The notes beneath the pieces were generated by a model that was not told the DNA's origin, searched no databases, and saw only the letters and a program-made list of their open reading frames with translations. 64,000 nucleotides of DNA from an uncultured Chloroflexia bacterium (GTDB lineage: Bacteria > Chloroflexota > Anaerolineae > Promineifilales > UBA4811). Every line of letters begins with the position of its first letter. Positions within the stretch are counted from its first letter, which is position 1. This document shows, piece after piece, positions 1 through 64,000 of the stretch. The DNA is taken from contig CAVPPE010000002.1 of NCBI GenBank assembly GCA_963707345.1, positions 1,015,028-1,079,027 on the forward strand, written 5' to 3'. The translations under genes were made by a program, and so were the position numbers.

Positions 1-538
1 ACTGCTGACCGTCACACACAATGTCCCGGTCGACATGGTGGGGGTCTCCCTGCTGCTGATTGGTGCACTGGCTTACGCCGTCCAACTGGTCATCGGTCAG
101 CGGGTACTGTACGACATCCCCGCCCCTACCATGACCCTTTACTCCATCAGCGCCATGGCACTGGTCGTGACCATCGCCTGGCTGTTAAACGGCGGTCCAG
201 AATTTACCAGTCTGAACAGCGCGGGCTGGGAGGCCCTGCTGGCTTTTGCCGGGGTGACAACGCTCTCCCGCCTGACTCTCTTTCAGGGGGTGAAAAAGAT
301 GGGCAGCGTGCAGACCGCGATGCTGGGGGTGAGTGAAGTTCTGGTGACTGTCCTGTTCGCGATGCTGTTCTTGGGCGATGTGCTGGTGACCCAACAGTGG
401 TTTGGTGCTGGACTGATGGCATTGAGCGTGATGCTACTAGTTGCCGAAAAGGACGTGCCCCGCCTGGTCCCCTTCCCACTCATTTCTTGGGTCGTCAAAC
501 TCTCTATGCTTACCCAGCGGCGCGGCCGGCAAAAATAG
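1..538 (+). CDS. EamA/DMT-family transporter, C-terminal half (5' end upstream of window)
   Basis: The frame of ORF 35..538 stays open back to nt 2. Strongly hydrophobic multi-TM sequence of EamA type. Stop TAG at 536-538. Confidence 0.7.
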   Translation, partial: LLTVTHNVPVDMVGVSLLLIGALAYAVQLVIGQRVLYDIPAPTMTLYSISAMALVVTIAWLLNGGPEFTSLNSAGWEALLAFAGVTTLSRLTLFQGVKKMGSVQTAMLGVSEVLVTVLFAMLFLGDVLVTQQWFGAGLMALSVMLLVAEKDVPRLVPFPLISWVVKLSMLTQRRGRQK

Positions 539-539
539 C

Positions 540-1346
540 CTAGCCGTACCCACCCCCGGCCGGGTTAATCGCAAAGGCATAGCCCGCTCCGCGGACGGTG
601 ACAATCAGTTGGGGATCGGCCGGGTCGCGCTCCATCTTTTGCCGCAACCGGCTGACGTGAACCCGCACTATCCCACTCGCTTCTTCCGGCTCGCAACGAT
701 ACCCCTGCACCCGATAGACCAGCTCTTCCGCGCTCACCGGCCGGCCCTCGGCCGCCATCAGGCACGACAGCATCTCGAATTCGGTCGGCGTCAGCGAGAG
801 GGGGGCTCCGTCCAGCATTGCCGTGCGTCGATCCAGGTTTAGCGTCACCCCCCGGCCGCGCAGGATATGATCCTCTTCCGTGGCGCGAGCGGGGCGTTCC
901 ACCTGCTGCAGCACCGCCAGCGCGTCCGCCAGCGCTCCCACCACCGACTGGCGTTCCAACGCCTGTTTCCGCTTATCCAGCGCCTGTTTCACACTCGTAA
1001 GGATCGTTTCGGGCAGCGCCGGCTTGAGCAAATAGTCCGAAGCGCCCTGCCGCAGCGCCTCGACGGCCGTGTCTAACGTGCCGTACGCGGTCAGCAGCAC
1101 AAACTCGGTCGCCGGCCGGAACTCCTGGCACGCAGCCAGCACTGCCAACCCACCCACATCCGGCATCTTCAAGTCACAGAGCACCATATCAAAATCCTGC
1201 GCCTTGAGGAATTGGATAGCGGCCGCACCCCCATCTACCGCCATCACCTCGTACCCCTCCATCCGCAAAATCTCCGCCAACGAGAGGCGGGCCGAGCGCT
1301 CGTCGTCCACCACCAAAATCCTGCCTGGGCGCGCCTCTTGCCTCAT
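540..1346 (-). CDS. OmpR/PhoB-family response regulator
   Basis: Receiver domain (ILVVDDE, DMVLCDLKMPD, LLTAY, DYLLKP) plus winged helix (LTPTEFEML...VHVSRLRQK...TVRGAGY). The start overlaps the kinase stop (ATGA at 1343-1346). Confidence 0.9.
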   Translation of the reverse strand: MRQEARPGRILVVDDERSARLSLAEILRMEGYEVMAVDGGAAAIQFLKAQDFDMVLCDLKMPDVGGLAVLAACQEFRPATEFVLLTAYGTLDTAVEALRQGASDYLLKPALPETILTSVKQALDKRKQALERQSVVGALADALAVLQQVERPARATEEDHILRGRGVTLNLDRRTAMLDGAPLSLTPTEFEMLSCLMAAEGRPVSAEELVYRVQGYRCEPEEASGIVRVHVSRLRQKMERDPADPQLIVTVRGAGYAFAINPAGGGYG

Positions 1347-4279
1347 ATCTGTTCCGCGGCCTCCTCGCCAATGGGGAATTGCAGCATAAACTTGGTCCCT
1401 TGCCCCACCACGCTTTCTACCTGGATGCGCCCATCGTGTGCCTCCACAATCCCATAGGTGATGGCGAGGCCCAGCCCGGTGCCCAACTCCTTGGTGGTAA
1501 AAAAGGGTTCGTAGATGCGCGCCAAGTCATCGGCCGGAATGCCCCGACCGGTATCGCCGATAGTTATGCCAACGTGCCGGTTGTCCGGCCGGTTGGTAGC
1601 AATCGTCAACCGGCCGCCGTTTGGCATCGCATCCACGGCGTTCAAGATCAGGTTCAAAAAGACCTGCCGCAGGTTGTTGGGAATGGCCAGCACGTATGGC
1701 AACTTGGGGTCCAAGTATTGCTCGGTGACAATACTGCTGTGTTCTAGCTGTCTGCCCACCAACGCCAACACATCGTTCAGCAGCAGATTGACGTCGGTGG
1801 CTGAACGCGTCTCCCCGGTCGCCGGCCGGTAAAAGTTGAGCATGCGGTTGACAATTGCCATCAACCGCTCCACTTCCTCTTGTGCCATCCCCAGGTAAAC
1901 GCCCCGTTTGTCGGGCGGTAAGTCGGGATGGCGTGAAAGGTGGAGGCAGTTATTGAGCGACTGAAGCGGGTTGTTTATCTCGTGAGCCAGGGAGGCCGCC
2001 AACCGGCCGATAGCGGCCGCCTTTTCCGCCTGGACTAGGTTGGCCTGTGCCCGCTGCAAATCACTCATGCGCAGTTCCAGCGCTTCGAACAACTGCACAT
2101 TGCGGACTGCAATCGCCGCCTGCGGGGCCAGCAATTCCAGCAGGTACATTTCCTGGGCCGCAAACGGCTCGTCGGCCTCCGGCCGAAAGACCCCCATCAC
2201 ACCCACCACCTGCTCCCGCCAGCGCAAGGGGACCAGACCGCAGGAAAGCGAAAGATCTGGGGCATCGACAATGGAAAGCGCCACAGTCTGGGATAACGGA
2301 CGGACGTCCTCCACCACGTGCTGCGCCAGCCTTCGCCCGGCCGCCATCACCCCCTCGCCCCACGGCAGATCGCTGGCAGCCACCACCAGCCTTTCCAACT
2401 GGGGCTCAAGCAGGTAAATCACCCCGCCGGCCGCGTTGACAAGGTTTTGCGCCCGCATCAGCAGCCGGTCCACCAGTTCCGGCAGGGAGAGCTGCGCGGT
2501 GATATCCAACGCCAACGCCTGCAGCGCCGCCAACTCTTGCACCGCCTGCTTGGTTTCCTGATACAATCGCGCATTCTCCAGCGCGATGCCAGCCTGGGTG
2601 GCCAGCGTTTGTGCCAGTCGGATCTCCTCCGGCGAAAAGCGGTGAAACTCGGCCTGATGTGCCAGCTCGACCAATCCCACCAGACGGTTGTGCGCCACCA
2701 GCGGCAGAATCAGCACCGACTGGATTCCTCCACGGCTCATCGCCTGCGCGATAGCCTCCCCCAGCGTAGGATCGTCGCGGTAGAGCGCCAGTGGTTTGCG
2801 GCTACCAAGCAAATGATTCCGCATGAAATTCTCCACGCCGGAGCGGGAGGCCCGGCCTTTGGCGGCCGGGATGAGGGTTGGCCCGGTAGCAAAACGGGTG
2901 ATCAACGAATTGGTTGGACTATCCCACAATGCCAACCGGCCGCCATCCACCCGCGTCACCGTAATCAGCCGCTGCATGACCAGCGCCACAATACCCGCCA
3001 GGTCCAGCTCGGCCGAGCTGACTGCCACGGTGACATCGTACAACTGGGAGAGTTCGGCCGCCCGCTGGCGAGTGGCTTCGTACAGCCGGGCGCTTTGCAG
3101 GGCGGTGGCTAATTGACCCGCCACAATCTCCAGCAGGCGCACCTCTTTGTCGTCAAATGCGCCGGGGCGGCCGCTCTGCGCATCCAGCACGCCAATCACC
3201 CAACTACCCAGCTTGAGCGGCACGCACAACTCGGAGCGAGCGCCGGGCAGCAGCGAAACGGCATCCCGCAGAGTTGCCAGGTCCGCGACCAGGGCCATCT
3301 CGCCCGTCTCCGCCACCCGGCCGATGACCCCATCTCCCAACAACACGCGTGCATCGCCATTGCCGACTACGCGGTACGGAGATGCATTATGCAGAAACAG
3401 CGTCTCGTTGCCCTCGTCCACCAAGAACAGGTTGACCTGCTCGCAGCCCAGCCCGGCCTGGATCGCCTGCAAAGCCCGGCCGACCGCCTGGTCGAAATCA
3501 GACTCACCGGAGAGCGGCATGCCGATCTCGTACAGTAGCGACATCTCTTCCAGCCGCCGCTGCGTGACCTGGTACAGATGAGCGTTCTCCAGAATCACCG
3601 CCAGCCGGCCGGTGAGCCGCTCCAGAACCTGTCCATCCTGGGCCGTAAAGCCGCCCCGCTTGTTGGCAAGCCTAACACACCCCACCAGCCTGTCGCCGGA
3701 GAAAAGCGGGCTCAACAAGGCGTTGTGCTCGCCCGGCAATGGCGTGGGCTCCCTGTCTGGTTCAAAGCTATTGAAAGCCGCTGGCGTTTGCATCCCGGCC
3801 AGTTGGCTCCCGGCCGCCTCCACCCGCTCGTGCAACTCCCTGGTCGCCTCTTGCGAAAAGCCATAAGCCGGCATGGCCACCTGAAACGCATCCTCTTTGT
3901 CCAGATGCCGGAGGATAAGAGCGCACCGTTGCGCCCCCATCTGGTCGGCCAGTTGCCGCGTGAGCCAGCGGTAGAGCTGGGTAGGCGCGGTCATCATCCC
4001 AGCCGCGCGGGCAACCCACTCCAGCGTCAGGGCATCCCCATCACCCCCCGCAGACACAGCAGGCGGTGAGCCCGACGGGGATTGGGTCGCAGGCGCTGAT
4101 TTGCGGCGGCCCAGCCACAGACCAACGGCAACGGCCAGCAGCAGAGCGCCCAGGGCGGCCAGCCCGGCCGCAGGCAGATCAAGCGCTCCGATAATCCAAA
4201 GCGCGGCCAATGGCAGCAGCGCAACCACGCCGACGGCCGCCGCGATGGTCCAATGTAGTGCGAAGCGCTGGCTGATCAA
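1343..4279 (-). CDS. Membrane sensor histidine kinase with about four GAF-like repeats
   Basis: N-terminal TM helices and repeated GAF-like blocks. H-box LAASLAHEINNPL; ATPase boxes NLILNAVDAM, DTGRGI, GTGLGLAI. 978-aa intact ORF. Confidence 0.9.
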   Translation of the reverse strand: MISQRFALHWTIAAAVGVVALLPLAALWIIGALDLPAAGLAALGALLLAVAVGLWLGRRKSAPATQSPSGSPPAVSAGGDGDALTLEWVARAAGMMTAPTQLYRWLTRQLADQMGAQRCALILRHLDKEDAFQVAMPAYGFSQEATRELHERVEAAGSQLAGMQTPAAFNSFEPDREPTPLPGEHNALLSPLFSGDRLVGCVRLANKRGGFTAQDGQVLERLTGRLAVILENAHLYQVTQRRLEEMSLLYEIGMPLSGESDFDQAVGRALQAIQAGLGCEQVNLFLVDEGNETLFLHNASPYRVVGNGDARVLLGDGVIGRVAETGEMALVADLATLRDAVSLLPGARSELCVPLKLGSWVIGVLDAQSGRPGAFDDKEVRLLEIVAGQLATALQSARLYEATRQRAAELSQLYDVTVAVSSAELDLAGIVALVMQRLITVTRVDGGRLALWDSPTNSLITRFATGPTLIPAAKGRASRSGVENFMRNHLLGSRKPLALYRDDPTLGEAIAQAMSRGGIQSVLILPLVAHNRLVGLVELAHQAEFHRFSPEEIRLAQTLATQAGIALENARLYQETKQAVQELAALQALALDITAQLSLPELVDRLLMRAQNLVNAAGGVIYLLEPQLERLVVAASDLPWGEGVMAAGRRLAQHVVEDVRPLSQTVALSIVDAPDLSLSCGLVPLRWREQVVGVMGVFRPEADEPFAAQEMYLLELLAPQAAIAVRNVQLFEALELRMSDLQRAQANLVQAEKAAAIGRLAASLAHEINNPLQSLNNCLHLSRHPDLPPDKRGVYLGMAQEEVERLMAIVNRMLNFYRPATGETRSATDVNLLLNDVLALVGRQLEHSSIVTEQYLDPKLPYVLAIPNNLRQVFLNLILNAVDAMPNGGRLTIATNRPDNRHVGITIGDTGRGIPADDLARIYEPFFTTKELGTGLGLAITYGIVEAHDGRIQVESVVGQGTKFMLQFPIGEEAAEQI

Positions 4280-4423
4280 CTTCCACCACCTCTACGTGTC
4301 ATACGACGCGCCATTCACGCCTGTACTATACCAAACAAACGGCACAAAGGCGAACACACGCAAGGCCATCGTGTGCACTCAAATGTTGTGAGTGACCCGA
4401 CTCTAGCAGGATGGTGATCGGGG

Positions 4424-4471
4424 GGGGGTAGGGATGGGGCGCTTCGCGCCCCATCCCTACCCCCTGTTTTT
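4424..4471. repeat. REP-like perfect palindrome (19-bp stem, loop TTC) followed by a T-run on the + strand
   Basis: gggggtagggatggggcgc (4424-4442) pairs perfectly with gcgccccatccctaccccc (4446-4464), then tgttttt. Related hairpins occur at 7944-7980, 26981-27007 and 44473-44499. Confidence 0.6.
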
Positions 4472-4510
4472 CTTCCGCGACAACAACTTTTGCGCGCACG
4501 CAGGCCATCT

Positions 4511-4939
4511 CTAGCGGATATGATCGATCACCATGCGGGAAAAGCTCGGGTCGCGCCGCAGAAAACGAATTTCCACCGGGTCTCCCGGTGTCAGTCGCCG
4601 GTACACGGATAGCGGCACCTGCTGCCTGGCCGCATAGCCATCGCCAAACTGGTAGGCCACGTAGCAGTCCCGACGGTCTTCGTCGTCGGAGCGGGTCCAC
4701 TTTCCAATGATTGTGCCCTTGGCCGTGACCCCTTCGCGATCCAATTCCTGCGCCACCGGAAACTGGCGGGCGGCTACTACCCCTAACACCAGTAACAACA
4801 GGCCAATGAGACCGAAAACAACTACCGTGGCCGTTATTTCGCCCATATCGGCCGCTCGCCAAGCGCTGTACCCGATCAGAATCAGCCCCAATGCGACCGA
4901 TAAGATCATACGCACCATGATTGTGTTTCCAGCGGGCAC
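4511..4939 (-). CDS. DUF3592-like small membrane protein
   Basis: Two N-terminal TM helices, then a beta-rich domain ending ...YVAYQFGDGY...GDPVEIRFLRRDPSFS, which is the DUF3592 pattern. Confidence 0.55.
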   Translation of the reverse strand: MPAGNTIMVRMILSVALGLILIGYSAWRAADMGEITATVVVFGLIGLLLLVLGVVAARQFPVAQELDREGVTAKGTIIGKWTRSDDEDRRDCYVAYQFGDGYAARQQVPLSVYRRLTPGDPVEIRFLRRDPSFSRMVIDHIR

Positions 4940-5183
4940 GGCTTTTTGCTTGGGCCGGCCGGAACTCGATCCGCCTCATTTCCGCATCTCCTTGTGTGCT
5001 TGCAACCTGGTCAGCTGGAAAATCTGCCTGACCACTCCATTAAAGCGGCACTCCTCGTGCTCCACAACCATTATACTGGATTTTGTCCAGCCTTGGCGCT
5101 GCGTCCCCAGGACGATTGCTCCAACCTGGTTTCGGTGGCGCAATTTCTAAAAAAGTGGGAACGGGGGGGGCTGCCCGGCCGGC

Positions 5184-6435
5184 CTAAAAATCGGTGAAGC
5201 AGATTGGCCTATCGGCCGCCTCAAAGAGCGCGCCAGCCGCTTCCACGTAGGCGGGGTCGGAGATGCGAGCCAGTCCGTAGCGAACCAGGTGCCGGAAGGG
5301 AATCGCTCCGACCAGCAATGCGGACCAGTCGGCCACATCCCACCAGACTTCCACTTGGTGCGGCGCGGCCGGGTCCATCACCTGCGCCGCGCCATCGCGG
5401 AAATGGATCACCGTGCTGCCGTGGTTGGACGGGTAAAAACTGTCCGCGACCGTGACCTTGAGTTGCAGCGTCCGGCCGCCAAAGCTGTGGCTTGCCATCT
5501 GCGCCAGCAGCCCGGCCGTGTCCACCACCCGATACATGATCCCCACTCCGGAGACATTGCTCTGGTGGTAAACTGAGGGGATGAGGTGGTTCGAGTTGTC
5601 GCGCGGGTCGCCCAGCAGGCGAAAGATGTGCTCGTCCTGCGTGTTGAGCACCACGTGCCGGATCTGATCCGCCTGACTGTGCAGGAAGGTGCACAGCTCG
5701 GCCAGCGCCTCCGGCGTCTCGTAGATCAACTCGCGCACCACCAGGTCGTTCTGGATAAAGTGAGACCCCTTTTCAAAGGCAAACATGAGGTAGCCCTGCG
5801 CCAGGTTGCCATCCTTGACTCCGACGACGTGGACATTGGAGTTGGTGAACACGCGGTCCCAATCAGACCGGTTTCGCGTCATTAGCCCGTGGGTGCGCGC
5901 CAGGAACTCGGTCATAGCAAGCCGCGGCCGCTTCGCGGTCGGCCTCACCCAGCAATGCCACGCGGGATTTGGACGACCCCTTGGGAAAGCTGTCCGGCCG
6001 CAGGCGATACTGGTGTATCTGCGAACCAAGCCCAAAGCCCATCCGCTTGTAAAAGTCCGGCCGGAAGGGGTACAGCACGGCCAAATAGGCCTCGTGTTCC
6101 CTACACCAATCCAGAAAAAAGGTCATCAGTTCCTTGGCTACCTTTTCCTTTTTGTGTGCCAGGTGGACCGCCACCATCCCTAGCCCTCCGGCCGGGATGC
6201 GCGTCTCGAACATCTGCATCCGGAAATCGTGCAACCGCATGCCACCCACCAACTCGCCATCGCGGAAGAGGCCGTAATAGTCCACCGTCGGGTTCTCATG
6301 TTGGGTGGCAACAAAGCGCTTCAACACCTGTTCCTGGGCCTCCTCGCCGAACAGATCGAATCCCGGGTACGCACGGGCCGCAATATCCACATAGTTGGCC
6401 AGATCATCATCGTTCAACTTTCTAATCACGCTCAT
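5184..6435 (-). CDS. Eis-like GNAT N-acetyltransferase with C-terminal SCP2-like domain; one apparent frameshift near 5910
   Basis: ORF 5863..6648 (from MSVIRKLNDDD at 6435) carries the GNAT core (GGLGMVAVHLAHKKEKVAKELM). ORF 5184..6035 continues the same protein in another frame (EFLARTHGLMTRNRSDW...). The ATG overlaps the larA-like stop by 1 nt. Confidence 0.7.
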
Positions 6436-7706
6436 CACACCTCCAAGACAGGAATGGTCTGTGGCCCTTCCGTAAAGACACACACGGAAGCGGCCGGACC
6501 ATACCGCTCCATCAGTTCTGCCAAAGTGTGTTCCACGCTGCGGCACGGCCGCAACAGGGCCTGGCGTATCTGCAAGTCGCTCAACCCATCGCTGTACAAA
6601 TGCACTTCTGCCTTGAGTTGCACCTGCGCCTGCACTTGAACCTCCCACTGATCCATGCAGCGAACGCCGGGCGCATTCACCCGCTCCAGCATGGCCTGCG
6701 GGCTAGCGGCCGCTCGCAAAAGGTTGGCGTACTCGCCGTGCTCAGGCAACCCATCCGAGCACTCGGCCGCCAGGATGATAGCGCCGCCCGGCCGGATTGC
6801 CCTGGCAGCAGCAGACATACCCTTTACCGACTGGTAGAGGTTCAAATCCAGCGGGTAGCCAGAGTTGGTGGTGATGGCAATATCGTACAGGTGCGGGATG
6901 GGCACGATGGCGGAACGGGCGCAGAAGGCACAGCCGGCCGCATGGGCCGCCTGCAGGTCGCCAGCGAACACCCCGGTAATCTGGCGCGCCTTGTTCAAAG
7001 TTACGTTGAGCAAAAAGGCCGGCCCGGCCGCCAGCGCCACCTCCAGCATCTCCTGCCACACCGGGTTGCCGTGGGTCACCCCCCAGGTTGCATTGGGGTG
7101 CCCCACCATTTCAGCACCATGATTCGCCAAAATGGACTCCAGCCCGGCGATGGAGGGAAACACCGCCTTGGGCCCGCCACTAAAGCCGGCAAACAGGTGC
7201 GGCTCGATGAACCCGGTCAGGATTCTGAAATCGGCCTCCAGATAGGTCCGGTTGACGTACACCGGGTGGCCAAAGCTATTCACCCCAACCAGTTCCAATT
7301 GCGCAAGGTCGCCCGCGTCGTGTTGCAGACAGCGATAGTTGGCAACTATCTGGGCGCCCAGCATCTCCTCCAACTCTGCCTGGGTCTGCGGCCGGTGGGT
7401 GCCCAGCCCGTTGAGCAGCGTGATGTCATCCCGGCCGACTCCGGCCGCTTCCAGCTCTTCCAGCAAAACGGGCAGCGCGCGATCGTTGGGCATCGGCCGG
7501 GTTAGATCGCTATGGACCACCACTACCCGGTCGCCCGGCCGAACCAACTCCCGCAGCGGTGGCGACTCAATCGGCCGGCACAGCGCGTCCCGGATCGCGG
7601 CCGGTTCATCCGCCAAGCCAGTGACCGGACGCGATTCAAAGAGTCGCGCCGTGCCCGGCAGGTCCACCAGCAAGCCGTTCTTGCCATATGCCAGATTTAC
7701 TTGCAT
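6435..7706 (-). CDS. larA: LarA-family (DUF2088) nickel-pincer-dependent 2-hydroxyacid racemase/epimerase homolog
   Basis: Start chosen at MQVNLAYGKNG (ATG 7706). Hallmark LarA blocks: VVVHSDLTRP, GLGTHRP, FIEPHLFAGFSGGPK, THGNP, LDLNLYQSVKG. About 423 aa, as in LarA. Confidence 0.8.
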   Translation of the reverse strand: MQVNLAYGKNGLLVDLPGTARLFESRPVTGLADEPAAIRDALCRPIESPPLRELVRPGDRVVVVHSDLTRPMPNDRALPVLLEELEAAGVGRDDITLLNGLGTHRPQTQAELEEMLGAQIVANYRCLQHDAGDLAQLELVGVNSFGHPVYVNRTYLEADFRILTGFIEPHLFAGFSGGPKAVFPSIAGLESILANHGAEMVGHPNATWGVTHGNPVWQEMLEVALAAGPAFLLNVTLNKARQITGVFAGDLQAAHAAGCAFCARSAIVPIPHLYDIAITTNSGYPLDLNLYQSVKGMSAAARAIRPGGAIILAAECSDGLPEHGEYANLLRAAASPQAMLERVNAPGVRCMDQWEVQVQAQVQLKAEVHLYSDGLSDLQIRQALLRPCRSVEHTLAELMERYGPAASVCVFTEGPQTIPVLEV

Positions 7707-7914
7707 GCGCCACCTCAGGGTCACTATGGCGCGATTGTAGCACAAATCCTGCAACACTGCTTTTGAAGATGCGCTTGCTCCAGGGCAGTTGCTCCAACCC
7801 GTTTTCGGTGGCGCGGTCTTTATCAATGGGAGAAGTGGAGGGCTTTGTCTCACCAACTCTCCCACTCTTCCACCTTTTGTGAGAGCAACGGGCCAAGATA
7901 CAATTACGCTGAAG

Positions 7915-8017
7915 GTAACCGTTCAGGCAGTGTAAGGTTTTATGGGGGGTGTGCGGGCGCTCTACGCCCGCACACCCCCCATCTGACCACGCCAATGCCA
8001 TTGGGCTGAGCAGTTAC
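7915..8017. mobile_element. 103-bp MITE with IS66-type termini (copy 2)
   Basis: Ends gtaaccgttcagg / tgagcagttac match the IS66 copy termini (gtaactgttcagg / tgaacagttac) with 1 mismatch each. Flanking 8-mers are cgctgaag (7907-7914) and ccctgaag (8018-8025), 7/8 identical. The core is a 16-18 bp perfect hairpin (7944-7980). Confidence 0.6.
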
Positions 8018-8042
8018 CCCTGAAGATGAAATTGCTCCTATT

Positions 8043-10421
8043 GTGCGGGGCAATCAGTCATGGTATAGTGGAACCGCAATGCGGCCAAAAGTGGCAATCT
8101 TTTTCCGTGGATTCTGGGCCGTGCTTGGCGCCCCCTTCCGCTGGCTGTGGCGCTTCCTCGGCCGGCTTGGGCTGGCAGAGCGCAAGCTGCTGGAGGCAAC
8201 CTGGCGCCGGCTAGGCGTCTGGGGCATCGTGCTGCGGCGCGCCTTGAGCTGGGTTTTGCGCCTGGTTTGGCGGCCGGCCCGCTGGTTGGGGCTAACACTC
8301 TGGCCACCGATCCGCTGGCTGGGCCAACGCATCTGGCGGGGAGTCCGTTGGTTGGCCCCTGTGGTGTGGGAAGAGTTGGGCCGGCTGGGCACGGCCGCGC
8401 GGCGGATGCTGGCAATCATCACCTGGCCGTTGGCCGTGCTCGTTCGGTGGCTCTGGCGCGTCGCGCTCTACCCGGTCCTTTCGCTGCTCCGCGACTGGGT
8501 GCGACAGCGATGGATGGTGGCCGGCCGAAAGGCGCGCTCCCGCTGGGAGCTTTGGCAGGCGAGGCGACGGGTCTTGCGACGCGAACAGCGGGCGCTGGCG
8601 CACAGCAGGCCAGCCGGCACCAGCGCCAGCCACAACCGGATCAGACTGATGGTTGCCATGGGGGTGCTCATCATTGTGCTGAGCTACCTGGTGGTGCGAC
8701 TTGCCGCGGATGGTCGCCTGCCGGCCGAGGCCGGCCCAGTCACACCAGAACAGACCCCTACCACCCGGCCGACCCGCTCGCTGCCCACCACCACTCCTCT
8801 CCCCACCCCCATCCCGGTCACCCCGGCCCCGACGCCTGACCGGCTGGCGGTGGGTGGGAGCGTGGCCTTCGCCTCTCGACACAACGGGCACGACGACATC
8901 TATGCCCTGGCCGTGGGCCGCAGAGAGCCATTTCGCCTCACCGATCACCCGGCCGATGACCGTGACCCGGTCTGGTCGCCGGACGGACTGCAACTGGCCT
9001 TTTGCTCGCGACGGGATGGCAACTGGGAGCTGTACCTGCTGGACATGCTCTCCGGCGAAACGATCCGGCTGACCAACCACATCGCTTTCGACGGCAATCC
9101 CAACTGGTCGCCCGACGGTCAGTGGCTGGTCTTTGAGTCCTACCGTGAGGAAAACCTGGACATCTACATTGTGCCGGCGGCCGGTGGGGAGGTCATCCGC
9201 CTCACCAGCGACCCGGCCCCCGATTACGCGCCAAGCTGGTCCCCCTCCGGCCGGCACATCGCCTTTATCTCCTGGCGGACAGGGAACCCGGATATCCACC
9301 TGCTGCCACTGGACGATGCCCGCGACGAGGCCGCTATCACCATCAGCCGCACACCAGACCTGCTCGAGGACAACCCCGTGTGGCACCCGGGTGGGGAGTA
9401 CCTGGCCTTTGACGGCCGAAGCGGGGATCAGCGATTGGTCTTTGTCCAACCCATGCAGAACAATCTACCCAGCGACCAGCCATTTGTGGTGGCACAGGGC
9501 CGCGAGCCAGCCTGGTCACCCAGCGGCAACGCGCTGCTGTACGCCCACGACAATGCCGGCCGGCACTACTTGCTGGCCAGCGCGGTAAATGGCTGGGGCG
9601 CAGCGCCGGAGGTCTTTGTGGGTGATGCTATGCTCCACTCGCCCAGTTGGCAAGCGGCCGCGCTGCCTCCCATTCTGACCTATGCGGGTGATGATCTGGC
9701 CGGCGACCCGGCCCCTTACCTGGAAACCATCGCCGACCCGGCCGAAGACTCCCCTGCGTATACTCTTGTCACGCTAGCCGAACTGCAAGTCTCTGGCCCA
9801 TACCTCAACGACCGGGTTGACGATTCGTTTGAAGCCTTGCGCCAGCGGATGATCGAGGAGGCCGGCTGGGATTTCTTGGGAACGCTGGACCAGATGTGGG
9901 AGCCGATGGACACAGCCCCGCCGCCTGGGCTGGACGGCCGTAGTTGGAACAAGGCCGGCCGTGCATTCGATATTGGCCGCGAACTCAACCTGGGTCCTCA
10001 GCCTTTGGTGGAAGTGGTGCCAGAACCCGGTGACTGTGACGCGGCGTCCGGGCCGTGCAGCGGGACGGAAACCTGGTGGCGAGTTTTCGTGCGGGCACAA
10101 AGGCAAGATGGCAGCCAGGGCGAACCGTTGCGGGCACGACCGTGGAATTTCCAGGCGCGCTACAGTGGCAACGCCAGCGACTATGAAGCCGGCGGACAGC
10201 CCAAATCAGATATCCCGGCCGGGTACTATGTGGACCTGACCCAACTGGCAGCCGACTATGGTTGGGAGCGCGTGCCTTCCGGCCGAATCTGGCGCACCTT
10301 TTTCCCGGCCGTCCTCTTTTGGCGTTTCGAGAAGCGGGAAGGGCTGACCTGGGAAGAGGCGATGCTGGAGCTTTACACACATAAGGAGCTAAACGAGGCC
10401 TTCGGAGGCTTTGCACCATGA
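8043..10421 (+). CDS. TolB-like PD40 beta-propeller protein with Trp/Arg-rich N-terminal region, one TM helix and an uncharacterised C-terminal domain
   Basis: Repeated PD40 units (DPVWSPDGLQLAF, NPNWSPDGQWLVF, APSWSPSGRHIAF, NPVWHPGGEYLAF). The start is uncertain: GTG 8043, ATG 8079, or ATG 8649 just before the TM helix. Confidence 0.8.
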   Translation: MRGNQSWYSGTAMRPKVAIFFRGFWAVLGAPFRWLWRFLGRLGLAERKLLEATWRRLGVWGIVLRRALSWVLRLVWRPARWLGLTLWPPIRWLGQRIWRGVRWLAPVVWEELGRLGTAARRMLAIITWPLAVLVRWLWRVALYPVLSLLRDWVRQRWMVAGRKARSRWELWQARRRVLRREQRALAHSRPAGTSASHNRIRLMVAMGVLIIVLSYLVVRLAADGRLPAEAGPVTPEQTPTTRPTRSLPTTTPLPTPIPVTPAPTPDRLAVGGSVAFASRHNGHDDIYALAVGRREPFRLTDHPADDRDPVWSPDGLQLAFCSRRDGNWELYLLDMLSGETIRLTNHIAFDGNPNWSPDGQWLVFESYREENLDIYIVPAAGGEVIRLTSDPAPDYAPSWSPSGRHIAFISWRTGNPDIHLLPLDDARDEAAITISRTPDLLEDNPVWHPGGEYLAFDGRSGDQRLVFVQPMQNNLPSDQPFVVAQGREPAWSPSGNALLYAHDNAGRHYLLASAVNGWGAAPEVFVGDAMLHSPSWQAAALPPILTYAGDDLAGDPAPYLETIADPAEDSPAYTLVTLAELQVSGPYLNDRVDDSFEALRQRMIEEAGWDFLGTLDQMWEPMDTAPPPGLDGRSWNKAGRAFDIGRELNLGPQPLVEVVPEPGDCDAASGPCSGTETWWRVFVRAQRQDGSQGEPLRARPWNFQARYSGNASDYEAGGQPKSDIPAGYYVDLTQLAADYGWERVPSGRIWRTFFPAVLFWRFEKREGLTWEEAMLELYTHKELNEAFGGFAP

Positions 10422-11683
10422 AAGCGCGGCCACTGGTCTGCCTGCTGGTCAGCTTGACCACCCTGGCCGGGTGCAAAACACTCCCTTTGCACCAGCAGCC
10501 CCCCACGCTCATGCCGCTGGCAGAATTCCCGGCCGCGGCGCCTGCGGCGGTCAGCTTTCAACGGGCGACCCCCGTGCCTCCAGTCACCCCTTCGCCAGAC
10601 GCTCCTCGCTTGCCAACACCCCTACCCACGCTGATCGCACTTCCCTACCCCGCCGTGGAGCCGGGCATGCGAGCGGCCGATGCAGACCTGCTCTTTGCTG
10701 CCCCCATCCCATCAGCGGCCGAGATCCTGGAGTGGCGGCCGCCTCCGGTCCCCGTTCCCCACTCGCTGCACCCCAACGACCATTATTGGCTGCGCCGCCC
10801 AATCCCCTCCGGCCGGGTGGATTGGGGGTTGGATTGGTATCCGTACGGCGGCAACGGCGGCGGCCGGTGGCGGGTACACCACGGGATGGACTTTCCCAAC
10901 GACCCGGGTACTCCGGTGTTGGCAGCCGGGAATGGCGTTGTGGTGTGGGTTGAAGGGGGTTGGGCACCCAGCTTTTTTGAGGTTGAAGTGACGGTGGAGC
11001 CTGACCCGGAAGCGCCCCCGATTGGCGGCGATGGGCCGGAGATTTACCCTACCAGCGAGTACACTACCACCCGCCGACTTGTTCGGCCGTACGGCAACGT
11101 GGTCATCATCCAGCATGATTGGGGTTGGCAGGGAGAGCCAGTGTACACGCTGTACGGCCATCTATTGGAAATTTTCGTGAGCGAGGGAGAACACGTAGCG
11201 GCCGGCGACCTGGTTGGTGGCGTGGGCAATACCGGCGATTCCACCGGGCCACACCTCCACTTTGAAGTCCGGGTAGGCAGGAACAGCTATGGCGCAACAC
11301 GCAACCCGGCGCTCTGGATTGCGCCATACGAAGGCTGGGGAACGCTGGCCGGCCGGCTGACGACCTCTCGCGGGACGCCCATCCACAACGCGGTGATCGC
11401 TGTTTATCCAATGGACGCGGCCGGCAATTTCAACTCCGACGACGCGGAGACCCGCTATCTCTCAACGTATGCCACCACTCAGCTCAATCCGGATGATTAT
11501 TGGAATGAGAACTTTGTGGTGCCGGACCTCCCGGCCGGTGAGTACCAGGTAGTGGCCTGGGCGGCCGGGAAGACCTTGTATGCGACCGCCACCATCTACC
11601 CAGGCGTCACCTCGTATGTTCGCCTTTTCACCGGGGTGCCCGCCACACCATCACCCACCCCAACTGCAACGCTTATCCCTTGA
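10418..11683 (+). CDS. M23-family metallopeptidase lipoprotein
   Basis: Lipobox LTTLAGC. M23 motifs HHGMDF, GNTGDSTGPHLHFEV. Start overlaps the upstream stop (ATGA). Confidence 0.85.
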   Translation: MKARPLVCLLVSLTTLAGCKTLPLHQQPPTLMPLAEFPAAAPAAVSFQRATPVPPVTPSPDAPRLPTPLPTLIALPYPAVEPGMRAADADLLFAAPIPSAAEILEWRPPPVPVPHSLHPNDHYWLRRPIPSGRVDWGLDWYPYGGNGGGRWRVHHGMDFPNDPGTPVLAAGNGVVVWVEGGWAPSFFEVEVTVEPDPEAPPIGGDGPEIYPTSEYTTTRRLVRPYGNVVIIQHDWGWQGEPVYTLYGHLLEIFVSEGEHVAAGDLVGGVGNTGDSTGPHLHFEVRVGRNSYGATRNPALWIAPYEGWGTLAGRLTTSRGTPIHNAVIAVYPMDAAGNFNSDDAETRYLSTYATTQLNPDDYWNENFVVPDLPAGEYQVVAWAAGKTLYATATIYPGVTSYVRLFTGVPATPSPTPTATLIP

Positions 11684-11743
11684 CAAAACCGAACATGCGT
11701 GCTAAACTCGCCGCAGTTCGATTCGCTAGACAAAGAGGGTAAC

Positions 11744-12823
11744 ATGGCACGTTCGTCTAATTCGGGCAGCGGGGACGCCCGCACTCAAATCTTGGACCAG
11801 ACTATTTCATCCATCATCAAGCGGTTTGGAGATGGCGCCATCATGAAATTGGGTGAGGTGTCCCATATGGATGTGGAAGTCATACCTACCGGCTCGCTCT
11901 CTCTGGACATCGCGCTGGGTGTAGGCGGCATCCCCCGCGGCCGGGTGATCGAGATTTACGGCCCCGAGGCCTCGGGCAAAACCACTATCTGCCAGCACAT
12001 TGTCGCCGAGGCACAAAAGGCGGGCGGGCTGTGCGCCTTTATCGACATGGAACACGCACTGGACCCTACCTACGCTGCCCACTGCGGGGTGGACGTGGAA
12101 AACCTGTACATCGCCCAGCCGGACACCGGCGAACAGGCATTGGAAATTGCCGAAGCGCTGATTCGTTCCGGCACCATGGCCGTCGTGGTCATTGACTCCG
12201 TCGCTGCACTGGTGCCGCGGGCAGAGATTGAGGGCGAAATGGGTGATGCCCACATGGGATTGATGGCACGGTTGATGAGCCAGGCCCTGCGCAAACTCTC
12301 CGGAGCCATCATGCAGAGCAATACCGCCATGATCTTTACCAACCAGCTCCGCGAGAAAATCGGCGTGATGTTTGGCAGTCCGGAAACGACTACCGGCGGT
12401 AACGCGCTCAAGTTTTACGCCAGTGTGCGTTTGGACGTGCGGCGGATATCCAGCATCAAATCAGGAGGGGATGTCATCGGTTCGCGCACGCGCGTGCGAG
12501 TGAAGAAGAACAAAGTGGCGCCTCCATTTGGAGAAGCCGAGTTTGACATCATGTACACCTGCGGCATAAGCAAGGCGGGCGATTTGCTGGACCTTGGCGT
12601 CGAATTGGGCATTATTGACAAGCGCGGCTCGTACTATCGCTACAACGAGGAGTTGATCGGCCAGGGCCGGGAGAACGCCAAGCAGTTTCTGGAAGAAAAC
12701 CCAGAGGCGGCCGCCTCTGTGGAGCAAGGTATCCGTGCCGCAGCGCAACTACCCGGCCGCCACCGGTTGCCAGCACACGATTCCGACGACGACGACAAAG
12801 ATAGCGACAATTCAGACGACTAG
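11744..12823 (+). CDS. recA: Recombinase RecA
   Basis: ATG 11744 (MARSSNS...). Walker [10 protein letters not shown] and canonical RecA core ([41 protein letters not shown]). Acidic tail. Confidence 0.97.
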
Positions 12824-12837
12824 ATTGGTTACCGAAC

Positions 12838-12875
12838 AAAAAAGCCCCGGTCGCTGGCGCGGCCGGGGCTTTTTT
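12838..12875. terminator. Bidirectional intrinsic terminator between recA and the convergent aminotransferase gene
   Basis: A-run 12838-12843. Stem agccccgg (12843-12850) pairs with ccggggct (12863-12870). T-run 12871-12875. Confidence 0.7.
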
Positions 12876-12886
12876 CGTGCAGGCTG

Positions 12887-14104
12887 CTACTGCTGCATTT
12901 CTCGGCAGACCTGGTTCATCACACGCGCCAGTCGCTCAATCCCGATGTGGATTTTTTCCGGTGACATGGCCGAAAAGTTGAGGCGCATGGTGTTCCGGCC
13001 GCGGCCGTCGGGGAAAAAGGCAAAGCCGGGCACAAAGGCTACCTTTTGCTCAAGTGCCTTGTGCAGCAGTTGTTCGGTGTCTATCCCCTCCGGGCAACGC
13101 ACCCAGAGGAACATCCCTCCCTGCGGCCGGGTCCAGTGGACCGTCGGAGGAAAATATTTCTCCATCGCTGCCAGCATGGCATCGCGACGCTCTTTGTACA
13201 CTCGGCGAATCTTTTCCACGTGCCGCTTGAGAATGCCCCTGCTTGCAATGTCGTAGGCCAGCATCTGCACATAGGTTCCGGTGTGCAGGTCGGAGCCTTG
13301 TTTGGCCTGAACCAGCCGGTCCATCACAATTTCCGGGGCAATGATCCAGCCCAGGCGGATGCCTGGAGCCAGCGTTTTGGAAAAGGTACCTAGATATAGA
13401 ACATTCTCTTTGTGCAACGAGATAATCGGGGGGATATCCTCACCTTCGTAGCGCAGCTCGCCATACGGATCATCTTCGATGATGAAAATCTTGTGCCGGG
13501 CAGCAATCTCTACCAGCTTCTGGCGACGCTCCAGAGGCATGGTGGTCCCGGCCGGGTTGTGAAAGTTGGGCAGCACGTAGATAAACTTGACCGGTTCGCG
13601 CTCCAATATCCCTTCCAGCAAGTCTACCTGCATCCCGTCATCATCCAGAGGAATGGTGACAAAGCGCGGTTCGTACGCATTCCAGGCCTGCAGCGCCCCC
13701 AGGTAGGTCGGCGCGCCGGTCAGGACCACATCCCCTGGATTGAGAAACACTTTACCAATCAGGTCCAGGGCCTGTTGCGAGCCATTGGTCAGCAATATGT
13801 TTTCCGGCACGGCCGGAACACCATACTTACTTACCTTGTCCGCCAACCACTCCCGCAGCGGCCGGAAGCCCTCCGACGCGCTGTACTGCAACGCGCGCTC
13901 CGGTGCCTCGTCCAGAACATACGCGCTGGACTCGCGAAACTCCCGCACGGGAAAGACCTCTGGCGCGGGCAACCCACCAGCAAAGGAGATAATGTCCGGT
14001 ATCTCCGTGAACTTGAGCAATTCCCGAATCACCGAGCGCTGCATCCGTCGCGTCCGGTCTGCAAGCACTGCCTCCCAATCCGTCGTCCACTGACCATCAA
14101 GCAT
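12887..14104 (-). CDS. PLP-dependent aminotransferase, class I/II (2-aminoadipate/aromatic type)
   Basis: 405-aa intact ORF. PLP-lysine context LGTFSKTLAPGIRLGW. Conserved blocks ISFAGGLP, NPAGTTM. Confidence 0.85.
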   Translation of the reverse strand: MLDGQWTTDWEAVLADRTRRMQRSVIRELLKFTEIPDIISFAGGLPAPEVFPVREFRESSAYVLDEAPERALQYSASEGFRPLREWLADKVSKYGVPAVPENILLTNGSQQALDLIGKVFLNPGDVVLTGAPTYLGALQAWNAYEPRFVTIPLDDDGMQVDLLEGILEREPVKFIYVLPNFHNPAGTTMPLERRQKLVEIAARHKIFIIEDDPYGELRYEGEDIPPIISLHKENVLYLGTFSKTLAPGIRLGWIIAPEIVMDRLVQAKQGSDLHTGTYVQMLAYDIASRGILKRHVEKIRRVYKERRDAMLAAMEKYFPPTVHWTRPQGGMFLWVRCPEGIDTEQLLHKALEQKVAFVPGFAFFPDGRGRNTMRLNFSAMSPEKIHIGIERLARVMNQVCREMQQ

Positions 14105-14204
14105 GAAAAAGCCTCCTTGGTTCTATTTGAAATGGTACACCGGGCCGGGTATCATTTTTCTACCCCAGGACACCCATCAGAAGAAAAATAAAGATGATAC
14201 TAAT

Positions 14205-14233
14205 TTGCCTTACTAACATTGCGATGCTATAAT
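14205..14233 (+). promoter_or_regulatory. Sigma-70-like promoter upstream of the SufR-like gene
   Basis: TTGCCT (14205-14210), 17-nt spacer, TATAAT (14228-14233), in an AT-rich 300-bp intergenic region. Confidence 0.45.
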
Positions 14234-14403
14234 CAGCCTCGCTGCACAGACAGCATGAAGGTTTTCTGCCCTGAGCAGTTGCTTAATTGGCAAGACACCA
14301 ACATTGTAAGGTGGTTTGCACAGGCCGGCAAATGAGGTATGTAACCATTATATTGGCTACTGCTCACAGATAGCATTAGCCTTGGCAGGATGGGCGTCGA
14401 GCA

Positions 14404-15036
14404 ATGCAATCAAGAAGACACGAGATCCTCAATATTCTAAAGCTGAACGGGGAGGCAACCGTTGACGAACTGGCAACGATGTTGGAGTTGACGCCAGTTA
14501 CCGTGCGCCATCATCTGGATATATTGCGCGCGGATGGGCTGGTGGAAGCCCCGGCCGTGCGCCGTCGGCGCGGCCCCGGCCGGCCGCAGTACGTCTATAC
14601 CCTGACACCGGATGCGGCCGACCAATTCCCGAAGAACTATGACAGCCTAGCAACAGAACTGTTGGATGAAATCAAGACCAGCATGGAGCCGGGTGCCATC
14701 CATACCATCCTGGGGCGTATTGCAGAGAGACGCCTTGGTGAGGCACCTGCCATTGATCCCAACCTCCCAATGGAAAATCGGTTGAACAGCCTGGTTGAGT
14801 ACATGACCCGGAAAGGATTTATTGCCAATTGGGAACACAAAGACGGCAAGTGGTTCATCTATGCCAGCAACTGCCCATACCACAACGCCGCCAAGCAACA
14901 CCCGGAATTGTGCGAGGTAGATCACTTTAACTTTGAACATGTTTCCGGCATGCAGTTGATTTCCCTGCAACGCATCATCGATGGGGCCCACAACTGCACC
15001 TACCAGATTTCTCCCGCCAAGGAAACCAAAACCTAG
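14404..15036 (+). CDS. SufR-like winged-helix regulator with C-terminal Cys cluster
   Basis: N-terminal HTH (ATVDELATMLELTPVTVRHHLDILRADGLV...GRPQYVYTLT). C-terminal C-x12-C-x27-C. Sits next to an Fe-S carrier gene. Confidence 0.6.
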   Translation: MQSRRHEILNILKLNGEATVDELATMLELTPVTVRHHLDILRADGLVEAPAVRRRRGPGRPQYVYTLTPDAADQFPKNYDSLATELLDEIKTSMEPGAIHTILGRIAERRLGEAPAIDPNLPMENRLNSLVEYMTRKGFIANWEHKDGKWFIYASNCPYHNAAKQHPELCEVDHFNFEHVSGMQLISLQRIIDGAHNCTYQISPAKETKT

Positions 15037-15176
15037 CGGAACTGCCTGTGCAGTTCCAAGGTTGTTCGATGTGTGGGTGTTCGGCCGCAGAACGTGCACA
15101 CCCACACACCTTTCCAATCAACCCCACGGGACAAGCAATTGCAGCCCGGCACATTTGCAAGACCGCTTTCTTCTTT

Positions 15177-15205
15177 TTGACAACCCCAACCGACAGTGTT
15201 ACAAT
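15177..15205 (+). promoter_or_regulatory. Sigma-70-like promoter upstream of the IscA-type gene
   Basis: TTGACA (15177-15182), 17-nt spacer, TACAAT (15200-15205). Confidence 0.5.
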
Positions 15206-15220
15206 TTGCCGCGAAATGTT

Positions 15221-15244
15221 GGCCGGGAGGCACCCGGCCGTTTT
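15221..15244 (+). terminator. Terminator-like hairpin in the 5' leader of the IscA-type gene (possible attenuator)
   Basis: ggccggg (15221-15227) pairs with cccggcc (15233-15239), followed by gtttt. Located between the predicted -10 box and the SD AAGGAG (15261-15266). Confidence 0.3.
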
Positions 15245-15273
15245 GCACTGGCACACCATAAAGGAGCATTTGC

Positions 15274-15636
15274 ATGACCACGACCACCGACGTTGAGACC
15301 AAGCAAGTCATCACCATCACCGCAGAGGCGGCCGCAAACGTCCGTCAGTTACTGGAAGAGCGCAGCCTGACAGATCACAGCCTGCGCGTGTACGTAGCCG
15401 GCATCGGCTGCTCCGGCCCGCAGTACGGACTTGCTTTTGATGACAACCCGCGCGAAACAGACACGGTTATCGAAACCGAAGGGCTTTCCATCCTGGTTGA
15501 CCCCAATAGCCTGGTTTATCTGGAGGGCGCCATTGTTGATTTTGTTGAGACGCCGCAGGGTGCTGGTTTCAAGATTGAGAACCCCAACCCGGTGGCAACC
15601 GCGGCCTGCCATTCCTGCGCCGGCTCCTGCGAATAA
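15274..15636 (+). CDS. HesB/IscA-family A-type Fe-S cluster carrier
   Basis: VAGIGCSGPQYGLAFD core plus C-terminal Cys residues (CHSCAGSCE). The tail is atypical compared with the usual C-G-C motif. Confidence 0.8.
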   Translation: MTTTTDVETKQVITITAEAAANVRQLLEERSLTDHSLRVYVAGIGCSGPQYGLAFDDNPRETDTVIETEGLSILVDPNSLVYLEGAIVDFVETPQGAGFKIENPNPVATAACHSCAGSCE

Positions 15637-15657
15637 CAACAGGCTTATCCACCGAAA

Positions 15658-17058
15658 ATGAGATTGTTCAGACCTTCCGAGCGCCTGAACAAGAATTTGT
15701 GGCTGGACCTGGGCGATCTGGGTGACCTGGTACACCCACACGGCCCGCACGAGCAGTGGCAAGACCACGGACTGGGCTTGTTGCGGACTACCTTGCATCA
15801 GAACGGGGTTGAGACCGACATCTATTCCACCCGGCTGGCGACATCCTGGAAAGAGGTCCGCAAGCAGGTAGCAGGATACGAAACGGTCCTGATGAATGTG
15901 CGCAGCTACACCTTTCCCGTCGCGTTTCGATCTGCGCAGATATTCAAGCAGGTCAACCCGGCCGGCAAAGTCATCGTGGGCGGCATGCATGCCACAGTGG
16001 CGCCGGACGAGATGGCCGAGGTCGAACTATTCGATCACATTGTGCAGGGCCCGGGCGAGAATACCATTGTCGATCTGGTCCGAGATCCCCAATCCTTCCC
16101 GCGAGTCGTGCTTGCGCGCGGGGCCAAGTCGATGGCAGATTGGCCAATGATCGATCGCCGGCTGTGGCCCAAACCGCACAAAAATCTGGCCAGGAAATTC
16201 CCCTGGCCGCTGGAACCGGAGTGTGGTTGGGGTCCTGGCCCGGTGGTGACTTTGCTCACCAGTCGTGTCTGCCCGTGGCGCTGCGTCTTTTGCAACGAGT
16301 CTTCCTACATTCCCAACATGGGCCGCCGGCCGGTGGACGCGATCATCGAGGAACTCAACTACCTGGACGAGACCTATGGGCCGATCGGTTCGCTGGTCAT
16401 TCACGACTCGATGTTTTTCCAGCACCCCAAGTGGCTGCGCGAGTGGCTGGACAAATACCCGCGCAAGGCCCACAAGGTGTGGCCCTACTGGGCGGCCGCG
16501 CGAGCCGATTCGGTGCGGGAATGGCCGGACCTGTTTGAAGCGCTGGTGCGGGAAACGCGCTGGAACCTCATCTCCATTGGGTTTGAGTCTGGCAGCGACC
16601 GCGTGCTGCGCATCCTCAACAAGGAATGCACGGTGGATGACAACTATTTCGCTATCGATCTACTGAACCGGATTGCCGGCGAGATGGAGGCCGAGGGTAA
16701 AGAGGCGCCGCGCTTTTGGACCAACATCATGTTGGGCATCCCGGGCGAGACTCACGAGGACGCGTTTGAGACGATGCGGATGGTCAAGTACATGGCCCAT
16801 CGCTCGCTGCCATCCATTTCGTTTTATGCCCCCTACCCCGGCTCTGCGCTTGGCTACCAACTGATTGCCGAGGGCAAGAGCTTGATGACCAAGGAAAACT
16901 ACCACCGCTTCCCGGACGACGAAAAGGTGATCGGCATCGACTATCAGTTTTACCGCGACCTGCTGGCTGGCAAGTATGACAGCGAGGTCAGTCGCGGGCT
17001 GGATCGCATTGCACGGGAACGAAGCGGCGTCTTTCAGGAAGCCCTGGTCAAGGCCTGA
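15658..17058 (+). CDS. B12-binding-domain radical SAM enzyme (class B type)
   Basis: N-terminal B12-binding-like region (VIVGGMHATVAPDE). Radical SAM motif CPWRCVFC (CxxxCxxC). ISIGFESGSD block. Confidence 0.85.
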   Translation: MRLFRPSERLNKNLWLDLGDLGDLVHPHGPHEQWQDHGLGLLRTTLHQNGVETDIYSTRLATSWKEVRKQVAGYETVLMNVRSYTFPVAFRSAQIFKQVNPAGKVIVGGMHATVAPDEMAEVELFDHIVQGPGENTIVDLVRDPQSFPRVVLARGAKSMADWPMIDRRLWPKPHKNLARKFPWPLEPECGWGPGPVVTLLTSRVCPWRCVFCNESSYIPNMGRRPVDAIIEELNYLDETYGPIGSLVIHDSMFFQHPKWLREWLDKYPRKAHKVWPYWAAARADSVREWPDLFEALVRETRWNLISIGFESGSDRVLRILNKECTVDDNYFAIDLLNRIAGEMEAEGKEAPRFWTNIMLGIPGETHEDAFETMRMVKYMAHRSLPSISFYAPYPGSALGYQLIAEGKSLMTKENYHRFPDDEKVIGIDYQFYRDLLAGKYDSEVSRGLDRIARERSGVFQEALVKA

Positions 17059-17061
17059 TCG

Positions 17062-17268
17062 ATGAGCAGCTTTACCAATCCCCACCAGATGTACCTGTTC
17101 AGCATGAAGAACGGAAAAAAAAAGCTGGCCTATGGGATCGACCCGGCCGACGCATGGGAAGTGCTCAACTTTCGGCTATCGGCCGACGAATTGGAACAGG
17201 TCATCCGCGACGAGTGGATCAAGATCTCGCCACGTGACATCCAGCAGTACGTCCATCTGATTGGCTGA
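17062..17268 (+). CDS. Hypothetical 68-aa protein, 3 nt downstream of the radical SAM gene
   Basis: Codon usage looks like coding sequence and the gene is tightly coupled to its neighbour. No recognisable motif. Confidence 0.4.
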   Translation: MSSFTNPHQMYLFSMKNGKKKLAYGIDPADAWEVLNFRLSADELEQVIRDEWIKISPRDIQQYVHLIG

Positions 17269-17314
17269 CCCAACCTCCCGCAGCGCAAGTCAGCAGGAGG
17301 TTATTCTTTCCCCT

Positions 17315-17482
17315 ATGAAGCTCTCCCCCAGCCAAGCAAAGGCATTGGTCGCTCTGGCGGCCGGGCAACTCCTCAAGTCTCACCGTTACCTGGACGGCCG
17401 CAAAGCCTATCGGCTGCACGCGCCCGACAACACGCTAGTGAAAACGATCGGCCGAACTGCGGTGGCGGCGCTCTTCCAGTAG
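17315..17482 (+). CDS. Hypothetical small protein; the frame continues coherently past an in-frame TAG to 17584
   Basis: ATG 17315 preceded by AGGAGG (17295-17300). TAG at 17480-17482. The next 33 codons read DLIYTNHKFPAANYHLTPRGRAIVDYLANHTNC and end at TAA 17582-17584. Confidence 0.35.
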   Translation: MKLSPSQAKALVALAAGQLLKSHRYLDGRKAYRLHAPDNTLVKTIGRTAVAALFQ

Positions 17483-17590
17483 GATTTGATCTACACGAAT
17501 CACAAATTCCCGGCCGCCAACTATCACCTCACCCCGCGCGGCCGGGCAATAGTGGATTACCTGGCGAACCACACGAACTGTTAATCGCCC

Positions 17591-19201
17591 TCACGGCCTC
17601 TCGCGGGCGGCTGGGAGTTGCACCTGCCACAACGATCCCACCGGGGTCAGCCAGTAGTTGGCGGCCGTCTCGTCATCTTCCCAGGTCAGGTAAACCGGCC
17701 GTCGATCCAGGTGGCGTTGAATGATCGTTTGCAGTGCCTCCCCGCCCAGCCCGGCCGAGTGCAAGTCTAGCCCTTCGTGGTTGGCCATCAGTGTCTTCCG
17801 ATACCAGGCTGACCGCAAAAAAGTAGGCAGAATCGGGACCAAGTCCGGCCGATGGTCCAGCGCGTAGCAGGCGTACCAAAGGCCAAAGGTATCCTGGTCG
17901 CCGCGGGCCAGGACCAGCGCATTCGGCTCGGTCATCTCCAATACATGCTGGATGAATTCCTCGGCCGCTCGATCACCACTGATATCCATCGCCCCCCACT
18001 GGGAAACCAGTAGCGCCGCTGGCGCTGCCAGTGTCAAAGCAACGCCCACGGCCGAGCCCCAGCGCCAGCCGCCCAGCCAGCGAAGAAGCAGCCAAACCCC
18101 CACCGTCAGCCAGACCGCCATGATCAGCACAGCCGGCAGCAGGTTGACCCAATAGTCCGACGTGCCATAGCCGGCCGCATATCCGGCCGACAGCGCAACA
18201 AACACACCGCTAGTCACCCCGGCCGGAGGGTCACGAAGCAACAGCCAGAGCAAGCCCACCAGCAAGAGCAAGTAGACCGGCCAGATAAAGGCCAGCGGAA
18301 GGCGGGTTGCCCAGTCGGCCAGTCGCGCCAGCACCTCGGCCGGGGCTACTTCCAACACATTGTGCCGGTAGCGGGAAGCCAGCACCAGCCTGAGAAAGCT
18401 GTCCCAGGTCTGGGCATTTTCCCAGTTGACCGGTGGCATGCGCCGGGCAGCCCAAGGGATATACGCGTAGGGAGCCAGCCCCAGGCAAAAGGCCCCTCCG
18501 GCCGCCAGCAATCTCGTCGCCGCGGCACGGAGCTTGCGAATTTTGGCAGCGGCCGGCGAACTGGCTACGCCTGATCTGGTGCGGCGTTGGTGTGGCGCTC
18601 GCATCAGGCGTTGTCGGCCGCCAATCAGCATCACCAGCGCGGCCGGTCCAAGGAAGGCGGCCGTCAGGTGATTGGTCATCCCCAGCCCGGCAGCCAATCC
18701 AAACCAGGTCAGCCCTCGGCCGGTGCGCCGCCAACGGAACAGCAGCCAGAGCGCCAGCGAGGTCAGCGCCAGTTGGAACGCGTAAACCTCGGTGATCAGC
18801 GCTTGGGACCAAACCAGCGGCATTAAGCCAAAGCAGAGCGCCCCACAGTTGGCCGCCCAGGGTACCCAGCGTCTTTCGTCCCGGCCGCGGGCCAGCCGCC
18901 CCAAGATCTCCTGCCCAATGGCCCCACAAAACGCAACCGCGGCCGCGCCCATCACCACCGACACCAGGTTGCCGGCCGCGGCCGGCGCCAACCCTGGCAA
19001 CGCCATGAACAGCCTCAGCAACAACGTATAGGTAGGATACCCGGCCGGATGCGGCACGCCCAGCACAGCGGCCGCCGCCAGAAAATCGCCGCCATCCGCC
19101 CCGCGATGCGCCCAGGTGAGGCCGGGGGCGCGGGTGAGCCCGTAAACAACCAATGGGACCAGGAAGAGGGACAGGCCAAGCCAGAACCGGCGTTTGCCCA
19201 T
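17591..19201 (-). CDS. DUF2723 / GT-C-type (PMT-like) membrane glycosyltransferase
   Basis: Start chosen at MGKRRFWLGL (ATG 19201). N-terminal LTRAPGLTWAHRGADGGDFLAAAAVLGVPHPAGYPTY is the DUF2723 signature. Many TM helices. Confidence 0.75.
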   Translation of the reverse strand: MGKRRFWLGLSLFLVPLVVYGLTRAPGLTWAHRGADGGDFLAAAAVLGVPHPAGYPTYTLLLRLFMALPGLAPAAAGNLVSVVMGAAAVAFCGAIGQEILGRLARGRDERRWVPWAANCGALCFGLMPLVWSQALITEVYAFQLALTSLALWLLFRWRRTGRGLTWFGLAAGLGMTNHLTAAFLGPAALVMLIGGRQRLMRAPHQRRTRSGVASSPAAAKIRKLRAAATRLLAAGGAFCLGLAPYAYIPWAARRMPPVNWENAQTWDSFLRLVLASRYRHNVLEVAPAEVLARLADWATRLPLAFIWPVYLLLLVGLLWLLLRDPPAGVTSGVFVALSAGYAAGYGTSDYWVNLLPAVLIMAVWLTVGVWLLLRWLGGWRWGSAVGVALTLAAPAALLVSQWGAMDISGDRAAEEFIQHVLEMTEPNALVLARGDQDTFGLWYACYALDHRPDLVPILPTFLRSAWYRKTLMANHEGLDLHSAGLGGEALQTIIQRHLDRRPVYLTWEDDETAANYWLTPVGSLWQVQLPAARERP

Positions 19202-19209
19202 GGCTGTTA

Positions 19210-19992
19210 TCAGCCTTCCGGCAAAAGCAGGTCCTTGCTGCCGAACAGCCCGATGGCGGCCGTGACGATGAGTGACGATATCAGCAGAAGAACGGCCGGG
19301 GCCAGACTTTCCAGCAGCGTGTAGGGTGTGGAGCGGGCTACGCGGACCGCAGCCGAGATCGGCCAGATGAGCACATCCACAGCTGTGTTGGCCCACGCCC
19401 AGCGAGCCGGGTCGGGAATCAGGCTGGGAATCCAGTTGAACCGGTCGGCAAGATGGACCGGGACCCCGCTTTGACGCTGGTTGAGCGAAAAGAGGATAAA
19501 GGCCAGCAATCCGTACACCAGCGTGCGTGACCAACCTCGCCGCACGAGTTCGCTCATGTGCAGGCCCAACGCACCGCCCAGCGCCAGAAAGCCGACCCAC
19601 ACCGGCAGAATGTCCATCAGCATGCCAGGAGAAAGCCGGGTGACCAATTGCGGTAATGAAAGCACCGCAATCACCAGCTCAAGCACCCCGGCCGTCAACA
19701 ACGCAGCCAGCAACACGGCCGAAAGAAACGCGGCGCGCGCAGGCAACCGGTACAGCAGCAGGTACGATTTGGCGTTAAAAGCGCGGTCGGCCATCACCAA
19801 CGTGACCACCAGGCAAAAGATCCCGAAAAAGCCGCCGATCACCAACGCATAGTAGTCGCGGTCCACCCCACCGGTGACACCCACAATACCAACCAGGTAA
19901 AAGACAAAAGCCGCCACGATCACCAGCAAGCCGGTCAGCGAGCGGAACAGGTCCCGCAGCAGGTAACTAACCAGAACACCCACCCGCTTCAT
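19210..19992 (-). CDS. ABC-2-type transporter permease
   Basis: Start at MKRVGVLVSYLL (ATG 19992, overlapping the ATPase stop as TAATG). About 6 TM helices. Confidence 0.65.
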   Translation of the reverse strand: MKRVGVLVSYLLRDLFRSLTGLLVIVAAFVFYLVGIVGVTGGVDRDYYALVIGGFFGIFCLVVTLVMADRAFNAKSYLLLYRLPARAAFLSAVLLAALLTAGVLELVIAVLSLPQLVTRLSPGMLMDILPVWVGFLALGGALGLHMSELVRRGWSRTLVYGLLAFILFSLNQRQSGVPVHLADRFNWIPSLIPDPARWAWANTAVDVLIWPISAAVRVARSTPYTLLESLAPAVLLLISSLIVTAAIGLFGSKDLLLPEG

Positions 19993-20888
19993 TAACCTAC
20001 TGCCTCCAGGTAAATCTCTTCCAACGTGGCGCGCCGCTGGTCTACACCCAGCACGTCCACCTGGGCATCCAGCAACAACCGCAGGGCCTCTGCTTTGACC
20101 TGCACCGCCGCGCCGGTCAGCACCACCTCGCTCCCGTTGACGGCTACCTCCGGATGCAAGCTCTGCAATTGCCACGCAACTGGCTCTGGAATTTGGTCCA
20201 CCCGGATGATAATCTGCGAGCGGGGTGCCAGCGCCTCCGGCAGCCGGCCGCTGTATGCCAACCGGCCGCGAGCAAGGATGGCGATATGGGTCGCAATCTG
20301 GGTGATGTCCTCCAGCCCGTGTGTGCTGAGCAGGATGGTCTTGCCGGATTGGCTCAATCCCTGGAGCAGGTATCGCATGGCCGCCTGGGCGGCCGGGTCC
20401 AACCCACTGAAAGGCTCATCCAGCAAAATGAGGGGCGGATTGCCCAACAGTGCCTGCGCCACGCCCACCCGTTGCAGCATCCCTTTGGAGCAAGCGGCGA
20501 TCCGGCCGCTTGCCGCCGCGCCCAACCCGGCCAGCTCGATCACCGAGTCAACGGCGCGCGTCAGAGCACGGCCGGACATGCCGCTGGCCGCACCGGTTAC
20601 CAGCAGGTATTCGCGCACCCGGAAATGGCGTGGAAAGTGCGGCCGCTCCGGCAGGTAACCCAACTGGTGCGGGCTGCAGGCCAGGTCAATCCGGCCGCGG
20701 TCGGCAAAGATGCTGCCGGTGATGAGGCGCAACAGCGTGGTCTTGCCCGCGCCGTTGGGCCCCAACAGTCCAAAGATTGAGCCGGCCGGCACCTCCAGGG
20801 TCAGTTCCTGCAGCGCCGTGACACCGCCGTAGCGTTTGGTGATGTGGTTTACGTGGATCACAGCGGGTGAGTATATCGGACGGGGCAT
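19992..20888 (-). CDS. ABC transporter ATP-binding protein (ABC-2/DrrA-like)
   Basis: Walker A GPNGAGKTT, signature SKGMLQRV, Walker B LILLDEP. Confidence 0.9.
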   Translation of the reverse strand: MPRPIYSPAVIHVNHITKRYGGVTALQELTLEVPAGSIFGLLGPNGAGKTTLLRLITGSIFADRGRIDLACSPHQLGYLPERPHFPRHFRVREYLLVTGAASGMSGRALTRAVDSVIELAGLGAAASGRIAACSKGMLQRVGVAQALLGNPPLILLDEPFSGLDPAAQAAMRYLLQGLSQSGKTILLSTHGLEDITQIATHIAILARGRLAYSGRLPEALAPRSQIIIRVDQIPEPVAWQLQSLHPEVAVNGSEVVLTGAAVQVKAEALRLLLDAQVDVLGVDQRRATLEEIYLEAVG

Positions 20889-20964
20889 TTGCTGTCAATG
20901 AAAACCCTTGGGCTGTGCGGCGCTGTGTGGTATCATTTAACCCCGTTGTCCGCGAGGTCATCCT

Positions 20965-22722
20965 GTGGCAAAACGCGAATTCACCATCGAAGACGAGTAT
21001 CAATACAGCCGCTCCGGCCCAGTCCGCTGGATAGTGTCCCACCTGCGCCGCTACCCAATCTTTCCCTTGCTGGTGATTGCGGTTGCCGTGCTGAACAACT
21101 ACTTCTACAGCTTGATCCAGATCTTTATCGGCCGGGCGTTTGACCTCATCACCTCCCCCGATTGGCAGGCGGCCGCCCTATTGAGCATCGCCCTCGGCGC
21201 GCTGGGGGCCGCGGCCGGGCAAGGTCTCACCGGCCTGGTGCGCAACTATGCCACCGAGTTTGTGGCTCAGCGCGTGGAGCGGGACTCGCGCGACGAGCTG
21301 TACCTCAGCCTGTTGGGCAAGAGCCAGACCTTTCACGGCCGGCAGCGCATCGGCGACATCATGGCCCGCGCCACCAACGACGTGCGGCAACTCAACTACA
21401 TGTTCAGCCCTGGCATTATGCTCATCGTCGACTCGCTGATGGCGATTGTCGTGCCTATCGCACTGATCGGTCAACTCAATCTCCAGCTTTTGTTGGTCCC
21501 GGGCGTTTTCATCGTGCTGCTGATCATCACTGTGGCGGACTATAACCGGCGGCTCAGCCCGGTCAGCCAGGCCCAGCGCGAGCAGTTTGGCGTGATGAAC
21601 GCCGGCCTGGCGGAGGCCATCGCTGGCATCGAGGTGGTCAAGGCCAACGCCCGGAGCGGTACGAGTGGCACAAATTCACCCAGGATGCCCGCCTGTTCCG
21701 CGACTATTTTGTGCGCCAGGGGGAAATCCAGGCCATGTACTTGCCGATGCTGGTGTTCAGCGTTGCCTGGGCCGGCGCTTTCTTGCACAGCATGATTCTT
21801 TGGCGGGCCGGCACGTTGACCCTGGGAGAGGTGGTGGCCTTTATGGGCTTGATGGGCACGCTGCGCTTTCCCACCTTTATCTCCATCTTTACCTTTAATC
21901 TGGTCCAGTTGGGCGTCGCCAGCGCGCGCCGCATCCTGGAGTTGATCAACACCGAGACCGAGCTGGACGAGAATCAGGAAGGGGTTACCCAGCCGATTCG
22001 CGGCGAAGTTAGCGTTCGAAGACGTCAGCTTTGGCTACAACGGCAACTCGGTGCTAAAAGACATCAGCTTTACCGCCCGGCCGGGCGAGACCATCGCCAT
22101 CGTTGGCCAGACCGGGTCGGGCAAGACCACCCTCACCCGCCTCATCAACCGCATCTTCGACGCCGACAGCGGCCGGGTGCTGGTGGACGGCGTGGACGTG
22201 CGCGATTGGAGCCTGGAATCCCTGCGTTCGCAGATTTCGACCATCGAGCAGGACGTCTTTCTCTTCTCCCGCACCCTGGCCGAGAACATCGCCTTTGGCT
22301 GCAACGACGCGAACCAATCGGGCATCGAACGGGCGGCGCGCGAGGCCCAGGCGCACGAGTTTATCACCGGCTTTACCGAAGGCTACGAGACCGAGGTCGG
22401 CGAGCGCGGCGTGACGCTCTCGGGCGGACAGCGGCAGCGGATCGCCATCGCCCGCGCCTTTCTCACCGACCCGCGCATCCTGATTCTGGACGACAGCACC
22501 AGCGCCATCGACAGCGCGACCGAAGACCAGATCCAGCGGGCGATGCGGCGCATCAGCAGCCAGCGCACTACTTTCCTCATCACCCACCGACTGAGCCAGA
22601 TTCGCTGGGCGGACCGCATCCTGGTGTTGCGCCGTGGCGAACTGGTGGACCAGGGCACACACGAAGAGCTGCTGGCGCGCAGCGAGGACTACCGGCGGAT
22701 CTTTACACGCTACGATAGTTGA
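20965..22722 (+). CDS. ABC exporter, fused permease-ATPase (half of a heterodimer pair); two apparent frameshifts near 21652 and 22011
   Basis: Three ORFs (20965.., 21711.., 22051..) together form one MsbA/MdlB-type protein. TMD followed by Walker [24 protein letters not shown]. The first break fits a lost G in gcccgg(g)agcgg. Confidence 0.8.
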
Positions 22723-22769
22723 CAGGCCGTGAAAGGCACTCACCCGCATTACGATTGAATTAGGCAAGT

Positions 22770-24613
22770 ATGGGCTTTATCCTGGACGGCCTCGACACCG
22801 AGGCATACGACCGCAATTACAGCGACCGCGAACTGCTGGCCCGCATGTTGAGCTACTTCCGGCCGCACACCGGCAAGATGGCCCTGGTAGCGGTGATGAT
22901 TGCGCTCAACTCGGCGGCCGGGACCGGCGGCCCCATCCTCATCTCCAGCGCGATTGACCTGTTGGCAGAAAACCCCAGCACCCAGGCGATTTTGCTGATG
23001 GCCGGCGGGATCCTGTTGCTGGGTGCGGCCGCCTGGCTGTTCAACTTTATCCGTCAGTTTGTTTCCGCCCGCGTGGTGGGCGACGTGGTGCTCAAGCTGC
23101 GCGAGGACGTCTTTGACGCCACCATCGGCCACGACCTCTCGTTTTACGACGAACACCCGTCCGGCAAGATCGTCAGCCGGGTCACCTCCGACACGCAAGA
23201 TTTCGCCCAGGTCGCCACGCTGATTATGAACCTGCTCAGCCAGGTGCTGCTGGTGGTGATCCTCTCCGTGTGGCTGGTCGGGATCAACGTACTGCTGACC
23301 TTTCTGCTGCTGGCAATGACGCCGGTCGCGGTGGCCATCGCCCTCAGCTTTCGCAAGGTCGCCCGCCGCGTCACGCTCAACGCCCGCCGCGTGACCGCCA
23401 AGATCAATGCGCAAATCCAGGAATCGATCAGCGGCATCATGGTCGCCAAGAGCTTTCGGCAGGAACGGGCCATCTACGACGATTTCGACGCCAACAACAA
23501 ACAGGCGTACCGGGTGGGCCTGCGGCGCGGGCTGACGCTCATGCACCATCTTTCCGGTCATGGGGCTCTCGTCCGGGCTGGGGGTGGCGCTGCTGATCTA
23601 CGCTGGCGGCCTGACGACGCGGGATGGACTGGTGAGCCCGGGCAACTGGTATCTGTTTATGCAGGCGGTGGGCTTTTACTGGTGGCCGCTGATGAACATC
23701 GCTTCGTTTTGGAGCCAGTTTCAGGACGGGCTCTCGGCCGCCGAGCGAGTCTTTGCGCTGATCGACGCCGAGCCCAAGGTGCGCCAGACGGCAGCCGAAC
23801 CGGTGGAACTCGCTGCGAGGCCGGATCGAATTTCGCCAGATGGCCTTTGGCTACAACGAGGACGAAGTGGTGCTGCCGGACCTGACGCTGCACATCCGGC
23901 CGAAGGAAACCGTGGCATTGGTGGGGCACACCGGCGCGGGCAAAAGCAGCATCGCCCGGCTGATCACCCGCTTTTACGAGTTCCAGGGTGGCGAATTGCT
24001 GGTCGACGGCCGGGATATGCGGCGGCTGGACCTGACCGAGTATCGCCAGCACATCGGGCTGGTGCCCCAGGAGCCGTTCCTCTTTTCGGGCACGGTGCTG
24101 GACAATATCCGCTACGGCCGGCCGGAGGCCGGCGACGACGAGGTCTGCCGGGCAGCCGAGCAGATCAGCAACGGCGACTGGCTGGCCGACCTGCCGGCCG
24201 GGCTGGACACCGACGTCGGCGAGCGCGGCGCCAGCCTCTCCATGGGGCAGCGGCAACTGGTGGCGCTGGCGCGGGTGCTGCTCAAAGACCCGGCCATCTT
24301 TATCCTCGACGAGGCTACCGCCAGCGTGGACCCCTTCACGGAAACGCAAATCCAGGAGGGTCTGGATACGATGATGCGCGATCGGACGGCCATCGTCATC
24401 GCGCACCGCCTGTCGACCGTCAAGCACGCCGACCGGATCATTGTGATGGACCACGGCCGGATCATCGAAGAGGGAACACACGAGTCGCTGCTGGCGGCCG
24501 GCGGCCACTATGCCGAGCTTTACAACACCTACTTCCGCCACCAGTCGCTGGACTACCGGCCGTGGCAAGAGGACGCCGACACGCGCACGCGGGCGGCCGC
24601 GATCGCCGACTAG
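22770..24613 (+). CDS. ABC exporter, fused permease-ATPase (partner half); two apparent frameshifts near 23541 and 23811
   Basis: ORFs 22770.., 23560.. and 23840.. together form one protein. Walker A GHTGAGKSS, LSMGQRQL, IFILDEAT. Confidence 0.8.
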
Positions 24614-24731
24614 TCCGCGCATCCCCCAACCCCAAGACGGACCGGGTATTCAGCCAGAAGGATGCCCGCGCGACGAGAGGCTGGTATAATCGGCGCATCC
24701 TGCAGCGCCCATCAGGGCAAAGGATGGATCG

Positions 24732-25223
24732 ATGAGCGAAGGATGGATCTTTCAGATTAACGTCTCACCGGGGGGTGTGCCCAAGCTGCCGGTGGCGCGG
24801 GCGGGCATCACCCCGGACGGCGTGGAGGGGGACAAACAGCGAAACACCAAATACCACGGCGGCCGGGACCGCGCCGTCTGCCTGTATTCGCTGGAGCGCA
24901 TCCTGGCCCTGCAATCCAAAGGGCACCCCATCTATCCCGGCGCTACCGGCGAAAACGTCACCATCGCGGGGCTGGACTGGGAATTGCTAGAGCCCGGCAC
25001 TCGCCTCCGGCTGGGGGATGGCGTGCTATTGGAGATCACCAGCTACACCACCCCTTGCAGCCACATCACTGATGCGTTTGCCGATGGCCAATCCGGCCGG
25101 CTGGCCCAGCAGCAAAATCCCGGCTGGTCGCGGCTCTACGCCCGCGTGTTGGAACCGGGGCAGGTTCAAATTGGGAGCCGGTTGACGGTCCTGAGTCCGG
25201 CCGGCGAGGAGGTAATGCCATGA
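24732..25223 (+). CDS. MOSC-domain protein
   Basis: Beta-barrel MOSC pattern (GVEGD...HGG..RAV.LYS, GENVT, conserved C in TTPCSHI). Confidence 0.75.
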   Translation: MSEGWIFQINVSPGGVPKLPVARAGITPDGVEGDKQRNTKYHGGRDRAVCLYSLERILALQSKGHPIYPGATGENVTIAGLDWELLEPGTRLRLGDGVLLEITSYTTPCSHITDAFADGQSGRLAQQQNPGWSRLYARVLEPGQVQIGSRLTVLSPAGEEVMP

Positions 25224-26203
25224 ATCGGATTGCCCACTTTTTGCACCTGGCGCTCACTCACGACGCCGAGCAGATAGAGCAGGTGCGGGGCAGCGTACAG
25301 GAAACAGACCTGGCCGCGCTGGCAGACGCATACTGGTCCTTGCAGCAATGGGGGCAAAAAGCGGCGCTGTTGCAACTGGTTCAGAATCACATCCACCCGG
25401 ACACCCGCCCCATTATGCTGGACATCCTGCAAGCACCCGACGATGAGCTAGCCGGCCGTTTTGAAACCACCAAAGCTATTGCGCTCTGCCATTTGGAGGG
25501 CGATCTTGGCCTGTTTACCGGCTACCAGGACAATCCCGGGTTGCTGGATGAGGCACTCCGGCGACACAAGCCTGTCGAGCCACCGGCCGAGCCAGTGCAA
25601 GACCCAACGGCCGAGATGCTGACGCTGGTGCGGCGGGGAGCCAAGCGCTTGAACCTACTCTTTTACCTGGGCGTTCTGGCGGGTATCCTGATGGGGCCGG
25701 CTGTGCTGGTTGCCTCGCTCATCCCGGCCGCGGCCGGGCGCCTATCGGGAGATGCGGGAAACAGCGTGGTCATGACCGTCTTTGGCGGCCTGATGACCAT
25801 CCTGTGTGCCGTGGTGCTGGTCGAGCAGTGGCGCAAGGCGCGGCGAGACGCCAGGCTGCTGGCGGTACTGGAAAACGACCCCCACCGACTGGCCTGGGTG
25901 TACAAAGAGATCAGGGTGGGACGATTGCAGCGCCGGCCGGGGGCGGCCAGGCAGCCGGTAGCCCGCTTTGCCCACGTCGTGTTTCACCTGCTGGATGGCA
26001 GCCGAAGCCTGATCTGGCTCCCCGAACCGGACGCGGACCGGCTGGTAGAACTGGTGGCGGGCGCGTTTGCCGACCTTTCCATCGGCTACAGCACCGACCT
26101 GGAGCAGGCGTATCAGGACGGCTGCCGTCTGGCCAGGCTAAAGGAGAACCCGGAGCGCACCGATGGCGTCAAGCAAACCACCTCCGGCTTGCGTTACCGG
26201 TAA
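25220..26203 (+). CDS. Hypothetical membrane protein (2 central TM helices)
   Basis: 327-aa ORF overlapping the MOSC stop (ATGA). No recognisable domain. Confidence 0.5.
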   Translation: MNRIAHFLHLALTHDAEQIEQVRGSVQETDLAALADAYWSLQQWGQKAALLQLVQNHIHPDTRPIMLDILQAPDDELAGRFETTKAIALCHLEGDLGLFTGYQDNPGLLDEALRRHKPVEPPAEPVQDPTAEMLTLVRRGAKRLNLLFYLGVLAGILMGPAVLVASLIPAAAGRLSGDAGNSVVMTVFGGLMTILCAVVLVEQWRKARRDARLLAVLENDPHRLAWVYKEIRVGRLQRRPGAARQPVARFAHVVFHLLDGSRSLIWLPEPDADRLVELVAGAFADLSIGYSTDLEQAYQDGCRLARLKENPERTDGVKQTTSGLRYR

Positions 26204-26872
26204 TCAGGGCGCTGCGGCCGGGTTGAGCGGCACAATGGTCGCCTCATCAGTCGCCACAATGTGCGCCTCCACCGAGCCGCTGGTCAACTCGCGCAACGCG
26301 CTCTGAAAGCCGGGCAAGGCCTCAACGGCAAAACGGGCAGTGACGGTCACATCGGCCGCAAACGATTCATCCAGCATCTCCCCACCGTGCTCCACCACCA
26401 GCAGCCGTAACCGCTCAAAGAGCGCATAGGGCACGGAGGCCATCACGGTGTGTGTAGGAACCCTGGCGGCCAGCGGCAGAGCGGCCAACACCTCGCGCAC
26501 GGCATCACTGTACGCGCGTACCAGGCCACCGGTGCCCAGTTTGGTCCCTCCAAAGTAACGGGTCACTACCACAGCAACATCACCCAATCCGCTGCCCTGC
26601 AACACGGCCAGCACCGGCCGCCCGGCCGTGCCGCTTGGCTCGCCGTCATCACTGCAATGGGCAATCACGCTGGGGCCGTGGCCGATCAGATAAGCCGGCA
26701 CGTTATGCGTGGCATCGGGGAATTCCGCCCGGACCCGGCCGATAAACGCGCGGGCTTTTTCCACACTAAAAGCGGCCGCGGCTGTGGCAATAAATCGAGA
26801 ATTGATTACCCAGATTTCGACCCGGGTTTCTTGCGCTGGGACAGGATACCGGGCGACGCTTGTTTCAACCAT
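26204..26872 (-). CDS. YigZ/IMPACT-family protein (UPF0029)
   Basis: SRFIA..., HNVPAY, DDGEPSGTAGRPVL, VVVTRYFGGTKLGTGGLVRAY. Confidence 0.85.
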   Translation of the reverse strand: MVETSVARYPVPAQETRVEIWVINSRFIATAAAAFSVEKARAFIGRVRAEFPDATHNVPAYLIGHGPSVIAHCSDDGEPSGTAGRPVLAVLQGSGLGDVAVVVTRYFGGTKLGTGGLVRAYSDAVREVLAALPLAARVPTHTVMASVPYALFERLRLLVVEHGGEMLDESFAADVTVTARFAVEALPGFQSALRELTSGSVEAHIVATDEATIVPLNPAAAP

Positions 26873-26980
26873 CGCTCGCGAGTGTACCCGGCTTGCACCC
26901 GGCCGTCAATTCCCACGCTGCGGTTCGGATATAGAGCGAAAACCACTGCTTTCCCGCATCGGGGCTGAAAAAGAGTGTGG

Positions 26981-27007
26981 GGTGGGGCTCGTTCCGCGAG
27001 CCCCACC
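26981..27007. repeat. REP-like G-rich/C-rich hairpin
   Basis: ggtggggctcg (26981-26991) pairs with cgagccccacc (26997-27007), in a divergent intergenic region. Confidence 0.45.
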
Positions 27008-27139
27008 CGCCACAAATACACCACGTTGGCCATATTTCACTTGGCCCTGTCCGACCTGCAAATTCCTGCCGCGCGCTTGACGCCGCCGCCCAGCCGGGAT
27101 AGACTGACGACATCATCATTCAACCAACGAGGAGGAACT

Positions 27140-27610
27140 GTGAACCAGGAAGAGACTCTGCAAAAGCTGGCGGCAAGCCGCCAGGCTTTGGAGCAAGCCA
27201 TCCTCCACTTGAGCGCGGCTCAATTGACGGCCGTGAAAGTGGAAGGCGTGTGGACCATCAAGGATATCATCGGGCACCTCAGCGCGTGGGAGCAGGTGAT
27301 GGTTGACGCAATGCCCCTTTACGCTGCCGGGCGATCCGATCAGGTCCCACAGGTTGACAATTTTGAGACCTTTAACGACCAGCAGGCAGCCGCGCGGCAA
27401 ACACTGCCCCTAAGCGCGATCCTGGAAGAATCACGCTCGGTGCGGCAGCAACTGGTGGCGGCCTCCAAAGGACTCACGGCCGAACAATGGGAGCAGCGGG
27501 TTCCGTTCCCATGGGGCGGCAAAGGTGGTGTTGCCTATGGGGTGGCGGGGCTGGCAGAACACGAGATGGAGCACGTCCAGGCAATCCTGTCCTGGCGCGA
27601 CCGGGCGTAG
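27140..27610 (+). CDS. DinB-family (DinB_2-like) protein
   Basis: GTG 27140 preceded by GGAGGA (27131-27136). His-containing helices (IIGHLSAWE, LAEHEMEHV). Confidence 0.65.
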   Translation: MNQEETLQKLAASRQALEQAILHLSAAQLTAVKVEGVWTIKDIIGHLSAWEQVMVDAMPLYAAGRSDQVPQVDNFETFNDQQAAARQTLPLSAILEESRSVRQQLVAASKGLTAEQWEQRVPFPWGGKGGVAYGVAGLAEHEMEHVQAILSWRDRA

Positions 27611-27712
27611 GCCGCGCGCCGGTGTGGCGTTTGGCGGCCGTCCAGCGCGGCCGGCTCCAGCCGGGTACAATACTGATCGACATTTGAACGCTCCCCACCC
27701 CACCCACCTACC

Positions 27713-27743
27713 CGGAGAGCCGGCCCGGAGAACCGGCTCTCCG
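27713..27743. terminator. 11-bp perfect hairpin between convergent genes (no U-tract)
   Basis: cggagagccgg (27713-27723) pairs with ccggctctccg (27733-27743). Preceded by a C-rich tract ctccccaccccacccaccta. Confidence 0.35.
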
Positions 27744-27762
27744 CCGTATTCGCCCCAAACAA

Positions 27763-28836
27763 CTATTCCAGATCGGCCAACTGGTCCTGCAATTGTGAGA
27801 GCTCGGTCCGCACCTCGGCCAACTTGCGCTCCGTTGCCGCCACAGCTTCAGTGGCCTCGGCGTAGCGCCGCTCCGCTTCCTTCAATTCCTGCTGCTGCTG
27901 TGCCAGACTCGCTTCCAGGTCTGCAACCTTACTCTCGGCCTGGTCAATCCCCAACAGCAATTTGGCCATTTGCTGTTTCAAGCGCTGTTCGCGCAGTTCA
28001 ACGTTGCGCCGAAGCGCCACCAGCCGGCTGTGAGCCTCCTGGCAATCCGGGTTGTGGAACAGGCACTCCTGCAAAGCCCGGATGCGATCCGGGTCAGACG
28101 GAAGGTTAAACGCATACCAGAGCCACGCGGCTTCGTTGCGCGGGTTGACTTTGATGACCTGCGCCAGCAGCGTCATCGCCTCCACGCGATTACCGGCGCG
28201 CGAGGCTTTGATGGCCCGGTTCAGCTTTTCCAGTGTAGGATCTGGTTTTTTGGGCGCAACGCGGACCTCGGCCGGGTCCGCCGCGGCCGTCTCGCCGAAA
28301 CCAGCCGGCCAACCAGGGCCATCGGCGGCCGGGGGTCTCTGTTGGCTGGACCAGCTACCCAACTTGACGGTGGGAGCCGTCACCCCGCCAGCCCAATCGA
28401 TGCCGCTGCGGGGAGTCTGTGCCATCAGGAGCCCTTCCAGGTCGATGTCCATGCCCTCGATTCCGGCCCAATCGCCACCCAACGGGATTGGGCTTTCCGC
28501 CTCCACCGGCTCTGCATAGTCGGTCGGTTCCCCTTCGTCCTCCAGCACAACGTCGATTACGCCGGCCGACATCGCCGCCGGCGAGGCCACGACCTGAAAA
28601 CCGAGTTGCTGGAAAATGGTCCTGGCGCGCTCGCCTTGGGCAAACCCGCCGATTCTCCCATCGGTCATCAATTGCAGAATCCGGCCGGGTGGATAGAGCC
28701 GGCCGTCGCGCTGGATGGCATACTTGCGCCACTGGCCGCTATCAAACTGCGGCCGTTCCTCCTGGTCAAAGCGCGCCATCGCTTGAATGACCTGCTCGTC
28801 AGTCAAGGTTTGTTCGCCAATCGTCAGTCGTCTCAT
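27763..28836 (-). CDS. Hypothetical protein: small N-terminal domain, low-complexity linker, TPR-like segment, C-terminal coiled coil
   Basis: 357-aa ORF. N-terminal ...WRKYAIQRDGRLYPPGRILQLM...GERARTIFQQLGFQVV. C-terminal heptad-rich region LKQQMAKLL...LSQLQDQLADLE. Confidence 0.6.
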   Translation of the reverse strand: MRRLTIGEQTLTDEQVIQAMARFDQEERPQFDSGQWRKYAIQRDGRLYPPGRILQLMTDGRIGGFAQGERARTIFQQLGFQVVASPAAMSAGVIDVVLEDEGEPTDYAEPVEAESPIPLGGDWAGIEGMDIDLEGLLMAQTPRSGIDWAGGVTAPTVKLGSWSSQQRPPAADGPGWPAGFGETAAADPAEVRVAPKKPDPTLEKLNRAIKASRAGNRVEAMTLLAQVIKVNPRNEAAWLWYAFNLPSDPDRIRALQECLFHNPDCQEAHSRLVALRRNVELREQRLKQQMAKLLLGIDQAESKVADLEASLAQQQQELKEAERRYAEATEAVAATERKLAEVRTELSQLQDQLADLE

Positions 28837-29053
28837 CGCTTCCCTCTAGCTCCCAACCAGATTCAGCAGATTGTACACTCTCTTGTAACCTGTGCAAATG
28901 GCGTACCAGGTTACAGTGGCCCGCCGCCCACGGCTACACCTCGCCCGGCCGGCTCCACCAGCCTGGGGCCCATCTCTTCCACCTTTCCAAACGGCTACCT
29001 GCCACACAGACAGTATAAGCCCATTTTCGTCTAATATCAAGCCACCGGCCGCC

Positions 29054-29082
29054 TTGATTACTAGGATAAAAGTCAGTATACT
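29054..29082 (+). promoter_or_regulatory. Sigma-70-like promoter for the metallophosphoesterase cassette
   Basis: TTGATT (29054-29059), 17-nt spacer, TATACT (29077-29082). The -10 box lies inside the 10-bp palindrome cagtatactg (29074-29083). Confidence 0.4.
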
Positions 29083-29219
29083 GTAGTCAAGCTGCCGCTT
29101 TCCTATGGACCGCGCGAACTGAGGCACAATCCACTCCCTACCCTTCCCCGGCCGGCAGTGAGTGGCCCGTTTTGCATTGAGACCTGCTGACGCAGGCAAG
29201 TTGCCAAAGGAGGAACCGC

Positions 29220-30647
29220 ATGTTGGTATTGATTAGCGACCTGCACTTTGTGGACAGCACGGCCGGCGCACACAACCTGCCTCCGGCCGCGTTCAAAAGC
29301 GTTTTTCTGTCCGACGTAGTTGCGCTGGCCAAGGACAAGCGGGCAGCCGAACTGAAACTGGTGCTGCTGGGCGACATCTTTGACCTGGTGCGCTCGCAAC
29401 AGTGGTTTCAGGAGAAGCCAGAGGACCGACCGTGGGGCCAGCACGGTCTGCTGGACGTGCCCACCCCCCGCGCGAACAGCGCCACCGAGCGACGCTGCCT
29501 GCGCATCCTGGGCGAGCTCCCGGCCGACGGCCGGCGCGACTCGGTTCCGCCAGACACCATCCTGTACCAGAACTGGGAGACCTTTGCCTTCTTTCGCGAA
29601 CTGCCCGATATTATGCGGCGCAAGCTGCGGCGCAACATCCCGGTCGAGATCATTTACGTGGTGGGCAACCACGACCGGTTGTGCAACCTCTACCCATCAG
29701 TGCGGGACGCGTTGCGCCAGATTGCCGGGCTGGCCATCAACGAGCGGACGGTAGACGGTGACCCGGCCGGCGAGTGGTGGTACCGCTACCTGTTCACCGA
29801 CGAGGCCTACAATGTGATGGCACGTCACGGGCACCAGTTCGACGTCACCTGCTTTGGCGGTGGCAACGACCTGACCCGGCCGGGCCACCTGCAGTGCACG
29901 GTGGGAGATGCCATCACCACCGAGTTTGCCGTGGGACTCGCCTGGCAACTCGACCAACTACGCCCCAAGTATTCGGTCATCACCGACGAACTGGTCCACC
30001 GCATCCAGGAAGTGGACAACGTCCGGCCGATGCAGCGCATCATGGAGTGGTTCCACTACCAGATCAAGAACGAGGGCAGCCGCCAGGTGCGCCAGGCGCT
30101 GGATGAGACCTTTGATGCGGTGGTGAATAACCTGCTCAACCTCAATTTTGTGCAGCAATGGCGCAGCCCAGACACTTATCTGGACGAACTGGTCCGCGCA
30201 GCAAGCAGCCCATGGCTGCGCTGGATTCCCACCAAGTTGATGGAAATCACCGATACCAGTTCGCTGCTGCCGCTGCTCCTGCCGGCGGTGGAGCGCTTTG
30301 CGGAGGGCGGCGACGAGATGGACCGCTACACCGAGGGAGCCTATCACGAGCGGGGCTGGCGGGAGAATCGGGACATCCGCTTTGTGATTTACGGCCACAC
30401 CCACCGGCCGGTCATCACCCCGCTGGACGGCCGGGGCGGCCGCGAAGTGCTCTACCTCAACACCGGCACCTGGCGAGCCCGCATCCAGCGCACGGTCCCG
30501 CTGGACAAGTCGGCCGATTTCATCAAGCTCAAGCAGATGACCTTCCTGGCCTTTTACCATGCCAAGGAAGATATGGACAACAAGCAACCGGGCACGGTCA
30601 GCTTTGACGTCTGGACCGGCCACAAGCAAAAGTATTACACCGACTAG
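29220..30647 (+). CDS. Calcineurin-like metallophosphoesterase with a large insertion (475 aa)
   Basis: Motifs in canonical order: ISDLHF, LLGDIFD, VVGNHD, ARHGHQFD, IYGHTHRP. AAGGAGG lies upstream of the ATG. Confidence 0.8.
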   Translation: MLVLISDLHFVDSTAGAHNLPPAAFKSVFLSDVVALAKDKRAAELKLVLLGDIFDLVRSQQWFQEKPEDRPWGQHGLLDVPTPRANSATERRCLRILGELPADGRRDSVPPDTILYQNWETFAFFRELPDIMRRKLRRNIPVEIIYVVGNHDRLCNLYPSVRDALRQIAGLAINERTVDGDPAGEWWYRYLFTDEAYNVMARHGHQFDVTCFGGGNDLTRPGHLQCTVGDAITTEFAVGLAWQLDQLRPKYSVITDELVHRIQEVDNVRPMQRIMEWFHYQIKNEGSRQVRQALDETFDAVVNNLLNLNFVQQWRSPDTYLDELVRAASSPWLRWIPTKLMEITDTSSLLPLLLPAVERFAEGGDEMDRYTEGAYHERGWRENRDIRFVIYGHTHRPVITPLDGRGGREVLYLNTGTWRARIQRTVPLDKSADFIKLKQMTFLAFYHAKEDMDNKQPGTVSFDVWTGHKQKYYTD

Positions 30648-30670
30648 CCCCGCAATCAGGAGACCAGACC

Positions 30671-31774
30671 ATGAGCCATCAATTAACCGGCCGCATTCTT
30701 TACGCCAGCGGCAGCCCGGCCGCCAACGTGCGCGTGCGCGTGTTTGATCAGGACGCACCGGGCAAGATCGACGACGATTTGACTGTGGAGGAGGGGCTTT
30801 CCGATGCCGAGGGACAGTTCACCGTGCGCTTTGCCCCCTCCAAATACCTGGATTGGCGCGAGGTGACCACCCGCGAACCGCGCAACCTGCCATTTGACTG
30901 GACGCTGGAGACGCGCACGCGCCGCCTGCCCGACCTGACCGACCTCTACCTACCCTACCTGCGGTTTGATTACGCCATTGCCAATCGCCCGCGCACCCAC
31001 AGAACCTTTCTGCAGCCGTTCCAGCGCAAATTTCGCCTGCCGGAGTTGCCGCCCAGTGCGTTCCTGCCGTCCCAGCATGGCTTCAAGTTCGTCAACCGGT
31101 TCAAGGGGTACTTCATCCCCTTTTCCGTGCCCGCCATCCCGGATATCCCCAGCGTGACCAACATCTATGGTTTGTGCGGCGGGATGGTGGCGTCGGCCTA
31201 TGACTTTTTGCTCGCCGGCCGGGAGATTCCGGCCGGTGACAAAGCGCCCAAGCGGGCCTCGCCGTTGCACCAGTACATCTACCGGCGGCAGAACGACAGC
31301 TTTGGACCATTGGGAGACCAGATTGTGCGCTTTGCCCGCTGGATGGCGCTCCCGGACGATACCATGCACGGGACCCAGCGCAAGACCCACGACGAATTTG
31401 AGCAACTGCGCGCCAGCCTGGATGACGGCAACCCCTCTCCCATTGGCCTGGTTTACGTCAGCACCGAGGACACGCTAGAAATCTGGAAGAACCACCAGGT
31501 GCTGGCTTATGGTTACACCGAGCGCGAGGACGGGACGCTGGACGTGCACATTTATGACCCCAACTATCCCCTGCGGGATGACGTCACGGTCCAGTGTGCA
31601 CGCGTTCCGCTGGGCAGCCAGTTCGTGCCGGGCCTGCCCCCGCGTGTGACCACCCAGCATGGCTTCAAGTGCGTGCAGCGGTTGGGCGGCCAGAAACACA
31701 AGGATGTGCGCGGCTTTTTCGCCATGCCGTACGTGGCGGTCGAGCCGCCGGCCGGATCGGAAGCGGACGCGTAG
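30671..31774 (+). CDS. Hypothetical protein: N-terminal transthyretin/CarboxypepD_reg-like beta-sandwich plus C-terminal putative papain-like Cys-His-Asp domain
   Basis: N-terminal GRILYASGSPAANVRVRVFDQD...DAEGQF. C-terminal IYGLCGGM (Cys), NHQVLAYGY (His), VHIYDPNYP (Asp). The residue order and spacing resemble C39/phytochelatin-synthase-like folds. 23 nt after the upstream gene. Confidence 0.55.
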   Translation: MSHQLTGRILYASGSPAANVRVRVFDQDAPGKIDDDLTVEEGLSDAEGQFTVRFAPSKYLDWREVTTREPRNLPFDWTLETRTRRLPDLTDLYLPYLRFDYAIANRPRTHRTFLQPFQRKFRLPELPPSAFLPSQHGFKFVNRFKGYFIPFSVPAIPDIPSVTNIYGLCGGMVASAYDFLLAGREIPAGDKAPKRASPLHQYIYRRQNDSFGPLGDQIVRFARWMALPDDTMHGTQRKTHDEFEQLRASLDDGNPSPIGLVYVSTEDTLEIWKNHQVLAYGYTEREDGTLDVHIYDPNYPLRDDVTVQCARVPLGSQFVPGLPPRVTTQHGFKCVQRLGGQKHKDVRGFFAMPYVAVEPPAGSEADA

Positions 31775-31824
31775 CAACCAATTCCGGTAAGCTGCTGAAC
31801 GCCCCCGACCAGCAGCTGTCTGCG

Positions 31825-33715
31825 TCAGACGCTAGAGGCCTGCGCTATGGGATCGCCGACCTGATCCAGCGCTTCTTTGACTCGCTTGGTCTGCCGGCCG
31901 CGTTCCTGCTTGTCCAGAATGCGTTTGCGGATGCGCAAGCTGTCCGGAGTTGCTTCCAGCAGTTCATCATCATCCAGATACTCGATACACTCATCCAAGC
32001 TCATATCGCGCGGCGTCGTCAGCCGGACCTCGATGTCCCGGATCACGCTGCGCATATTGGTGAGATGCTTGGTCTTGCACACGTTGACGTCCAGGTCGCC
32101 CGGCCGCTGGTGCTCGCCCACCACCATCCCCTGGTAAACCTCGGTCCCCGGGCCAATAAACAGCATGCCCCGTTCCTCGGCGTTTTTCAACCCAAACGTG
32201 GAAGCCGTGCCCGCCTCCCAGGCGACCAATGATCCGCGCGACCGGGAGCCAATCGCGCCGGCCACGGGCCCGTACTGGTAGAAAAGCGTGTTCACGATGC
32301 CCAGGCCGCGGGTGGCGGTCAAAAATTGGTGGCGAAAACCCAACAGCCCACGGGTGGGCACGTGGTAGGTGACCAGAACGCTGCCATCGGAGGCGTTGAT
32401 CATGTCGATCATCTCGCCGCGCCGCTTGCCCAGCATCTCCACCACGGTGCCAACCGTGTCAGCGGGAGTCTGGATAAACAGCTCTTCGTATGGCTCCAGG
32501 ATCTCGCCGGCCGCCCCTGTTCGCAAAATCACCTTGGGACGAGATACCTGGAACTCGTAGCCTTCACGACGCATGGTCTCGATCAGGATGGCGAGGTGCA
32601 ATTCGCCCCGGCCGGAGACGGTAAACGTATCGGCCTGGTCAGTCTCCTCAACCTGCAAGGAAACGTTGTGCCGCAGTTCATCAAACAGGCGCTCGCGCAA
32701 CTTGCGCGAGGTGCCCCAACGGCCCTCCCGGCCGGCAATAGGCGAAGTGTTGACCCCAAAGCTCATGCGCACGGTGGGTTCTTCCACCTTGATGGATGGC
32801 AGGGCGGTTGGATTTTCGGGGTCGGCCAGAAGTCTCGCCAATGGCAACCTCCTCCAACCCGGCAATGGCCACAATCTCACCCGCCTCGGCCGCCGGGACC
32901 TCGACTCTCCCCAACCCCTCGTGAACGTAGAGGTAGCGGGCACTCTCCGCTATCTGTTCGCCCTTCAGGGTCAGGCGAGCAAGGGGTTGACCGGCCGTGA
33001 TCCGCCCGGCAAAAACCCGGCCGATGGCCGTCAGGCCACGGTAACTATCATAATCCAACGTGGTCACCAGCATCTGCAGAGGCGCATCGATCTCTACCCT
33101 GGGGCACGGAATCCTGCGCAAAATGGCATCAAAGAGCGGCTTGAGGTCCGGACCCAGCTCGGGCGTTAGACCGGCCTGGCCGGTGGTCGCCACCGCGTAG
33201 ACAATACCAAAGTCAGCCTGCTCATCGGTTGCCCCCAGTTCAACAAACAGATCAAAGGTTTCGTTCAGCACTCGCACCGGATCAGCGTTCCTGCGGTCCA
33301 CTTTGTTGATCACCACAATAGCGCGGTGACCCAGTTCCAACGCTTTGCGGAGCACAAAGCGGGTCTGGGGCATGGGGCCTTCGGCCGCGTCTACCAGCAG
33401 CAACACGCCATCCACCATGTTGAGTACCCGCTCCACCTCGCCACCAAAGTCGGCGTGGCCGGGGGTATCCACAACGTTGATCTTGACCCGCTGGTCCGTC
33501 TCGGCGTCGTAGATGCTGATGGCCGTGTTTTTTGCCAGGATGGTAATTCCGCGCTCCCGTTCCAGGTCATTGGAATCCAGCACCCGCTCAGCCACCTGCT
33601 GGTTGCTGCGGAAGACGTGGGCCTGTTTTAGCAGGCCATCCACCAGCGTCGTTTTGCCATGGTCTACGTGCGCAATAATAGCAACATTGCGCAAATCGGT
33701 TCGTTCAACGAGCAT
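31825..33715 (-). CDS. typA: Translational GTPase TypA/BipA; one apparent frameshift near 32830
   Basis: [25 protein letters not shown]. ORFs 32681..33715 and 31825..32943 join as ...AIGET|[11 protein letters not shown] if one extra T in acttctg is removed. Confidence 0.92.
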
Positions 33716-33872
33716 TCGTCCAAATCCTTACACGACAAAACCCCGGCCGCCACGACCGGGGTCCAAGAGTTGGTGTTGATCTTAGCAGAGAACTACCATT
33801 CGGGAAAGGGCATCACGGGCCACATTGATGCCCTGCGCCCGCATCCCCGCAAGGGTTGGGCCAAGGCCAGTG

Positions 33873-35087
33873 CTATCGGCTCAGTGCGGCCGCCCGATTG
33901 GGTTGGTGGCGATTGGCCTCCCGGTACTTGCGAATTGCTTCGGCATCCGGCCGGCGCGCCGCAGGCGTGCCATAGTCCAGGCCATCCACCTGCCGGCGCT
34001 GAATTTTGTGCTGCAAGATCATCTCAATGCGATGGACCATCTTGACGTCCAGCGGGGTAGCCAACGTGTACGCCTGCCCTACCGCCTGGGCGCGGCCGGT
34101 GCGGCCGATGCGATGCACGTAATCTTCCGGCTGCATCGGCACGTCGTAATTCACCACGTGCGAGATGCCTTCCACATCGATGCCGCGCGCGGCAATATCG
34201 GTAGCCACCAGCACGCGCGCACGGCCGCCGCGAAACGCTTCCAGCGCAGATATTCGCTGACTCTGAGAGCGATTGCTGTGAATCACCGCGGCCGAAATCT
34301 TGGCGCGTTGCAGTTTGCGCACAATGCGATCGGCGCGGTGCTTGGTGCGGGCAAAAACGAGCACGCTGTCCATATTGTTGTCTTGCAGTAAATGCTGCAA
34401 CAACTGGAACTTGAGGTGCTCCGGCACGGGGTACACCGCCTGTGTGATGGCATCCGGCGTCACTGTCTCTTCAACACTTACCCGCACCGCCTCGCTGGTC
34501 ACCTCGCGGGCCAAGCCAGCAATGGATTGAACAGTAGCCGAGAACAACATCGTCTGTCGTTCGCGCGGCAGCAAGCGCACAATGCGGCGAATGTCCGGCA
34601 AAAACCCAATGTCCAGCATCCGGTCGGCCTCGTCCAGCACCAACACTTGCAGCGCAGTGAAATCGAGATTGCCGCGCCCCGCATGGTCCAGCAACCGGCC
34701 GGGTGTGGCAATAACCATGTCCGCGCCCTGCTTGAGCGCCTGAATCTGTGGCCCAAGCCCGACACCGCCATAGATGGTTGCAAACCGCAAAGGCAGGTTG
34801 CGACTCAATTGCGCGGCATGTTCCGCAACTTGCAGCGCAAGTTCGCGGGTTGGCACAACGATCAACGCACGCGTCGAGCGGGTGCGCGGTGAGTGAAGCA
34901 GTCGGTGCAGCAGCGGCAGCAGAAAAGCCGCCGTTTTGCCCGTACCGGTCTCGGCCGATCCGAGGATGTCGCGACCGGCCATTGCGTGTGGAATTGCCCC
35001 ATCCTGGATAGGTGTGGGCTGCTCGAAGCCAATCACTTGCAGGTTATTCAGCAAGCGCGGATCGAGGTTAAATTCATTGAAACTCAT
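33873..35087 (-). CDS. DEAD-box ATP-dependent RNA helicase
   Basis: Start at MSFNEFNLDP (ATG 35087). Q-motif PTPIQ, AETGTGKT, DEAD, SAT, HRIGRTGRA. Confidence 0.9.
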   Translation of the reverse strand: MSFNEFNLDPRLLNNLQVIGFEQPTPIQDGAIPHAMAGRDILGSAETGTGKTAAFLLPLLHRLLHSPRTRSTRALIVVPTRELALQVAEHAAQLSRNLPLRFATIYGGVGLGPQIQALKQGADMVIATPGRLLDHAGRGNLDFTALQVLVLDEADRMLDIGFLPDIRRIVRLLPRERQTMLFSATVQSIAGLAREVTSEAVRVSVEETVTPDAITQAVYPVPEHLKFQLLQHLLQDNNMDSVLVFARTKHRADRIVRKLQRAKISAAVIHSNRSQSQRISALEAFRGGRARVLVATDIAARGIDVEGISHVVNYDVPMQPEDYVHRIGRTGRAQAVGQAYTLATPLDVKMVHRIEMILQHKIQRRQVDGLDYGTPAARRPDAEAIRKYREANRHQPNRAAALSR

Positions 35088-35270
35088 AATACTCCTAATT
35101 TGCGGCATTGATTTCCCAAGTGAACTGCCGCACGGACACAAAGGGTGAAGAGACAATAAAACGCCGCCTCAGTCACAAGACCGGGCGGCGGGATGTTTCC
35201 GGATTTACTTGCTCTCCAACGGGAGGAACTATACCATGGAAGCCCTGCCACGTCAAAAAACCGTCTGAAC

Positions 35271-36731
35271 GTAACTGTTCAGGTTTAGGATAAGGAAGTT
35301 GATGGCGGGGCGGTCGCGGGTGGGTGCCGCAACGCATTCAAGCACTGGAGAAAGGGATTCTGGTCGCGGGCGGCCCAGGTGCTAAACAGACTGGCGAGGG
35401 TGAGACGTGTTTTGGTCCCCTCATCACTGCGGGAGCCGCCGCTTATCTTGCGAATGACCACCAATGGACGAAGGCTGCGTTCCGCCAGGTTGTTGTCTGC
35501 TGGCAAATTGGGCACGAGAACAAACTGGAATAACTCAACTTGATGCCGCATGATGCGCTTGGCCAACGCACAGCACGGGTGTTCATAGCTCAAGGCGTAC
35601 TGCCTGCCCAGGACACCGGCTCGCGTGAAAAGGTCTTCGTATTCAACCTGACGCTCTTGGGGGGTGGCCGCGGGGTGTTCTTTCAGCCAGCTTTGGGCAT
35701 CGTCATACAGCTTGCGCACCCCCTTCGCCCACGTCACTACCTCGGCCGTCCCCGCATGGGTTTCCTTGAGTTCGTGCAGGTCTCGCAACAAATGGGCCCA
35801 ACAGCGTTGGTGCTGGCAAAGGATCAGGTTGGTTGCGGCGTAAAAGTCCGTCACCAAGTGCCCATCGAAATCGTCCCCCAAGATGCGCTTGGCCACTTGA
35901 TGCCCTCGGCTCTGATCACGCTCAAAATAGCGCACCGCTTCCGGTCCATCCGTCACCAATGCCCAGATGTAACCGTTCTGCCCATCCTCCCGCCACCCCG
36001 TTTCGTCGCCGTGCACCACCTTGCCGGCCTGCATTTCTGCCTTCAGCCCGTCTGCTTTGCTCTGCAATTGCTTCCGTGCTGCGTGGGTCAGCTCGACGAT
36101 CTCCCCTACCCCCAACCGCAAGTGGTGCATTGTCTCTCAATACGCCTGCACCTGCCGCACCGGCAGCCGGAGCGTCGTCCGCAAGTACGCTACCAAACTC
36201 GCTATCCGCACTCCTATCCGCCTTTGCCCGATCACCTGACCGCTCAAGTCCAACTTTGGACTGCGCCATCCCTCGCAATGGGGACACCAGCGCTTGATCA
36301 CCTGGTGCTCGATCACCTCTACCGGCTGTGGCTCGGGGATCTCGATCACCTGACGCGTGTAATCCACACTCTCGCCACGCAAGCGGTAATGGCAGTCTGG
36401 GCAGTTATCCAAGGCATGCCGCTCAATTCGGGTTGCTTCTTCACGCTTGCGCGACCGATTGTGCTTCGCTGCTCGTTTCTTGCGCGGCTTGGGTGGATCT
36501 GTGCGGGGAGGTCGATTCCGTTTGACAAACGGAGGCAGCTTTTTCTTTTGCTGCTCCAATTCGGCAATCCGCGTCGTTGCTGCCTGCAACTGGTTCGTCA
36601 ATTGAACCACCTGCTGCTGCAATGCAATCACCTCGCTGTGCAGCTTCTTGTTCTCAGCAAGGATCGCCTCAATCTCTTCCTCGGTCACGGCGGCAAGTCT
36701 AACACATTCCGGGGTAACTGTGAACAGTTAC
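35271..36731 (-). mobile_element. IS66-family insertion sequence, single-ORF (ISBst12-like) type, 1461 bp
   Basis: 11-bp perfect terminal inverted repeats gtaactgttca (35271-35281 and the reverse complement of 36721-36731). Perfect 8-bp direct repeat gtctgaac on both sides (35263-35270, 36732-36739). Confidence 0.8.
35285..36688 (-). pseudogene. IS66-family transposase interrupted by an in-frame TGA (36139-36137)
   Basis: ORFs 36137..36688 (leucine zipper, zinc-finger CPDC...CPHC) and 35285..36130 (DDE core) are in the same frame: ...VRQVQAY*ETMHHLRLGVGEIVEL. Confidence 0.8.
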
Positions 36732-36748
36732 GTCTGAACTGAGACAGC

Positions 36749-36772
36749 GCGGACCCACGGCCGTGGGTCCGC
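36749..36772. repeat. 24-bp perfect palindrome centred on CGGCCG
   Basis: gcggacccacgg|ccgtgggtccgc, 10 nt from the IS66 target duplication and 20 nt upstream of the dipeptidase promoter. Confidence 0.6.
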
Positions 36773-36791
36773 CTGGTACGGCATTTCCTGC

Positions 36792-36820
36792 TTGAACACG
36801 GGGCAGAAACGTACTATAAT
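36792..36820 (+). promoter_or_regulatory. Sigma-70-like promoter upstream of the dipeptidase gene
   Basis: TTGAAC (36792-36797), 17-nt spacer, TATAAT (36815-36820). Implies a leader of about 180 nt. Confidence 0.45.
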
Positions 36821-37008
36821 GCTGGCACGGCTTGCCCAATCCGAGCTTGCCGCTCGACCGTCATCCTGACCCGGTTCCACGCCCTGCTTCATCTGGCTGT
36901 TCCACCTCTGATTCACAACCTGTTACCGTATCCGCCATCGATGATCCGGCCGGCACTGTAGCCAGTGCCCTTGGTTTAGCTACCAGTGAATTCAACGGAG
37001 GCAACAAC

Positions 37009-38151
37009 ATGACCGAGAACAAACCATTCACCTGGGAGCAGGTTCAATATGGGCCCAATCCCATTGTAGACATGCACGCCCACCCCTCTTTGAAAGTGTC
37101 GCTCTTTAAACGGGTCCTCACCGGCCGATTTGCGGCCAGCCGGGCATTCAACCCGCTCAGCGTGCGCACCGATTTTGAGAAATTGCGCACCGGAGGGGTA
37201 GACGTGCTGCTCTCTACCGTTTACGCCCCGGAAAAAGAGATCGTGCAGGACTGCCTTTACCTCAAGCTGCTGCGCTACCTGATGCCCATCACCTACCGGC
37301 GGATTTTTTTGAGCAACTACTTTGATGTGACGGCAAGAATGCTGCGTCAGATGGAAGAACAGGTCCAGCGCACAGACCAGGTCGAAATGGCGTTATCGGT
37401 GCGGGAGGTGGACGCGATTCTGGCGCAGGGCAGCGGCCGGCCGATTGCGGTGATCCACAGCGTGGAGGGCGGGCACAGCCTGGACGGCAAACTGGAAAAC
37501 CTGGACTGGCTCTTCAGCCGGGGCGTAGCCTATCTAACCCTGGCGCACTTTTACCCCAATGCGGCCGTCTACCCGGTTTTCCCCTACCCCGAAAGCGTGC
37601 AAAAGATGGGCTGCTTCCCATACGGCCGGGACCTGACCAAGGGGCTCACCCCGTTTGGCGAGCAGGTGGTGGAGCGGATGATGGAGCTGGGGATGATCCT
37701 GGACATCAGCCACTGCACCCCGCCCGCCCGCCAGCGCATCTACCAGATGGTCGGCAACCGCATGCCGCTCATCGCTTCCCACGTGGGCGCTTACGAGATC
37801 AACCCCAGTCCGTACAATCTGAAGGATCTGGAGATCAAGCGGATTGCCGATACCGGCGGGCTGGTGGCGGTCATCTTTATGAATTACTGGCTGATGCCCC
37901 ACGAGACCCAGCGCGGGCTCAACTTTCTCGCCCGCACCATCCAGCACCTGGTTCAGGTTGGCGGCGTGGACCACGTTGGAATTGGCACCGACTTTGACGG
38001 CTTTACGGATCCCCCGGACGATTTGAAGGACGCCTCGCAACTGCCCCGCCTGACCCAGCGGCTGATGGCGGAAGGCCATGGACAAACGCAGATTGAGAAA
38101 ATCCTGGGGGTCAACGCGTTGCGCGTGTTGCGCCAGGGCTGGCGCCGGTAG
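37009..38151 (+). CDS. Peptidase M19 (membrane/renal dipeptidase family)
   Basis: ATG 37009 with GGAG upstream. Blocks VDMHAHP, HSVEGGHSL, LTLAHFYPN, ILDISHCTP, IASHVGA, GIGTDFDG. Confidence 0.85.
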   Translation: MTENKPFTWEQVQYGPNPIVDMHAHPSLKVSLFKRVLTGRFAASRAFNPLSVRTDFEKLRTGGVDVLLSTVYAPEKEIVQDCLYLKLLRYLMPITYRRIFLSNYFDVTARMLRQMEEQVQRTDQVEMALSVREVDAILAQGSGRPIAVIHSVEGGHSLDGKLENLDWLFSRGVAYLTLAHFYPNAAVYPVFPYPESVQKMGCFPYGRDLTKGLTPFGEQVVERMMELGMILDISHCTPPARQRIYQMVGNRMPLIASHVGAYEINPSPYNLKDLEIKRIADTGGLVAVIFMNYWLMPHETQRGLNFLARTIQHLVQVGGVDHVGIGTDFDGFTDPPDDLKDASQLPRLTQRLMAEGHGQTQIEKILGVNALRVLRQGWRR

Positions 38152-38303
38152 CGGGCAATCCTGTCGCTCGCGGGTGGCAGGGTCTGGCCCGCTATGGCCC
38201 GGCCGTGCGCCCCCTGCCTGCTGCGCCAGGGTGACGGCTAGCCGGCCGGAACTGGCTGGCAGGAACCCTACTGAAACTCATCTTCAGCCTTTCGGTAGAG
38301 CTA

Positions 38304-39497
38304 GCGTAGTCCCAAGCAAGATACTTGGGAAAGTGATATACTTCCAGGTATGAGAACACCAATCTTTGTCCGAGAACTGACACCAGATGAACACAGGCAA
38401 TTGAAAGCAGGCCTGCGCTCATCAGACGCCTTTGCTGTACGCCGCTGCCAAATCATGTTGGCCAGCGCACGAGGTGAAATGGCTCCGGCAATCGCCCAAT
38501 TCCTTGGCTGCAATGACCAGACTGTCCGCGACGCGATTCGAGCCTTCAACGAACGTGGCGTGGAGGCTCTGAAACAAGGTTCTCGCCGGCCCCACAACAC
38601 CCATCCGGCTTTCGATAATGAAGGGGCGGATGCACTGCGTGGCCTGCTGCATCGCAGCCCGAGGGAATTTGACAAGCCAAGTAGTCTGTGGACCTTGGAA
38701 CTGGCAGCTGAAGTCAGCTTCGAGAAGGGTCTGACCGCCCAACGGGTCAGTGATGAAACCATCCGCCAGACACTGCTCCGTCTGGGTGTGAAATGGAAAC
38801 GGGCTAAACATTGGATCACCAGTCCAGATCCAGGGTATGAGCGAAAAAAAACGCACGGGACCGGCTGATTCGCCTGTGCCAAGCGAATCCAGATTGGGTA
38901 CAGGGTTTCTGCGATGAAGTGTGGTGGAGCCGTTTTGCCCAGCCCAACCTGTCGTCTTGGGCCGACCCTGATCAGCCACTGCGCTTGGTTGAAAAGACAA
39001 AGGCTAAAGACGACCCTGACCCCAAAGCCCTGGCTTGTTACGGCATATTGCTGCGGTGGACGCAAGAAAACGGACAAACCGACGAGAAAATCCGGCTGCG
39101 TTTCTTGGATGGACGTCCGGTCAGCGATATCACGATTCAGTTTCTTGAATGGTGTTGTAAGAGGTTGGAAGCGATGAACAAAGGTGTCCTGGCTCTGATA
39201 TGGGACAATGCATCTTGGTACATTAGTAAAACGGTGTGCTCCTGGATACGGGAACACAATCGCCAAGTGAAGCGCGATGGCCAAGGGGTGCGTACTGCGT
39301 AGCGTGGCCTGTCGCCTGCCAGTCAAGAGCCCCTGGCTCAACCCGATCGAACCCATGTGGGCGCATGGCAAACGGCGGGTGGTTGAACCGAATAGAGTAC
39401 TCTCGACCGACGAGTTGGCGGAGCGCATCTGTGCTGCCCTTGGTTGTGAGCATCAAGCGCATCTATCTATTCCCGAAAATGTCTCCTGATCCTGCAC
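38304..39497 (+). mobile_element. IS630-family insertion sequence (boundaries approximate)
   Basis: TA dinucleotides at 38302-38303 and 39498-39499 within CTAG on both sides. Imperfect inverted repeats, about 19/32 matching. Length of about 1.19 kb is typical for IS630. Confidence 0.55.
38350..39489 (+). pseudogene. IS630-family transposase: -1 slippery site A8 (38844-38851) plus a second disabling frame break near 39290
   Basis: HTH part (ORF 38350..38868) ends ...ERKKTHGTG*. The -1 frame continues KKNARDRLIRLCQANPDWVQGFCDEVWW (DDE part, 38919..39302). The last segment (39277..39489, SPWLNPIEPMWAHGK) is again in another frame. Confidence 0.75.
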
Positions 39498-39500
39498 TAG

Positions 39501-39747
39501 GCCCGCGACATGGCCGACAGGGGGTGGCGGGCGCGCAGGCACAGGCGGATCGGCACGGGTGAGGAACGCCAGATGCATCTGTACCGGCCGGTGTTCAAGT
39601 ATCAAGTTTAGCGCCTGATGGATCTGTGCGGCCGTGATAACGTGATAATCATCCAGCACCAGCACAAAATCCTGTGTAAAACCGCCCAGTTCGTTGATCA
39701 GGGCAATGAGCAGCGCCGCGGCCGAGCGACCAGGTTCTCACGGGCGG
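39501..39747 (-). pseudogene. Remnant of a MalT/LuxR-type STAND NTPase regulator
   Basis: Minus-strand reading gives EPGRSAAALLIALINELGGFTQDFVLVLDDYHVITAAQIHQALNLILEHRPVQMHLAFLTRADPPVPA (Walker B region). It lacks a Walker A and a C-terminus and abuts the IS630 end. Confidence 0.45.
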
Positions 39748-39993
39748 AAAGTACAACTTGTGGTCAGCAATGAAGCGGACACATCATCTCCTGACCGGGC
39801 ACTGCTTGGCAAGCACTTGCGATCACAACATGATTGTCAACGGGATGCTACTTATTCCTGCCAGCAGGAATAAGCCATAGGCAGCAGCGGCCCAACCGCA
39901 CCAGTTCGTGGAACTCGACGGGCTGTTGCCTGGTGGAACATCCCGCGAACAGTGGGACCAAGGCCATGGCCCCCACCCTCTCAAATCAAGCGG

Positions 39994-42444
39994 TCAGGAC
40001 TCGAGCACCCGGAGCGTGGTCGCACCAATGCGGATCAGGTCGCCCGGCCGGAGCGAGGCCGGCCGGGCGATGCGCGAGCCGTTGACGAATGTCCCGTTTC
40101 CGCTGTTCAGGTCCTCGATCAGGTAGCCATCATCCCGGCGCGCGATCGCCGCATGCTGGCGCGAAGCCTGCGCGTCGCTGACCTCTACCTCGTTTTTCGG
40201 GCTGCGCCCCAGGCGGGTCCGCAGGCCCAGCGCATAGCGCCGGCCGGCGTTTGGCCCACTTTCGACCGCCAGTTGCCACGCCGGGGCGAGCCCGCCAGCG
40301 ATCACGGTGGCATCGGCCGCGGCCGGCACGGGAGTGGGTGGATGGGACGCGGCCGGGGGCGCGGCAACCTGGGGTGCCAGCGATCGGCCGCAATTGCCGC
40401 AAAAGGTCGCGCCGGGGAGGACACCCGCGCCACAGTGCGGGCACAATCCGGCCGGTGTCGACTCGGCCGGCTGCGGATTCAGCGCCGGCCGGGGTGATCG
40501 ACGCTTGCCCCTGCTCACAAACACAACCAGGCCCCCCACCACCAGCAGCAAAATCCCGCAGCAGCCGACGCCAAGCAGCAGGATCAGGGGGCTGGCGGAC
40601 GGCAACCCGGTGGGGACAATACCACTCGCCTGAGCGCTCTCATCCAGCGAAGCGCCGTTCAGGGATGGGGTGTCGGTCAAACCTTCCACCAGAATCTGAT
40701 CGCCGTCGCGCACCTCAAACTCGAAAACGCTGCTCTTTTCGCTGGCATGATCGTACAGCCCCAGGGTCACCGGGCCCTCTCCAACGCCGGTCATCTGGGC
40801 CGACGCCACCTCGAAAAAGGGCACCCCGACAAAGCCCAGCGTGCCGTCCTCTTCCGGAACCAGCTCGAAATAGATCGCGGCCGTGTTGCCATCCACGGTG
40901 CCCTCCCGCTGATCGAACGAGAACCACTCACCGTTGGTCCCCTGGATCAGGATTGAGAGCGGCGATTTGTAGATCACAACCCCCTCGGGCGTGAGGATGT
41001 CGCCAGCGCTGTCCAGCGGCGGGAAATAGGGTTTGGACAGCGCGCGTTTCAGGGTGTAATGGCTCTTCATCGCGTCCTTCAGCCCGGTCCCGGCCGCCAG
41101 CGCATAGTAGTTGATGCAGTACTTGGCAATGTCCGGCGGTTTGCCCATGTTGGAGCGGACGTTGTGCTCCAGAGCAATCGCCATATCTCCCAGCCCGCCG
41201 CCCAGGTTTGAGACGGGAAAGCCATGCTCGAGGACCTGGTCGGTATAGTTGCCCGGCAGCGCGCCGCCATAGATTGCCAGCCAGGCAGCCAGAAACGAAG
41301 CTGAACCGTAGCTGTCGGAAAACTCGAGCGCCGCCAGCCCGAAAAAGTGATACCAGACCCCTTGCTCATCCTGAGCCAATTCCTGGCGCGGGTTGACCTT
41401 GCGCTCTGACCCGCGCGGCGTCTTGTAGGTATAGTCGCCATCCACATAACCATCTGGGTTGCGCAGCGGCATCAAGATGCTTTCCTGCTCGATGAACTGC
41501 TTGTTGGTCCCGGCACTGTCGCGATACAGGGCGGCGTGGCAGGTGACCAGCGCGTCGCGGACGTTGCCGTTGTTCTGCACCAGGCTCAGGTAAAAGAGGT
41601 CGCCTGGGCTGAGCCGATGGTTTGGATCAGTTTGCTGGCGCTCCTGTGCCAGCTGGCGCGCCGCAGCCTGCAACGCCGCCTCCTTGCCGGTGGGCAGAGC
41701 CGAACTGATAAAGGCCTTGGACACCGCATGGACGTCGGTCAGGTGGACGCCATCCTGAACCTCGTTGCCCTCGGCGATGTAGCGCTGCAGGGCGTCGGCC
41801 AGGGACGCGGTCATCTCGTTCTGGGACAGGCGCAGGGGCTGTTGACCGGTAAAAAAGCCGTTGAGGTCCATCCCTGGAAAGAAGAACATCGCCTCGGCGC
41901 AGGGCGACTGGGGCGCGGGTGCCGGGGTCGGCGCGAGTTCGGCCGGATCAAGCTCGACGGTGATGTCGACGGAGTAGCTGCCACAGACGCCGCCACACGC
42001 CTGCACAAAGACGCTGCCCGAGATCCACGAGTACTCGTAATCGGCCGGCACCTGGAAGGTGAGGTCAAACGGCAGCTCGACCGTCCGGCCGGTCACGGTG
42101 TTATCCTCGCCTTCCTTGGGCCACTGGACCGATTGATCGCCCAGGCTGGCGCTCATCGTCACGTAGGAGGTGTACCCCTCCCCCCGGCTGACGATCATCG
42201 TGCCGGAGAGGTGAATGGGGGAACCGGTATAGCGGCCGACCAGACGCGGAGGGCCATCGGGGTCCTGCGAGAAATCGGCACCCGAGACGGTTAAGGTCAA
42301 ATACATGTCGTTCGGGTCGCCGTAGGAAGCGGAAACCGAGTCTCCTTGCCGATGGGGGACAGCGGCCGGTGCAGCCAGGACGGGAAAGGCGTAGCCAATT
42401 GCCAGTGCCGCGAGCAGGATCCAGATTCTGGTTTTCATTGTCAA
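39994..42444 (-). CDS. Single-pass membrane protein: signal peptide, ~620-aa ectodomain, TM helix, cytoplasmic zinc ribbon and C-terminal FHA domain
   Basis: N-terminal MTMKTRIWILLAALAIGYAFPVLAAPA. TM helix LLLGVGCCGILLLVVGGLVVFV. Zinc ribbon CPHCGAGVLPGATFCGNCG. FHA domain LGRSPKNEVEVSDAQASRQHAAI...DLNSGNGTFVNG. Confidence 0.8.
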   Translation of the reverse strand: MTMKTRIWILLAALAIGYAFPVLAAPAAVPHRQGDSVSASYGDPNDMYLTLTVSGADFSQDPDGPPRLVGRYTGSPIHLSGTMIVSRGEGYTSYVTMSASLGDQSVQWPKEGEDNTVTGRTVELPFDLTFQVPADYEYSWISGSVFVQACGGVCGSYSVDITVELDPAELAPTPAPAPQSPCAEAMFFFPGMDLNGFFTGQQPLRLSQNEMTASLADALQRYIAEGNEVQDGVHLTDVHAVSKAFISSALPTGKEAALQAAARQLAQERQQTDPNHRLSPGDLFYLSLVQNNGNVRDALVTCHAALYRDSAGTNKQFIEQESILMPLRNPDGYVDGDYTYKTPRGSERKVNPRQELAQDEQGVWYHFFGLAALEFSDSYGSASFLAAWLAIYGGALPGNYTDQVLEHGFPVSNLGGGLGDMAIALEHNVRSNMGKPPDIAKYCINYYALAAGTGLKDAMKSHYTLKRALSKPYFPPLDSAGDILTPEGVVIYKSPLSILIQGTNGEWFSFDQREGTVDGNTAAIYFELVPEEDGTLGFVGVPFFEVASAQMTGVGEGPVTLGLYDHASEKSSVFEFEVRDGDQILVEGLTDTPSLNGASLDESAQASGIVPTGLPSASPLILLLGVGCCGILLLVVGGLVVFVSRGKRRSPRPALNPQPAESTPAGLCPHCGAGVLPGATFCGNCGRSLAPQVAAPPAASHPPTPVPAAADATVIAGGLAPAWQLAVESGPNAGRRYALGLRTRLGRSPKNEVEVSDAQASRQHAAIARRDDGYLIEDLNSGNGTFVNGSRIARPASLRPGDLIRIGATTLRVLES

Positions 42445-42608
42445 TCTCTCTCCACAGATGCAGACAAGCTCAAAGCGACCGGCAACGCGGCGTTGTGGTT
42501 GGGCGGCCGCACAGGTGCAATATATTCACAGAGTCTTTCCGTCGGCGCAATAGTACAAAGGATTCAGCGCGCGAATCCGATTTGAAATATCGTGACATCC
42601 TCTCCCCA

Positions 42609-43756
42609 CTAAAGTAAGGAGCTTCTACCGACCGAAGCTGACGCTTCGGAGCACTTTACGGTAAGGCGCTGTCCGCGCCCGAGAATATTCAAAGCGGCGT
42701 TGTGATCTCTGTCGAGCACAAGACCGCAATCAGGACAAACATGCAGACGTTCGGAGAGGGGCTTTTTAACCAAACAGCCACACCCAGAGCAGTTCTGGGA
42801 CGTGCGGTGGGGATCAACCTTGACCACTGTCTGACCAGCATTCTCGGCTTTGTAAGACAGCATCGCAAGTAGCCCCATCCCGCGTCACCCATGCTCTTGG
42901 AGACGTGGCTGCGGCACAGGCCACTCAGGTTCAATTGCTCGAGGGCGATAAACCCGAAGCGTCTGACCAGTTCAGTCGAAACCTGATGATGAAAGTCGCG
43001 GCGCTGGTTGGCAATGTGTTCGTGCCAGCGACGTATCTGGCGCGTCAGTTCGCGATATGGGCGACTGCCTCGCTGGCAACGAGCGCGGTGGCGTTGCAAG
43101 ACCGCCAGCTTTTCTTCCGATGCACGGAACCAGCGCGGGTTGTCGACTTGTTCACCCGTAGACAGGGTGGCAAAGGACGACAGGCCCATATCCATGCCAA
43201 CATCGGGGCCCATGATGTCGGCCGGTTCAGGGTCGGGCAATTCAAGCTGGAGGCTGGCGTACCAGTTGCCAAGCTTGTCCCGCTTGAGGATGACCATCTT
43301 GATCTTGGCGTCGTCTGGAAGAGCGCGGTGCTGAAAGATGCGCAGCAGACCAACATGCTGGATGTAGAGTCGATCCGCCTTGAGGCGGATACCATCGCCG
43401 TAGAGATAGCAGACCGATTTGAACCAGCCCTTCCCTTTGAAGCGCGGGTAGCCGGGTTCCGCACCCGCCTGGACGCGCCTAAAGAACGCCTGGAAGGCTT
43501 TGTCCAGGCGGCGCAAGGTCTGTTGGATAGACGAGTAGTTGAGCCAGGCTGCATCCTCGTCAAAGGTGCGCAGCTCCTTGAGCTGCTTGGCCTGGTCACG
43601 ATAGTAGAGACTGATCCGGCACTTTTGCCACGCTTCGCGGCGCTCTTGCAAGGCCGCATTGTAAAGCTGGCGATGCGCTCCGCAGTCGAGCACGCGGTCA
43701 AGCGTCTGGCGCTGCTCATTATTCGGGTAAAGGCGGTATTTGTAACTCAGCAACAT
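42609..43756 (-). pseudogene. tnpB: TnpB (IS605 OrfB) RNA-guided nuclease homolog; one frame break near 42875
   Basis: LSYKYRLYPN start. RuvC D (DVGMDMGL), E (FIALEQLN), zinc finger CSGCG...CPDCG, final D (DRDHNAALNI). The break fits a lost G in tgggg(g)cta. The ATG abuts the tnpA stop. Confidence 0.85.
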
Positions 43757-44140
43757 TTACTTGCCCGCTTGTGCCTCGATGTAGCGGCGGATCGTCTCAG
43801 CCGACACGTTGCCAGCAGTGCCCACATAGTAGCTGCGTGTCCACAGCGACGGCCGGCGGCGGTTGAGCCAGTCAAACTCTTGGCGCAGTTCGTGGCTGGT
43901 ATGTCCTTTGAGGCGGTGCATGATCTGGCGCACGGCCAAAGTGGGTGGGAACCCGGCAAACAAGTGCACGTGATCGGGCTGAATCTGCAGAGCGATCACG
44001 TCACCTTGACCTGCTGGCGAACCAGTTCGTCCAAGCGCTGGGCAACCGCATCGGTCAAGAGTGGGCGGCGATACTTGGGACACCACACCAGGTGGTAGAT
44101 TGATATTGTAGACCGCGTGCCGCGTTCGTTTGGTTTGCAC
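43757..44140 (-). pseudogene. tnpA: IS200/IS605 Y1 transposase TnpA; two compensating frame breaks (near 44098 and 43990)
   Basis: Frame A gives MQTKRTRHAVYNIN... and ...DVIALQIQPDHVHLF...SYYVGTAGNVSAETIRRYIE. The middle segment YHLVWCPKYRRPLLTDAVAQRLDELV is in another frame (ORF 43996..44205). Confidence 0.75.
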
Positions 44141-44472
44141 AAGTTGACTTTAGCACGGATGTTCGTAGGCGTCAAGAGCAATTTAGAGAAAGGAGAGAGC
44201 GACATTCCCCTCCCCGCTAAAGCAGGGAGTCCCCTGTCGCGATTATTATGGAGAAGCAGAATTCGACGCCGGCACGCCCGCGTCGAGACTCAACAAGCTG
44301 GTTCGCGCGAGTTACACAGAGGCAAAAAGCACCAACAAGGCAGTCGAAAAATCCATCAGCCCGTGGACAATGACCAAATAGGGCAACAGGCGCAACCGCC
44401 AGCGCAGGATGATGGCCAGCATGGGGGCAAAAGGCAGAAACATTCCCAACCGCCAGATGACGAAATTGAGGA

Positions 44473-44499
44473 GGTAGGGCTCGCTTTGCGAACCCTACC
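44473..44499. repeat. REP-like hairpin related to the 4424-4464 copy
   Basis: ggtagggctcgc ttt gcgaaccctacc, followed by ccctctctttc. Compare ccctaccccctgttttt at 4455-4471. Confidence 0.45.
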
Positions 44500-44585
44500 C
44501 CCTCTCTTTCTGAGCGACCAATGTCAAGTTCCGGCCGTCGTCATTCCATATCCAAACCCGGGTCCGAACCTCAGACATGGATCGG

Positions 44586-44813
44586 TCATCCCTGCAGGAT
44601 ATCCGTTTCCTCAGGTGGCGGCGCGGCCGACCTGTCCACCAGGTCGGCCTGCGCACGCAGGAAGGCACACAGGCTCTCCAGGTCGGCAAAGCCGTGGCGC
44701 TGGTGCGAGCCAATCTGCTCCAACATCACGCGCCAGCCGCTGCCGTCGCCCGAGCGCCACAGCCGCAGCAGGTATGATTGGTATTCAGATTCGGCCGGTC
44801 CGGTCATTGGCAC
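44586..44813 (-). CDS. Small hypothetical protein (75 aa) 30 nt downstream of the giant gene
   Basis: GTG 44813 (or ATG 44807). Sequence YLLRLWRSGDGSGWRVMLEQIGSHQRHGFADLESLCAFL. Co-directional with the upstream gene. Confidence 0.45.
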   Translation of the reverse strand: MPMTGPAESEYQSYLLRLWRSGDGSGWRVMLEQIGSHQRHGFADLESLCAFLRAQADLVDRSAAPPPEETDILQG

Positions 44814-44843
44814 TGATCCTGAACTGAGTAGCTCTTGATGCCG

Positions 44844-47800
44844 TCAACGGAGCACCAGGGGCAAGAATAGCATGGTTTGGGATGGCACGGTGAAACTCAC
44901 CACCGGGCTCCGCAACCCGGTCCGGCCGTCAGCATCATACGGTCTGATCCATACCTCATAGGTAGCCCCCGGCCGCAAACCGGTCAGCGACGTGCTGGTC
45001 ACATTTCCCACATTGATGGGCGAGGGACCTTCGTTGGCCTGGTAGCCGCCGGTCGTGCTCCCTTGGGTAGCCAAGTTCATCGTCCGCGCGTCAGGCAGGG
45101 GATAGAGGATGGCTTGGTAGTAGATCAGGTAGCCAGTAGCTTGGGGGGAAACGGCCCAGGATAGGTTGGCGTTTCCAGGGCTGACCTGGGTAATTTCCAC
45201 GGACTGGACGGCCGCCGGCGGTAGCGGAATCTCACCGGTAGGTGTGGCCACAGCGCTGGCCGAGACGCCACTCAAATTGTAACTGGTGTCGTAGGCCTGC
45301 ACCCAACAGGTAGCCGGTTCGGCGTTGAGCCCATTGACGCGGGCTGTCTCACTGAGACTAGAGGTGGCCTCTATCAGCGAGGGAATGCGTACCTGTCGTT
45401 CCAGCAGGCCCTGCTGGCAAGTCACCACATAGCCCGACATGTCCTGTTCGCTGTTGGGTTGCCAGCGCACCACCACGCTGCTGATGTCTTCCGGCCGGGC
45501 CTTGGTGCCCTGCGGAGCGGCCGGCGCGATGAAATCAAAGATGCGGATCGTGCCGGGCGCGTCGATGCGCTCGGCCGGCAGGAACAGGCCGGAGTTCAAC
45601 ATCGGACCGCAGGTAGCCGTGCTGGGGTCCGGGTTGTAGACATAGTTCTCGCCGCACTCGTTCACGGTCACGGCCGCGTTGTTGTCGATCCGCGCAAACA
45701 CCCGATAGGTGGCATTGGTGAGCCCGGCGATGTTCCAGGAGTAAACTCCGGTAGAGGTCAACGGGATGCGTTCCACAATCGGGCCGGCCACCGCCTGGCT
45801 GCTGGTGATGGGGTTGGTGCCGGTCATCATTTCGTAATACAGGCTCAGCCAGGCGCTGCCGGCTTGGCTGATGCTGCTGGTCCAGGTGATGGGGATGCTG
45901 GTCTGGTCCACAGCCATGGTGGGTAGCTCTCCCAGGGTCAGGCTGGGCGTAGCGCTGTTGGCAAAATAAAAGAAGCGGAATTCGGTGGAACTGCCGGTGT
46001 CACCCAGATCAACCATCCACTCACCGGGCACAGGATCGTCGATCACGATCAGGGTCTGCTCGCCGGTCACCAGCGGGCTGGTGGTGACCACCGTCGGCGT
46101 GATGGCCACCGTCACGTCGGGGTAGACCGAATTCATGTCAATGGTGCGATTGCCCGGCGGCGGTTCGTGCAAGGTGAGCGCGGGTGTGCCGTCGATCCAA
46201 GCCAGGCCGAACATGGCACTGGGCACGTCGGCACCAATGGTCACAGTCGTCTGCGAGCTGGCCTGGACCCTGGTCAGTCCCCGGTTTTGGAGGTTGATGC
46301 TGGCGGCCGCTTTGCCGTTCTCGTCAATCAGCAGGTAATCCTCGCTGCCCAGGAAAAAGCTGATGCCGCTATCAAAGCCATAGTAGGCACCCACGTCGTA
46401 ACCCATGAATATGTACGCGCCCATCACCCCCCACTCGTAGCTGGTGCAGGGGCCGTTGGTACAGAACTCGCCGAAGGCTAACTTGATGCCGTACAGCGTC
46501 ACATCATCCGGGGGCACTTGGGCCGGCCCCCAATCGATGATCAGCCCGGCCGCAATGGTGATCCTGGCTTCAAAGCGCGCCGCCACGTGCAGGGAGTCAT
46601 CGTCGGGTAGCCAGTTGTATTTGTGTTGCCAGCCCTGACCTTGCCACAGGTGAACGCGCAACATACCCCAAAGCAACTCGTTCCCCTCGCAAAGTTTGTT
46701 TGGAAAGTTGCCGGGATCAAAGCCACTATACGGGATGCACCCCTCGACCTCAAAGCCCAGATCTAACGGGCTCCAGGCGACCCAGAAATGGCCATCCACC
46801 CCCGCGCCGATGCCGGAAAAGACTTGGACGCCGGTCTGCACCTGCACGTCAAACAGCCCGCGCGAGTCAATGGTGACTATGCCGCGGCTGAAAATAGTTG
46901 AGGCGGCCGCGCTGGGTTGCATCCCCCGGAAGCGCATCTCCAGCACCACCGTGGTATAGGCATCCTGGTTCGGTTGTTGGGGGGTCAGGCTGATGGTGCC
47001 GCCGATATAGTTCAGAAAGATACCGCTGTTGCCCATGGGGATGGCCGTCTGGGGGCCGGTATCAAACGAAAAACTCATTTCGCGCAGTGAACCCTCGCAC
47101 AAAGTAAAGCTGATGCTGATCTGGGGCCCCTCGGCGATATCGCCTCCACCGGAACCGGCGTTGGGCAGCACCATGCCGGCCGTGCCGACGATGACGGTGG
47201 TATCGGGCCCATCCGGTCCTTGCTTGTCCGGGTCAAGCGGGTCACGCGGGCCAGGGCAGGCGCCGTAAAAGGTCCTCACGCTGCCGCCAAAGGCCTCATA
47301 GTTGAAACTGACATCGTCAGCGCCCTGGGTGGCGAAGGGATGATCGCTGCTAAATATCTCCACCCCCCGGGCGGTGTTGTACATGACCGTGTTGGCGCTA
47401 TCCTGAACGATCAGGTCGGGCATGCGATACTGGCGGTCGACCAGGGGCCCGCTTTCGGTCATGGCGTCATCCGGCCCACGCAGGTCGAAACAATGGACGC
47501 CGCATTGAAACACCAGTTGGATCTTGTCTTCATCTTTGATTGTCTGCCCTGGTGGGAAAAGCAACGCCTGCACGACCAACTTGGCCCCACCTAGATTATC
47601 CGGCTGGGCAATGGTGGCACCGGTCATCCGCAGCTGCAAAAAGGGTGGTATTGACGCTGGGTTAAAGGGCGAGGCGTCTTGCGGATTATGCTCGATGCCA
47701 TAGCCCGAGTCCGGCGGCGAGACCAGCAGGGTGCCGACGTTAAAGGTGCCGTCAGAAACCGAGTCTAGAGCCACCTGTCCCTCCAGTGAGGGACCTCCCT

Positions 47801-50800
47801 GGGCAGTAATGGACCACTCGGCTTGAAAGTCAAACGTGGTAGTGGGATTGTTGGGCGTTGGCTCCACAATCCGGACCAGGGGGCCATAGCCGCGCAGGCG
47901 GTCGCTCTGTAGGTCGATCTCATAATTCCAGCCGGCGGCATCATCCTGGGGGTGCATGGGGCTCTTGACCAGCAGATAGGGTGTGGCAAGCGGCTCCAGC
48001 CGGCCGGTGCCCGGTGTGGCCTCAAACTGGCCGCGCAGCACCGGCATGGAGACGATCTCGGTCAGGCTGCTAAAATCGGCCAGCACCAGACGCGCGTCAG
48101 GGGAAGTGGTAATCTGGTCGCTGGAGCGATCCAGCGTAAAGGTTCCTCCTTTGAGCGCTACCCAGTGATCATCATCGCCCACATATCCGATCAGCGGCAT
48201 CACCGGCACGCCGGTTTCGTCCTGCTCGTTGGTGGTACAGGTGGTGGCGCAGTTGCCGTTGAACCCGGCCGGGCTGTACAGGCGCAGGTTGTCCAGTTCC
48301 TGGTAGGTTGGCCCAACGGTCAGGGTCGCCGGCGGCCGGCGCAGTTCAACGCAGACGCCATTCAGCGGATAGCGCACCACCTGGTCGGTGTTCTGGCAGG
48401 CGGTCACCTGCGCTTCCATGTTGACGATCCCTGGCGCCCGGTTGCTGTTGAGCACCAACAGCCACTCGCCGCTCTGCCCTGGCGGCACCGAGAATTCGAT
48501 CTCGTAGGCGTCCGGGCCGCGGGTCAGTTCAGCGCCGTTCACCATCCGGCCGCCGTACTGGAACCCGGGTGCAAATACCTGCAGGTTGTAGTAGCGGGCC
48601 GTGCTGCTGTTCAGCCCGGCGCTGGCATAAGGGATCTTGATCTCGATGGTAGTATCTGCGTCCAGATCCAATTCCTGGCCGCGGATCAGTTCGCGCATCA
48701 GCGTGATGGGCACGGTGATAGAGATGCCGTATCCAGGCAGAAGCGGGGCTGGCAACGCGTCGGCAACCTGCAGGTAGTGAAGCTTGTCGTTGTGCGTCGC
48801 GGTGGGCTGGTTATCGGGTTGGACGCGCAGGCGCAGGTCGGCCGGCAGGGATTGCCTGCCGTTCACCACCAGATAGTTCGGCTGCCACTCGTAACTTTCG
48901 TTGCCGGGGGTCGCGCTCCCGGCATCGGAACTCATCAACACCTCACCCGCCCCGTCGGCCAGGTCAAGTGGGGTATTGGCATAGACCGCATCGGCCGCCA
49001 GCGCGCCCTGTGAGGCGATCACGCGCCAACTGGGAGCGGCGGCCGGCAGCTGATATTCATGGTACTGGTGCCGGTAGCTTCCCACGGGGTTGGCCGAGGG
49101 CACCTGGATGGACTCCACCGAATTGTCAGCTTGCAGCCCGGGAGCGGTGTAGCTGATCAGCAAGCCGAGGCCTGGGCCATTGGTCGTGGGGTTGGCGGGA
49201 TCGGCCACCACGGCGTCCAGATTGCTCCATTGGGCCGAGGTGGGAAAACAGCTACCGGTGGGATGGAGGCCAAAGGGTGGTGGATAGGGTGGCAGCGGCT
49301 CTAGCCAATCTTCAAAAAAGTGAAAAGCCTCGTGCTTGAGTCTCAACGCCAAGCCGTGATTCTCGCTGGCACCGCTGTACCAGTCTTGCACAATTGTGGT
49401 CACATCCCAGGTGGTGGCTGGGAACGTATCGGTAATACCAAGGCTGGGGGAGGGTTTGAGGATAGTTGCCAAATTGGTAGAACTATCCATGGCAGGGTAA
49501 TTCCAGCCCGGCGAGAGCGTGTCGACACCCATCAAGGGGCTCCAATCCTCGGTCATCCGGTGTACGTAGGTCGGTTGGCGCGTGGTCTTGTCCGGATAGT
49601 AGTTAAACGTGGGGTCGCTGCCGGCCGTGTTATCCGGCACGGCGACCAGGGTGGCAGTGGTGGGCGCGGAGCCGGGAGGCAGGGTCGGCAGGGGGAACTT
49701 GACGTAGCCGCGTTGGTAGCCCCGAAGTAGAAGATCATCGGTGACATAGTGGCCTACACAGGTGTTGTGAAAAACATCCGAAAATGGGTTTGGAAAGCCA
49801 AAGCCGCTCAAGAGTTCCTGGACGTTGATGGTCGCCCCATCCAGATCTTTGATTACTTGCATGGTGGGGTCCAGCACGGCCGGATACTGCCGGCCGGGAT
49901 CGACCCACCAATCCCAGGGGGTCTGTACCTGCAGCTCCACCCGGCTGCCCTGTCGCTGGACGCGGTAGCGGCCGGTTACCTGCGCGCCGCCAAACGCTTG
50001 CTCGTAGGCCACTGGCGGAGCAAAGGTCAGCAGGGAACTCCCATCGGGATTGCGCAGTTCAACTGGCCCTTCGGTCACAAAGCCATCGCTTTGAAGCTGG
50101 CCATCGGCATACAGTTGCACGTCGGCCGGGACAGTCAGGGCTGCCCGCAGCTCCAGCCACTGGGCGCCGGGCACTGGGTCGGGTGGGCCAGCCAGGATCA
50201 ATTCCTGCTTGAGTGCTCCGGGGCCACTGCGGAACTGCTCTACCAGCGCAGGGTCGCTCCAGGCATGAGTGTAGCGCAGAGTGGTTTTGGTATCGCCATG
50301 CCCGGCCGGTTCAACCTGACCCGGCGGCAACGGTACGGCCAATTGGTACAGTGAATGTTCCCCATCACTGGCTCCAAGTTCGGTTGGTTGCCACAGCAGG
50401 AGCAGCCCTTCGCTTTCGAGTTGCACGGCCGTGCTGTCTTGTGCCAGCGTGCTCTGCAGGCTATTACGGCTCACCTGCCAGCCGCCCGGAACCGGCGCAA
50501 AAGCGGCCTCGATGGGCTGCCATTGACCGGCCGCGTCCTGATAGTTGAGCGGGGTCACGCCCACCATGGCGACGTGCTTTCCATCGCCGAGGTCAAAATG
50601 GCGCGAAAAGGCATCGCGCCGCTCGATCAGTTCCCGCCCCGATAGGGGCTGGATGGATGGCTCGGCCGGGACGGGCAACTCTACCCTCGCAGTCACGGGT
50701 AGGTTTTCCGGCGCAGCGGATGCGGCCGGGGATGCGTGTGAGGGGATGGGAGGCAAAACGGGGAGGAAACCGATCAGTATCGCCAGCCACAGCATCAGCA

Positions 50801-50855
50801 GCGACCGGGGATTCAAGCGAAAAACCTTCAATGAGCCGACTTTTGATCCAGACAT
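44844..50855 (-). CDS. Giant secreted protein (2003 aa) with two C-terminal fibronectin type III domains
   Basis: ATG 50855 with GGAGGA upstream. Signal/anchor LLMLWLAILIGFLPVL...SHASPAASA. FN3 signatures (VVVRWQPNSEQDMSGYVV; ANLSWAVSPQATGYLIYY...GLRPGATYEVWIRPYD). The central part is mostly unassignable. Confidence 0.85.
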   Translation of the reverse strand: MSGSKVGSLKVFRLNPRSLLMLWLAILIGFLPVLPPIPSHASPAASAAPENLPVTARVELPVPAEPSIQPLSGRELIERRDAFSRHFDLGDGKHVAMVGVTPLNYQDAAGQWQPIEAAFAPVPGGWQVSRNSLQSTLAQDSTAVQLESEGLLLLWQPTELGASDGEHSLYQLAVPLPPGQVEPAGHGDTKTTLRYTHAWSDPALVEQFRSGPGALKQELILAGPPDPVPGAQWLELRAALTVPADVQLYADGQLQSDGFVTEGPVELRNPDGSSLLTFAPPVAYEQAFGGAQVTGRYRVQRQGSRVELQVQTPWDWWVDPGRQYPAVLDPTMQVIKDLDGATINVQELLSGFGFPNPFSDVFHNTCVGHYVTDDLLLRGYQRGYVKFPLPTLPPGSAPTTATLVAVPDNTAGSDPTFNYYPDKTTRQPTYVHRMTEDWSPLMGVDTLSPGWNYPAMDSSTNLATILKPSPSLGITDTFPATTWDVTTIVQDWYSGASENHGLALRLKHEAFHFFEDWLEPLPPYPPPFGLHPTGSCFPTSAQWSNLDAVVADPANPTTNGPGLGLLISYTAPGLQADNSVESIQVPSANPVGSYRHQYHEYQLPAAAPSWRVIASQGALAADAVYANTPLDLADGAGEVLMSSDAGSATPGNESYEWQPNYLVVNGRQSLPADLRLRVQPDNQPTATHNDKLHYLQVADALPAPLLPGYGISITVPITLMRELIRGQELDLDADTTIEIKIPYASAGLNSSTARYYNLQVFAPGFQYGGRMVNGAELTRGPDAYEIEFSVPPGQSGEWLLVLNSNRAPGIVNMEAQVTACQNTDQVVRYPLNGVCVELRRPPATLTVGPTYQELDNLRLYSPAGFNGNCATTCTTNEQDETGVPVMPLIGYVGDDDHWVALKGGTFTLDRSSDQITTSPDARLVLADFSSLTEIVSMPVLRGQFEATPGTGRLEPLATPYLLVKSPMHPQDDAAGWNYEIDLQSDRLRGYGPLVRIVEPTPNNPTTTFDFQAEWSITAQGGPSLEGQVALDSVSDGTFNVGTLLVSPPDSGYGIEHNPQDASPFNPASIPPFLQLRMTGATIAQPDNLGGAKLVVQALLFPPGQTIKDEDKIQLVFQCGVHCFDLRGPDDAMTESGPLVDRQYRMPDLIVQDSANTVMYNTARGVEIFSSDHPFATQGADDVSFNYEAFGGSVRTFYGACPGPRDPLDPDKQGPDGPDTTVIVGTAGMVLPNAGSGGGDIAEGPQISISFTLCEGSLREMSFSFDTGPQTAIPMGNSGIFLNYIGGTISLTPQQPNQDAYTTVVLEMRFRGMQPSAAASTIFSRGIVTIDSRGLFDVQVQTGVQVFSGIGAGVDGHFWVAWSPLDLGFEVEGCIPYSGFDPGNFPNKLCEGNELLWGMLRVHLWQGQGWQHKYNWLPDDDSLHVAARFEARITIAAGLIIDWGPAQVPPDDVTLYGIKLAFGEFCTNGPCTSYEWGVMGAYIFMGYDVGAYYGFDSGISFFLGSEDYLLIDENGKAAASINLQNRGLTRVQASSQTTVTIGADVPSAMFGLAWIDGTPALTLHEPPPGNRTIDMNSVYPDVTVAITPTVVTTSPLVTGEQTLIVIDDPVPGEWMVDLGDTGSSTEFRFFYFANSATPSLTLGELPTMAVDQTSIPITWTSSISQAGSAWLSLYYEMMTGTNPITSSQAVAGPIVERIPLTSTGVYSWNIAGLTNATYRVFARIDNNAAVTVNECGENYVYNPDPSTATCGPMLNSGLFLPAERIDAPGTIRIFDFIAPAAPQGTKARPEDISSVVVRWQPNSEQDMSGYVVTCQQGLLERQVRIPSLIEATSSLSETARVNGLNAEPATCWVQAYDTSYNLSGVSASAVATPTGEIPLPPAAVQSVEITQVSPGNANLSWAVSPQATGYLIYYQAILYPLPDARTMNLATQGSTTGGYQANEGPSPINVGNVTSTSLTGLRPGATYEVWIRPYDADGRTGLRSPVVSFTVPSQTMLFLPLVLR

Positions 50856-50998
50856 TGTCCTTCCTCCAGAATGCGTCCGAGTTGGCGCTCTCGGACCGAT
50901 TTGCCCACACAAACCGGGCTACCAGATTGTTCCGTGATTTGTTGGCGAATAAAGACCGGGCTATAATCTGGTTGGCGTTTCCCCAACATCTCGTCACT

Positions 50999-51031
50999 AT
51001 CATACTCCCCAAACGTCACAAGAACGTCACA
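50999..51031 (-). promoter_or_regulatory. SARP-box-like phased direct repeats plus -10 hexamer facing the giant gene
   Basis: The minus strand reads TGTGACGT tct TGTGACGT ttggggag TATGAT. The 8-mer is repeated with an 11-bp period, and the proximal repeat sits 8 nt from a -10-like hexamer (50999-51004). Confidence 0.4.
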
Positions 51032-51135
51032 GAGTACTTGTCCCGAAAGTTCGCGTCTTGGTGTTGATTTTTCTCAAGGCAGCATCCCAAACCCAGAAGT
51101 TATACCTGGACAAGTGCATGGAGAGGTCGTAGCCG

Positions 51136-54100
51136 ATGCCTCAACTGGATGTCAGAATCCTTGGTCCCTTTCAAGTCGCCAGAGGGAAAACCACTGTAGC
51201 CCGGTTCGAAACTGATCCGACGCGGGCGTTGCTCATTTACCTGGTGGCGCACCCCGGAACGCCCTTCCACCGGGAAGCACTGGCTGACTTGCTCTGGCCC
51301 CATCGGCCGCGGGCCGAAGCCCTGCACGCCTTGCGCCAGACGTTGAACCGCTTGCGCAAGGCCATCGGTGATCGGGAAGCAGAGCCACCATTTCTGCACA
51401 TCAGCCGCCGGACCATCGAATTCAACCCGGATAGCGACTACTGGCTGGATAGCGAATCGTTCGTCAGCCTGGTTTCTGCCACGCGCCAGCACCGGCACCG
51501 TCGCCTGGAAGCCTGCCCCAGTTGCCGGGAGCAATTAGAGCAGGCATCCGCGCTCTATCGTGGCGATCTGGCAGCTGGCTTTTTCCTCGGCAGTCTACCT
51601 TTCGAAGAATGGCTTTTGATGGAACGCGAGTATCTCCACCGGAGGGCGATGGAAACCTTCTATCAGTTGGCAGTCATGCACAACCGGCGGGGAGAATATG
51701 AGCAAGCCCAGCGTTATGCCCGGCGGCAGACCAGGCTGGAGCCATGGGGAGAAGAAGCCCACCGTCAGTTGATGCTGGCTCTGGCACACAGCGGCCAACG
51801 AAGTGCAGCGCTGGTCCAATACCAGAGCTGCTGCCAAACCCTGATGGACGAGTTGGGTGTGGAACCAGAAACGGCGACCAGAAAGCTTTACGAGCAAATT
51901 CGTGATGGCGATTTGGAGCAGAGCACGACACCACCGCACAACCTGCCGGCGCATCTCACCAGCTTCATCGGCCGGGAAACTGAATTGGACCAGATCGCCG
52001 AATTCCTAAACAACCCTGACTGCCGCCTGCTGACCCTTCTGGGATCGGGGGGGATTGGCAAAACCCGGCTAGCCCTGGCTTCTGCGCAGCGGTCCCTGCC
52101 CTACTTTTCCGATGGGGTTTGGTTTGTCCCCCAATTCAACGACACCCAGAAACCGGCCGATGAGCAGGTCCCCGATCTGCTGGCAACAGTGATCGCCGAG
52201 GCGATGAACTTGACCCTCTCCGAAAAAGACGGCCCCACGGCACAATTGCTTCAAACGCTGCGAACCAAGGAGGCGTTGTTGATCTTGGATGGCTTTGAGC
52301 GCTGGGTCACGGCCGCAGACCTGATTCTGGAGATGCTGCGAGCAGCACCTGGTTTGGTGGTGATGGTCACTTCGCGAGCGCAACTTGACGCGCAAGCCGA
52401 GCAGATTTACCGCGTGGCCGGTCTGCCGGTGCCCCACGATGTTAACGACCCGGCCGCGGCCAACTGTGACAGCGTGCAACTGTTCGTGGATCGAGCAGAA
52501 CGCGCGGCTGGGGTTTTCACCCCAGACCTGACCGCGATTGGTCAACTGTGCCAACTGGTTGAGGGCTTGCCGCTGGCAATCGAATTGGCTTCCGCCTGGG
52601 TAGAAGCCTTGCCCCTGGCCGATATTACCGCCAAATTGGAGCAAGGTTTGGTGCTCTTGTCGACCACACGCCGCGACATCCCGGTTCGCCATCGCTGTTT
52701 GCACGCCGTCTTTGAAAGCTCCTGGCAACTGCTCTCCGAGAGCGAGCGACGGGTGCTAGCCCAACTCACCGTCTTTCGCGGCGATTTTGGCCGCGACGCG
52801 GCCCTGGCTGTGACCGATGCCAGCCCGGCCGAATTGACCAGCCTGGCAAACAAATCGTTGGCCCGACGCATCGCATCCGATCGCTACACACTGCACACAC
52901 TTTTGCGCCAATTCGCTATGGAAAGGATGACGGAGAAGCCCGCCCTGGCCGAAGCGTACCAGCGCCACAGCGACTATTACCTGGCATTCATCTGCAAGAG
53001 GACGGCCGCTTTCCAAGGTAGCGAACCCCAGCAGGCAATAGCCGAAATCCAGGCCGAGATCGCCAACATCCGCCAAGCGTGGCAATGGACCGTAGGCCAA
53101 CTCGACACGGACCAAGACCCTCAACCTGCTCTGACGGCCCTGGCCCAATGCACGCAGGGCTTGATTCAGTTTTACACGCATCGAGGGCCGAAACAGGAAG
53201 GAGAACAGATCTTCCGAATGGCCGCCGGCCGGGTGCAAACCGTTTTACAAAGACAAGGGAGCGCATCCGTCACCGCAGAACAACTGACCGCAACCTTACA
53301 GGCGCTATCCACGCTACTCACCGCCCAGGGACACTTTCTGCTGGCACTTGGCGACCACAAGCGTGCCCTGACCGTACTGGAAGAAGCCCACACCCTTTCC
53401 AGGAGAGTCGCAGCCGTCCGGCCAGGTACTGACCTCGCAGAGCGGGCAATGCTGCTGGTCAACTTGGGCACGTCGTACAATCGATTGGGTGATTATCCGC
53501 TGGCGACCGAGCATCTTGAAACAGGGTTGAACCTGGCCCGTCAGGCGGATGCCCCACACATAGAGATCACGGCCCTTATTACTCTGGCACAGGCGGCATC
53601 GGAACAGGGAACCTTCGACCAGGCCAGACAGCATCTGGAAAAGGTATTGGAACTGGCTCGCCAGCTAGGGGATCGGATTAGTGAAGGCGAGGCCTTGACC
53701 ATGCTGGGTTCCGTGGCCTGGAGATGGTGTGACTTGGAGCGGGCTGATGAGTGTTCACAGCTAGGTTTGGCCATTTTCCGCGAGCTTGGCAACCAGCAAC
53801 GGGTTTCCAGGCTGCTCAACGTTTTGGGGATTCTTGCAATTCTGCGCGAAAACTATGATCAGGCCCAGGAATACTACCAGGAGGGCATATCACTCGCCAA
53901 AGAAATCGGCGACCGTCAAGCAACGGCCGATATGCTCAACAACCTGGGTTACATTTTCCACCATTGCATCGAGCAGTATGAAGCAGCCAAAAGATGTTAC
54001 CACGAGTCAATGCTCATCGGGCGAGAGACGGGCCACCGGCACGGGGTAACCAGCACATTGAGCAATCTGGGGCACCTGCATGTACTGACGGGAGAGCACA

Positions 54101-54414
54101 ACGCCGCCTGGAGCTACTTGCAGGAGGCATTGAACGAGTTTGTCGCCATCGGCGTGGTGCCATTGACCTTGGACACATTGATTGGCGTGGCCCAGTTGTG
54201 GGTTGAAACTGGAAGGGCTATCCCGGCCGCAGAGCTGCTTGGGTTGGCCCTCAACCATCCAGCCGTAGAGGCCTCAAGCATTCAGGCGGCCGAGCCGATC
54301 CTTGCCAAATTACGTGAAGCAGTGCCACCTGAGCAATATGAGCAGGCAACAGAACACGGCAAGGCGCTCAAGTTGGATGACGTAGTTGCCAGGCTACTGT
54401 CGGAGAAGGATTGA
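51136..54414 (+). CDS. SARP-like regulator: OmpR-type winged helix + BTAD + NB-ARC/STAND ATPase + TPR array (1092 aa)
   Basis: N-terminal LDVRILGPFQV...TRALLIYLV. BTAD block (LYRGDL...EWLLMEREYLHRR...GEEAHRQLMLALAHSGQRSAALVQY). Walker A GSGGIGKTRLA. Multiple TPR units (LGDYPLATEHLE, QGTFDQARQHLE...). Confidence 0.85.
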   Translation: MPQLDVRILGPFQVARGKTTVARFETDPTRALLIYLVAHPGTPFHREALADLLWPHRPRAEALHALRQTLNRLRKAIGDREAEPPFLHISRRTIEFNPDSDYWLDSESFVSLVSATRQHRHRRLEACPSCREQLEQASALYRGDLAAGFFLGSLPFEEWLLMEREYLHRRAMETFYQLAVMHNRRGEYEQAQRYARRQTRLEPWGEEAHRQLMLALAHSGQRSAALVQYQSCCQTLMDELGVEPETATRKLYEQIRDGDLEQSTTPPHNLPAHLTSFIGRETELDQIAEFLNNPDCRLLTLLGSGGIGKTRLALASAQRSLPYFSDGVWFVPQFNDTQKPADEQVPDLLATVIAEAMNLTLSEKDGPTAQLLQTLRTKEALLILDGFERWVTAADLILEMLRAAPGLVVMVTSRAQLDAQAEQIYRVAGLPVPHDVNDPAAANCDSVQLFVDRAERAAGVFTPDLTAIGQLCQLVEGLPLAIELASAWVEALPLADITAKLEQGLVLLSTTRRDIPVRHRCLHAVFESSWQLLSESERRVLAQLTVFRGDFGRDAALAVTDASPAELTSLANKSLARRIASDRYTLHTLLRQFAMERMTEKPALAEAYQRHSDYYLAFICKRTAAFQGSEPQQAIAEIQAEIANIRQAWQWTVGQLDTDQDPQPALTALAQCTQGLIQFYTHRGPKQEGEQIFRMAAGRVQTVLQRQGSASVTAEQLTATLQALSTLLTAQGHFLLALGDHKRALTVLEEAHTLSRRVAAVRPGTDLAERAMLLVNLGTSYNRLGDYPLATEHLETGLNLARQADAPHIEITALITLAQAASEQGTFDQARQHLEKVLELARQLGDRISEGEALTMLGSVAWRWCDLERADECSQLGLAIFRELGNQQRVSRLLNVLGILAILRENYDQAQEYYQEGISLAKEIGDRQATADMLNNLGYIFHHCIEQYEAAKRCYHESMLIGRETGHRHGVTSTLSNLGHLHVLTGEHNAAWSYLQEALNEFVAIGVVPLTLDTLIGVAQLWVETGRAIPAAELLGLALNHPAVEASSIQAAEPILAKLREAVPPEQYEQATEHGKALKLDDVVARLLSEKD

Positions 54415-54474
54415 ACCCTTCCGGGGGCTTGGCTGGCACCCATCCAGCCGCCGATGATGGCCACGGCCGGCAGG

Positions 54475-55287
54475 CTACGAGTTCAAGACGGGAACGATGA
54501 CGACCAAATCATAGGCCGCGTGGAACAAGACCGGACCTACCAGGCTATCGTATTTGATCATCGTATTAGCGCCAACAATCCCCAGGCAAAAAACGACCAC
54601 GCCGAAGACAATTCCCCCGCCCGGGAAATCATACGTGGCAAAGAGATGCGATGCTCCAAAAACCGCTGCTGTCACGATGATAACGGCATTCCCCCCGATT
54701 AACCTTTCGTACTTGCGGAGGAAAATCGCCCTGAACCATAGCTCTTCCATGATCGAGTTGGCAAATATGAACAATAGCAGCCAAGGTACTGAAGTAAACA
54801 ACGACGAAACCAAATCACCCGAACCTGCCTGTGTGACAACGGCGATCACGGCAAAAACTGCAAAAGACACAAGCCCGAAAACGATCCCTGGCACCAGCTT
54901 TCCCCTGCTCAGATAAATCGACTTCCATTCTTCCTTCGCCAGCAATGTCAACCCCACAAGAACCAGCATAACATGGATGAACTGGGAAAGTTTATCTATG
55001 GCCAGGTCTTGCAACGGGGAGGCCGTATCGATGTGGATGTTCAATATCCCGGAAGAAAGGGCCAGCAGGGCTGCGGCCACAGTAAAAGGCGCATACGCTT
55101 ACGGCCAGTAGCAGGCTAGCGAATCAATTCTCTTCAGAACCACAGCGACGAGCAGGAATATGCCCGTAGGCACAATGTAGTAGACTTGGTTCCTGTTCGT
55201 CGGGAAGACAGAGAAATAGGGGTTCCCCAACACGAATATTGCCAGCCCACCCAGGAGGAACCAGGTCAAGAGGATTGTCTTCTTCAT
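54475..55287 (-). pseudogene. CPBP-family (CAAX/Abi-type) intramembrane protease, split by an in-frame TAA (55101-55099)
   Basis: MKKTILL... (ATG 55287) reads in the same frame through ...LACYWP*AYAPFTVAAALL into ORF 54475..55080, which carries EELWFRAIF, GASHLF, FHAAYDL. Confidence 0.6.
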
Positions 55288-55648
55288 GGCCGATACTTCC
55301 CCTTTTCCATCAATCGCTCTCGATTGACGTGGCATCTCGCACACCGAGTTTTACATCACCAAGGTCCGTGCCCAGACACACGAAATGCACCAACACTATA
55401 CACCCAAGTCGACGGTCGAGCAAATGGCCCAATCGCTGCAATAAGCAGTCCGGCCGCACAACGTGGTCGTGGTTGCAATTTCCAACGAAGGACCCACTTT
55501 CCTGCTTTTTGGCCGCTGACAAGCCATCCGCGAACCATCCTCGGCCGGAGCCGCCCACCCCTACTCAACTGGCAACCAATCCCCCACGGTGGGGAGAATC
55601 GGGATGGGTAACAGACTATTCACCCATGGTTATCACTACCAGCCATCA

Positions 55649-55745
55649 AACTTTGAGAGCAGGTAATAGGTGGTAGTACAAGCGACAAATGAAGTGATGG
55701 GATACTCGCGGTCCCCCACCCCGGCCGGAGCGGCTCTACGTTTCC
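55649..55745. repeat. About 95-bp segment (gene 3' end plus downstream) repeated at 58869-58990
   Basis: actttgagagc...ggtagtaca...cccccaccccggcc is shared by both copies, roughly 75% identity by eye. Confidence 0.55.
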
Positions 55746-56815
55746 CTGGCGTCCCGGCCGGGTGGGTCGGCCCGCACCCAGCGCTGACCGTCATACCAGT
55801 GCCAGCCAGCGTTGGTCAGAGCCCAATAGCGCCCATCCTCATCCTGCACCACCAGCTTTTTCACCTCGGCCTCGTAGGTTGCATGGTCCACCGAGCCCGC
55901 TTGATAGCCGGCTTGAAGGGCCTGAAAGCGCCGCTCAACCTCGGCGTAGCGGTCCGGCGGGGCGGGAGCGGACGGCGCGGCGATCGGCGTCGGCTGCCAA
56001 GCGGCGGCCGGAGTTGGTTTGGCGCGACGCTTGCGGCGGCGGACCATCAGGCCAGCAACCACCAGCAGGCTCAGGAACCCGATCAGGGCGATCCCACCGC
56101 AGACCCACAGGATCCAGGTCCAATCGAGCAGCCCGGTCAACGGCTCTTGGACTGCCTCCTCTACCTGGATTCCGTCATCCGCGGGAGCTGGAACGCAGCC
56201 GGTCAGGTTCAGGTTCCAGACAAAACCGTCGTCGCAGACATACTCGGTCGCCTCCAGGTGGGCGTTGGCCGGCACGGTGGTGGTCACACACCCTTTGGGG
56301 TTGGCGGCCGGGTCGGCCGGCTGACAGCTCTCGTTGGGATAGCAGGCGCAGGCCGGGTTGGTCTCGCAGGTGTCGCCAGCGGCCGGGAGGCACGTGCCCT
56401 CAATGATCAACGGGCCGCGGGTCAGCGGCTCAAAGCGCAGCGCCATCTCAAAGGCAGCGGCATCGATCTCCCCGTCAAGAAAGGCATTCCCCAGCGCGGG
56501 TGTGCCCACCACTTGCATGATCTGCCCGTCATCAAAGCGCTGTTGCAAGCTTACCTCGGCATCGGGTGCCAGCCGGTCCCCAAACAGGGCCAGGGCCCGG
56601 GCGACCCGCTCCAATTCGGCCTCAAAGGGGCCCATCCCAGCCACCGGCTGCTGGTAGACCACCAGCGCGCGGTCGGCCTCCAGGGTAACCTGGGCGTCGT
56701 TCAACCCCAGGTCGCGCAATGCCTGCTCCAGGCTGGCATCCTGGGCCGCGACAGACGCGGGCAGCCAGCAGATGAGAGCTAGTAGGGTCGAGAGTATGAA
56801 GGTTCTATGTCTCAC
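55736..56815 (-). CDS. Single-pass membrane protein with Cys-rich ectodomain and SHOCT-like/Trp-rich cytoplasmic tail
   Basis: GTG 56815 with AGGAG 7 nt upstream. Signal peptide LLALICWLPASVAAQD. TM helix WILWVCGGIALIGFLSLLVVAGLMV followed by RRRKRR. Tail YEAEVKKLVVQDEDGRYWALTNAGWHWYDGQRW. Confidence 0.6.
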   Translation of the reverse strand: MRHRTFILSTLLALICWLPASVAAQDASLEQALRDLGLNDAQVTLEADRALVVYQQPVAGMGPFEAELERVARALALFGDRLAPDAEVSLQQRFDDGQIMQVVGTPALGNAFLDGEIDAAAFEMALRFEPLTRGPLIIEGTCLPAAGDTCETNPACACYPNESCQPADPAANPKGCVTTTVPANAHLEATEYVCDDGFVWNLNLTGCVPAPADDGIQVEEAVQEPLTGLLDWTWILWVCGGIALIGFLSLLVVAGLMVRRRKRRAKPTPAAAWQPTPIAAPSAPAPPDRYAEVERRFQALQAGYQAGSVDHATYEAEVKKLVVQDEDGRYWALTNAGWHWYDGQRWVRADPPGRDARET

Positions 56816-56843
56816 GGTTGGCTCCTGGTTCCTGGAAAACCGG

Positions 56844-58685
56844 TCACTGGCCTGGCTTGACGCTCTTGACGGGGTCCTGGAAGGCCCACAGCAGCCCCTC
56901 CTTGCCCCAGTAGGTGCCGCCGGGTTTGACCAAATAGTCCCGCAGCGAGTTGTCATCCAGCGAATGGCAGGTGTGGATATAGGCATAGTCCAGGTTGGGC
57001 CTGGTCGATCGCTGGGTAGCCGCCTGGTTAGCCTCTTGTTGGTTCATGCCCTGCGCCCGGTAGCGGCGTAGGAGATTACCGTGAATTGCGCTCCCGAGGC
57101 TGGCGGCATTCGAGGACTCGATCGTCGGCGTGCGAGCATGCCCAAAGTAGGCCAGCGCGCGGGTGGCGGGGTTGCCCAACGCCTCAGGGATTTCGTCGCC
57201 AGTTTTGATCTGGACAACTTGGATCTCGTAGCCTTGAGCCCGGTAAAACTCTTGGATCCGCTTCATCTTACCCGATATCCACCAACGTTCGTAGTTTGAG
57301 ACCCCGGGGGACACAGCAAACACGGCGACCTTGGGGCTGCAGCCAAAGGTATCCCGGCTGGGGCTCCAGATATCGCAGATTTTGCCGTCATAGCAAGGGC
57401 ACAGATCGGGGTTGGCGTAGCAGGTCATTCCGATCTCACAGGAGGTAGGTTTGGGCGTACCGCCCTCCGGGGTCGCGGCGGAGGGGACACAACTGCCTGT
57501 GTCGGCATTCATCTCCCACCCGGCCTTGCACTTGCACCCGTCGCCATCCGGTTCGGCGCCCACGGTGCACACACAGCCGGAGCCCGGCTCCCAGGTCATC
57601 AGGGGAGCATCGCAGCGACAGGCGCAGCTGTTGGGGGCGGACTCGGCCGGGTCGGACACCGCGCGGGGATCCAGCCCGCTGCAAACCTCATCGCAGGCAA
57701 CACAGTTGCCGTTGCGGTCGGGCTGCCAGCCGGTTTCGCACACACAGCCACAGCTATCGGCATTGCTGGCACCATCCCAAACCCAGTGGGGGCCAGTATT
57801 GCACTCAGCTTCGCACGGGTGCACCGCCGCATCCAGTTGTAGCTGGTGATCGCCGGGGCCAATCTGCCGGATGAAAGCCTCGTCCATCACCAGCGTAAAC
57901 ACGCGCCCGCTTTCGTCCAGCGTTCCGGCCGGCTGACTGTCCACTGTATGGGCCTGGATTGGGCCGGGCATCTCGATCCGATAGGTCATCACTGGCAAGC
58001 CGGCGGCCAACAGGATACGTTCCAGATACCAGGCCTCCACGCTCATCTGGGCCGACATCTCGTCACCCAGTTCCTCAAACAGCCCCATAAAGCCCATCAG
58101 GCCTCCCCCTCCTGGCACCGGCTCTTCGGCCGGGGGAACGGGCTCCGGCTTTGGCCCCAGGCCGTCCGAGCGCATCGTATCCAGGGTGGTCAGGGTCTCC
58201 TCGTCGGCCATTTCGGGCAGGTCCATTTCCAACACATAGTGAATCCACCCGTTCTCGTCGACGTACGAACTCACTGGGGATTCTTCGATGTCGGTTCCCG
58301 GTCCATAGCGCTGGGAGCCAGATGCCACCATCTCGGTTGCTGTCTCGGAGATGATCTTGTAATCAGGCCCCAACGCCCCCGAGAAATCCGGCTTTTCCTC
58401 CATGTCCTGTATCGACTCGGGGAATTGCATACCAGGTGGTTCGAGGTTGGCGGCCGCATAGTCGGCGTTTAGCTCCTGATTGGCCTGCCGTGCCGCCTGC
58501 ACGTATTCGTCGGTCAACCGGTAGGCAATGATCATTTCGAGCTTGCCAGAATCGGGTCCTTCCGGGATCACCTTGATGCCGTAATCTATCTCGATGCAAG
58601 CCAACTGAACGAGTAGCAAAAGGCAGATGACAAGGAGAATGCCCCCAGGTGCGCGCCAGATCGGGTTATGCGTGTGATTGCTCAT
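56844..58685 (-). CDS. Membrane-anchored protein with EGF-like Cys-rich repeats and a C-terminal domain bearing a His...Cys dyad
   Basis: N-terminal anchor GGILLVICLLLLVQLAC. Repeats CGCVCETGWQPDRNGNC / CVCTVGAEPDGDGCKCKAGWEMNADTGSC. C-terminal ALAYFGHA ... YAYIHTCHS. Confidence 0.65.
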   Translation of the reverse strand: MSNHTHNPIWRAPGGILLVICLLLLVQLACIEIDYGIKVIPEGPDSGKLEMIIAYRLTDEYVQAARQANQELNADYAAANLEPPGMQFPESIQDMEEKPDFSGALGPDYKIISETATEMVASGSQRYGPGTDIEESPVSSYVDENGWIHYVLEMDLPEMADEETLTTLDTMRSDGLGPKPEPVPPAEEPVPGGGGLMGFMGLFEELGDEMSAQMSVEAWYLERILLAAGLPVMTYRIEMPGPIQAHTVDSQPAGTLDESGRVFTLVMDEAFIRQIGPGDHQLQLDAAVHPCEAECNTGPHWVWDGASNADSCGCVCETGWQPDRNGNCVACDEVCSGLDPRAVSDPAESAPNSCACRCDAPLMTWEPGSGCVCTVGAEPDGDGCKCKAGWEMNADTGSCVPSAATPEGGTPKPTSCEIGMTCYANPDLCPCYDGKICDIWSPSRDTFGCSPKVAVFAVSPGVSNYERWWISGKMKRIQEFYRAQGYEIQVVQIKTGDEIPEALGNPATRALAYFGHARTPTIESSNAASLGSAIHGNLLRRYRAQGMNQQEANQAATQRSTRPNLDYAYIHTCHSLDDNSLRDYLVKPGGTYWGKEGLLWAFQDPVKSVKPGQ

Positions 58686-58868
58686 ACCAGCTCCTGAACG
58701 TATGCCAAAAGACGAGGTTGTTCACTCCGCTGAAGCGCGAGTATATCCGGGGTGTGTCATCTGTCAAGACAGTCACACTCAGTTTCCTGCTGACCCTCCA
58801 TCCCCCACGGCGGGGGAAATAAGGCATACGCTAGGCAGGCACCACTGATTCTTGGTTTCCTTGAGCCA

Positions 58869-59120
58869 GACTTTGAGAGCGGATGATAACAGGTAGTACA
58901 GGTCACAATTCAAGTATTGGGGGTACCCTCGCGGGCCCCCACCCCGGCCCCCCCTGTGCCGCCCCGGCCGGGGCGGCACGTCGTTTCCGCGCTGCGCGGC
59001 GCAGCCCGGCCGGGCGGGCATTGTGTCCACCGTAGCAAAAGGAGCTGCATGAATCCACGCGCCCACACAAACCGCCAGCGCACCGCTGGCAACCCCAATC
59101 GTGAGGCCGTTTACCATCGT
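58869..59120 (-). pseudogene. Decayed 3' fragment of a paralog of the 55736..56815 gene
   Basis: The minus strand reads ...LRWTQCPPGRAAPRSAET, compared with ...QRWVRADPPGRDARET* in the intact gene, followed by the shared downstream repeat. No intact ORF. Confidence 0.35.
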
Positions 59121-59379
59121 GGTGGGCAGCCTTTTTTGTTTCCCCCTAGTTCACACAAAGGAGTATACTGTGTCAACGTTTCAAACCCCCGAAGCCATCG
59201 TGCTCGATTTGATCTGGTGTTGTTATCTCGTTTCTTGACACAGGTGCCGCAAAATTCCCGATCTATCGAATGATGAGGGTCAAGTCAGCGGGAGGCGGTT
59301 CGCAGCCAGCCCCCCGTGCGTCAGGACGATGGGCGGCGAGTTTTGTCGGATCCAGGCAAATCAAAGACAGATCATGCTC

Positions 59380-59522
59380 GTAACTGTTCACAATTACCCC
59401 GTGAACCCGGAGAAATCGAGCCTTGTTGCCGTTCACAGCGCCTACGTCAGCCGTTTTGGCGCCCCTGAGATGGCCAAAATGGGCTGCGCCGCCGGTTTTT
59501 TACCCCAACTCTGAACAGTTAC
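59380..59522. mobile_element. 143-bp MITE with IS66-type termini (copy 1)
   Basis: gtaactgttca (59380-59390) and tgaacagttac (59512-59522) are identical to the IS66 terminal repeats. Perfect 8-bp target duplication tcatgctc (59372-59379, 59523-59530). The first 22 nt match the IS66 right end (gtaactgttcacaRttaccccg). Confidence 0.75.
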
Positions 59523-59826
59523 TCATGCTCTCCGATTTTGGCGTGGAGCACGAGTTCAATTCAATCCAGATGGCATATTACTGCACTAAACATCCCGGTA
59601 GATAGTCATCACCGCAGCACTTGGTCGTACATTGAACACGACCATCGCATCCTACCCGGCCGCGCGCGGTTCTGTTACCCATCCGCCACTGGCCTATCTC
59701 CCCACATCAAGGTTGTATCGGTATCGGATAATGGATTCATTAACCCTTCCGATACCAGCACCCAACAAGCCCTTTACCCGATGTGAGCCTGCCCTCCCTG
59801 CTCAAAGCCCCCTCGAAGGTGAATAG

Positions 59827-59985
59827 ATACCCCTGCGCCTGGCGGCCGAGGGCTCACCCTACAGCCAGGAATGCCTCAGCCTCCTGGCGCGCAACGGCCG
59901 GTTGGAAGCCATCAAGCGCAGCCGGGTCTGGCTCACGACCCACAAAGCGCTGGAAACGTACCTGCAATCTGTCGCTCAGCGCTGA
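59827..59985 (+). pseudogene. Remnant of a small excisionase/MerR-like HTH protein (no start codon; preceded by an in-frame TAG)
   Basis: Reads IPLRLAAEGSPYSQECLSLLARNGRLEAIKRSRVWLTTHKALETYLQSVAQR*. TAG at 59824-59826 lies in the same frame as ORF 59632... Confidence 0.3.
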
Positions 59986-60089
59986 GGAGCGGTGAGACGG
60001 CCGGAAAGTGCTGCTGTTCCCCAACCGGATCTCCCTACCGGTAGGGATGGGAACTTGCGATTATTCCACGACCTGTTGGATATAGGTTG

Positions 60090-63000
60090 CTAATGCCCGA
60101 GTTCAAGTGGCACCAGGCTGCGTTTCATCATCTGCAACGCACGCTCTGGGTCAATGTAACCGTACAGTCCGCCAACAATCGAAACCATGTAAGCCGCATC
60201 CATCAAAACCAGGCCGCGCGGCCGCAGAATCCAGCTTTCTTCTTCGTTGTAATGGGTTCCGGCCGCAATCAGGCGCAGGTCACGCCCAAAATCGCCCTCT
60301 TCCATGCATTTGTGGTAAATGGTGCCACCGATGAGCAAGGTGGTACAGGGTTGATTGAGAAAGTTGACCCCATATTGCAGAAAGTAGGTGTCTGTTTCCT
60401 TGACATAGCCCAGGTTGCGGCCGGTAGTGGCCGCCATGATTTCTTTGGCCAGGAACGAGCGTGCCGCGTTTTCCGGCTCGGATGTTGGCAGCGCGTGGGG
60501 GTTGGCCGAGAGCCAGTCTAGGTACCGACCTAGAGCGATGTCTAACCGGCCATCTAGCCGCCGCACAAAGCTGTCAAATTGATCGTCTGCCGGCCGAATG
60601 CCAGGATACTCTTCCAGTAGAAAGCGCTCCATATCTCGTTTCATCAGCCCGTTTTGAAACCGCTCCAACTCTTTGATGTTCTCCGCGTCGTAGGCCAGAC
60701 CATACTTTCCCTCGACGCGCCGGTAAGCCAATGGGGTATTGGGGGTTTTGAGGATAGTTCGCTTGACCTTACGCACGGGATCGTCGCCCTGATAGTCGTA
60801 GAGGGGATTATCGCCCACATTGGAGTAAAAGTCGGTTGTTGCCCCGCCAATGTCAAGTGCCATGATATTCCCGAAGTCCTGGCTCGTTGCCGTACCCTTT
60901 GGCCAGCAGATTGATGCCTCGGAACGCGGCGCGCGGGGTCGGGATGAATGGAGCGGTCATATACTCTTCAACAACGTCAAAGCCCTTGGCGCGAATGATG
61001 ATCGTCTGAAAGAGGTCCCGAATGGCCTCATTAACGACCTCGATGTGGAACGTGTTGATCTCCGGCATCACGTTGGGGGTAAGGCGAATATCGACTCCCT
61101 CGGCCTGGAAAATCCGTTCAACCTCGTCGCGGATGTCTTGGTTGCCCGCGTAGATGACGGGCACGCCATAGCGAGTGTAGGTCGCTGCCCTGGCGTGCTT
61201 GGCCAGCATACGGGCGTTATGGAGTTGGGTCTGGGTGTCCCCGCCCCGATCCACCCCGCCGGCTTGCAGGATGATCTCGGGCTGATCCTGCTCGTAGATT
61301 GCCTGTGCCTGCTCCTCGGTGAGCATGCCGGCGTAGGTGTTAACCAGTTTGGCTCCGGCCGTCAGGGCCGCCAGTTCGGCCGCAAAACCGCTCTCCTCCT
61401 TGACCATAGAAACCGTCACCATCTTGAGCCCGCCTTTGGCGCTGGAACAGGGCAACTTGAGGTCGAATTGGGCCATCGCTTCTGCCAACGGTTCCCAGTC
61501 GCCGCGTCGACGGCATGCATCCAGCACACCCAATCCGTCAGCCAGCGACTCCCTCAGATCATCGACAATGGTGGGTACGTAGCGCAAGTCGAATTCTTGG
61601 GTCGCGGTGTCAAAGGTGCCAATCTTGGAAAAGGTGCTGCCAAAATCCACCACCAGCACACGCTTATTGTCCAAATCGGCCGTGCTGTGGATACCCACCT
61701 GCCGGCGGGCTTCAGCCAGCACATCTTCGTCCACTGCCTCTGCCGTTTCAGTGATGTACAGGTCCTCGTCTGCGTGGCTGATGCTCTTGTCAAAGAACCA
61801 GGGACTCCTTGCACGAACCCGGTCCACCCGGTCAATCTCGTCCTCAACCTTTTCGCCCAGAAATTCGTCGATCAGGCATCCCCCATCCATGATTTTGGTG
61901 CGGCACTTCCCCACCGGTTCATAGCGCTTGTCCAGCACCGTGATCTGAGGAGCCTGAAACAGCCCAACCTGAAGCGCCAGGTCCAGCGTATCGGCGCTAA
62001 TCACGCCGCATTGACCAGTTGGATAGTTGGCCTCGTCGACAAAACTGAGCAACATGGTTTCATAGTTACGTTCCCATTCGCGAGGATGGTCCCGCTTGCG
62101 TGCCGCCTCGGGCGAGACAGCCCACTCGAAAAAGTTGTCCAGGTTGACCGGTCCTTCGTAGCCGCCCAAAAGCGCCAGATGAAAGATATTGTACATTGCC
62201 CCGCGCTGAAGCCTGCGTTTGCGGCCGAGCAGCCGCGGGTCCGCCCAAATATTGGGGCGCTCATCTCGATAGTAATCTTCAAAGACCTGCTTGACGATGT
62301 CACAGCTTTCGATGACATCCTCGGCCTTGGCTTCGTGATGTGCCTCGGAAAAGCTGACCACATGGACAATGTCTGGCTCCATATACATCTGCCAATAGGT
62401 GGAGACAGCCAGGTGCCCTTTGGCTTTGTCGAGGTTGGGCGGAAAGTCGGAGAGACCGCCACGAGTTTCCTTGATGATGCGGTAATCAAAGTGGCGGGTC
62501 AACGGCTCGATCAACTCGTAAGCCGCCTGGAACTTGGCCAGGTCGTTCATCCCCGAAGTTCCCGGTGGCAAGTCGAACATCATCTGCATCACGTATTGGC
62601 GGATTCCAGTTTTGAGTGCCACGATGCCGCATACAACGTGGTCCGCCACCAGTAGATCGTCCGTGCTGTTGCGCAACTGCCATTGGTGCGGATCGTTGAT
62701 CTCGACCGGCTTGTCGATAGAGGCCCACCAGCGCATCACCTCAAAATGCTCGTCAAAGCTGTCGCGGATTGAGATGGGGCCGCGGCCGTCCAGCTCGTTG
62801 TAGTAAAAGATCGGCACGGCCGGGAACGGCATGCGAAATGCTCCTTCATAGAGTTTGGCCAGTTCAACCAATTCGTCGGTCCCTGAGTAGATGCGGGTCA
62901 TTGGGTAGTTGCCGCATCGAGTTGCATCTTTCAGCCGCTGCAAATCCTCAATAGAACGGATAGGGGCGCCGCCCTGCCCCCTCAGGTACTTGTCCGGATC

Positions 63001-63771
63001 CTCTTCGCCGCGCACAAACTTGGCCAGGTATTCCTGCGCTGGCTGATCCGGCGCCAACGAGACGATCTCCAGGCATTCGGCTTCCGCCAATTTGGTGACG
63101 GCTACTATGGTTGGCTCGATAGAGTCGGCCGCAATGCCGATGTGGGCCCGAATGATCGGCCGCCCCTCCAACTCGCGCACCTGGACAATGCGATCCACTA
63201 GTGTATCCGCCCACTCGATTGCTTTCGTTTCAGTCACAACAGTGGTGGCTTGAGCAAACGCCTCAAGCTCCTCCATCGTGATATAGTCATCCACCACAAG
63301 ATCAAAGAAGCCCTGAAAAGCCTCAATATCGCTATAGTTTTCGGCAATCTCATCCAGATCAAAATGCCGATCCTCAGGCGAGGTGAACTTGTCCTCCTGG
63401 ACCGCCAAGCCGGTCATCGCACGGACCAGGTTGGCGGCCGGCCGCAGTCCACCAAAAGCGTAACGAATGCCGCTCTCACGCGGCAGAAGATGATACAGAG
63501 CCGCATTTTGAATAAACTCGCTGATGAGCTTGTCGACATGCAAATCACCCAGGCGCATCGAGATGGCAACAATCTCCGGCCGGGACTCGCGAATCTTGTT
63601 GATCACATCCTCAATGGGCACGGCCGGGCCCAGCTTGACGGCCATGAAACCCTCTTGTCGGTCCTCCATCCACTCGGCAAATGACTCGACGCCCAGAGAA
63701 TGGACGCAGTCGCCAATTGAGCCAGCCATTACGCGCCGTTTGATGGTTGATTTTTCCGCTTTGGTACCCAT
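60090..63771 (-). CDS. Fused B12-dependent mutase-like protein: GlmS-like B12-binding domain + GlmE-like barrel + GlmL/MutL-like ASKHA module; one frame break near 60865-60890
   Basis: ATG 63771 with AGGAGG upstream. N-terminal VMAGSIGDCVHSLG...EIVAISMRLG. Middle GGLSDFPPNLDKAKG...VVSFSEAHHEAKAEDV resembles the GlmE block GGFPQDESKAFG...VKTPHEAIGIPT. C-terminal VLVVDFGSTFSK ... (frame change) ... ALDIGGATTDF is GlmL-like. Confidence 0.65.
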
Positions 63772-63904
63772 GGAATCTCCTCCTAAATGGTGATGATTAC
63801 CTCGATTTGATTGACCCATTTCGTATCCAACGCAAATTGAACAAGCTCTGCCACGCTTTTCAGTCCATAGCTCTGCGGGACACGGGCCTCGCACTGGTCC
63901 CGGC

Positions 63905-64000
63905 CTAAATAATCCTTGCTGATCCTCTACCAGCCCAGGCAATGATCGTATCCATCATGGGAGTTTGCACCCCCGCCATCTCACCGACCGCCCGGCCGAC
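63905..64000 (-). CDS. 3' end of an upstream gene (partial); the C-terminus resembles the ketopantoate-reductase/opine-dehydrogenase family
   Basis: The minus strand from nt 64000 reads VGRAVGEMAGVQTPMMDTIIAWAGRGSARII*, with TAG at 63907-63905. Too short for a firm call. Confidence 0.3.
   Translation of the reverse strand, partial: VGRAVGEMAGVQTPMMDTIIAWAGRGSARII

Follow-up and report, generated by a model that had tools for sequence, protein, structure and literature searches.

CGGCCG as a candidate highly iterated palindrome in an Anaerolineae-type lineage of Chloroflexota

The reason for the thousands of copies of HIP1, the highly iterated palindrome (HIP) of cyanobacteria, has been under discussion for some 30 years, and biased mismatch repair, chromosome structure and a role as DNA-uptake tag have all been proposed. 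To our knowledge, every known case of an iterated palindrome lies within this one phylum. Other systems also leave over-represented words in genomes. In Escherichia coli, Dcm and Vsr acting on CCWGG raise the frequency of a palindromic methylase target by directional correction. The uptake sequences of Pasteurellaceae (USS) and Neisseriaceae (DUS) are 9-12 nt long, non-palindromic and often paired as terminators. For the cyanobacterial HIPs, a series of alternates to HIP1 (GCGATCGC) has been described, namely GGGATCCC, TCGATCGA, GGCGCC, GCSGC, RCCGGY and CAGGCCTG (Elhai, 2015, PMC4390886; Xu, Lawrence and Durand, 2018, PMC5861425). Each cyanobacterial HIP is accompanied by a methylase for that word or for its core, and a ratchet of methylation-directed repair would work at any position of the word; the published model of this ratchet saturates near 1 site per kb (PMC4390886). 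A parallel between HIP1 and uptake sequences has also been discussed (bioRxiv 10.64898/2026.06.24.733823). Here, we describe the abundance of the hexamer CGGCCG in a stretch of 64,000 bp from an uncultured Anaerolineae-type member of the Chloroflexota (hereafter the window) and in related genomes.

Abundance of CGGCCG and its likeness to iterated palindromes

Exact counting over the whole window finds 339 CGGCCG, or 5.3 per kb, where base composition predicts 50.1 (observed/expected ratio, O/E, 6.8). A sequence-only reading of the same DNA had claimed a 6-9-fold excess over composition from hand counts of 8 sites in 541-1380, 7 in 8041-9000, 7 in 44844-46000 and none in 54475-55344; all four counts proved exact and the excess is of the size claimed. 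The hyper-abundance of CGGCCG is thus confirmed. It is the commonest hexamer of the window, followed by the overlapping CCGGCC (194) and GGCCGG (185), and the most over-represented by O/E among all 4096. Under Markov nulls its O/E is 6.7 at order 1, 4.3 at order 2, 2.6 at order 3 and 1.33 at order 4, the last value being low because the null is then made from the pentamers CGGCC and GGCCG, 75% of which lie within the motif; the corresponding z of 5.2 is the highest of the 4096 hexamers. The other hexamers built of G and C only show no enrichment (median O/E 0.84), the tetramer GGCC outside CGGCCG has an O/E of 0.84, and many other 6-bp palindromes are avoided in the window.

The excess extends over the entire window, with an O/E of 4.0 to 10.0 by 4-kb bin. 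The distances between sites fit random placement (CV 1.03), and no regular spacing was found across the window. The flanks of the word are nearly uninformative, reaching at most 0.09 bit per position with a weak C at -1 and a weak G at +6, and no 12-mer containing CGGCCG is present more than 4 times in the window. The sequence-only reading had also drawn attention to local palindromes centred on the word. The two that it cited are indeed perfect, one of 24 bp at 36749..36772, adjoining the end of an IS66 element and an exception among the sites, and one of 22 bp at 58957..58978, within a 1.4-kb ORF-free stretch, but over all sites the palindrome does not extend past the 6-mer above chance and extended hairpins are not in excess. 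An Rfam search gave no match in the window, nor in the 1.4-kb ORF-free stretch. Dispersed repeats of the REP or MITE kind were considered and rejected, there being no extended sequence beyond the core and 294 of the 339 copies lying inside native coding sequences.

Like the cyanobacterial HIPs, CGGCCG is a short GC-rich palindrome that is both the commonest and the most over-represented word of its length. It occurs in all frames and between genes at a level for which codon usage is insufficient, is lineage-specific and is scarce in recently acquired DNA. It is also built like a type II methylase target, with a GC step in it, and some alternate HIPs are likewise 6-mers of G and C only. The resemblance to HIP1 suggested from the sequence alone is therefore well founded, the word ranking first for its length, occupying all frames and noncoding DNA and nearly saturating silent sites. 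With 5.3 copies per kb, CGGCCG has the density expected of a HIP, at least roughly one per kb. On the other hand, the host belongs to the Anaerolineae-type Chloroflexota, whereas the described HIPs are all cyanobacterial and do not include CGGCCG. Its density exceeds the about 0.2-2.7 per kb of the HIPs and does not saturate at about 1 per kb. The second-order Markov enrichment of 4.3, compared with 16-317 for the octamer, stays below the cut-off of Xu et al. (>16-fold, second-order Markov), which was set for 8-mers and is hard to attain for a 6-mer at 61% GC. Furthermore, the conservation of CGGCCG sites between relatives does not clearly exceed the prediction of independent saturation. We rate CGGCCG as belonging to the HIP class, outside Cyanobacteria. 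Our literature search, which lay mostly outside subscription journals, brought up neither a hyper-abundance of CGGCCG nor any HIP-like word described from Chloroflexota.

With uptake sequences, CGGCCG shares the genome-wide over-representation of a short word under a weak uniform drive, frequent in native and rare in foreign DNA; it differs from them in being palindromic and 6 bp long, in its uninformative flanks and in showing extended hairpins no more often than chance allows. The avoidance of restriction sites under type II restriction-modification concerns the same kind of word with the opposite sign, since the clade of the window accumulates CGGCCG.

The complete hexamer is the unit under bias

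The genome has a GC content of 61%, at which the component codons of the word (GCC, CCG, CGG and GGC) are frequent. Together with the order-4 O/E of only 1.33, this could suggest a by-product of codon usage, of amino-acid or dipeptide composition or of GC content, and several split genes in the window, which suggest an imperfect assembly, could hint at an assembly or base-calling artefact. The codon-aware nulls speak against such an origin. Native coding sequences hold 294 CGGCCG (50, 165 and 79 by frame), while shuffling synonymous codons within genes predicts 87.8 +/- 7.4 (O/E 3.35, z about 28) and permuting codons predicts 54.9 (O/E 5.4). The excess claimed by the sequence-only reading thus persists under both higher-order (1.33 at order 4) and codon-aware (3.35 after synonymous shuffling) nulls. 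It is also found, as had been claimed, in every frame (2.7-3.8-fold under the codon-aware null) and in noncoding DNA, with 42 sites against 5 expected (8.6-fold). Peptide contexts are not themselves enriched (73 Arg-Pro observed, 72 expected). CGGCCG is used by 50 of the 73 Arg-Pro dipeptides (11 expected from codon usage), by 165 of 267 frame-1 contexts (42 expected) and by 79 of 111 frame-2 contexts (27 expected), and 63% of the contexts able to encode it in native genes, roughly two thirds, are occupied.

The bias disappears when the word is broken. Where the codon pair xCN GCN is followed by G, both silent bases match the motif in 165 of 256 cases; where the next base is not G, they match in 45 of 275, which is the product of the marginals. 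The silent-base bias is therefore present only where the fixed bases already fit (64% versus 16%), showing that the complete hexamer is the unit under bias. Control loci and independent data agree: about 50 GC-rich control loci are without the effect, and the bias is repeated in independent JGI, ENA and Logan assemblies. Moreover, conserved residues of RecA are encoded by the word. The recA gene (11699..12823, plus strand; Pfam PF00154, E = 2e-130), a marker of native DNA, contains three CGGCCG, and the one at 11938 codes for Gly-Arg, conserved residues of the PRGR motif. The frameshift junctions of the split genes, examined as an indirect sign of methylation-linked base-calling error, do not coincide with CGGCCG. 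The reading as compositional by-product or artefact is refuted by the shuffling, broken-context, control-locus and independent-assembly evidence, and we give it practically no credence.

The odds boost for the full word is 9.3 in frame 1, 7.7-12.9 in frame 2, 8.6 in noncoding DNA and about 20 in frame 0. A single parameter, an odds boost of roughly 9-fold, is thus shown to cover frames 1 and 2 and noncoding DNA, frame 0 being higher. What these contexts show is a uniform directional force that favours the complete hexamer wherever coding permits. The logarithm of the boost, about 2.2, is comparable in size to selection on codon bias or to biased gene conversion. A force that is uniform, weak and independent per site, and graded among relatives, would be in line with a methylation-independent, context-dependent bias of mutation or repair, such as a polymerase or glycosylase preference or a sequence-preferring GC-biased conversion. 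All six bases are required, however, and one broken flanking base abolishes the effect completely, which fits a sequence-specific reader and not a local mutational context. The median O/E of 0.84 for other GC-only hexamers, and the same value for GGCC outside CGGCCG, point in the same direction, and generic GC-biased conversion would not pick one of 64 hexamers of G and C. We consider a bias of this kind rather improbable.

At silent positions where the other five bases match, the motif base is used in about 90% of cases. The silent alternatives are purged at all six positions and for all mismatch types, alike at outer, middle and inner positions; transversion variants (O/E 0.06-0.14) are purged more than transitions (0.23-0.35), and T variants show no special depletion. 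These figures bear on very-short-patch repair of the Dcm/Vsr type as sole cause, in which a T:G mismatch at a methylated cytosine is always corrected to C, a mechanism raised in the sequence-only reading. CGGCCG is a typical m5C methylase target and, like CCWGG, a palindromic word of raised frequency; in addition, its transition neighbours TGGCCG/CGGCCA and CGGCTG/CAGCCG are mildly raised overall (O/E about 1.5), as expected if they are fed by deamination. Vsr, however, corrects a single type of mismatch at a single position, and here the purge, instead of being confined to C-to-T, covers each alternative base in each of the three symmetric position classes and is strongest for transversions. 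The inflation of CCWGG by Vsr in E. coli is far smaller than the 7-9-fold effect on CGGCCG, and no vsr gene lies within the window. The purging of all positions and mismatch types excludes Vsr-type repair as sole cause, and we see scarcely any chance for it.

Counted globally, one-mismatch neighbours are not depleted (O/E 0.56-1.53). This would seem to speak against any conversion, but the depletion emerges once the analysis is confined to silent positions. In noncoding DNA, the pool of one-off words is too large for depletion to show.

Neighbouring copies have no detectable influence on each other. Occupancy is 0.63-0.69 irrespective of another CGGCCG within 50-400 bp, with no drop close to existing sites when self-limitation by nearby copies was tested, and it is similar among about 40 native genes. 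The sites are thus shown to be placed independently of one another.

Insertion sequences and related genomes

The resident insertion sequences (IS) lack the enrichment. An IS66-family transposase of two ORFs (35285..36745, minus strand; PF03050, PF13005) contains one CGGCCG for 0.89 expected. A frameshifted remnant of an IS630-family transposase (38300..39450, plus strand; NCBIfam NF033545, E = 2e-17), with ORFs at 38350-38868 and 38919-39302, contains none and lies in the largest CGGCCG-free gap of the window (38243 to 39585). An IS605-type element (42689..44140, minus strand; PF01385, PF12323, PF01797) encodes TnpB (42689-43756) and the Y1 transposase TnpA (43757-44140), and the IS605/IS200 interval 42600-44250 (1651 bp) contains two CGGCCG for 0.97 expected. 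Pooled, the three copies hold 3 sites against 2.4 predicted by composition and 16.5 predicted by native enrichment (Poisson P = 6e-5). They occupy 3 of 18 potential sites, compared with 0.63-0.64 in native genes (binomial P = 5e-5), and their odds boost is 1.0. This shows that the resident IS copies have escaped the word-favouring force. The near-absence from IS copies reported from the sequence alone is hence upheld by exact counts (1, 0 and 2), at chance level when pooled, and the proposed use of CGGCCG as a marker of native versus acquired DNA holds in the window after control for peptide context. A gene for a SARP-like regulator (Trans_reg_C, BTAD, NB-ARC and TPR domains; 51136..54414, plus strand) is intermediate, again as previously noted, with 11 of 25 potential sites occupied (binomial P = 0.04 against 0.63 in native genes). 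In a CPBP/Rce1-like protease gene with a GC content of 0.51 (54475..55080, minus strand), none of three potential sites is occupied.

By RecA, the closest relatives with a name are MAGs of Anaerolineales/Chloroflexota, and the gene order of the window is common to such contigs. CGGCCG is the top hexamer in the relatives L081-L084 too, and its density among syntenic relatives is 1.5-5.3 per kb. The context odds ratio is 8.2 in the window and 9.5, 5.1, 4.9, 4.4 and 3.3 in syntenic relatives, compared with 0.3-2.6 in a control panel of about 50 loci from many other phyla, made up of DEAD-box helicase matches at about 50% identity. The trait is graded through the syntenic Anaerolineae-type clade and absent from the about 50 control loci. 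Another Anaerolineae MAG (L035) strongly avoids the word (O/E 0.07, odds ratio 0.06), and we count this avoidance as evidence for an enzyme reading CGGCCG in the class.

In relatives with a third-position identity of only 0.41-0.49, the occupancy of each genome's own potential sites is 0.31-0.67. With the two closest, both highly divergent, 35 and 36 sites are shared where independence predicts 30.1 and 32.7 (sharing odds ratio 3.9-6, P about 0.02, over jointly possible positions); two more distant relatives show no excess of sharing. The comparison shows a word apparently maintained as a density, nearly independently in each related genome, and the sharing slightly above independence would be compatible with a degree of site-level selection or with common ancestry.

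Proposed drive, possible selection and the meaning of a second lineage

We tentatively favour the view that an uncultured Anaerolineae-type clade of Chloroflexota has in CGGCCG a lineage-specific highly iterated palindrome, spread by a resident drive that reads CGGCCG, although we would stop a little short of calling this probable. The force would be a molecular drive, and its source a resident system recognising CGGCCG, the likeliest candidate being a CGGCCG-specific cytosine methyltransferase. Methylases of the Dcm type with CGGCCG as their predicted target are common (PMC6471742). The methyl mark may bias mismatch correction or recombinational replacement toward the strand with the full site, in a ratchet of the HIP type. 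One-off variants at silent positions would be converted to CGGCCG and lost copies would be reverted, so that single copies would need no function of their own. Since no methyltransferase gene is present within the 64-kb window, nor any Vsr, nicking-enzyme or restriction gene, we infer this mechanism rather than show it, and the methylation or repair proposed in the sequence-only reading is likewise a candidate cause. With 5.3 sites per kb and no drop of occupancy near existing sites, the published ratchet model would need modification. The frame-0 boost of about 20, above that of the other contexts, counts against an explanation by uniform drive.

Instead of a neutral drive, weak uniform natural selection could favour CGGCCG as a genome-wide tag. 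The word might be a mark of self-DNA aiding the uptake or recombination of kin DNA, as proposed for methylated HIP1, or the binding site of a nucleoid or segregation protein whose benefit rises with copy number. At equilibrium, the pattern expected from a conversion drive is also the one expected from weak uniform selection, and the two cannot be separated by sequence data. Selection would also fit the lack of the word in foreign IS DNA (acquired DNA likewise seldom carries uptake sequences) and a site sharing between relatives that is slightly above independence. In cyanobacteria, the conservation of HIP1 has been taken as evidence for selection (PMC5861425), and HIP1 was reported to raise transformation in a way that depends on methylation (bioRxiv 10.64898/2026.06.24.733823). 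Yet the sites show no heterogeneity, with random spacing and an occupancy that is similar over about 40 native genes and independent of neighbours; the sharing among relatives is close to the prediction of independence; a 6-bp word offers little specificity as a tag; and no competence or binding-protein gene that could be linked to CGGCCG was found in the window. We regard selection as unlikely, while taking it seriously.

In practical terms, CGGCCG content sharply marks off the DNA that these genomes have acquired recently, and such dense sites matter when DNA of these organisms is cut, cloned or base-called. The present lineage, unrelated to the cyanobacteria and with another word, is a second and independent replicate for asking how such words spread. 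The force can be reduced to one number from sequence alone, the intact-versus-broken context odds, which run from about 3 to 9 in the syntenic relatives, fall to about 1-2 immediately beyond the clade and point the other way in L035. It is possible, if doubtful in this full form, that the Anaerolineae clade independently evolved a HIP-type system, in which a system reading or methylating CGGCCG drives or selects the word to near-saturation as a mark of self-DNA, graded among sister lineages and restricted in another member of the class. If the HIP-type reading is true, these genomes would form a natural comparative series that could settle between biased repair, biased DNA exchange and selection.

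Abundance of CGGCCG and its unit

CGGCCG is the commonest hexamer of the 64,000-bp window (61% G+C): counted exactly, it occurs 339 times, 6.8 times the 50 copies predicted by base composition, and all four hand counts of the sequence-only reading match this recount. Under Markov nulls of order 1, 2, 3 and 4, the observed/expected ratio (O/E) of CGGCCG is 6.7, 4.3, 2.6 and 1.33, respectively. The last value is low because the null uses the pentamers CGGCC and GGCCG, three quarters of which lie inside CGGCCG itself; its z-score under this null is still the highest among the 4096 hexamers. The next hexamers by count, CCGGCC (194) and GGCCGG (185), both overlap CGGCCG. Taking every G+C-only hexamer of the window other than CGGCCG, the median O/E is 0.84, and GGCC outside CGGCCG is not enriched there either (O/E 0.84). 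The flanks of the sites carry at most 0.09 bit of information (a weak C at -1 and a weak G at +6), and the window sites with their flanks share no recurring longer word. The unit is therefore the hexamer and not a longer repeat, which excludes a dispersed repeat element as explanation. Spacing is that of random placement (CV 1.03, longest gap inside the random range).

Local palindromes centred on the hexamer had been reported; those of 24 bp (36749-36772) and 22 bp (58957-58978) are indeed perfect, but extension past six bases is at chance overall. The former, GCGGACCCACGGCCGTGGGTCCGC, lies 4 bp past the end of the IS66 copy, upstream of a gene for an M19 dipeptidase, and is without a T-run. 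The latter is inside a 1.4-kb stretch (58686-60089) lacking any ORF of at least 120 aa, with six CGGCCG, a native-like density; neither a credible Rfam match nor a convincing terminator was seen in it, and it may be a decayed gene. Many other 6-bp palindromes are strongly under-represented in the window: GAGCTC (O/E 0.10), CTCGAG (0.24), GGTACC and CGTACG (both 0.29), CCCGGG (0.34), GGGCCC (0.36), GGATCC (0.38), GGCGCC (0.40) and CAGCTG (0.43), with no copy of CCTAGG at all. This suggests past exposure to several restriction systems.

Codon-aware tests and anatomy of the bias

We mapped 46 genes, together 85% of the window, and checked the map with Pfam and NCBIfam. Several genes are broken into neighbouring ORFs that lie in different frames, namely two ABC transporters, TypA/BipA and a GNAT+SCP2 acetyltransferase (20965-22722, 22770-24613, 31825-33715 and 5184-6648). 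The ABC transporter orthologues are single and intact in three relatives' loci (L081, L082 and L084), and in the window their junctions fall near 21655 and 22010. No split-gene junction coincides with CGGCCG or a long homopolymer, and the splits may be either assembly indels or true pseudogenes. Two genes at 60090-63942, overlapping by 11 bp, match the Pfam 'MutL protein' family (PF13941). Both have a B12-binding domain and belong to the glutamate-mutase-associated MutL type, not to mismatch-repair MutL; they are probably two genuine coupled genes.

Native coding sequences contain 294 CGGCCG (50, 165 and 79 across the three frames), compared with 87.8 ± 7.4 after synonymous-codon shuffling within each gene (O/E 3.35, z about 28) and 54.9 under codon permutation. 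Enrichment is 2.7- to 3.8-fold in every frame, and noncoding DNA (56.5% G+C) has 42 copies against 5 expected, so that the excess survives codon-aware nulls; its presence in all frames and in noncoding DNA is as originally claimed. CGGCCG encodes 50 of the 73 Arg-Pro contexts, 165 of the 267 [SPTA]-Ala-[VADEG] contexts and 79 of the 111 [NNC]-Gly-Arg contexts, where codon usage predicts 11, 42 and 27. The compatible peptide contexts are not enriched over amino-acid composition (73 Arg-Pro against 72 expected): silent sites are nearly saturated by CGGCCG and protein sequences are left unaltered. In orthologues aligned between window 540-24600 and L081-L084, compatible contexts are more numerous in the window than in each relative (173 versus 148, 126 versus 107, 21 versus 16 and 80 versus 55); these unpolarised differences hint at a possible slight effect of the force on amino-acid sequences too.

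At silent third-codon positions where the other five bases already fit CGGCCG, the motif base is present in about 90% of cases (50/55, 165/187 and 79/87). The alternatives are depleted alike at outer, middle and inner positions, transversions (O/E 0.06-0.14) more than transitions (0.23-0.35). Vsr-type repair corrects one mismatch type at one position, and is therefore excluded as the sole cause. In xCN-GCN codon pairs, both silent bases fit CGGCCG in 64% of cases if the next base is G and in 16% otherwise, the latter being equal to the marginals multiplied together (0.37 x 0.44); the same holds for frames 0 and 2. The complete hexamer is needed for the bias. Relative to this broken-context expectation, the odds of the full word are raised 9.3-fold in frame 1, 7.7- to 12.9-fold in frame 2, about 20-fold in frame 0 and 8.6-fold in noncoding DNA. 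Noncoding words one or two bases away are at expectation (O/E 0.94 and 0.98), as predicted by a stationary model with a single full-word bonus, in which CGGCCG is a small part of the pool. Occupancy, the fraction of potential sites carrying the word, is 0.63-0.69 regardless of further copies within 50-400 bp. The force on the complete hexamer is weak, uniform and independent per site, and ignores reading frame and coding status; it removes all one-off variants where silent, is absent from recently arrived DNA and differs among sister lineages.

Acquired DNA, relatives and turnover of sites

The window contains copies of IS66 (35285-36745; PF03050, PF13005), IS630 (38300-39450, + strand, frameshifted; NF033545) and IS605/IS200 (42600-44250; PF01385, PF01797). 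Together they hold 3 CGGCCG against 2.4 by composition and 16.5 at native enrichment (P = 6e-5), which bears out the reported near-absence; of the 18 potential sites in these copies just 3 carry the word (P = 5e-5), and the odds boost is 1.0. Occupancy is uniform in native genes (about 0.5-1.0), 0/3 in the low-GC CPBP gene and, as anticipated, intermediate in the SARP-like regulator (11/25). With IS copies at chance and native occupancy uniform, the proposed use of CGGCCG as a marker of native versus acquired DNA holds within the window.

The window proteins, which come from a 1.08-Mb contig, are singletons at 90% identity, and by RecA the closest named relatives are MAGs of Anaerolineales and Chloroflexota (76-87% identity). 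In five relatives (RecA 78-88% identical), the RecA neighbourhood is syntenic with the window from about 540 to 23000; in L081-L084, the top hexamer is CGGCCG (O/E 3.3-7.9). We compared clades by the intact-versus-broken context odds ratio, which is composition-free and codon-aware. It is 8.2 in the window, 9.5, 5.1, 4.9, 4.4 and 3.3 in the syntenic relatives, 1.4 and 2.4 in two more distant RecA relatives, and 0.3-2.6 in about 50 G+C-rich loci of other phyla; the trait is therefore clade-specific and graded. The conserved PRGR motif of RecA is encoded by one CGGCCG site, and together with the same bias in independent assemblies of relatives this excludes a base-calling artefact. Codon or composition by-products are likewise excluded by the shuffles, broken contexts and control loci.

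Gene content also differs locally: an unknown ORF and the split acetyltransferase are extra in the window (4326-6648, compared with L081 3452-3649), separating a GAF histidine kinase from a LarA-like gene that are adjacent in L081. In this closest relative, TCGATC is the most over-represented hexamer (6.7-fold, 29 copies), and two Chloroflexia MAG loci, L049 and L052, also have a strong excess of it (8.6- and 7.3-fold). The window shows no enrichment of this word, CGATCG having an O/E of 0.67 there. TCGATC is a candidate for a second iterated word of Chloroflexota, recalling the cyanobacterial TCGATCGA.

Where the orthologue codon alignments have identical amino acids, the third codon positions agree in only 41-49% of cases; occupancy of each genome's own potential sites is nevertheless 0.31-0.70. 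At contexts retained as potential by both genomes, shared sites number 35 and 36, whereas independence predicts 30.1 and 32.7 (odds ratio 3.9-6, P about 0.02), an excess that could reflect ancestry or mild site heterogeneity; none was found with two more distant relatives at jointly possible positions. CGGCCG thus appears to be maintained as a per-lineage density and not at fixed inherited positions.

A putative reader and the cyanobacterial parallel

That all six bases are needed suggests a reader with sequence specificity. CGGCCG resembles the targets of type II methylases, Dcm-type methylases with predicted CGGCCG specificity are common (PMC6471742), and in cyanobacteria each iterated palindrome is found alongside a methylase that targets either the whole word or its core (PMC4390886). 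On these grounds we tentatively favour, at somewhat less than even odds, a drive toward the complete word linked to a methylase that would read CGGCCG. No gene for such an enzyme was found within the 64-kb window by gene map, Pfam or NCBIfam. A repair ratchet directed by methylation has been proposed, which would act at any position of the word but should level off near 1 site per kb (PMC4390886); the window has 5.3 per kb and no self-limitation. The main alternative is weak uniform selection, which would retain CGGCCG as a tag, such as a methylated mark of self-DNA that serves uptake or recombination, a role now argued for HIP1, the cyanobacterial highly iterated palindrome (bioRxiv 10.64898/2026.06.24.733823). 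Such selection would leave the same stationary pattern and the present data fit both, although we consider it the less probable of the two. The opposite bias is seen in L035, a 21-kb locus of an Anaerolineae MAG (JAHDLB010000001.1), which strongly avoids the word (2 copies, O/E 0.07, context odds ratio 0.06, P = 4e-14), as expected from a genome with a CGGCCG-cutting restriction system. Judging from this avoidance, elsewhere in the class there is evidently an enzyme that reads CGGCCG.

Among known phenomena, the nearest is the cyanobacterial class of highly iterated palindromes (HIPs). The words described for it (GCGATCGC, GGGATCCC, TCGATCGA, GGCGCC, GCSGC, RCCGGY and CAGGCCTG) do not include CGGCCG, and our literature searches returned no report of its hyper-abundance or of HIP-like words in Chloroflexota. 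The present system differs in host phylum and word, in a density 2- to 5-fold higher, in a lower nominal fold enrichment (a 6-mer versus an 8-mer), in a placement near-independent between relatives and in a methylase that is only putative. It provides an independent and quantitatively tractable replicate for the long-standing HIP question.

Follow-up and report, generated by a model that had tools for sequence, protein, structure and literature searches.

The described systems closest to the locus analysed here are of several kinds. In LpxH (UDP-2,3-diacylglucosamine diphosphatase), a calcineurin-like enzyme, a lid insert that holds the acyl chains lies between motifs IV and V, and this lid is much shorter than about 185 aa. 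Effector exchange has been described for CBASS, whose operons can include a CapV patatin as effector and a DEDDh "Exo" as accessory gene. CBASS-associated Exo enzymes have themselves been described (bioRxiv 10.1101/2025.03.04.641389). Papain-fold proteins of clan CA (C39, Peptidase_C39_2, and BtrH_N) and NlpC/P60-type effectors and phage lysins invite comparison with the second protein of the locus. The window, meaning the whole stretch of 64,000 nucleotides that was analysed, encodes a metallophosphoesterase (MPE-A, gene 1) followed by a two-domain protein (P2, gene 2). The original prediction did not recognise this pairing as a described system, and searches of PADLOC and NCBIfam agree in identifying neither protein.

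Layout of the locus and the metallophosphoesterase

The two open reading frames that had been predicted, of 475 and 367 aa and 23 nt apart, were found (Table 1). The spacing follows the TAG stop codon of gene 1 and contains no terminator, and the two genes are probably co-transcribed. The predicted promoter, with its -10 box inside a 10-bp palindrome, and the 9-bp inverted repeat further upstream are likewise present. Four promoter-like sites were observed upstream of gene 1, compared with 0.8 +/- 0.8 in shuffled sequences, and minus-strand promoter-like sites that overlap the listed match face the divergent gene at 27763-28836. By a rough estimate, about 0.08 inverted repeats of 9 bp would be expected by chance in the 396-nt spacer; the observed repeat (28884-28915) could be an operator or a 5'-UTR hairpin. 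Read from sequence, the promoter-like site, palindrome, and inverted repeat are consensus matches and no proof of function. A search of the whole window against Rfam returned no RNA families.

Table 1. Positions of the features of the locus, counted from the first nucleotide of the window.
Feature	Position	Strand	Description
Inverted repeat, TGTAACCTG-N14-CAGGTTACA	28884-28892 / 28907-28915		Perfect, 9 bp, 100% complementary; divergent intergenic spacer
Sigma-70-like promoter match, TTGATT-17-TATACT	29054-29082	+	9/12 consensus positions
Palindrome, CAGTATACTG	29074-29083		10 bp; encloses -10 hexamer of the promoter match
Shine-Dalgarno of gene 1, AAAGGAGG	29206-29213	+	6 nt 5' of ATG
Gene 1 (MPE-A)	29220-30647	+	475 aa; calcineurin-type metallophosphoesterase, without signal peptide
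MPE-A insert ("cap")	29835-30392	+	About 185 aa (aa 206-391), between motifs IV and V; no Pfam match
Shine-Dalgarno of gene 2, AGGAG	30658-30662	+	8 nt 5' of ATG
Gene 2 (P2)	30671-31774	+	367 aa
P2 N-terminal domain	30671-31021	+	aa 1-117; transthyretin-like beta-sandwich, without signal peptide
P2 C-terminal catalytic-type domain	31022-31774	+	aa 118-367 and stop codon; domain of about 240 aa
P2 candidate triad codons, C169; H275; D296	31175-31177; 31493-31495; 31556-31558	+	

The expectation of a phosphoesterase with a complete set of metal motifs was borne out. MPE-A scores above the gathering threshold of the Pfam Metallophos family (PF00149; 24.5 bits, cutoff 21.5, E=4.3e-5) and carries, in order, the motifs DLHF, GDIFD, GNHD, GHQFD (aa 204-208, motif IV), and GHTHRP (aa 392-397, motif V). 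All of 25 homologues (48-64% identity) keep its metal ligands D7, H9, D52, N150, H151, H203/H205, H393, and H395. The family comprises 1,326 homologues, many with a precomputed PF00149 match, and ranges over Chloroflexota, Desulfobacterota, and uncultured sediment lineages. MPE-A is a true calcineurin-type metallophosphoesterase, and it would be a cytoplasmic enzyme with two metal ions. Sequence searches of the PDB gave no significant match for MPE-A, nor for P2.

The large insertion that the original prediction was unable to place is real and conserved, with 13 invariant positions in the alignment of 25 homologues. A likeness of this cap to YmcA/RicA (E=0.026 over helical segments) was treated as chance. 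MPE-A resembles LpxH in possessing all of the metallophosphoesterase metal motifs, with GHTHRP as motif V, and in a cap that occupies the position of the LpxH lid. LpxH is also the only named match to MPE-A, a weak one in which models and structures flank the cap, and JGI labels homologues "LpxH". However, no likeness in sequence could be detected between the insert and the lid of LpxH, and the LpxH equivalogs of NCBIfam match the motif V region only, at 16.1 bits for PRK05340 (cutoff 134) and 11.8 bits for TIGR01854 (cutoff 190); at such a score against the PRK05340 cutoff, MPE-A was ruled out as a true LpxH. The LpxH structure 5wly matches at E=0.5. No genes of the lipid A (Raetz) pathway were present among the scanned ORFs of the window between 20 and 39 kb or near the homologues.

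The two domains of P2

The N-terminus of P2 had been predicted to be a transthyretin/CarboxypepD_reg beta-sandwich, and this assignment holds. In scans of 25 family members, TTR-52 matched 18 and CarboxypepD_reg 12 (best E=2e-5); the domain of the window protein itself stays below the Pfam cutoff (21.5 bits versus 32.3). Foldseek with the full P2 model returned transthyretin and intradiol-dioxygenase sandwiches at a probability of 0.9-0.99. Four acidic residues of the domain (D26, D28, D34, and D35) form an invariant cluster. The sole PDB profile match at E<0.01, obtained with the N-domain of the 25-sequence alignment, was the Cyanothece lipoxygenase CspLOX1 (PDB 5ek8), residues 55-120 of which align with P2 residues 5-70 (E=0.0074). 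The same structure is the top Foldseek match of the full P2 model (E=1.9e-6), in a full-length alignment with a TM-score of only 0.18. By analogy with eukaryotic lipoxygenases, residues 55-120 of 5ek8 would be a beta-barrel with a membrane-binding role, and by extension of this analogy the N-domain of P2 may bind lipid. The PLAT family did not match the domain. Matches of FCP/Lhcr9 to P2 residues 61-82 involve a short, low-information stretch and were treated as chance.

The C-terminal domain defines a family of at least 2,425 clusters at 50% identity, found in bacteria, on at least one archaeal plasmid, and on a few contigs classed as viral; no model in Pfam, NCBIfam, or PADLOC matches it, and its members carry no annotation. 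Three motifs stand out, IYGLCGGM (C169), NHQVLAYGY (H275), and VHIYDPNYP (D296). Neither C169 nor H275 varies among 25 close and 107 distant homologues, and D296 reaches at least 90% conservation in either alignment. Among the 107 distant and diverse members, whose mean column identity is 15%, the flanking G-G and N-Q are invariant together with the Cys and His. The family is probably one of cysteine hydrolases.

The original prediction had read these residues as a papain-type catalytic set. The part that stood is the ordered, conserved Cys, His, and Asp, whose order is that of clan CA. In AlphaFold2 models of P2 (pLDDT 88.9 at full length and 86.6 for the C-domain), DSSP assigns a helix at 169-182 that opens at C169, a strand at 275-284 that opens at H275, and a strand at 290-295 followed by D296. 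The predicted arrangement has the Cys begin a helix, the His begin a strand, and the next strand followed by a "DP" motif that contains the Asp, a layout which in these models would be that of papain-fold thiol hydrolases and acyltransferases. The papain-clan Pfam families that surface are, as had been guessed, only BtrH_N (5 of 132 member scans, best E=0.005) and Peptidase_C39_2 (2 of 132, best E=0.048), weakly and always below the cutoffs, and no papain-clan Pfam profile matches the window protein. P2 differs from papain-fold enzymes of these types in a Cys-His stretch of about 105 residues with four helices and in an extra invariant N-terminal motif (F-x-P-S-x-H-G-F-x-F-x-N-x-F). The part that did not stand is confirmation of the fold. 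A PDB profile search with the C-domain found nothing, and the structure search that the original prediction had proposed returned no significant papain-fold match in the PDB (best E=0.081) or BFVD (best E=0.05) with Foldseek. As no profile or structure match is significant, a papain-like C-domain stays an inference from the modelled placement of Cys, His, and Asp.

Other members of the family offer hints at a target. Signal peptides or lipoboxes occur in many of them, and distant homologues are often secreted. Their fusions include one to a VanY D-Ala-D-Ala carboxypeptidase domain (E=1.1e-25) and one 1,328-aa multi-TM protein, and one member has an aegerolysin/Cry34-like N-domain (PDB 4jox, E=0.037). 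Together with the beta-sandwich, these fusions and the lipoprotein signals point to an envelope or membrane target.

It is unlikely, in our estimate, that P2 is instead a cell-wall enzyme, an NlpC/P60- or CHAP-like amidase or endopeptidase that acts on the stem peptide of peptidoglycan, with the metallophosphoesterase either irrelevant or acting on teichoic-acid or lipid-carrier phosphodiesters. The VanY fusion points to peptidoglycan rather than lipid, and the exported relatives add to the likeness with NlpC/P60-type proteins. The best Foldseek neighbours of the C-domain are the C-terminal domain of the Bacteroides T6SS effector BtaeB (9jdd_A, probability 0.77), Tse1, and the mycobacteriophage Lysin A (probability 0.63), although all of these matches are non-significant (E-values 0.08-1.2, TM-scores 0.18-0.34). 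Moreover, no export signal is present in the window P2 or in its whole TTR-fused clade, which separates it from NlpC/P60-type effectors, as does the fact that no immunity-like small gene is evident. Among the members examined there are no LysM, SH3, or PG_binding fusions, and P2 neighbourhoods hold no cell-wall genes.

Neighbourhoods of the two families and possible partners of P2

MPE-A and P2 represent large uncharacterised families, each normally solitary. The original prediction called for a check of gene neighbourhoods and named a lack of co-occurrence in other genomes as refuting it, and for this specific pair such a lack was the outcome: an MPE-A homologue is present in none of the 75 P2 loci that extend over 1.5 kb upstream, and a P2 domain in none of the 54 MPE-A loci that extend over 1.15 kb downstream. 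Neither family has a conserved neighbour, and a conserved cassette of MPE-A and P2 was therefore ruled out. In most genomes, P2 stands alone among housekeeping genes. Upstream of P2 outside the clade of the window protein, the neighbours are mixed (RecD2, ClpC-like, SDR, AraC, LarA, and glycosidases).

Within that clade, the picture differs in part from what had been predicted. The enzyme pairing does not recur as MPE-A with P2, but an esterase lies directly upstream of P2 in all of the clade's loci with context. In the neighbor-joining (NJ) clade that contains the window P2, four of four such loci have a tightly linked upstream esterase on the same strand, at a spacing of -4 to 52 nt. This pattern comprises four loci and about three independent events. 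The partner is MPE-A in the window, MPE-B in two loci (gaps of 52 nt in L173 and 28 nt in L090), and a CapV-like patatin phospholipase in one (L174). The N-terminus of MPE-B includes a hydrophobic segment, and GHTHRP is the one motif that MPE-B has in common with MPE-A; we regard it as a membrane-anchored metallophosphoesterase unrelated to MPE-A. A 4-nt overlap between the patatin gene and P2 suggests translational coupling. The patatin reaches 195.7 bits with the CBASS_lipase model of NCBIfam (cutoff 200) and matches the phospholipase effector model of PADLOC at E=1.3e-65. In the two sister lineages whose context is known (L088 and L175/L005), P2 has no esterase partner of this kind. In 1.2 Mb of flanks from 88 P2 loci, only two ORFs carry the full metallophosphoesterase signature, both immediately upstream of P2 and on the same strand.

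Since an esterase lies upstream in all of these clade loci, a thiol hydrolase with an interchangeable esterase stays a live hypothesis. Our best reading, with a probability of roughly 0.4, is that P2 is a thiol hydrolase directed at the membrane or envelope and is paired, in a lineage-specific way, with interchangeable esterases. The beta-sandwich would dock P2 on a membrane or envelope surface, where the Cys-His-Asp site might cleave or transfer an amide-, ester-, or thioester-linked group of a lipid or lipid-linked substrate. From the same substrate, the co-expressed esterase would strip a phosphate-linked or acyl part, and one esterase could take the place of another as the partner. Points against this reading are the absence of the exact pair and of any conserved neighbour elsewhere, the small number of loci with the esterase pattern, the mixed upstream genes outside the clade, the lack of a significant papain-fold match, a P2 with no signal peptide where many distant homologues are exported, and the VanY fusion, which favours peptidoglycan over lipid.

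The main rival is chance adjacency, which we hold to be a realistic possibility. MPE-A and P2 would then be independent, stand-alone enzymes that are neighbours in this genome by accident, perhaps on a common transcript, and the upstream esterases of the relatives would occupy a variable accessory-gene slot beside a stable gene without any functional partnership. This fits with two overwhelmingly solitary families, with the empty counts of the exact pair in 75 and 54 usable loci, and with the window's neighbours, which never recur near either family elsewhere. The uniform GC content and housekeeping surroundings of the window agree with it as well, as do the genes 3' of P2 in L090 and L174, which look like a core-genome setting. 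Against it stand three esterase families in one tight, co-directional position in every sampled clade member, the lack of other metallophosphoesterase-like ORFs in the flanks of P2, and the overlap of patatin and P2.

Defence and the comparison with CBASS

The original prediction also raised the question of defence islands. At the window locus the answer is negative: YigZ, DinB, TypA/BipA, and a DEAD-box helicase are the neighbours, the GC content stays uniform, and PADLOC-DB v2 matched no family to either window protein at E<=1, so that the window was ruled out as a defence island. We consider it improbable that the pair is a new abortive-infection or defence module in which, by analogy with the effector exchange of CBASS, P2 stays constant as a sensor or an activating protease while the esterase gene upstream supplies a swappable toxic effector. 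A near-equivalog of the cGAMP-activated CBASS phospholipase in L174 speaks for it, as does the exonuclease downstream of P2 in L090, a full-length match to the PADLOC "Effector: Exonuclease" (E=9.1e-65). Non-homologous enzymes exchange at one fixed position, and in L027 another P2 homologue has a gene for a caspase-TIR fusion upstream. However, PADLOC matches none of P2, MPE-A, and MPE-B (for MPE-B and the L174 P2 orthologue, no matches at E<=0.01), no cyclase or other sensor was found, and in most genomes P2 is alone among housekeeping genes. We would likewise rate as a long shot the more specific proposal that P2, with a beta-sandwich for membrane docking and a hitherto undescribed Cys-His-Asp domain, is the constant part of a new two-gene membrane-attacking module, in which the exchangeable toxic esterase is an LpxH-like metallophosphoesterase, a membrane-anchored one, or a CapV-like patatin, and P2 senses a trigger and activates or aids its partner, with abortive infection and programmed lysis as examples of its role.

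That three unrelated esterases swap upstream of P2 in one clade is a concrete hint, open to testing, at a modular unit of two enzymes; should it reflect chance alone, the locus would hold no more than two ordinary hydrolases, both uncharacterised. In addition, a name and a substrate for the P2 C-domain would give an annotation to thousands of "hypothetical proteins".

Downstream of P2 in both L090 and L174, a DEDDh exonuclease is followed by a 436-aa protein with a GS-x11-DxD (NTase) motif. The patatin, the exonuclease match, and this motif had prompted the idea of a CBASS-like operon in the two loci. The idea was downgraded because the 436-aa gene is core-like, with more than 6,000 homologues (the best 120 matches listed are 71-100% identical), because no cyclase model matches its product, which has no match in PADLOC, Pfam, or NCBIfam, and because a copy appears to lie elsewhere on the window's own contig. 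The two loci differ from CBASS in that core gene, in a patatin just under the equivalog cutoff, and in having no detected CD-NTase or other signal-generating enzyme; the window likewise has none, and holds no CBASS-like patatin or exonuclease genes. What L174 shares with CBASS is a CapV-like patatin, here directly upstream of P2, and a DEDDh exonuclease, here downstream of it, whose L090 orthologue is the one that matches the PADLOC effector model.

The gene pair and its surroundings

MPE-A, a calcineurin-type metallophosphoesterase, and P2, which joins a transthyretin-like N-terminal domain to a Cys-His-Asp C-terminal domain, are encoded by genes separated by 23 nt. The open reading frames, this gap, the promoter-like site, the palindrome, and the inverted repeat of the original prediction were all recovered in place. 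Run ERR12037370 contains both genes at identical spacing as well, on a contig of 4,148 bp, and no terminator-like site was found between them by scan. The 383-bp spacer upstream of MPE-A is more AT-rich than its surroundings and contains four promoter-like sites on both strands when compared with 0.8 expected. Such sites, which are consensus matches, would be compatible with divergent promoters for MPE-A and for the neighboring minus-strand gene, the product of which has an N-terminal region without assignment, followed by a TPR segment and, at the C-terminus, a long coiled coil. Homologues of this gene were absent from the surroundings of all P2 and MPE-A loci. GC content around the pair is uniform (~0.62), the context is of a housekeeping nature (YigZ, DinB, TypA/BipA, a DEAD-box helicase, and an M19 dipeptidase), and Rfam returned no match anywhere in the window.

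At a distance of 3.5 kb from the pair lies an ORF for an IS66-family DDE transposase, covering profile positions 36–283 of 284. Two overlapping ORFs make up the typA/bipA GTPase gene, suggesting a frameshift or an assembly indel error. Two ABC exporter genes, for which Pfam matches the membrane halves only, likewise each appear split into overlapping ORFs and may represent the same kind of indel artefact.

Coordinates of the gene pair, its signals, and associated features in the window and at loci of P2 homologues (L-numbers)
Feature	Location	Coordinates	Strand	Details
ABC exporter genes (two)	window	20965-24735	+	20965-21795 / 21711-22718; 22770-23885 / 23560-24735
Divergent gene	window	27763-28836	-	357 aa
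Inverted repeat	window	28884-28892 / 28907-28915		perfect, 9 bp
Promoter-like site	window	29054-29082		TTGATT-17-TATACT; consensus match only
Palindrome	window	29074-29083		CAGTATACTG; encloses -10 hexamer of promoter-like site
Shine-Dalgarno, MPE-A	window	29206-29213		AAAGGAGG
MPE-A	window	29220-30647	+	475 aa
Shine-Dalgarno, P2	window	30658-30662		AGGAG
P2	window	30671-31774	+	367 aa
typA/bipA	window	31825-33715	-	32681-33715 (N-part, GTPase motifs); 31825-32943 (C-part)
IS66-family transposase	window	35285-36130	-	281 aa
Caspase-TIR fusion	L027	226-1548		Peptidase_C14
VanY fusion and its gene array	L171	451-6561		
Two-domain protein	L178	5377-6711		444 aa; IMG/VR contig
Hypothetical protein	L180	2763-5708		981 aa; plasmid NZ_CP078064
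DEDDh exonuclease	L090	7229-7786		Rv2179c-like
DEDDh exonuclease	L174	2517-3056		Rv2179c-like
Gene after exonuclease	L090	7803-9113		436-aa protein
Gene after exonuclease	L174	3108-3794		

P2 and its domain family

AlphaFold2 modelling of P2 from a 25-sequence alignment yielded two confident domains (pLDDT 88.9, pTM 0.80). Residues 1–117 are predicted to form a beta-sandwich. With the P2 model, Foldseek recovered transthyretin and intradiol-dioxygenase sandwiches (prob 0.9–0.99), with Cyanothece lipoxygenase 5ek8 as the best match (E=1.9e-6), and the P2 family profile also matches residues 55–120 of 5ek8 (E=0.0074). Pfam found TTR-52 in 18 of 25 family members and CarboxypepD_reg in 12 of 25, in support of the transthyretin/CarboxypepD_reg domain proposed originally. 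An invariant acidic cluster (D26, D28, D34, and D35) is present in this domain.

For the C-terminal domain, modelled by itself (pLDDT 86.6, pTM 0.85), searches of Pfam, NCBIfam, PADLOC (a database of anti-phage defence models), and PDB sequences returned no match. An exhaustive profile search with this domain retrieved 2,425 clusters at 50% identity (E<=1e-3), or 1,672 at E<=1e-10. In a diverse alignment of 107 members with a mean column identity of 15%, the sole invariant positions are F140, N142, C169, G170, G171, P193, N274, H275, and Q276, while D296 is at least 90% conserved. In the P2 model, C169 begins a helix (169–182), H275 begins a strand (275–284), and D296 follows a strand (290–295), a predicted placement that is the papain-fold layout. 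Foldseek searches of PDB and BFVD and Pfam gave the papain fold no significant support: the best PDB match was the C-terminal domain of the Bacteroides T6SS effector BtaeB (E=0.081), with papain-fold enzymes dispersed through the list at E=0.4–1.7; the best BFVD match reached E=0.05, the top probability (0.63) belonging to mycobacteriophage Lysin A; and a few P2 family members matched Pfam BtrH_N or Peptidase_C39_2 at E=0.005–0.05. The papain-like C-terminal half of the original prediction stands in its ordered, conserved Cys-His-Asp set and modelled layout but not in a significant fold match, and we therefore regard P2 as a well-motivated but unproven papain-like Cys-His-Asp hydrolase.

P2-domain proteins are named hypothetical in every source, and the theme recurring among them is membrane or envelope. 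Many stand-alone members carry signal peptides or lipoprotein boxes, and a multi-TM protein of 1,328 aa ends in a P2-type domain. A fusion to VanY (E=1.1e-25) also occurs; it lies in a tight same-strand array, at gaps of 18–43 nt, together with genes for a HEAT-repeat protein, a PhoD-type phosphatase, and a beta-lactamase-like protein, and the whole resembles a set of enzymes directed at the envelope. That P2 is a peptidoglycan peptidase is a less likely reading, favored by this VanY fusion but not by the TTR-fused clade including the window P2, in which no export signal was found. Another member joins the P2-type Cys-His-Asp domain to an N-terminal domain whose best PDB match is aegerolysin-type Cry34Ab1 (4jox, E=0.037); by eye, its gene adjoins an ORF resembling a phage-type integrase. 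Finally, a Haloferax larsenii plasmid protein with a C-terminal P2-type domain (36% identity) extends the family to Archaea.

Partners of P2 and MPE-A across genomes

The original prediction had suggested that the two genes could be an effector pair or an envelope-modifying module. Loci with a P2 homologue, 87 in all, came from assemblies that included 80 GTDB species; 75 of these loci have more than 1.5 kb upstream, and tblastn with MPE-A found nothing in them; no P2 domain was detected by HMM alongside MPE-A at 83 MPE-A loci, 54 of which have more than 1.15 kb downstream. Neighbor clustering gave no partner of P2 in more than 23 of 88 loci, the recurrent neighbors reflecting clade synteny and resembling UvrA, GlnA, and AlaS by sequence motifs. 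True neighbors of MPE-A recurred in at most 6 of 84 loci; the bigger clusters consist of ORFs overlapping the MPE gene, and none of the window neighbors recurs near either family. With these searches negative, we reject a conserved pairing; as far as gene neighborhoods indicate, the exact MPE-A/P2 cassette is not a conserved system.

Within the window P2 clade, as placed by a quick neighbor-joining tree without support values, all four loci with known context have an esterase gene directly upstream of P2 on the same strand. This is MPE-A in the window (23 nt to P2) and MPE-B in L173 (52 nt) and L090 (28 nt), where P2 is 71% and 66% identical to the window P2, respectively. MPE-B is a membrane-anchored phosphoesterase of 374 aa that begins with a hydrophobic segment and has only the GHTHRP motif in common with MPE-A. 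In L174 (69% identical), a CapV-like patatin overlaps P2 by 4 nt. The genes downstream of P2 are common to L090 and L174, and thus different enzymes fill the upstream slot at one orthologous locus. The sister lineages have no esterase partner upstream of P2; a PKD-repeat protein lies 294 nt from P2 in L088 and a divergent GEVED gene at P2 in L175/L005. Outside the clade the upstream genes are heterogeneous, and in 1.2 Mb of P2 flanks the full MPE signature occurs in two ORFs only, both MPE-B genes immediately upstream. We tentatively favor, at a probability of roughly 0.4, a lineage-specific operon in which a membrane- or envelope-directed thiol hydrolase is combined with an interchangeable phospho- or lipid-esterase. 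The main rival, a chance adjacency of MPE-A and P2, is only slightly less likely. Of greatest value here is that a Cys-His-Asp domain family lacking annotation has been defined, along with the clade in which its partners are swapped.

That the pair is a defence module is a further, less likely reading. The 328-aa patatin of L174 scores 195.7 bits on the NCBIfam model for the CBASS cGAMP-activated phospholipase (cutoff 200) and matches the PADLOC phospholipase effector (E=1.3e-65), and the exonuclease directly downstream of P2 in L090 gives a full-length match to PADLOC 'Effector: Exonuclease' (E=9.1e-65). No CBASS cyclase was found near the exonuclease at L090 or L174. The gene that follows encodes a protein with a GS-x11-DxD nucleotidyltransferase-like motif that matches no Pfam, NCBIfam, or PADLOC entry and no cyclase model. 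Over 6,000 Chloroflexota homologues of this protein exist, the best 120 listed being 71–100% identical, and judging from these it is a highly conserved core gene; the CBASS-like reading of the two loci is therefore weak. One homologue, P0460, apparently lies elsewhere on the window's contig, outside the window. Separately, a P2 homologue in L027 is preceded on its own strand, at a distance of 116 nt, by a caspase-TIR fusion gene with matches to the caspase and PDC-S66 models of PADLOC.

MPE-A and its likeness to LpxH

MPE-A scores 24.5 bits on Pfam Metallophos (cutoff 21.5), and all seven or eight canonical metal ligands (D7, H9, D52, N150, H151, H203/H205, H393, and H395) are invariant in 25 homologues of 48–64% identity. 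The stretch of ~185 residues from GHQFD to GHTHRP is a conserved domain in itself, with 13 invariant positions and no family match, in agreement with the metallophosphoesterase and large unplaced insert first described. No signal peptide or TM segment was found in MPE-A. With 1,326 matches among 8,000 candidates scored, found in Chloroflexota, Desulfobacterota, and sediment metagenomes, this family is large, and MPE-A and P2 each represent a large uncharacterised family.

LpxH is the sole named similarity of MPE-A, and JGI annotates its homologues as 'LpxH'. This identity is rejected because the similarities are weak and confined to the motif V region (NCBIfam PRK05340, 16.1 bits where the cutoff is 134; PDB 5wly, E=0.5). 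The lid of LpxH sits between motifs IV and V, and MPE-A too carries a big insert between these motifs.

Follow-up and report, generated by a model that had tools for sequence, protein, structure and literature searches.

A putative single-chain B12-dependent isomerase with a fused GlmL-type module, paired with an opine dehydrogenase in an uncultured Chloroflexia bacterium

Results

A three-module fusion in one reading frame

The window, which is the whole 64,000-nucleotide stretch of DNA that was analysed, carries a gene that encodes a B12-binding domain, a barrel of the GlmE fold and a complete GlmL-type ASKHA module in one frame, as had been proposed from the letters of the DNA (Table 1). 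We put at roughly 0.6 the probability that this gene specifies a single-chain AdoCbl-dependent radical isomerase of the glutamate-mutase structural class with a fused chaperone, paired with an opine dehydrogenase and acting on an acidic amino acid or an opine. To our knowledge, about a dozen AdoCbl isomerase reactions have been described and new ones are rare. The family described here is built like a radical B12 enzyme but has substrate-binding residues that fit no known reaction.

Table 1. Coordinates of the fusion gene, its modules and its partner in the window
Feature	Position	Strand	Extent and basis
Mutase-GlmL fusion, whole gene	60090..63771	(-)	1226 codons plus stop after the spurious base is taken out
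Opine dehydrogenase, 3' end	63783..64000	(-)	11 nt before the mutase start; gene continues past the window
N-terminal B12-binding Rossmann domain	63367..63741	(-)	aa 11-135; PF02310, profile matches and model
CVHSLG cobalt-ligand loop, CxHxxG variant of DxHxxG	63691..63708	(-)	Cys22, His24, Gly27
Linker and helical segment, B12 domain to barrel	63166..63366	(-)	aa 136-202; secondary structure of the model
GlmE-like (beta-alpha)8 barrel	62167..63165	(-)	aa 203-535; Foldseek, hhalign and conservation
Barrel C-terminal extension	61792..62166	(-)	aa 536-660; helices and a beta-hairpin
Acidic linker, low confidence	61663..61791	(-)	aa 661-703; pLDDT 41-70
GlmL/MutL-type ASKHA module	60090..61662	(-)	aa 704-1226; PF13941, GlmL identity
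Frame-break site	60873..60878	(+)	GAAGTC here, GAGTC (GANTC site) in L090

As assembled, the gene is divided into two overlapping ORFs in different frames, ORF A (60853-63771, 972 codons, beginning MGTKAEK) and ORF B (60090-60863, 257 codons, beginning MALDIGGATTD), which share 11 nt. The sequence-only reading had placed a frame break near 60865-60890, guessed that it was an indel error and stated that it split the ASKHA fold mid-domain, and each of these points was borne out. A contig of another assembly (L090), 99.73 % identical to the window, holds the intact 1226-codon gene, and pairwise comparison at the break gives GGACTTCGGG in the window and GGACTCGGG in L090. The hexamer in the window against the pentamer in L090 therefore locates one spurious A on the plus strand at 60874/60875, inside the interval named. 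Removal of one base yields a product 100 % identical to the database protein (P0304) that is encoded intact on L090. Within the 4.8 kb shared by the two assemblies, five of the six GACTC sites on the sense strand differ and the remaining differences include homopolymer indels, a concentration that points to consensus error; at least four other genes in the window are frame-broken as well. ORF A ends with a match to positions 1-243 of the Pfam profile PF13941 (MutL) and ORF B matches positions 247-450, so a single GlmL module has been cut midway. The frame break in the window copy is a sequencing error, and the split gene of this assembly should be merged in annotation.

It is scarcely credible that the split or the long fusion is instead an artefact or a peculiarity of this genome, whether through mis-assembly of separate genes, decay to a pseudogene or programmed +1 frameshifting at CUU-C. 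The assembly as given does show two overlapping ORFs, ORF B has an ATG start of its own, and CUU C before CGG might in principle act as a site of +1 slippage. However, the intact copy on the near-identical contig, the miscalled GACTC and homopolymer positions and the other broken genes of the window all count against this, as do the homologues, whose ORFs are uninterrupted in nearly all of the complete loci among the 80 compared (exceptions, L014 and L089). A programmed frameshift was rejected because the frames of the homologues are nearly all continuous and the site is among several miscalled GACTC positions.

Single ORFs encode more than 100 homologues (about 1223 aa, 65-85 % identity), and together with the intact copy on L090 these contradict the suggestion that separate genes were wrongly joined in assembly; the fused architecture in one ORF is far beyond chance. 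Relatives were found in 177 species-level genomes that span more than 10 phyla; almost all are encoded by one ORF, and the hosts are mostly uncultured anaerobes (Anaerolineae, Bacillota, Atribacterota, Thermotogae and Bipolaricaulota, plus one Asgard bin). Judged by identity that is maintained at this level across phyla, the family is well defined and highly conserved. Many stand-alone relatives lack part of the linker and helical segment that joins the B12 domain to the barrel.

The B12-binding domain carries an invariant cysteine in the cobalt-ligand loop

The Pfam profile PF02310 (B12-binding) matched aa 13-74 with an E value of 2e-6, although its score of 28.1 bits lies under the gathering cut-off of 32.1 and counts against the isomerase reading. 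A profile built from the family matched solved corrinoid and mutase B12 domains at E values of 5.7e-8 to 1.9e-7, with 4jgi, 2yxb and the B12 domains of MttC, MetH and GlmS among the matches. In addition, hhalign aligned the domain with E. coli GlmS over 121 columns (E 6e-4), and the predicted model shows the beta-alpha pattern across aa 12-120. The domain begins at about residue 11, and no match to the helical cap B12-binding_2 (PF02607) was found ahead of it with Pfam.

The cobalt-ligand motif, GDCVHSLG at 63691-63714 on the minus strand, had been read as shifted to DxxHxxG. This was a misreading, as an invariant cysteine replaces the aspartate of the canonical motif to give CxHxxG with no shift. 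No variation at Cys22, His24 or Gly27 was seen among 62 family members or the 80 loci. Cys22 aligns with the canonical aspartate both of canonical domains and of distant paralogues that carry DAHTLG, while the aspartate preceding Cys22 is variable (D, A, K, P or E). The aspartate of DxHxxG is important for glutamate mutase catalysis, and its absence from the loop counts against the isomerase reading. If that reading is right, the Rossmann domain would bind the cofactor base-off/His-on through His24, with Cys22 in place of the usual aspartate partner. The Asp-His-Co relay has been studied extensively, and the family offers a naturally occurring version of it with an invariant cysteine for the aspartate.

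The closest sequence relatives of the B12 domain are corrinoid proteins of methyltransferases (MttC, MtbC, MtgC, MtaC and an O-demethylase corrinoid protein) and not mutase subunits, which again counts against the isomerase reading and brings in a methyl-transfer role. The B12 domain would then receive a methyl group from an MttB homologue, the barrel would pass it on, and the GlmL-like ATPase would be a reductive activase of the RamA/RACo type; known corrinoid activases are ASKHA ATPases. The operon of this organism includes an MTTB-family methyltransferase gene, as do 16 of the 80 loci, which is compatible with such a methyl-corrinoid role and counts against the isomerase reading, and no separate corrinoid protein was seen in the loci whose gene tables were inspected. 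We nevertheless regard this role as very unlikely, as 80 % of the loci have no MTTB gene, the barrel matches AdoCbl isomerase barrels only, the cap domain is absent, and GlmL-family proteins go with AdoCbl mutases according to their NCBIfam names. Furthermore, a PduO-type ATP:cob(I)alamin adenosyltransferase, and not a methyl-transfer partner, is the B12-related protein encoded immediately after the gene, on the same strand, in 5 loci (Thermotogae, Bipolaricaulota). This favours AdoCbl as the cofactor, but adjacency in only 5 of the 80 loci also counts against the isomerase reading.

A GlmE-type barrel fold in the middle region

In the sequence-only reading the middle region was called GlmE-like on the strength of sequence blocks. 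The barrel stands by fold, but the blocks are not recognisable as such, the GlmE family profile does not match and the glutamate-binding residues seem not to be kept. A Foldseek search of the PDB with the predicted model (m19a5c6336f74, pLDDT 84) returned glutamate mutase E chains as the best matches (6h9e_B, E 2e-12; 1cb7_B, E 4.5e-12; target TM 0.63), followed by the lysine and ornithine aminomutases (LAM, OAM), methylmalonyl-CoA mutase (MCM) and HCM, with IcmF also among the fold hits. The top matches were AdoCbl isomerases only, and no methyltransferase barrel was among the top 50. PDB sequence searches with the family and superfamily profiles recovered B12 domains only, never the barrel or the GlmL module, and PF06368 (Met_asp_mut_E) had no match on the intact protein even at E <= 1, while the distant relatives P0131 and P0124 touch this profile at 27.5 and 18 bits.

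With hhalign, the family aligned with E. coli O157 GlmE over 275 columns (E 5.7e-4, probability 29 %), pairing NGLP of GlmE with GGxP, IRHGT with IYSGT and TKSPHEA with VVSFSEA; GlmE residues up to 409 align within the barrel extension, where Cys588, Cys623 and Cys632 are invariant. Residues of the barrel that are conserved across the superfamily include R208/H210, GGxP (267-270), Y295, D328/R330, E357/N359, R367, R437 and H470...E476. Glutamate is bound in GlmE by the arginine claw R66/R100/R149 and by E171 (PMC10947579). In the alignment, Arg149 falls opposite the invariant Tyr295 and Glu171 opposite Pro317, a mismatch that is provisional because the alignment to GlmE is weak. By eye, and outside the hhalign alignment, PRAG can be paired with IRAH in the first barrel strand, and GlmE R66 possibly corresponds to R208. 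The ribose contacts of GlmE are K326 and E330.

In the isomerase that we favour, the Rossmann domain would cap this TIM barrel, within which the 5'-deoxyadenosyl radical would take hydrogen from a carboxylate-rich substrate. The second-ranked fold matches also raise the possibility of an aminomutase that uses both PLP and AdoCbl, like the lysine-5,6 and ornithine-4,5 enzymes, with a dehydrogenase acting next as in lysine and ornithine fermentation. The mutase and dehydrogenase genes found here resemble those pathways in their order. Such enzymes share with the fusion an AdoCbl-dependent barrel of related fold, a GlmL-family accessory protein (the Or-4-type GlmL relative scores 135-165 bits) and a later dehydrogenase. 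LAM and OAM matched at E values of about 4e-9, but their TM scores of 0.34-0.46 are below that of GlmE. Both aminomutases anchor PLP by a lysine 11 residues after the ligand histidine, whereas this position is Met35 in the fusion and the B12 domain has no lysine conserved across the superfamily. Their dehydrogenase is also of another type, acting on a diamino acid, whereas an opine dehydrogenase acts on a secondary amine. An aminomutase is thus a most improbable identity for the protein.

A complete but divergent GlmL module

On the intact protein, PF13941 covers aa 705-1219 from position 1 to 450 of 450 (E 1.2e-77; 262 bits against a cut-off of 27), which confirms the earlier view of a complete two-lobed module. 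Identity to E. coli O157 GlmL is 29 % (E 5e-35). The ASKHA phosphate motifs DxGxT and DxGGxTxD are present as DFGSTFSK at 61624-61647 and DIGGATTD at 60831-60854 on the minus strand, with D709, F710, G711, S712, T713 and K716 invariant and the columns of DIGG.TTD at least 90 % conserved. A profile search of PDB sequences gave no solved structure for the module. Scores lie below the NCBIfam cut-offs for the subfamily TIGR01319 (190.2 bits against 204.05) and for the GlmL equivalog NF040745 (262.7 bits against 475), so that on these profiles the module is a divergent member of the family and not a GlmL equivalog. The current name "glutamate mutase L" is misleading for genome annotation.

We propose that this C-terminal ATPase could serve the mutase as its own chaperone or reactivase, exchanging or reloading damaged cofactor, by the logic of the fused G-protein chaperone of IcmF. 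In IcmF, as in the fusion described here, a mutase, a B12 domain and a cofactor chaperone are combined in one chain, and self-contained loading and repair of the cofactor is a logic that the two likely share. In contrast, the chaperone here would be an actin-like ASKHA ATPase and not a MeaB-type GTPase, and the barrel is of the GlmE and not the acyl-CoA mutase type, with a substrate that is probably not a CoA ester. The fused module offers a one-protein system for testing what GlmL-type proteins do. It counts against a built-in chaperone that this role of GlmL is itself an annotation-level assignment (PMC4682846).

Pairing with an opine dehydrogenase

An opine dehydrogenase gene lies immediately upstream on the same strand in 73 of the 74 loci with enough upstream sequence, and in P0084, P0307 and P0308 (1657-1658 aa, on several contigs) it is fused to the mutase. 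Single-sequence AlphaFold modelling of the dehydrogenase portion of P0084 was uninformative (pLDDT 33.6). The fragment in the window has a 1-nt deletion at about 63929, and the complete gene is found on L090 at 8805-9989. The partner matched scallop octopine dehydrogenase 3c7a at E 1.3e-68 in a PDB sequence search and conserves the histidine of the HP motif and the arginine and aspartate of RYLxED, which we take to be the catalytic residues of opine dehydrogenases. By these features the partner is a genuine opine dehydrogenase. It also has the arginine and glycine that were shown experimentally to switch such enzymes to acidic amino acids (PMC10787698).

The pair is usually found within an Opp-type transporter operon. 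In this organism the operon comprises an RpiR regulator, an Opp-type ABC importer, the MttB homologue and a C45 amidohydrolase, with the pair last; among the 80 loci, the transporter is present in at least 53, the C45 hydrolase in 32 and a gamma-glutamyl-hydrolase-like C26 protein in 15. Mutase and opine dehydrogenase would form an obligate pair. Most likely, they would provide the rearrangement by which an imported acidic amino acid, or its N-(carboxyalkyl) opine derivative, is broken down or formed. With this pairing, the search for a substrate can concentrate on acidic amino acids and N-carboxyalkyl derivatives of these, which makes the question directly testable with purified proteins. A cobalamin riboswitch, a check raised by the sequence-only reading, was not found, and neither riboswitches nor tRNAs were detected in the window or six homologous loci; a permissive Rfam scan of the ORF-free region 58600-60150 gave a chance snoRNA match only.

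These neighbours also bear on whether the protein is an ordinary glutamate mutase, converting L-glutamate to 3-methylaspartate, in which the S, E and L components are merely fused. Several observations fit: GlmE is the best structural match, the ASKHA module is of the GlmL type, the partner has acidic-amino-acid determinants, and glutamate-related genes are nearby, namely the C26 hydrolase and, close to distant relatives, RimK/glutathione-synthetase ATP-grasp and PGA_cap genes. The three module types and several barrel motifs indeed correspond to those of GlmS/GlmE and GlmL from Clostridium cochlearium, C. tetanomorphum and E. coli O157:H7. However, the window protein is one polypeptide in the order S-E-L, whereas the E. 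coli O157 genes run S-L-E, and it has cysteine for the aspartate of DxHxxG, no membership of PF06368, no apparent counterpart of Arg149 or Glu171, and an equivalog score far under the cut-off. The family is paired with an opine dehydrogenase and not with the methylaspartase pathway: tblastn with E. coli O157 methylaspartase (methylaspartate ammonia-lyase) and FumD (mesaconase) as queries found no match in about 90 loci or the window, and no separate GlmE or GlmS gene was present in the flanks of those loci. Taken together, the fusion protein is probably not a glutamate mutase, and we consider that assignment unlikely.

A more specific form of the favoured isomerase, which we offer by analogy as a speculative and rather doubtful possibility, would be an "opine mutase" catalysing an AdoCbl-dependent 1,2-shift on a secondary amine that interconverts N-(2-carboxyethyl)- and N-(1-carboxyethyl)-amino acids. 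In this analogy, 3-methylaspartate has a group isosteric with the CH3-CH(COO-)- of the opine, and the place of its migrating glycyl carbon is taken in the opine by the substituted nitrogen. The product of the reaction would be the isomer open to cleavage by the opine dehydrogenase into pyruvate and an acidic amino acid; alternatively, the isomer produced by the dehydrogenase would be its substrate. If true, it would explain the constant pairing and fusion with the dehydrogenase, the loss of the amine-binding Glu171 of GlmE, the additional arginines that are invariant and would fit a tricarboxylate, and the occurrence of the pair both in uptake operons of the Opp type and in polysaccharide gene clusters.

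Relation to an earlier prediction

Literature searches on GlmL fusions, CxHxxG and opines together with B12 returned nothing beyond one prediction from 2009, with no later characterisation. In that work, Zhang, Rodionov, Gelfand and Gladyshev (BMC Genomics 10:78, PMC2667541) predicted a novel B12-dependent family of 11 proteins with a distant N-terminal B12-binding domain, a predicted TIM barrel and constant adjacency to a pfam02317 opine dehydrogenase; its neighbours were D-Ala-D-Ala-ligase-like and asparagine synthase genes, and its phyla included Chloroflexi, Thermotogae and Clostridia. The B12 domain, the barrel, the adjacency, the neighbours and the phyla all agree with what was found for the window family, which, judged by this description, very probably belongs to the superfamily predicted there. 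The account of the family in PMC2667541, as far as it was available to us, makes no mention of the GlmL fusion, the GlmE-type fold, the cysteine for aspartate, the adenosyltransferase neighbour or the Opp operon. Stand-alone distant relatives of the fusion likewise adjoin ODH-family genes.

An intact gene for a predicted mutase, interrupted by a consensus error

In the window, the mutase is encoded by two minus-strand open reading frames, ORF A and ORF B, which overlap by 11 nt and lie in different frames. The Pfam B12-binding domain covers residues 13-74 of ORF A, and because the MutL (GlmL) profile is divided between positions 1-243 at the end of ORF A and positions 247-450 in ORF B, a single GlmL module has been cut in two. 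NCBIfam concurs with Pfam in its matches (GlmL, GlmL family and GlmL-related Or-4). The three motifs named in the sequence-only reading (GDCVHSLG, DFGSTFSK and DIGGATTD) lie where it had placed them.

Homologues read continuously across the break site (...GYGDEPGLGNIMALDIGGATTD...). An intact protein of 1226 residues (P0304), which shares a 90% cluster with the database entry for ORF A, is encoded on a contig from another assembly (L090; ENA ERZ25039603 contig_17554) that is 99.73% identical to window 59163-64000, and with one base removed the window product is 100% identical to it. The window and L090 differ at 13 positions. The shared 4.8 kb contains six sense-strand GACTC sites, of which five differ between the assemblies: four by a G-to-A change at the first base and the fifth by the frame break itself, where the true GGACTCGGG appears in the window as GGACTTCGGG, with one A too many on the + strand at 60874/60875. 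Homopolymer indels account for two further differences. The earlier suspicion of an indel error is thus confirmed by the intact P0304 on L090 and by the GACTC-centered differences: the break in frame comes from the consensus and not from biology. In principle, CUU-C could allow a programmed +1 shift; such a shift is superfluous and not conserved.

The upstream opine dehydrogenase gene is also broken, by a 1-nt deletion near 63929, and at least five genes within the 64-kb window are frame-broken, including those listed as split in the table. Because of this number and the motif-specific error pattern, the errors are regarded as systematic, which points to long-read consensus calling, the presumed platform, at a GANTC motif that is presumably methylated. 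Across the whole window, the combined frequency of GACTC and GAGTC is about half of that expected. Of the 80 homologous loci compared, nearly all complete ones have an uninterrupted mutase frame, with L014 and L089 as exceptions. In L089 (CP070811.1, the Anaerolineales bin12 chromosome, a complete-chromosome MAG), the homologue at 9899-11794 is interrupted as well, leaving a 632-codon frame, and this may be another long-read indel.

Coordinates of the mutase gene, its motifs, neighboring and related genes, and other reading frames in the window
Feature	Sequence	Coordinates	Strand	Remark
ORF A	window	60853-63771	minus	972 codons from MGTKAEK
ORF B	window	60090-60863	minus	257 codons, start MALDIGGATTD
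GDCVHSLG motif	window	63691-63714	minus	
DFGSTFSK motif	window	61624-61647	minus	
DIGGATTD motif	window	60831-60854	minus	
Opine dehydrogenase, 3' part	window	63783-64000	minus	frame-broken
Eis-like GNAT acetyltransferase	window	5187-6702	minus	split: Acetyltransf_9 in one ORF, Acetyltransf_17 and SCP2_2 in the next
TMD-NBD ABC exporter	window	20941-22719	plus	split: membrane and ATPase halves in different frames
TMD-NBD ABC exporter	window	22764-24610	plus	split: membrane and ATPase halves in different frames
Long ORF	window	44844-50912	minus	2022 codons, upstream in window
Long ORF	window	51136-54414	plus	1092 codons, upstream in window
Two Cys-rich ORFs	window	55736-58685	minus	no Pfam matches; just downstream of the mutase locus
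MttB-family (trimethylamine methyltransferase-like) gene	L090	4146-5603		full-length, between oppC and oppD
MttB-family gene	L001	7284-8741		
MttB-family gene	L007	1750-3234		
PduO-type adenosyltransferase gene	L040, L053, L054, L064, L087	about 13620-14210		starts a few bases from the mutase stop codon
Stand-alone mutase relative	L091	8001-10849		Asgard archaeal bin; an ODH-family gene follows directly, asparagine synthase nearby
Stand-alone mutase relative	L092, L093	8001-9863 and flanks		Rikenellaceae-type polysaccharide biosynthesis cluster: two ATP-grasp ligases, PGA_cap, Octopine_DH, sugar-nucleotide enzymes

Domain identities of the fused protein

Searching the protein collection gave over 100 matches of about 1223 residues at 65-85% identity, most of them labelled 'glutamate mutase L' or 'TIGR01319 family'. 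When one genome per species was scanned, 177 proved to be carriers, which among the matches listed are metagenome bins throughout. These are mainly Anaerolineae and other Chloroflexota, plus Bacillota, with further carriers in Atribacterota, Thermotogae, Bipolaricaulota, SAR324, Ignavibacteriales, Spirochaetales and Actinomycetota and in one Promethearchaeota bin. The union of three modules in one polypeptide, as first read from the DNA, is therefore real and widespread; the fusion is genuine, and its domain identities, fold and gene pairing are established. In the intact protein, the PF13941 profile aligns over its whole length (residues 705-1219, E 1.2e-77), and BLASTP aligns E. coli GlmL at 29% identity (E 5e-35). 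NCBIfam scores fall under the cut-offs (subfamily, 190 versus 204; equivalog, 263 versus 475). Judged by these scores, the module is a divergent relative of GlmL and not an orthologue.

Profiles of the family, and of the superfamily that adds distant stand-alone relatives, match solved B12-binding domains among PDB sequences, including 4jgi (E 5.7e-8) and the B12 mutase domain 2yxb (E 1.9e-7), with further matches to MttC, MetH, the HCM small subunit, OAM and GlmS. CVHSLG is thereby aligned with the D-x-H-x-x-G of the solved domains, with an invariant Cys22 at the Asp position, and in more distant paralogues of about 620 residues these columns hold DAHTLG or DPHTxG. Over the 80 loci C-V-H-x-L-G is constant and the preceding residue varies (D, A, K, P or E). 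Because the Cys aligns with Asp and the residue before it varies, the motif is CxHxxG, with Cys22 replacing Asp, and not the shifted DxxHxxG initially proposed. The canonical Ser (S71) and GG (G107-G108) are kept. The domain begins at about residue 11 and lacks a helical cap, as do the small subunits of mutases.

Neither Pfam nor PDB sequence profiles recognized the middle region. An AlphaFold model of residues 1-720, built on 62 sequences (pLDDT 84, pTM 0.77), shows a (beta-alpha)8 pattern over about residues 203-535, and the two highest-ranking Foldseek matches in the PDB are glutamate mutase E chains (6h9e_B and 1cb7_B; target TM 0.63; E 2e-12 and 4.5e-12). Lysine 5,6-aminomutase, as well as ornithine 4,5-aminomutase, follows at E of about 4e-9, and methylmalonyl-CoA and 2-hydroxyisobutyryl-CoA mutases at about 1e-5. 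A PLP aminomutase, the reading that the second-ranking group of folds would suggest, is less likely with the glutamate mutase chains placed first. A corrinoid methyltransferase is likewise less likely; MttC and MetH are among the B12-domain matches and MttB-family genes among the neighbors, and no methyltransferase barrel occurs among the top 50 Foldseek matches.

By hhalign, the superfamily profile aligns collinearly with GlmE of E. coli O157:H7, the source of all reference GlmE, GlmL and GlmS sequences, over 275 columns, although weakly (E 5.7e-4, probability 29%). In this weak alignment, GlmE TKSPHEA, whose K326 and E330 we take to be ribose contacts, pairs with VVSFSEA, IRHGT pairs with IYSGT, and NGLP pairs with an invariant GGxP (267-270). 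The backbone of GlmE N123 belongs to the adenosine cavity (PMC10947579). Beyond the aligned columns, PRAG (R66) of GlmE resembles IRAH (R208) by eye in the first strand. Four barrel arginines (R208, R330, R367 and R437) are common to the whole superfamily. In the same weak alignment, the GlmE substrate residues do not appear to be retained, R149 being replaced by an invariant Tyr295 and E171 by Pro317. The proposal of GlmE-like blocks in the middle region thus stands for the fold and some motifs, and fails for Pfam recognition and for R149 and E171. Plain glutamate mutase activity, which the top-ranking fold would favor, is less likely given these replacements. An exhaustive search with the middle region gave 307 clusters at 50% identity, many of them proteins of 550-630 residues with a B12 domain and barrel and no GlmL. 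Two such proteins match PF06368 weakly, and the names checked were absent or 'cobalamin-binding protein'.

Gene neighborhood and the opine dehydrogenase partner

On L090, from the same organism, the mutase gene closes a series of closely spaced genes on one strand, in the order RpiR regulator, Opp-type binding protein, OppB, OppC, MttB homologue, OppD, OppF, C45 amidohydrolase/acyltransferase, opine dehydrogenase and mutase. In 74 loci the upstream sequence is long enough for comparison, and in 73 of these an opine dehydrogenase gene lies immediately upstream on the same strand. Among the 80 loci, other neighbors are OppB/OppC (53-54), C45 (32), RpiR (about 30), MttB (16), a C26 gamma-glutamyl-hydrolase-like protein (15) and GntR (12); no separate corrinoid protein gene was seen in the inspected MttB-containing loci. 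In addition, several independent Logan contigs encode proteins of 1657-1658 residues (P0084, P0307 and P0308) in which opine dehydrogenase, B12 domain, barrel and GlmL are fused. The distant stand-alone relatives (about 580-620 residues, without GlmL) also adjoin ODH-family genes. Methylaspartase, mesaconase and separate GlmE or GlmS were absent from the flanks of about 90 loci (tblastn for methylaspartase and FumD). In five loci of Thermotogae and Bipolaricaulota type, a PduO-type ATP:cob(I)alamin adenosyltransferase gene directly follows the mutase.

Over its full length, the dehydrogenase is homologous to octopine dehydrogenase of scallop (3c7a, E 1.3e-68), and it retains the His of the HP motif and the Arg and Asp of RYLxED, which we take to be the catalytic residues. 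It also has Arg in PAR[GS]G and Gly in G-x3-HPG. In a study of 2024, reciprocal mutagenesis showed that opine dehydrogenases can be switched at these two positions to the use of acidic amino acids, e.g., Asp and Glu (PMC10787698). Five or six Anaerolineae loci carry a second dehydrogenase paralogue a few kb upstream, 45% identical to mODH-48 of that study.

The protein is most likely an adenosylcobalamin radical isomerase of the glutamate mutase structural class with its own GlmL-type chaperone, and the main idea of the sequence-only reading, a fused B12 mutase and GlmL, holds. Fold class, adenosyltransferase neighbor and absent cap domain suggest the use of adenosylcobalamin, and the GlmL module presumably acts as the chaperone. 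IcmF follows the same fusion logic, with mutase and chaperone in one chain, although its chaperone fold differs. The substrate is probably an acidic amino acid or an N-carboxyalkyl derivative of one, on which the mutase would act jointly with the opine dehydrogenase; it would be imported by the Opp-type system and, in some lineages, freed by C45 or C26 amidohydrolases. A specific and rather unlikely form of this chemistry is that of a B12-dependent 'opine mutase', which would move a substituted amino group from one carbon to the other (C1 and C2) in a carboxyethyl arm. For B12 enzymology the family is relevant because its partner enzyme makes the reaction directly testable.

Relation to earlier predictions and sequence downstream of the gene

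The family was very probably foreseen in outline in 2009. In the relevant passage, Zhang, Rodionov, Gelfand and Gladyshev (PMC2667541), who list 11 sequenced bacteria, proposed a new B12-dependent family with a distant N-terminal B12 domain, a predicted TIM barrel, constant pfam02317 adjacency, D-Ala-D-Ala ligase and asparagine synthase as neighbors, and a distribution over Clostridia, Lactobacillales, Chloroflexi and Thermotogae. Our superfamily fits that description. The same passage does not describe fusion to GlmL, a GlmE-type fold, the replacement of Asp by Cys, an adenosyltransferase neighbor or the acidic-substrate signature of the partner. A literature search found no later follow-up or characterization.

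Downstream of the mutase gene, about 1.4 kb (58686-60089) lacks a long ORF and has no Rfam family match. It contains a perfect 24-nt palindrome (58956-58979), an 83-nt segment (58867-58949) 76% identical to window 55647-55726, and a 124-nt segment (59842-59965) 77% identical to positions 1748-1871 of the homologous locus L051.
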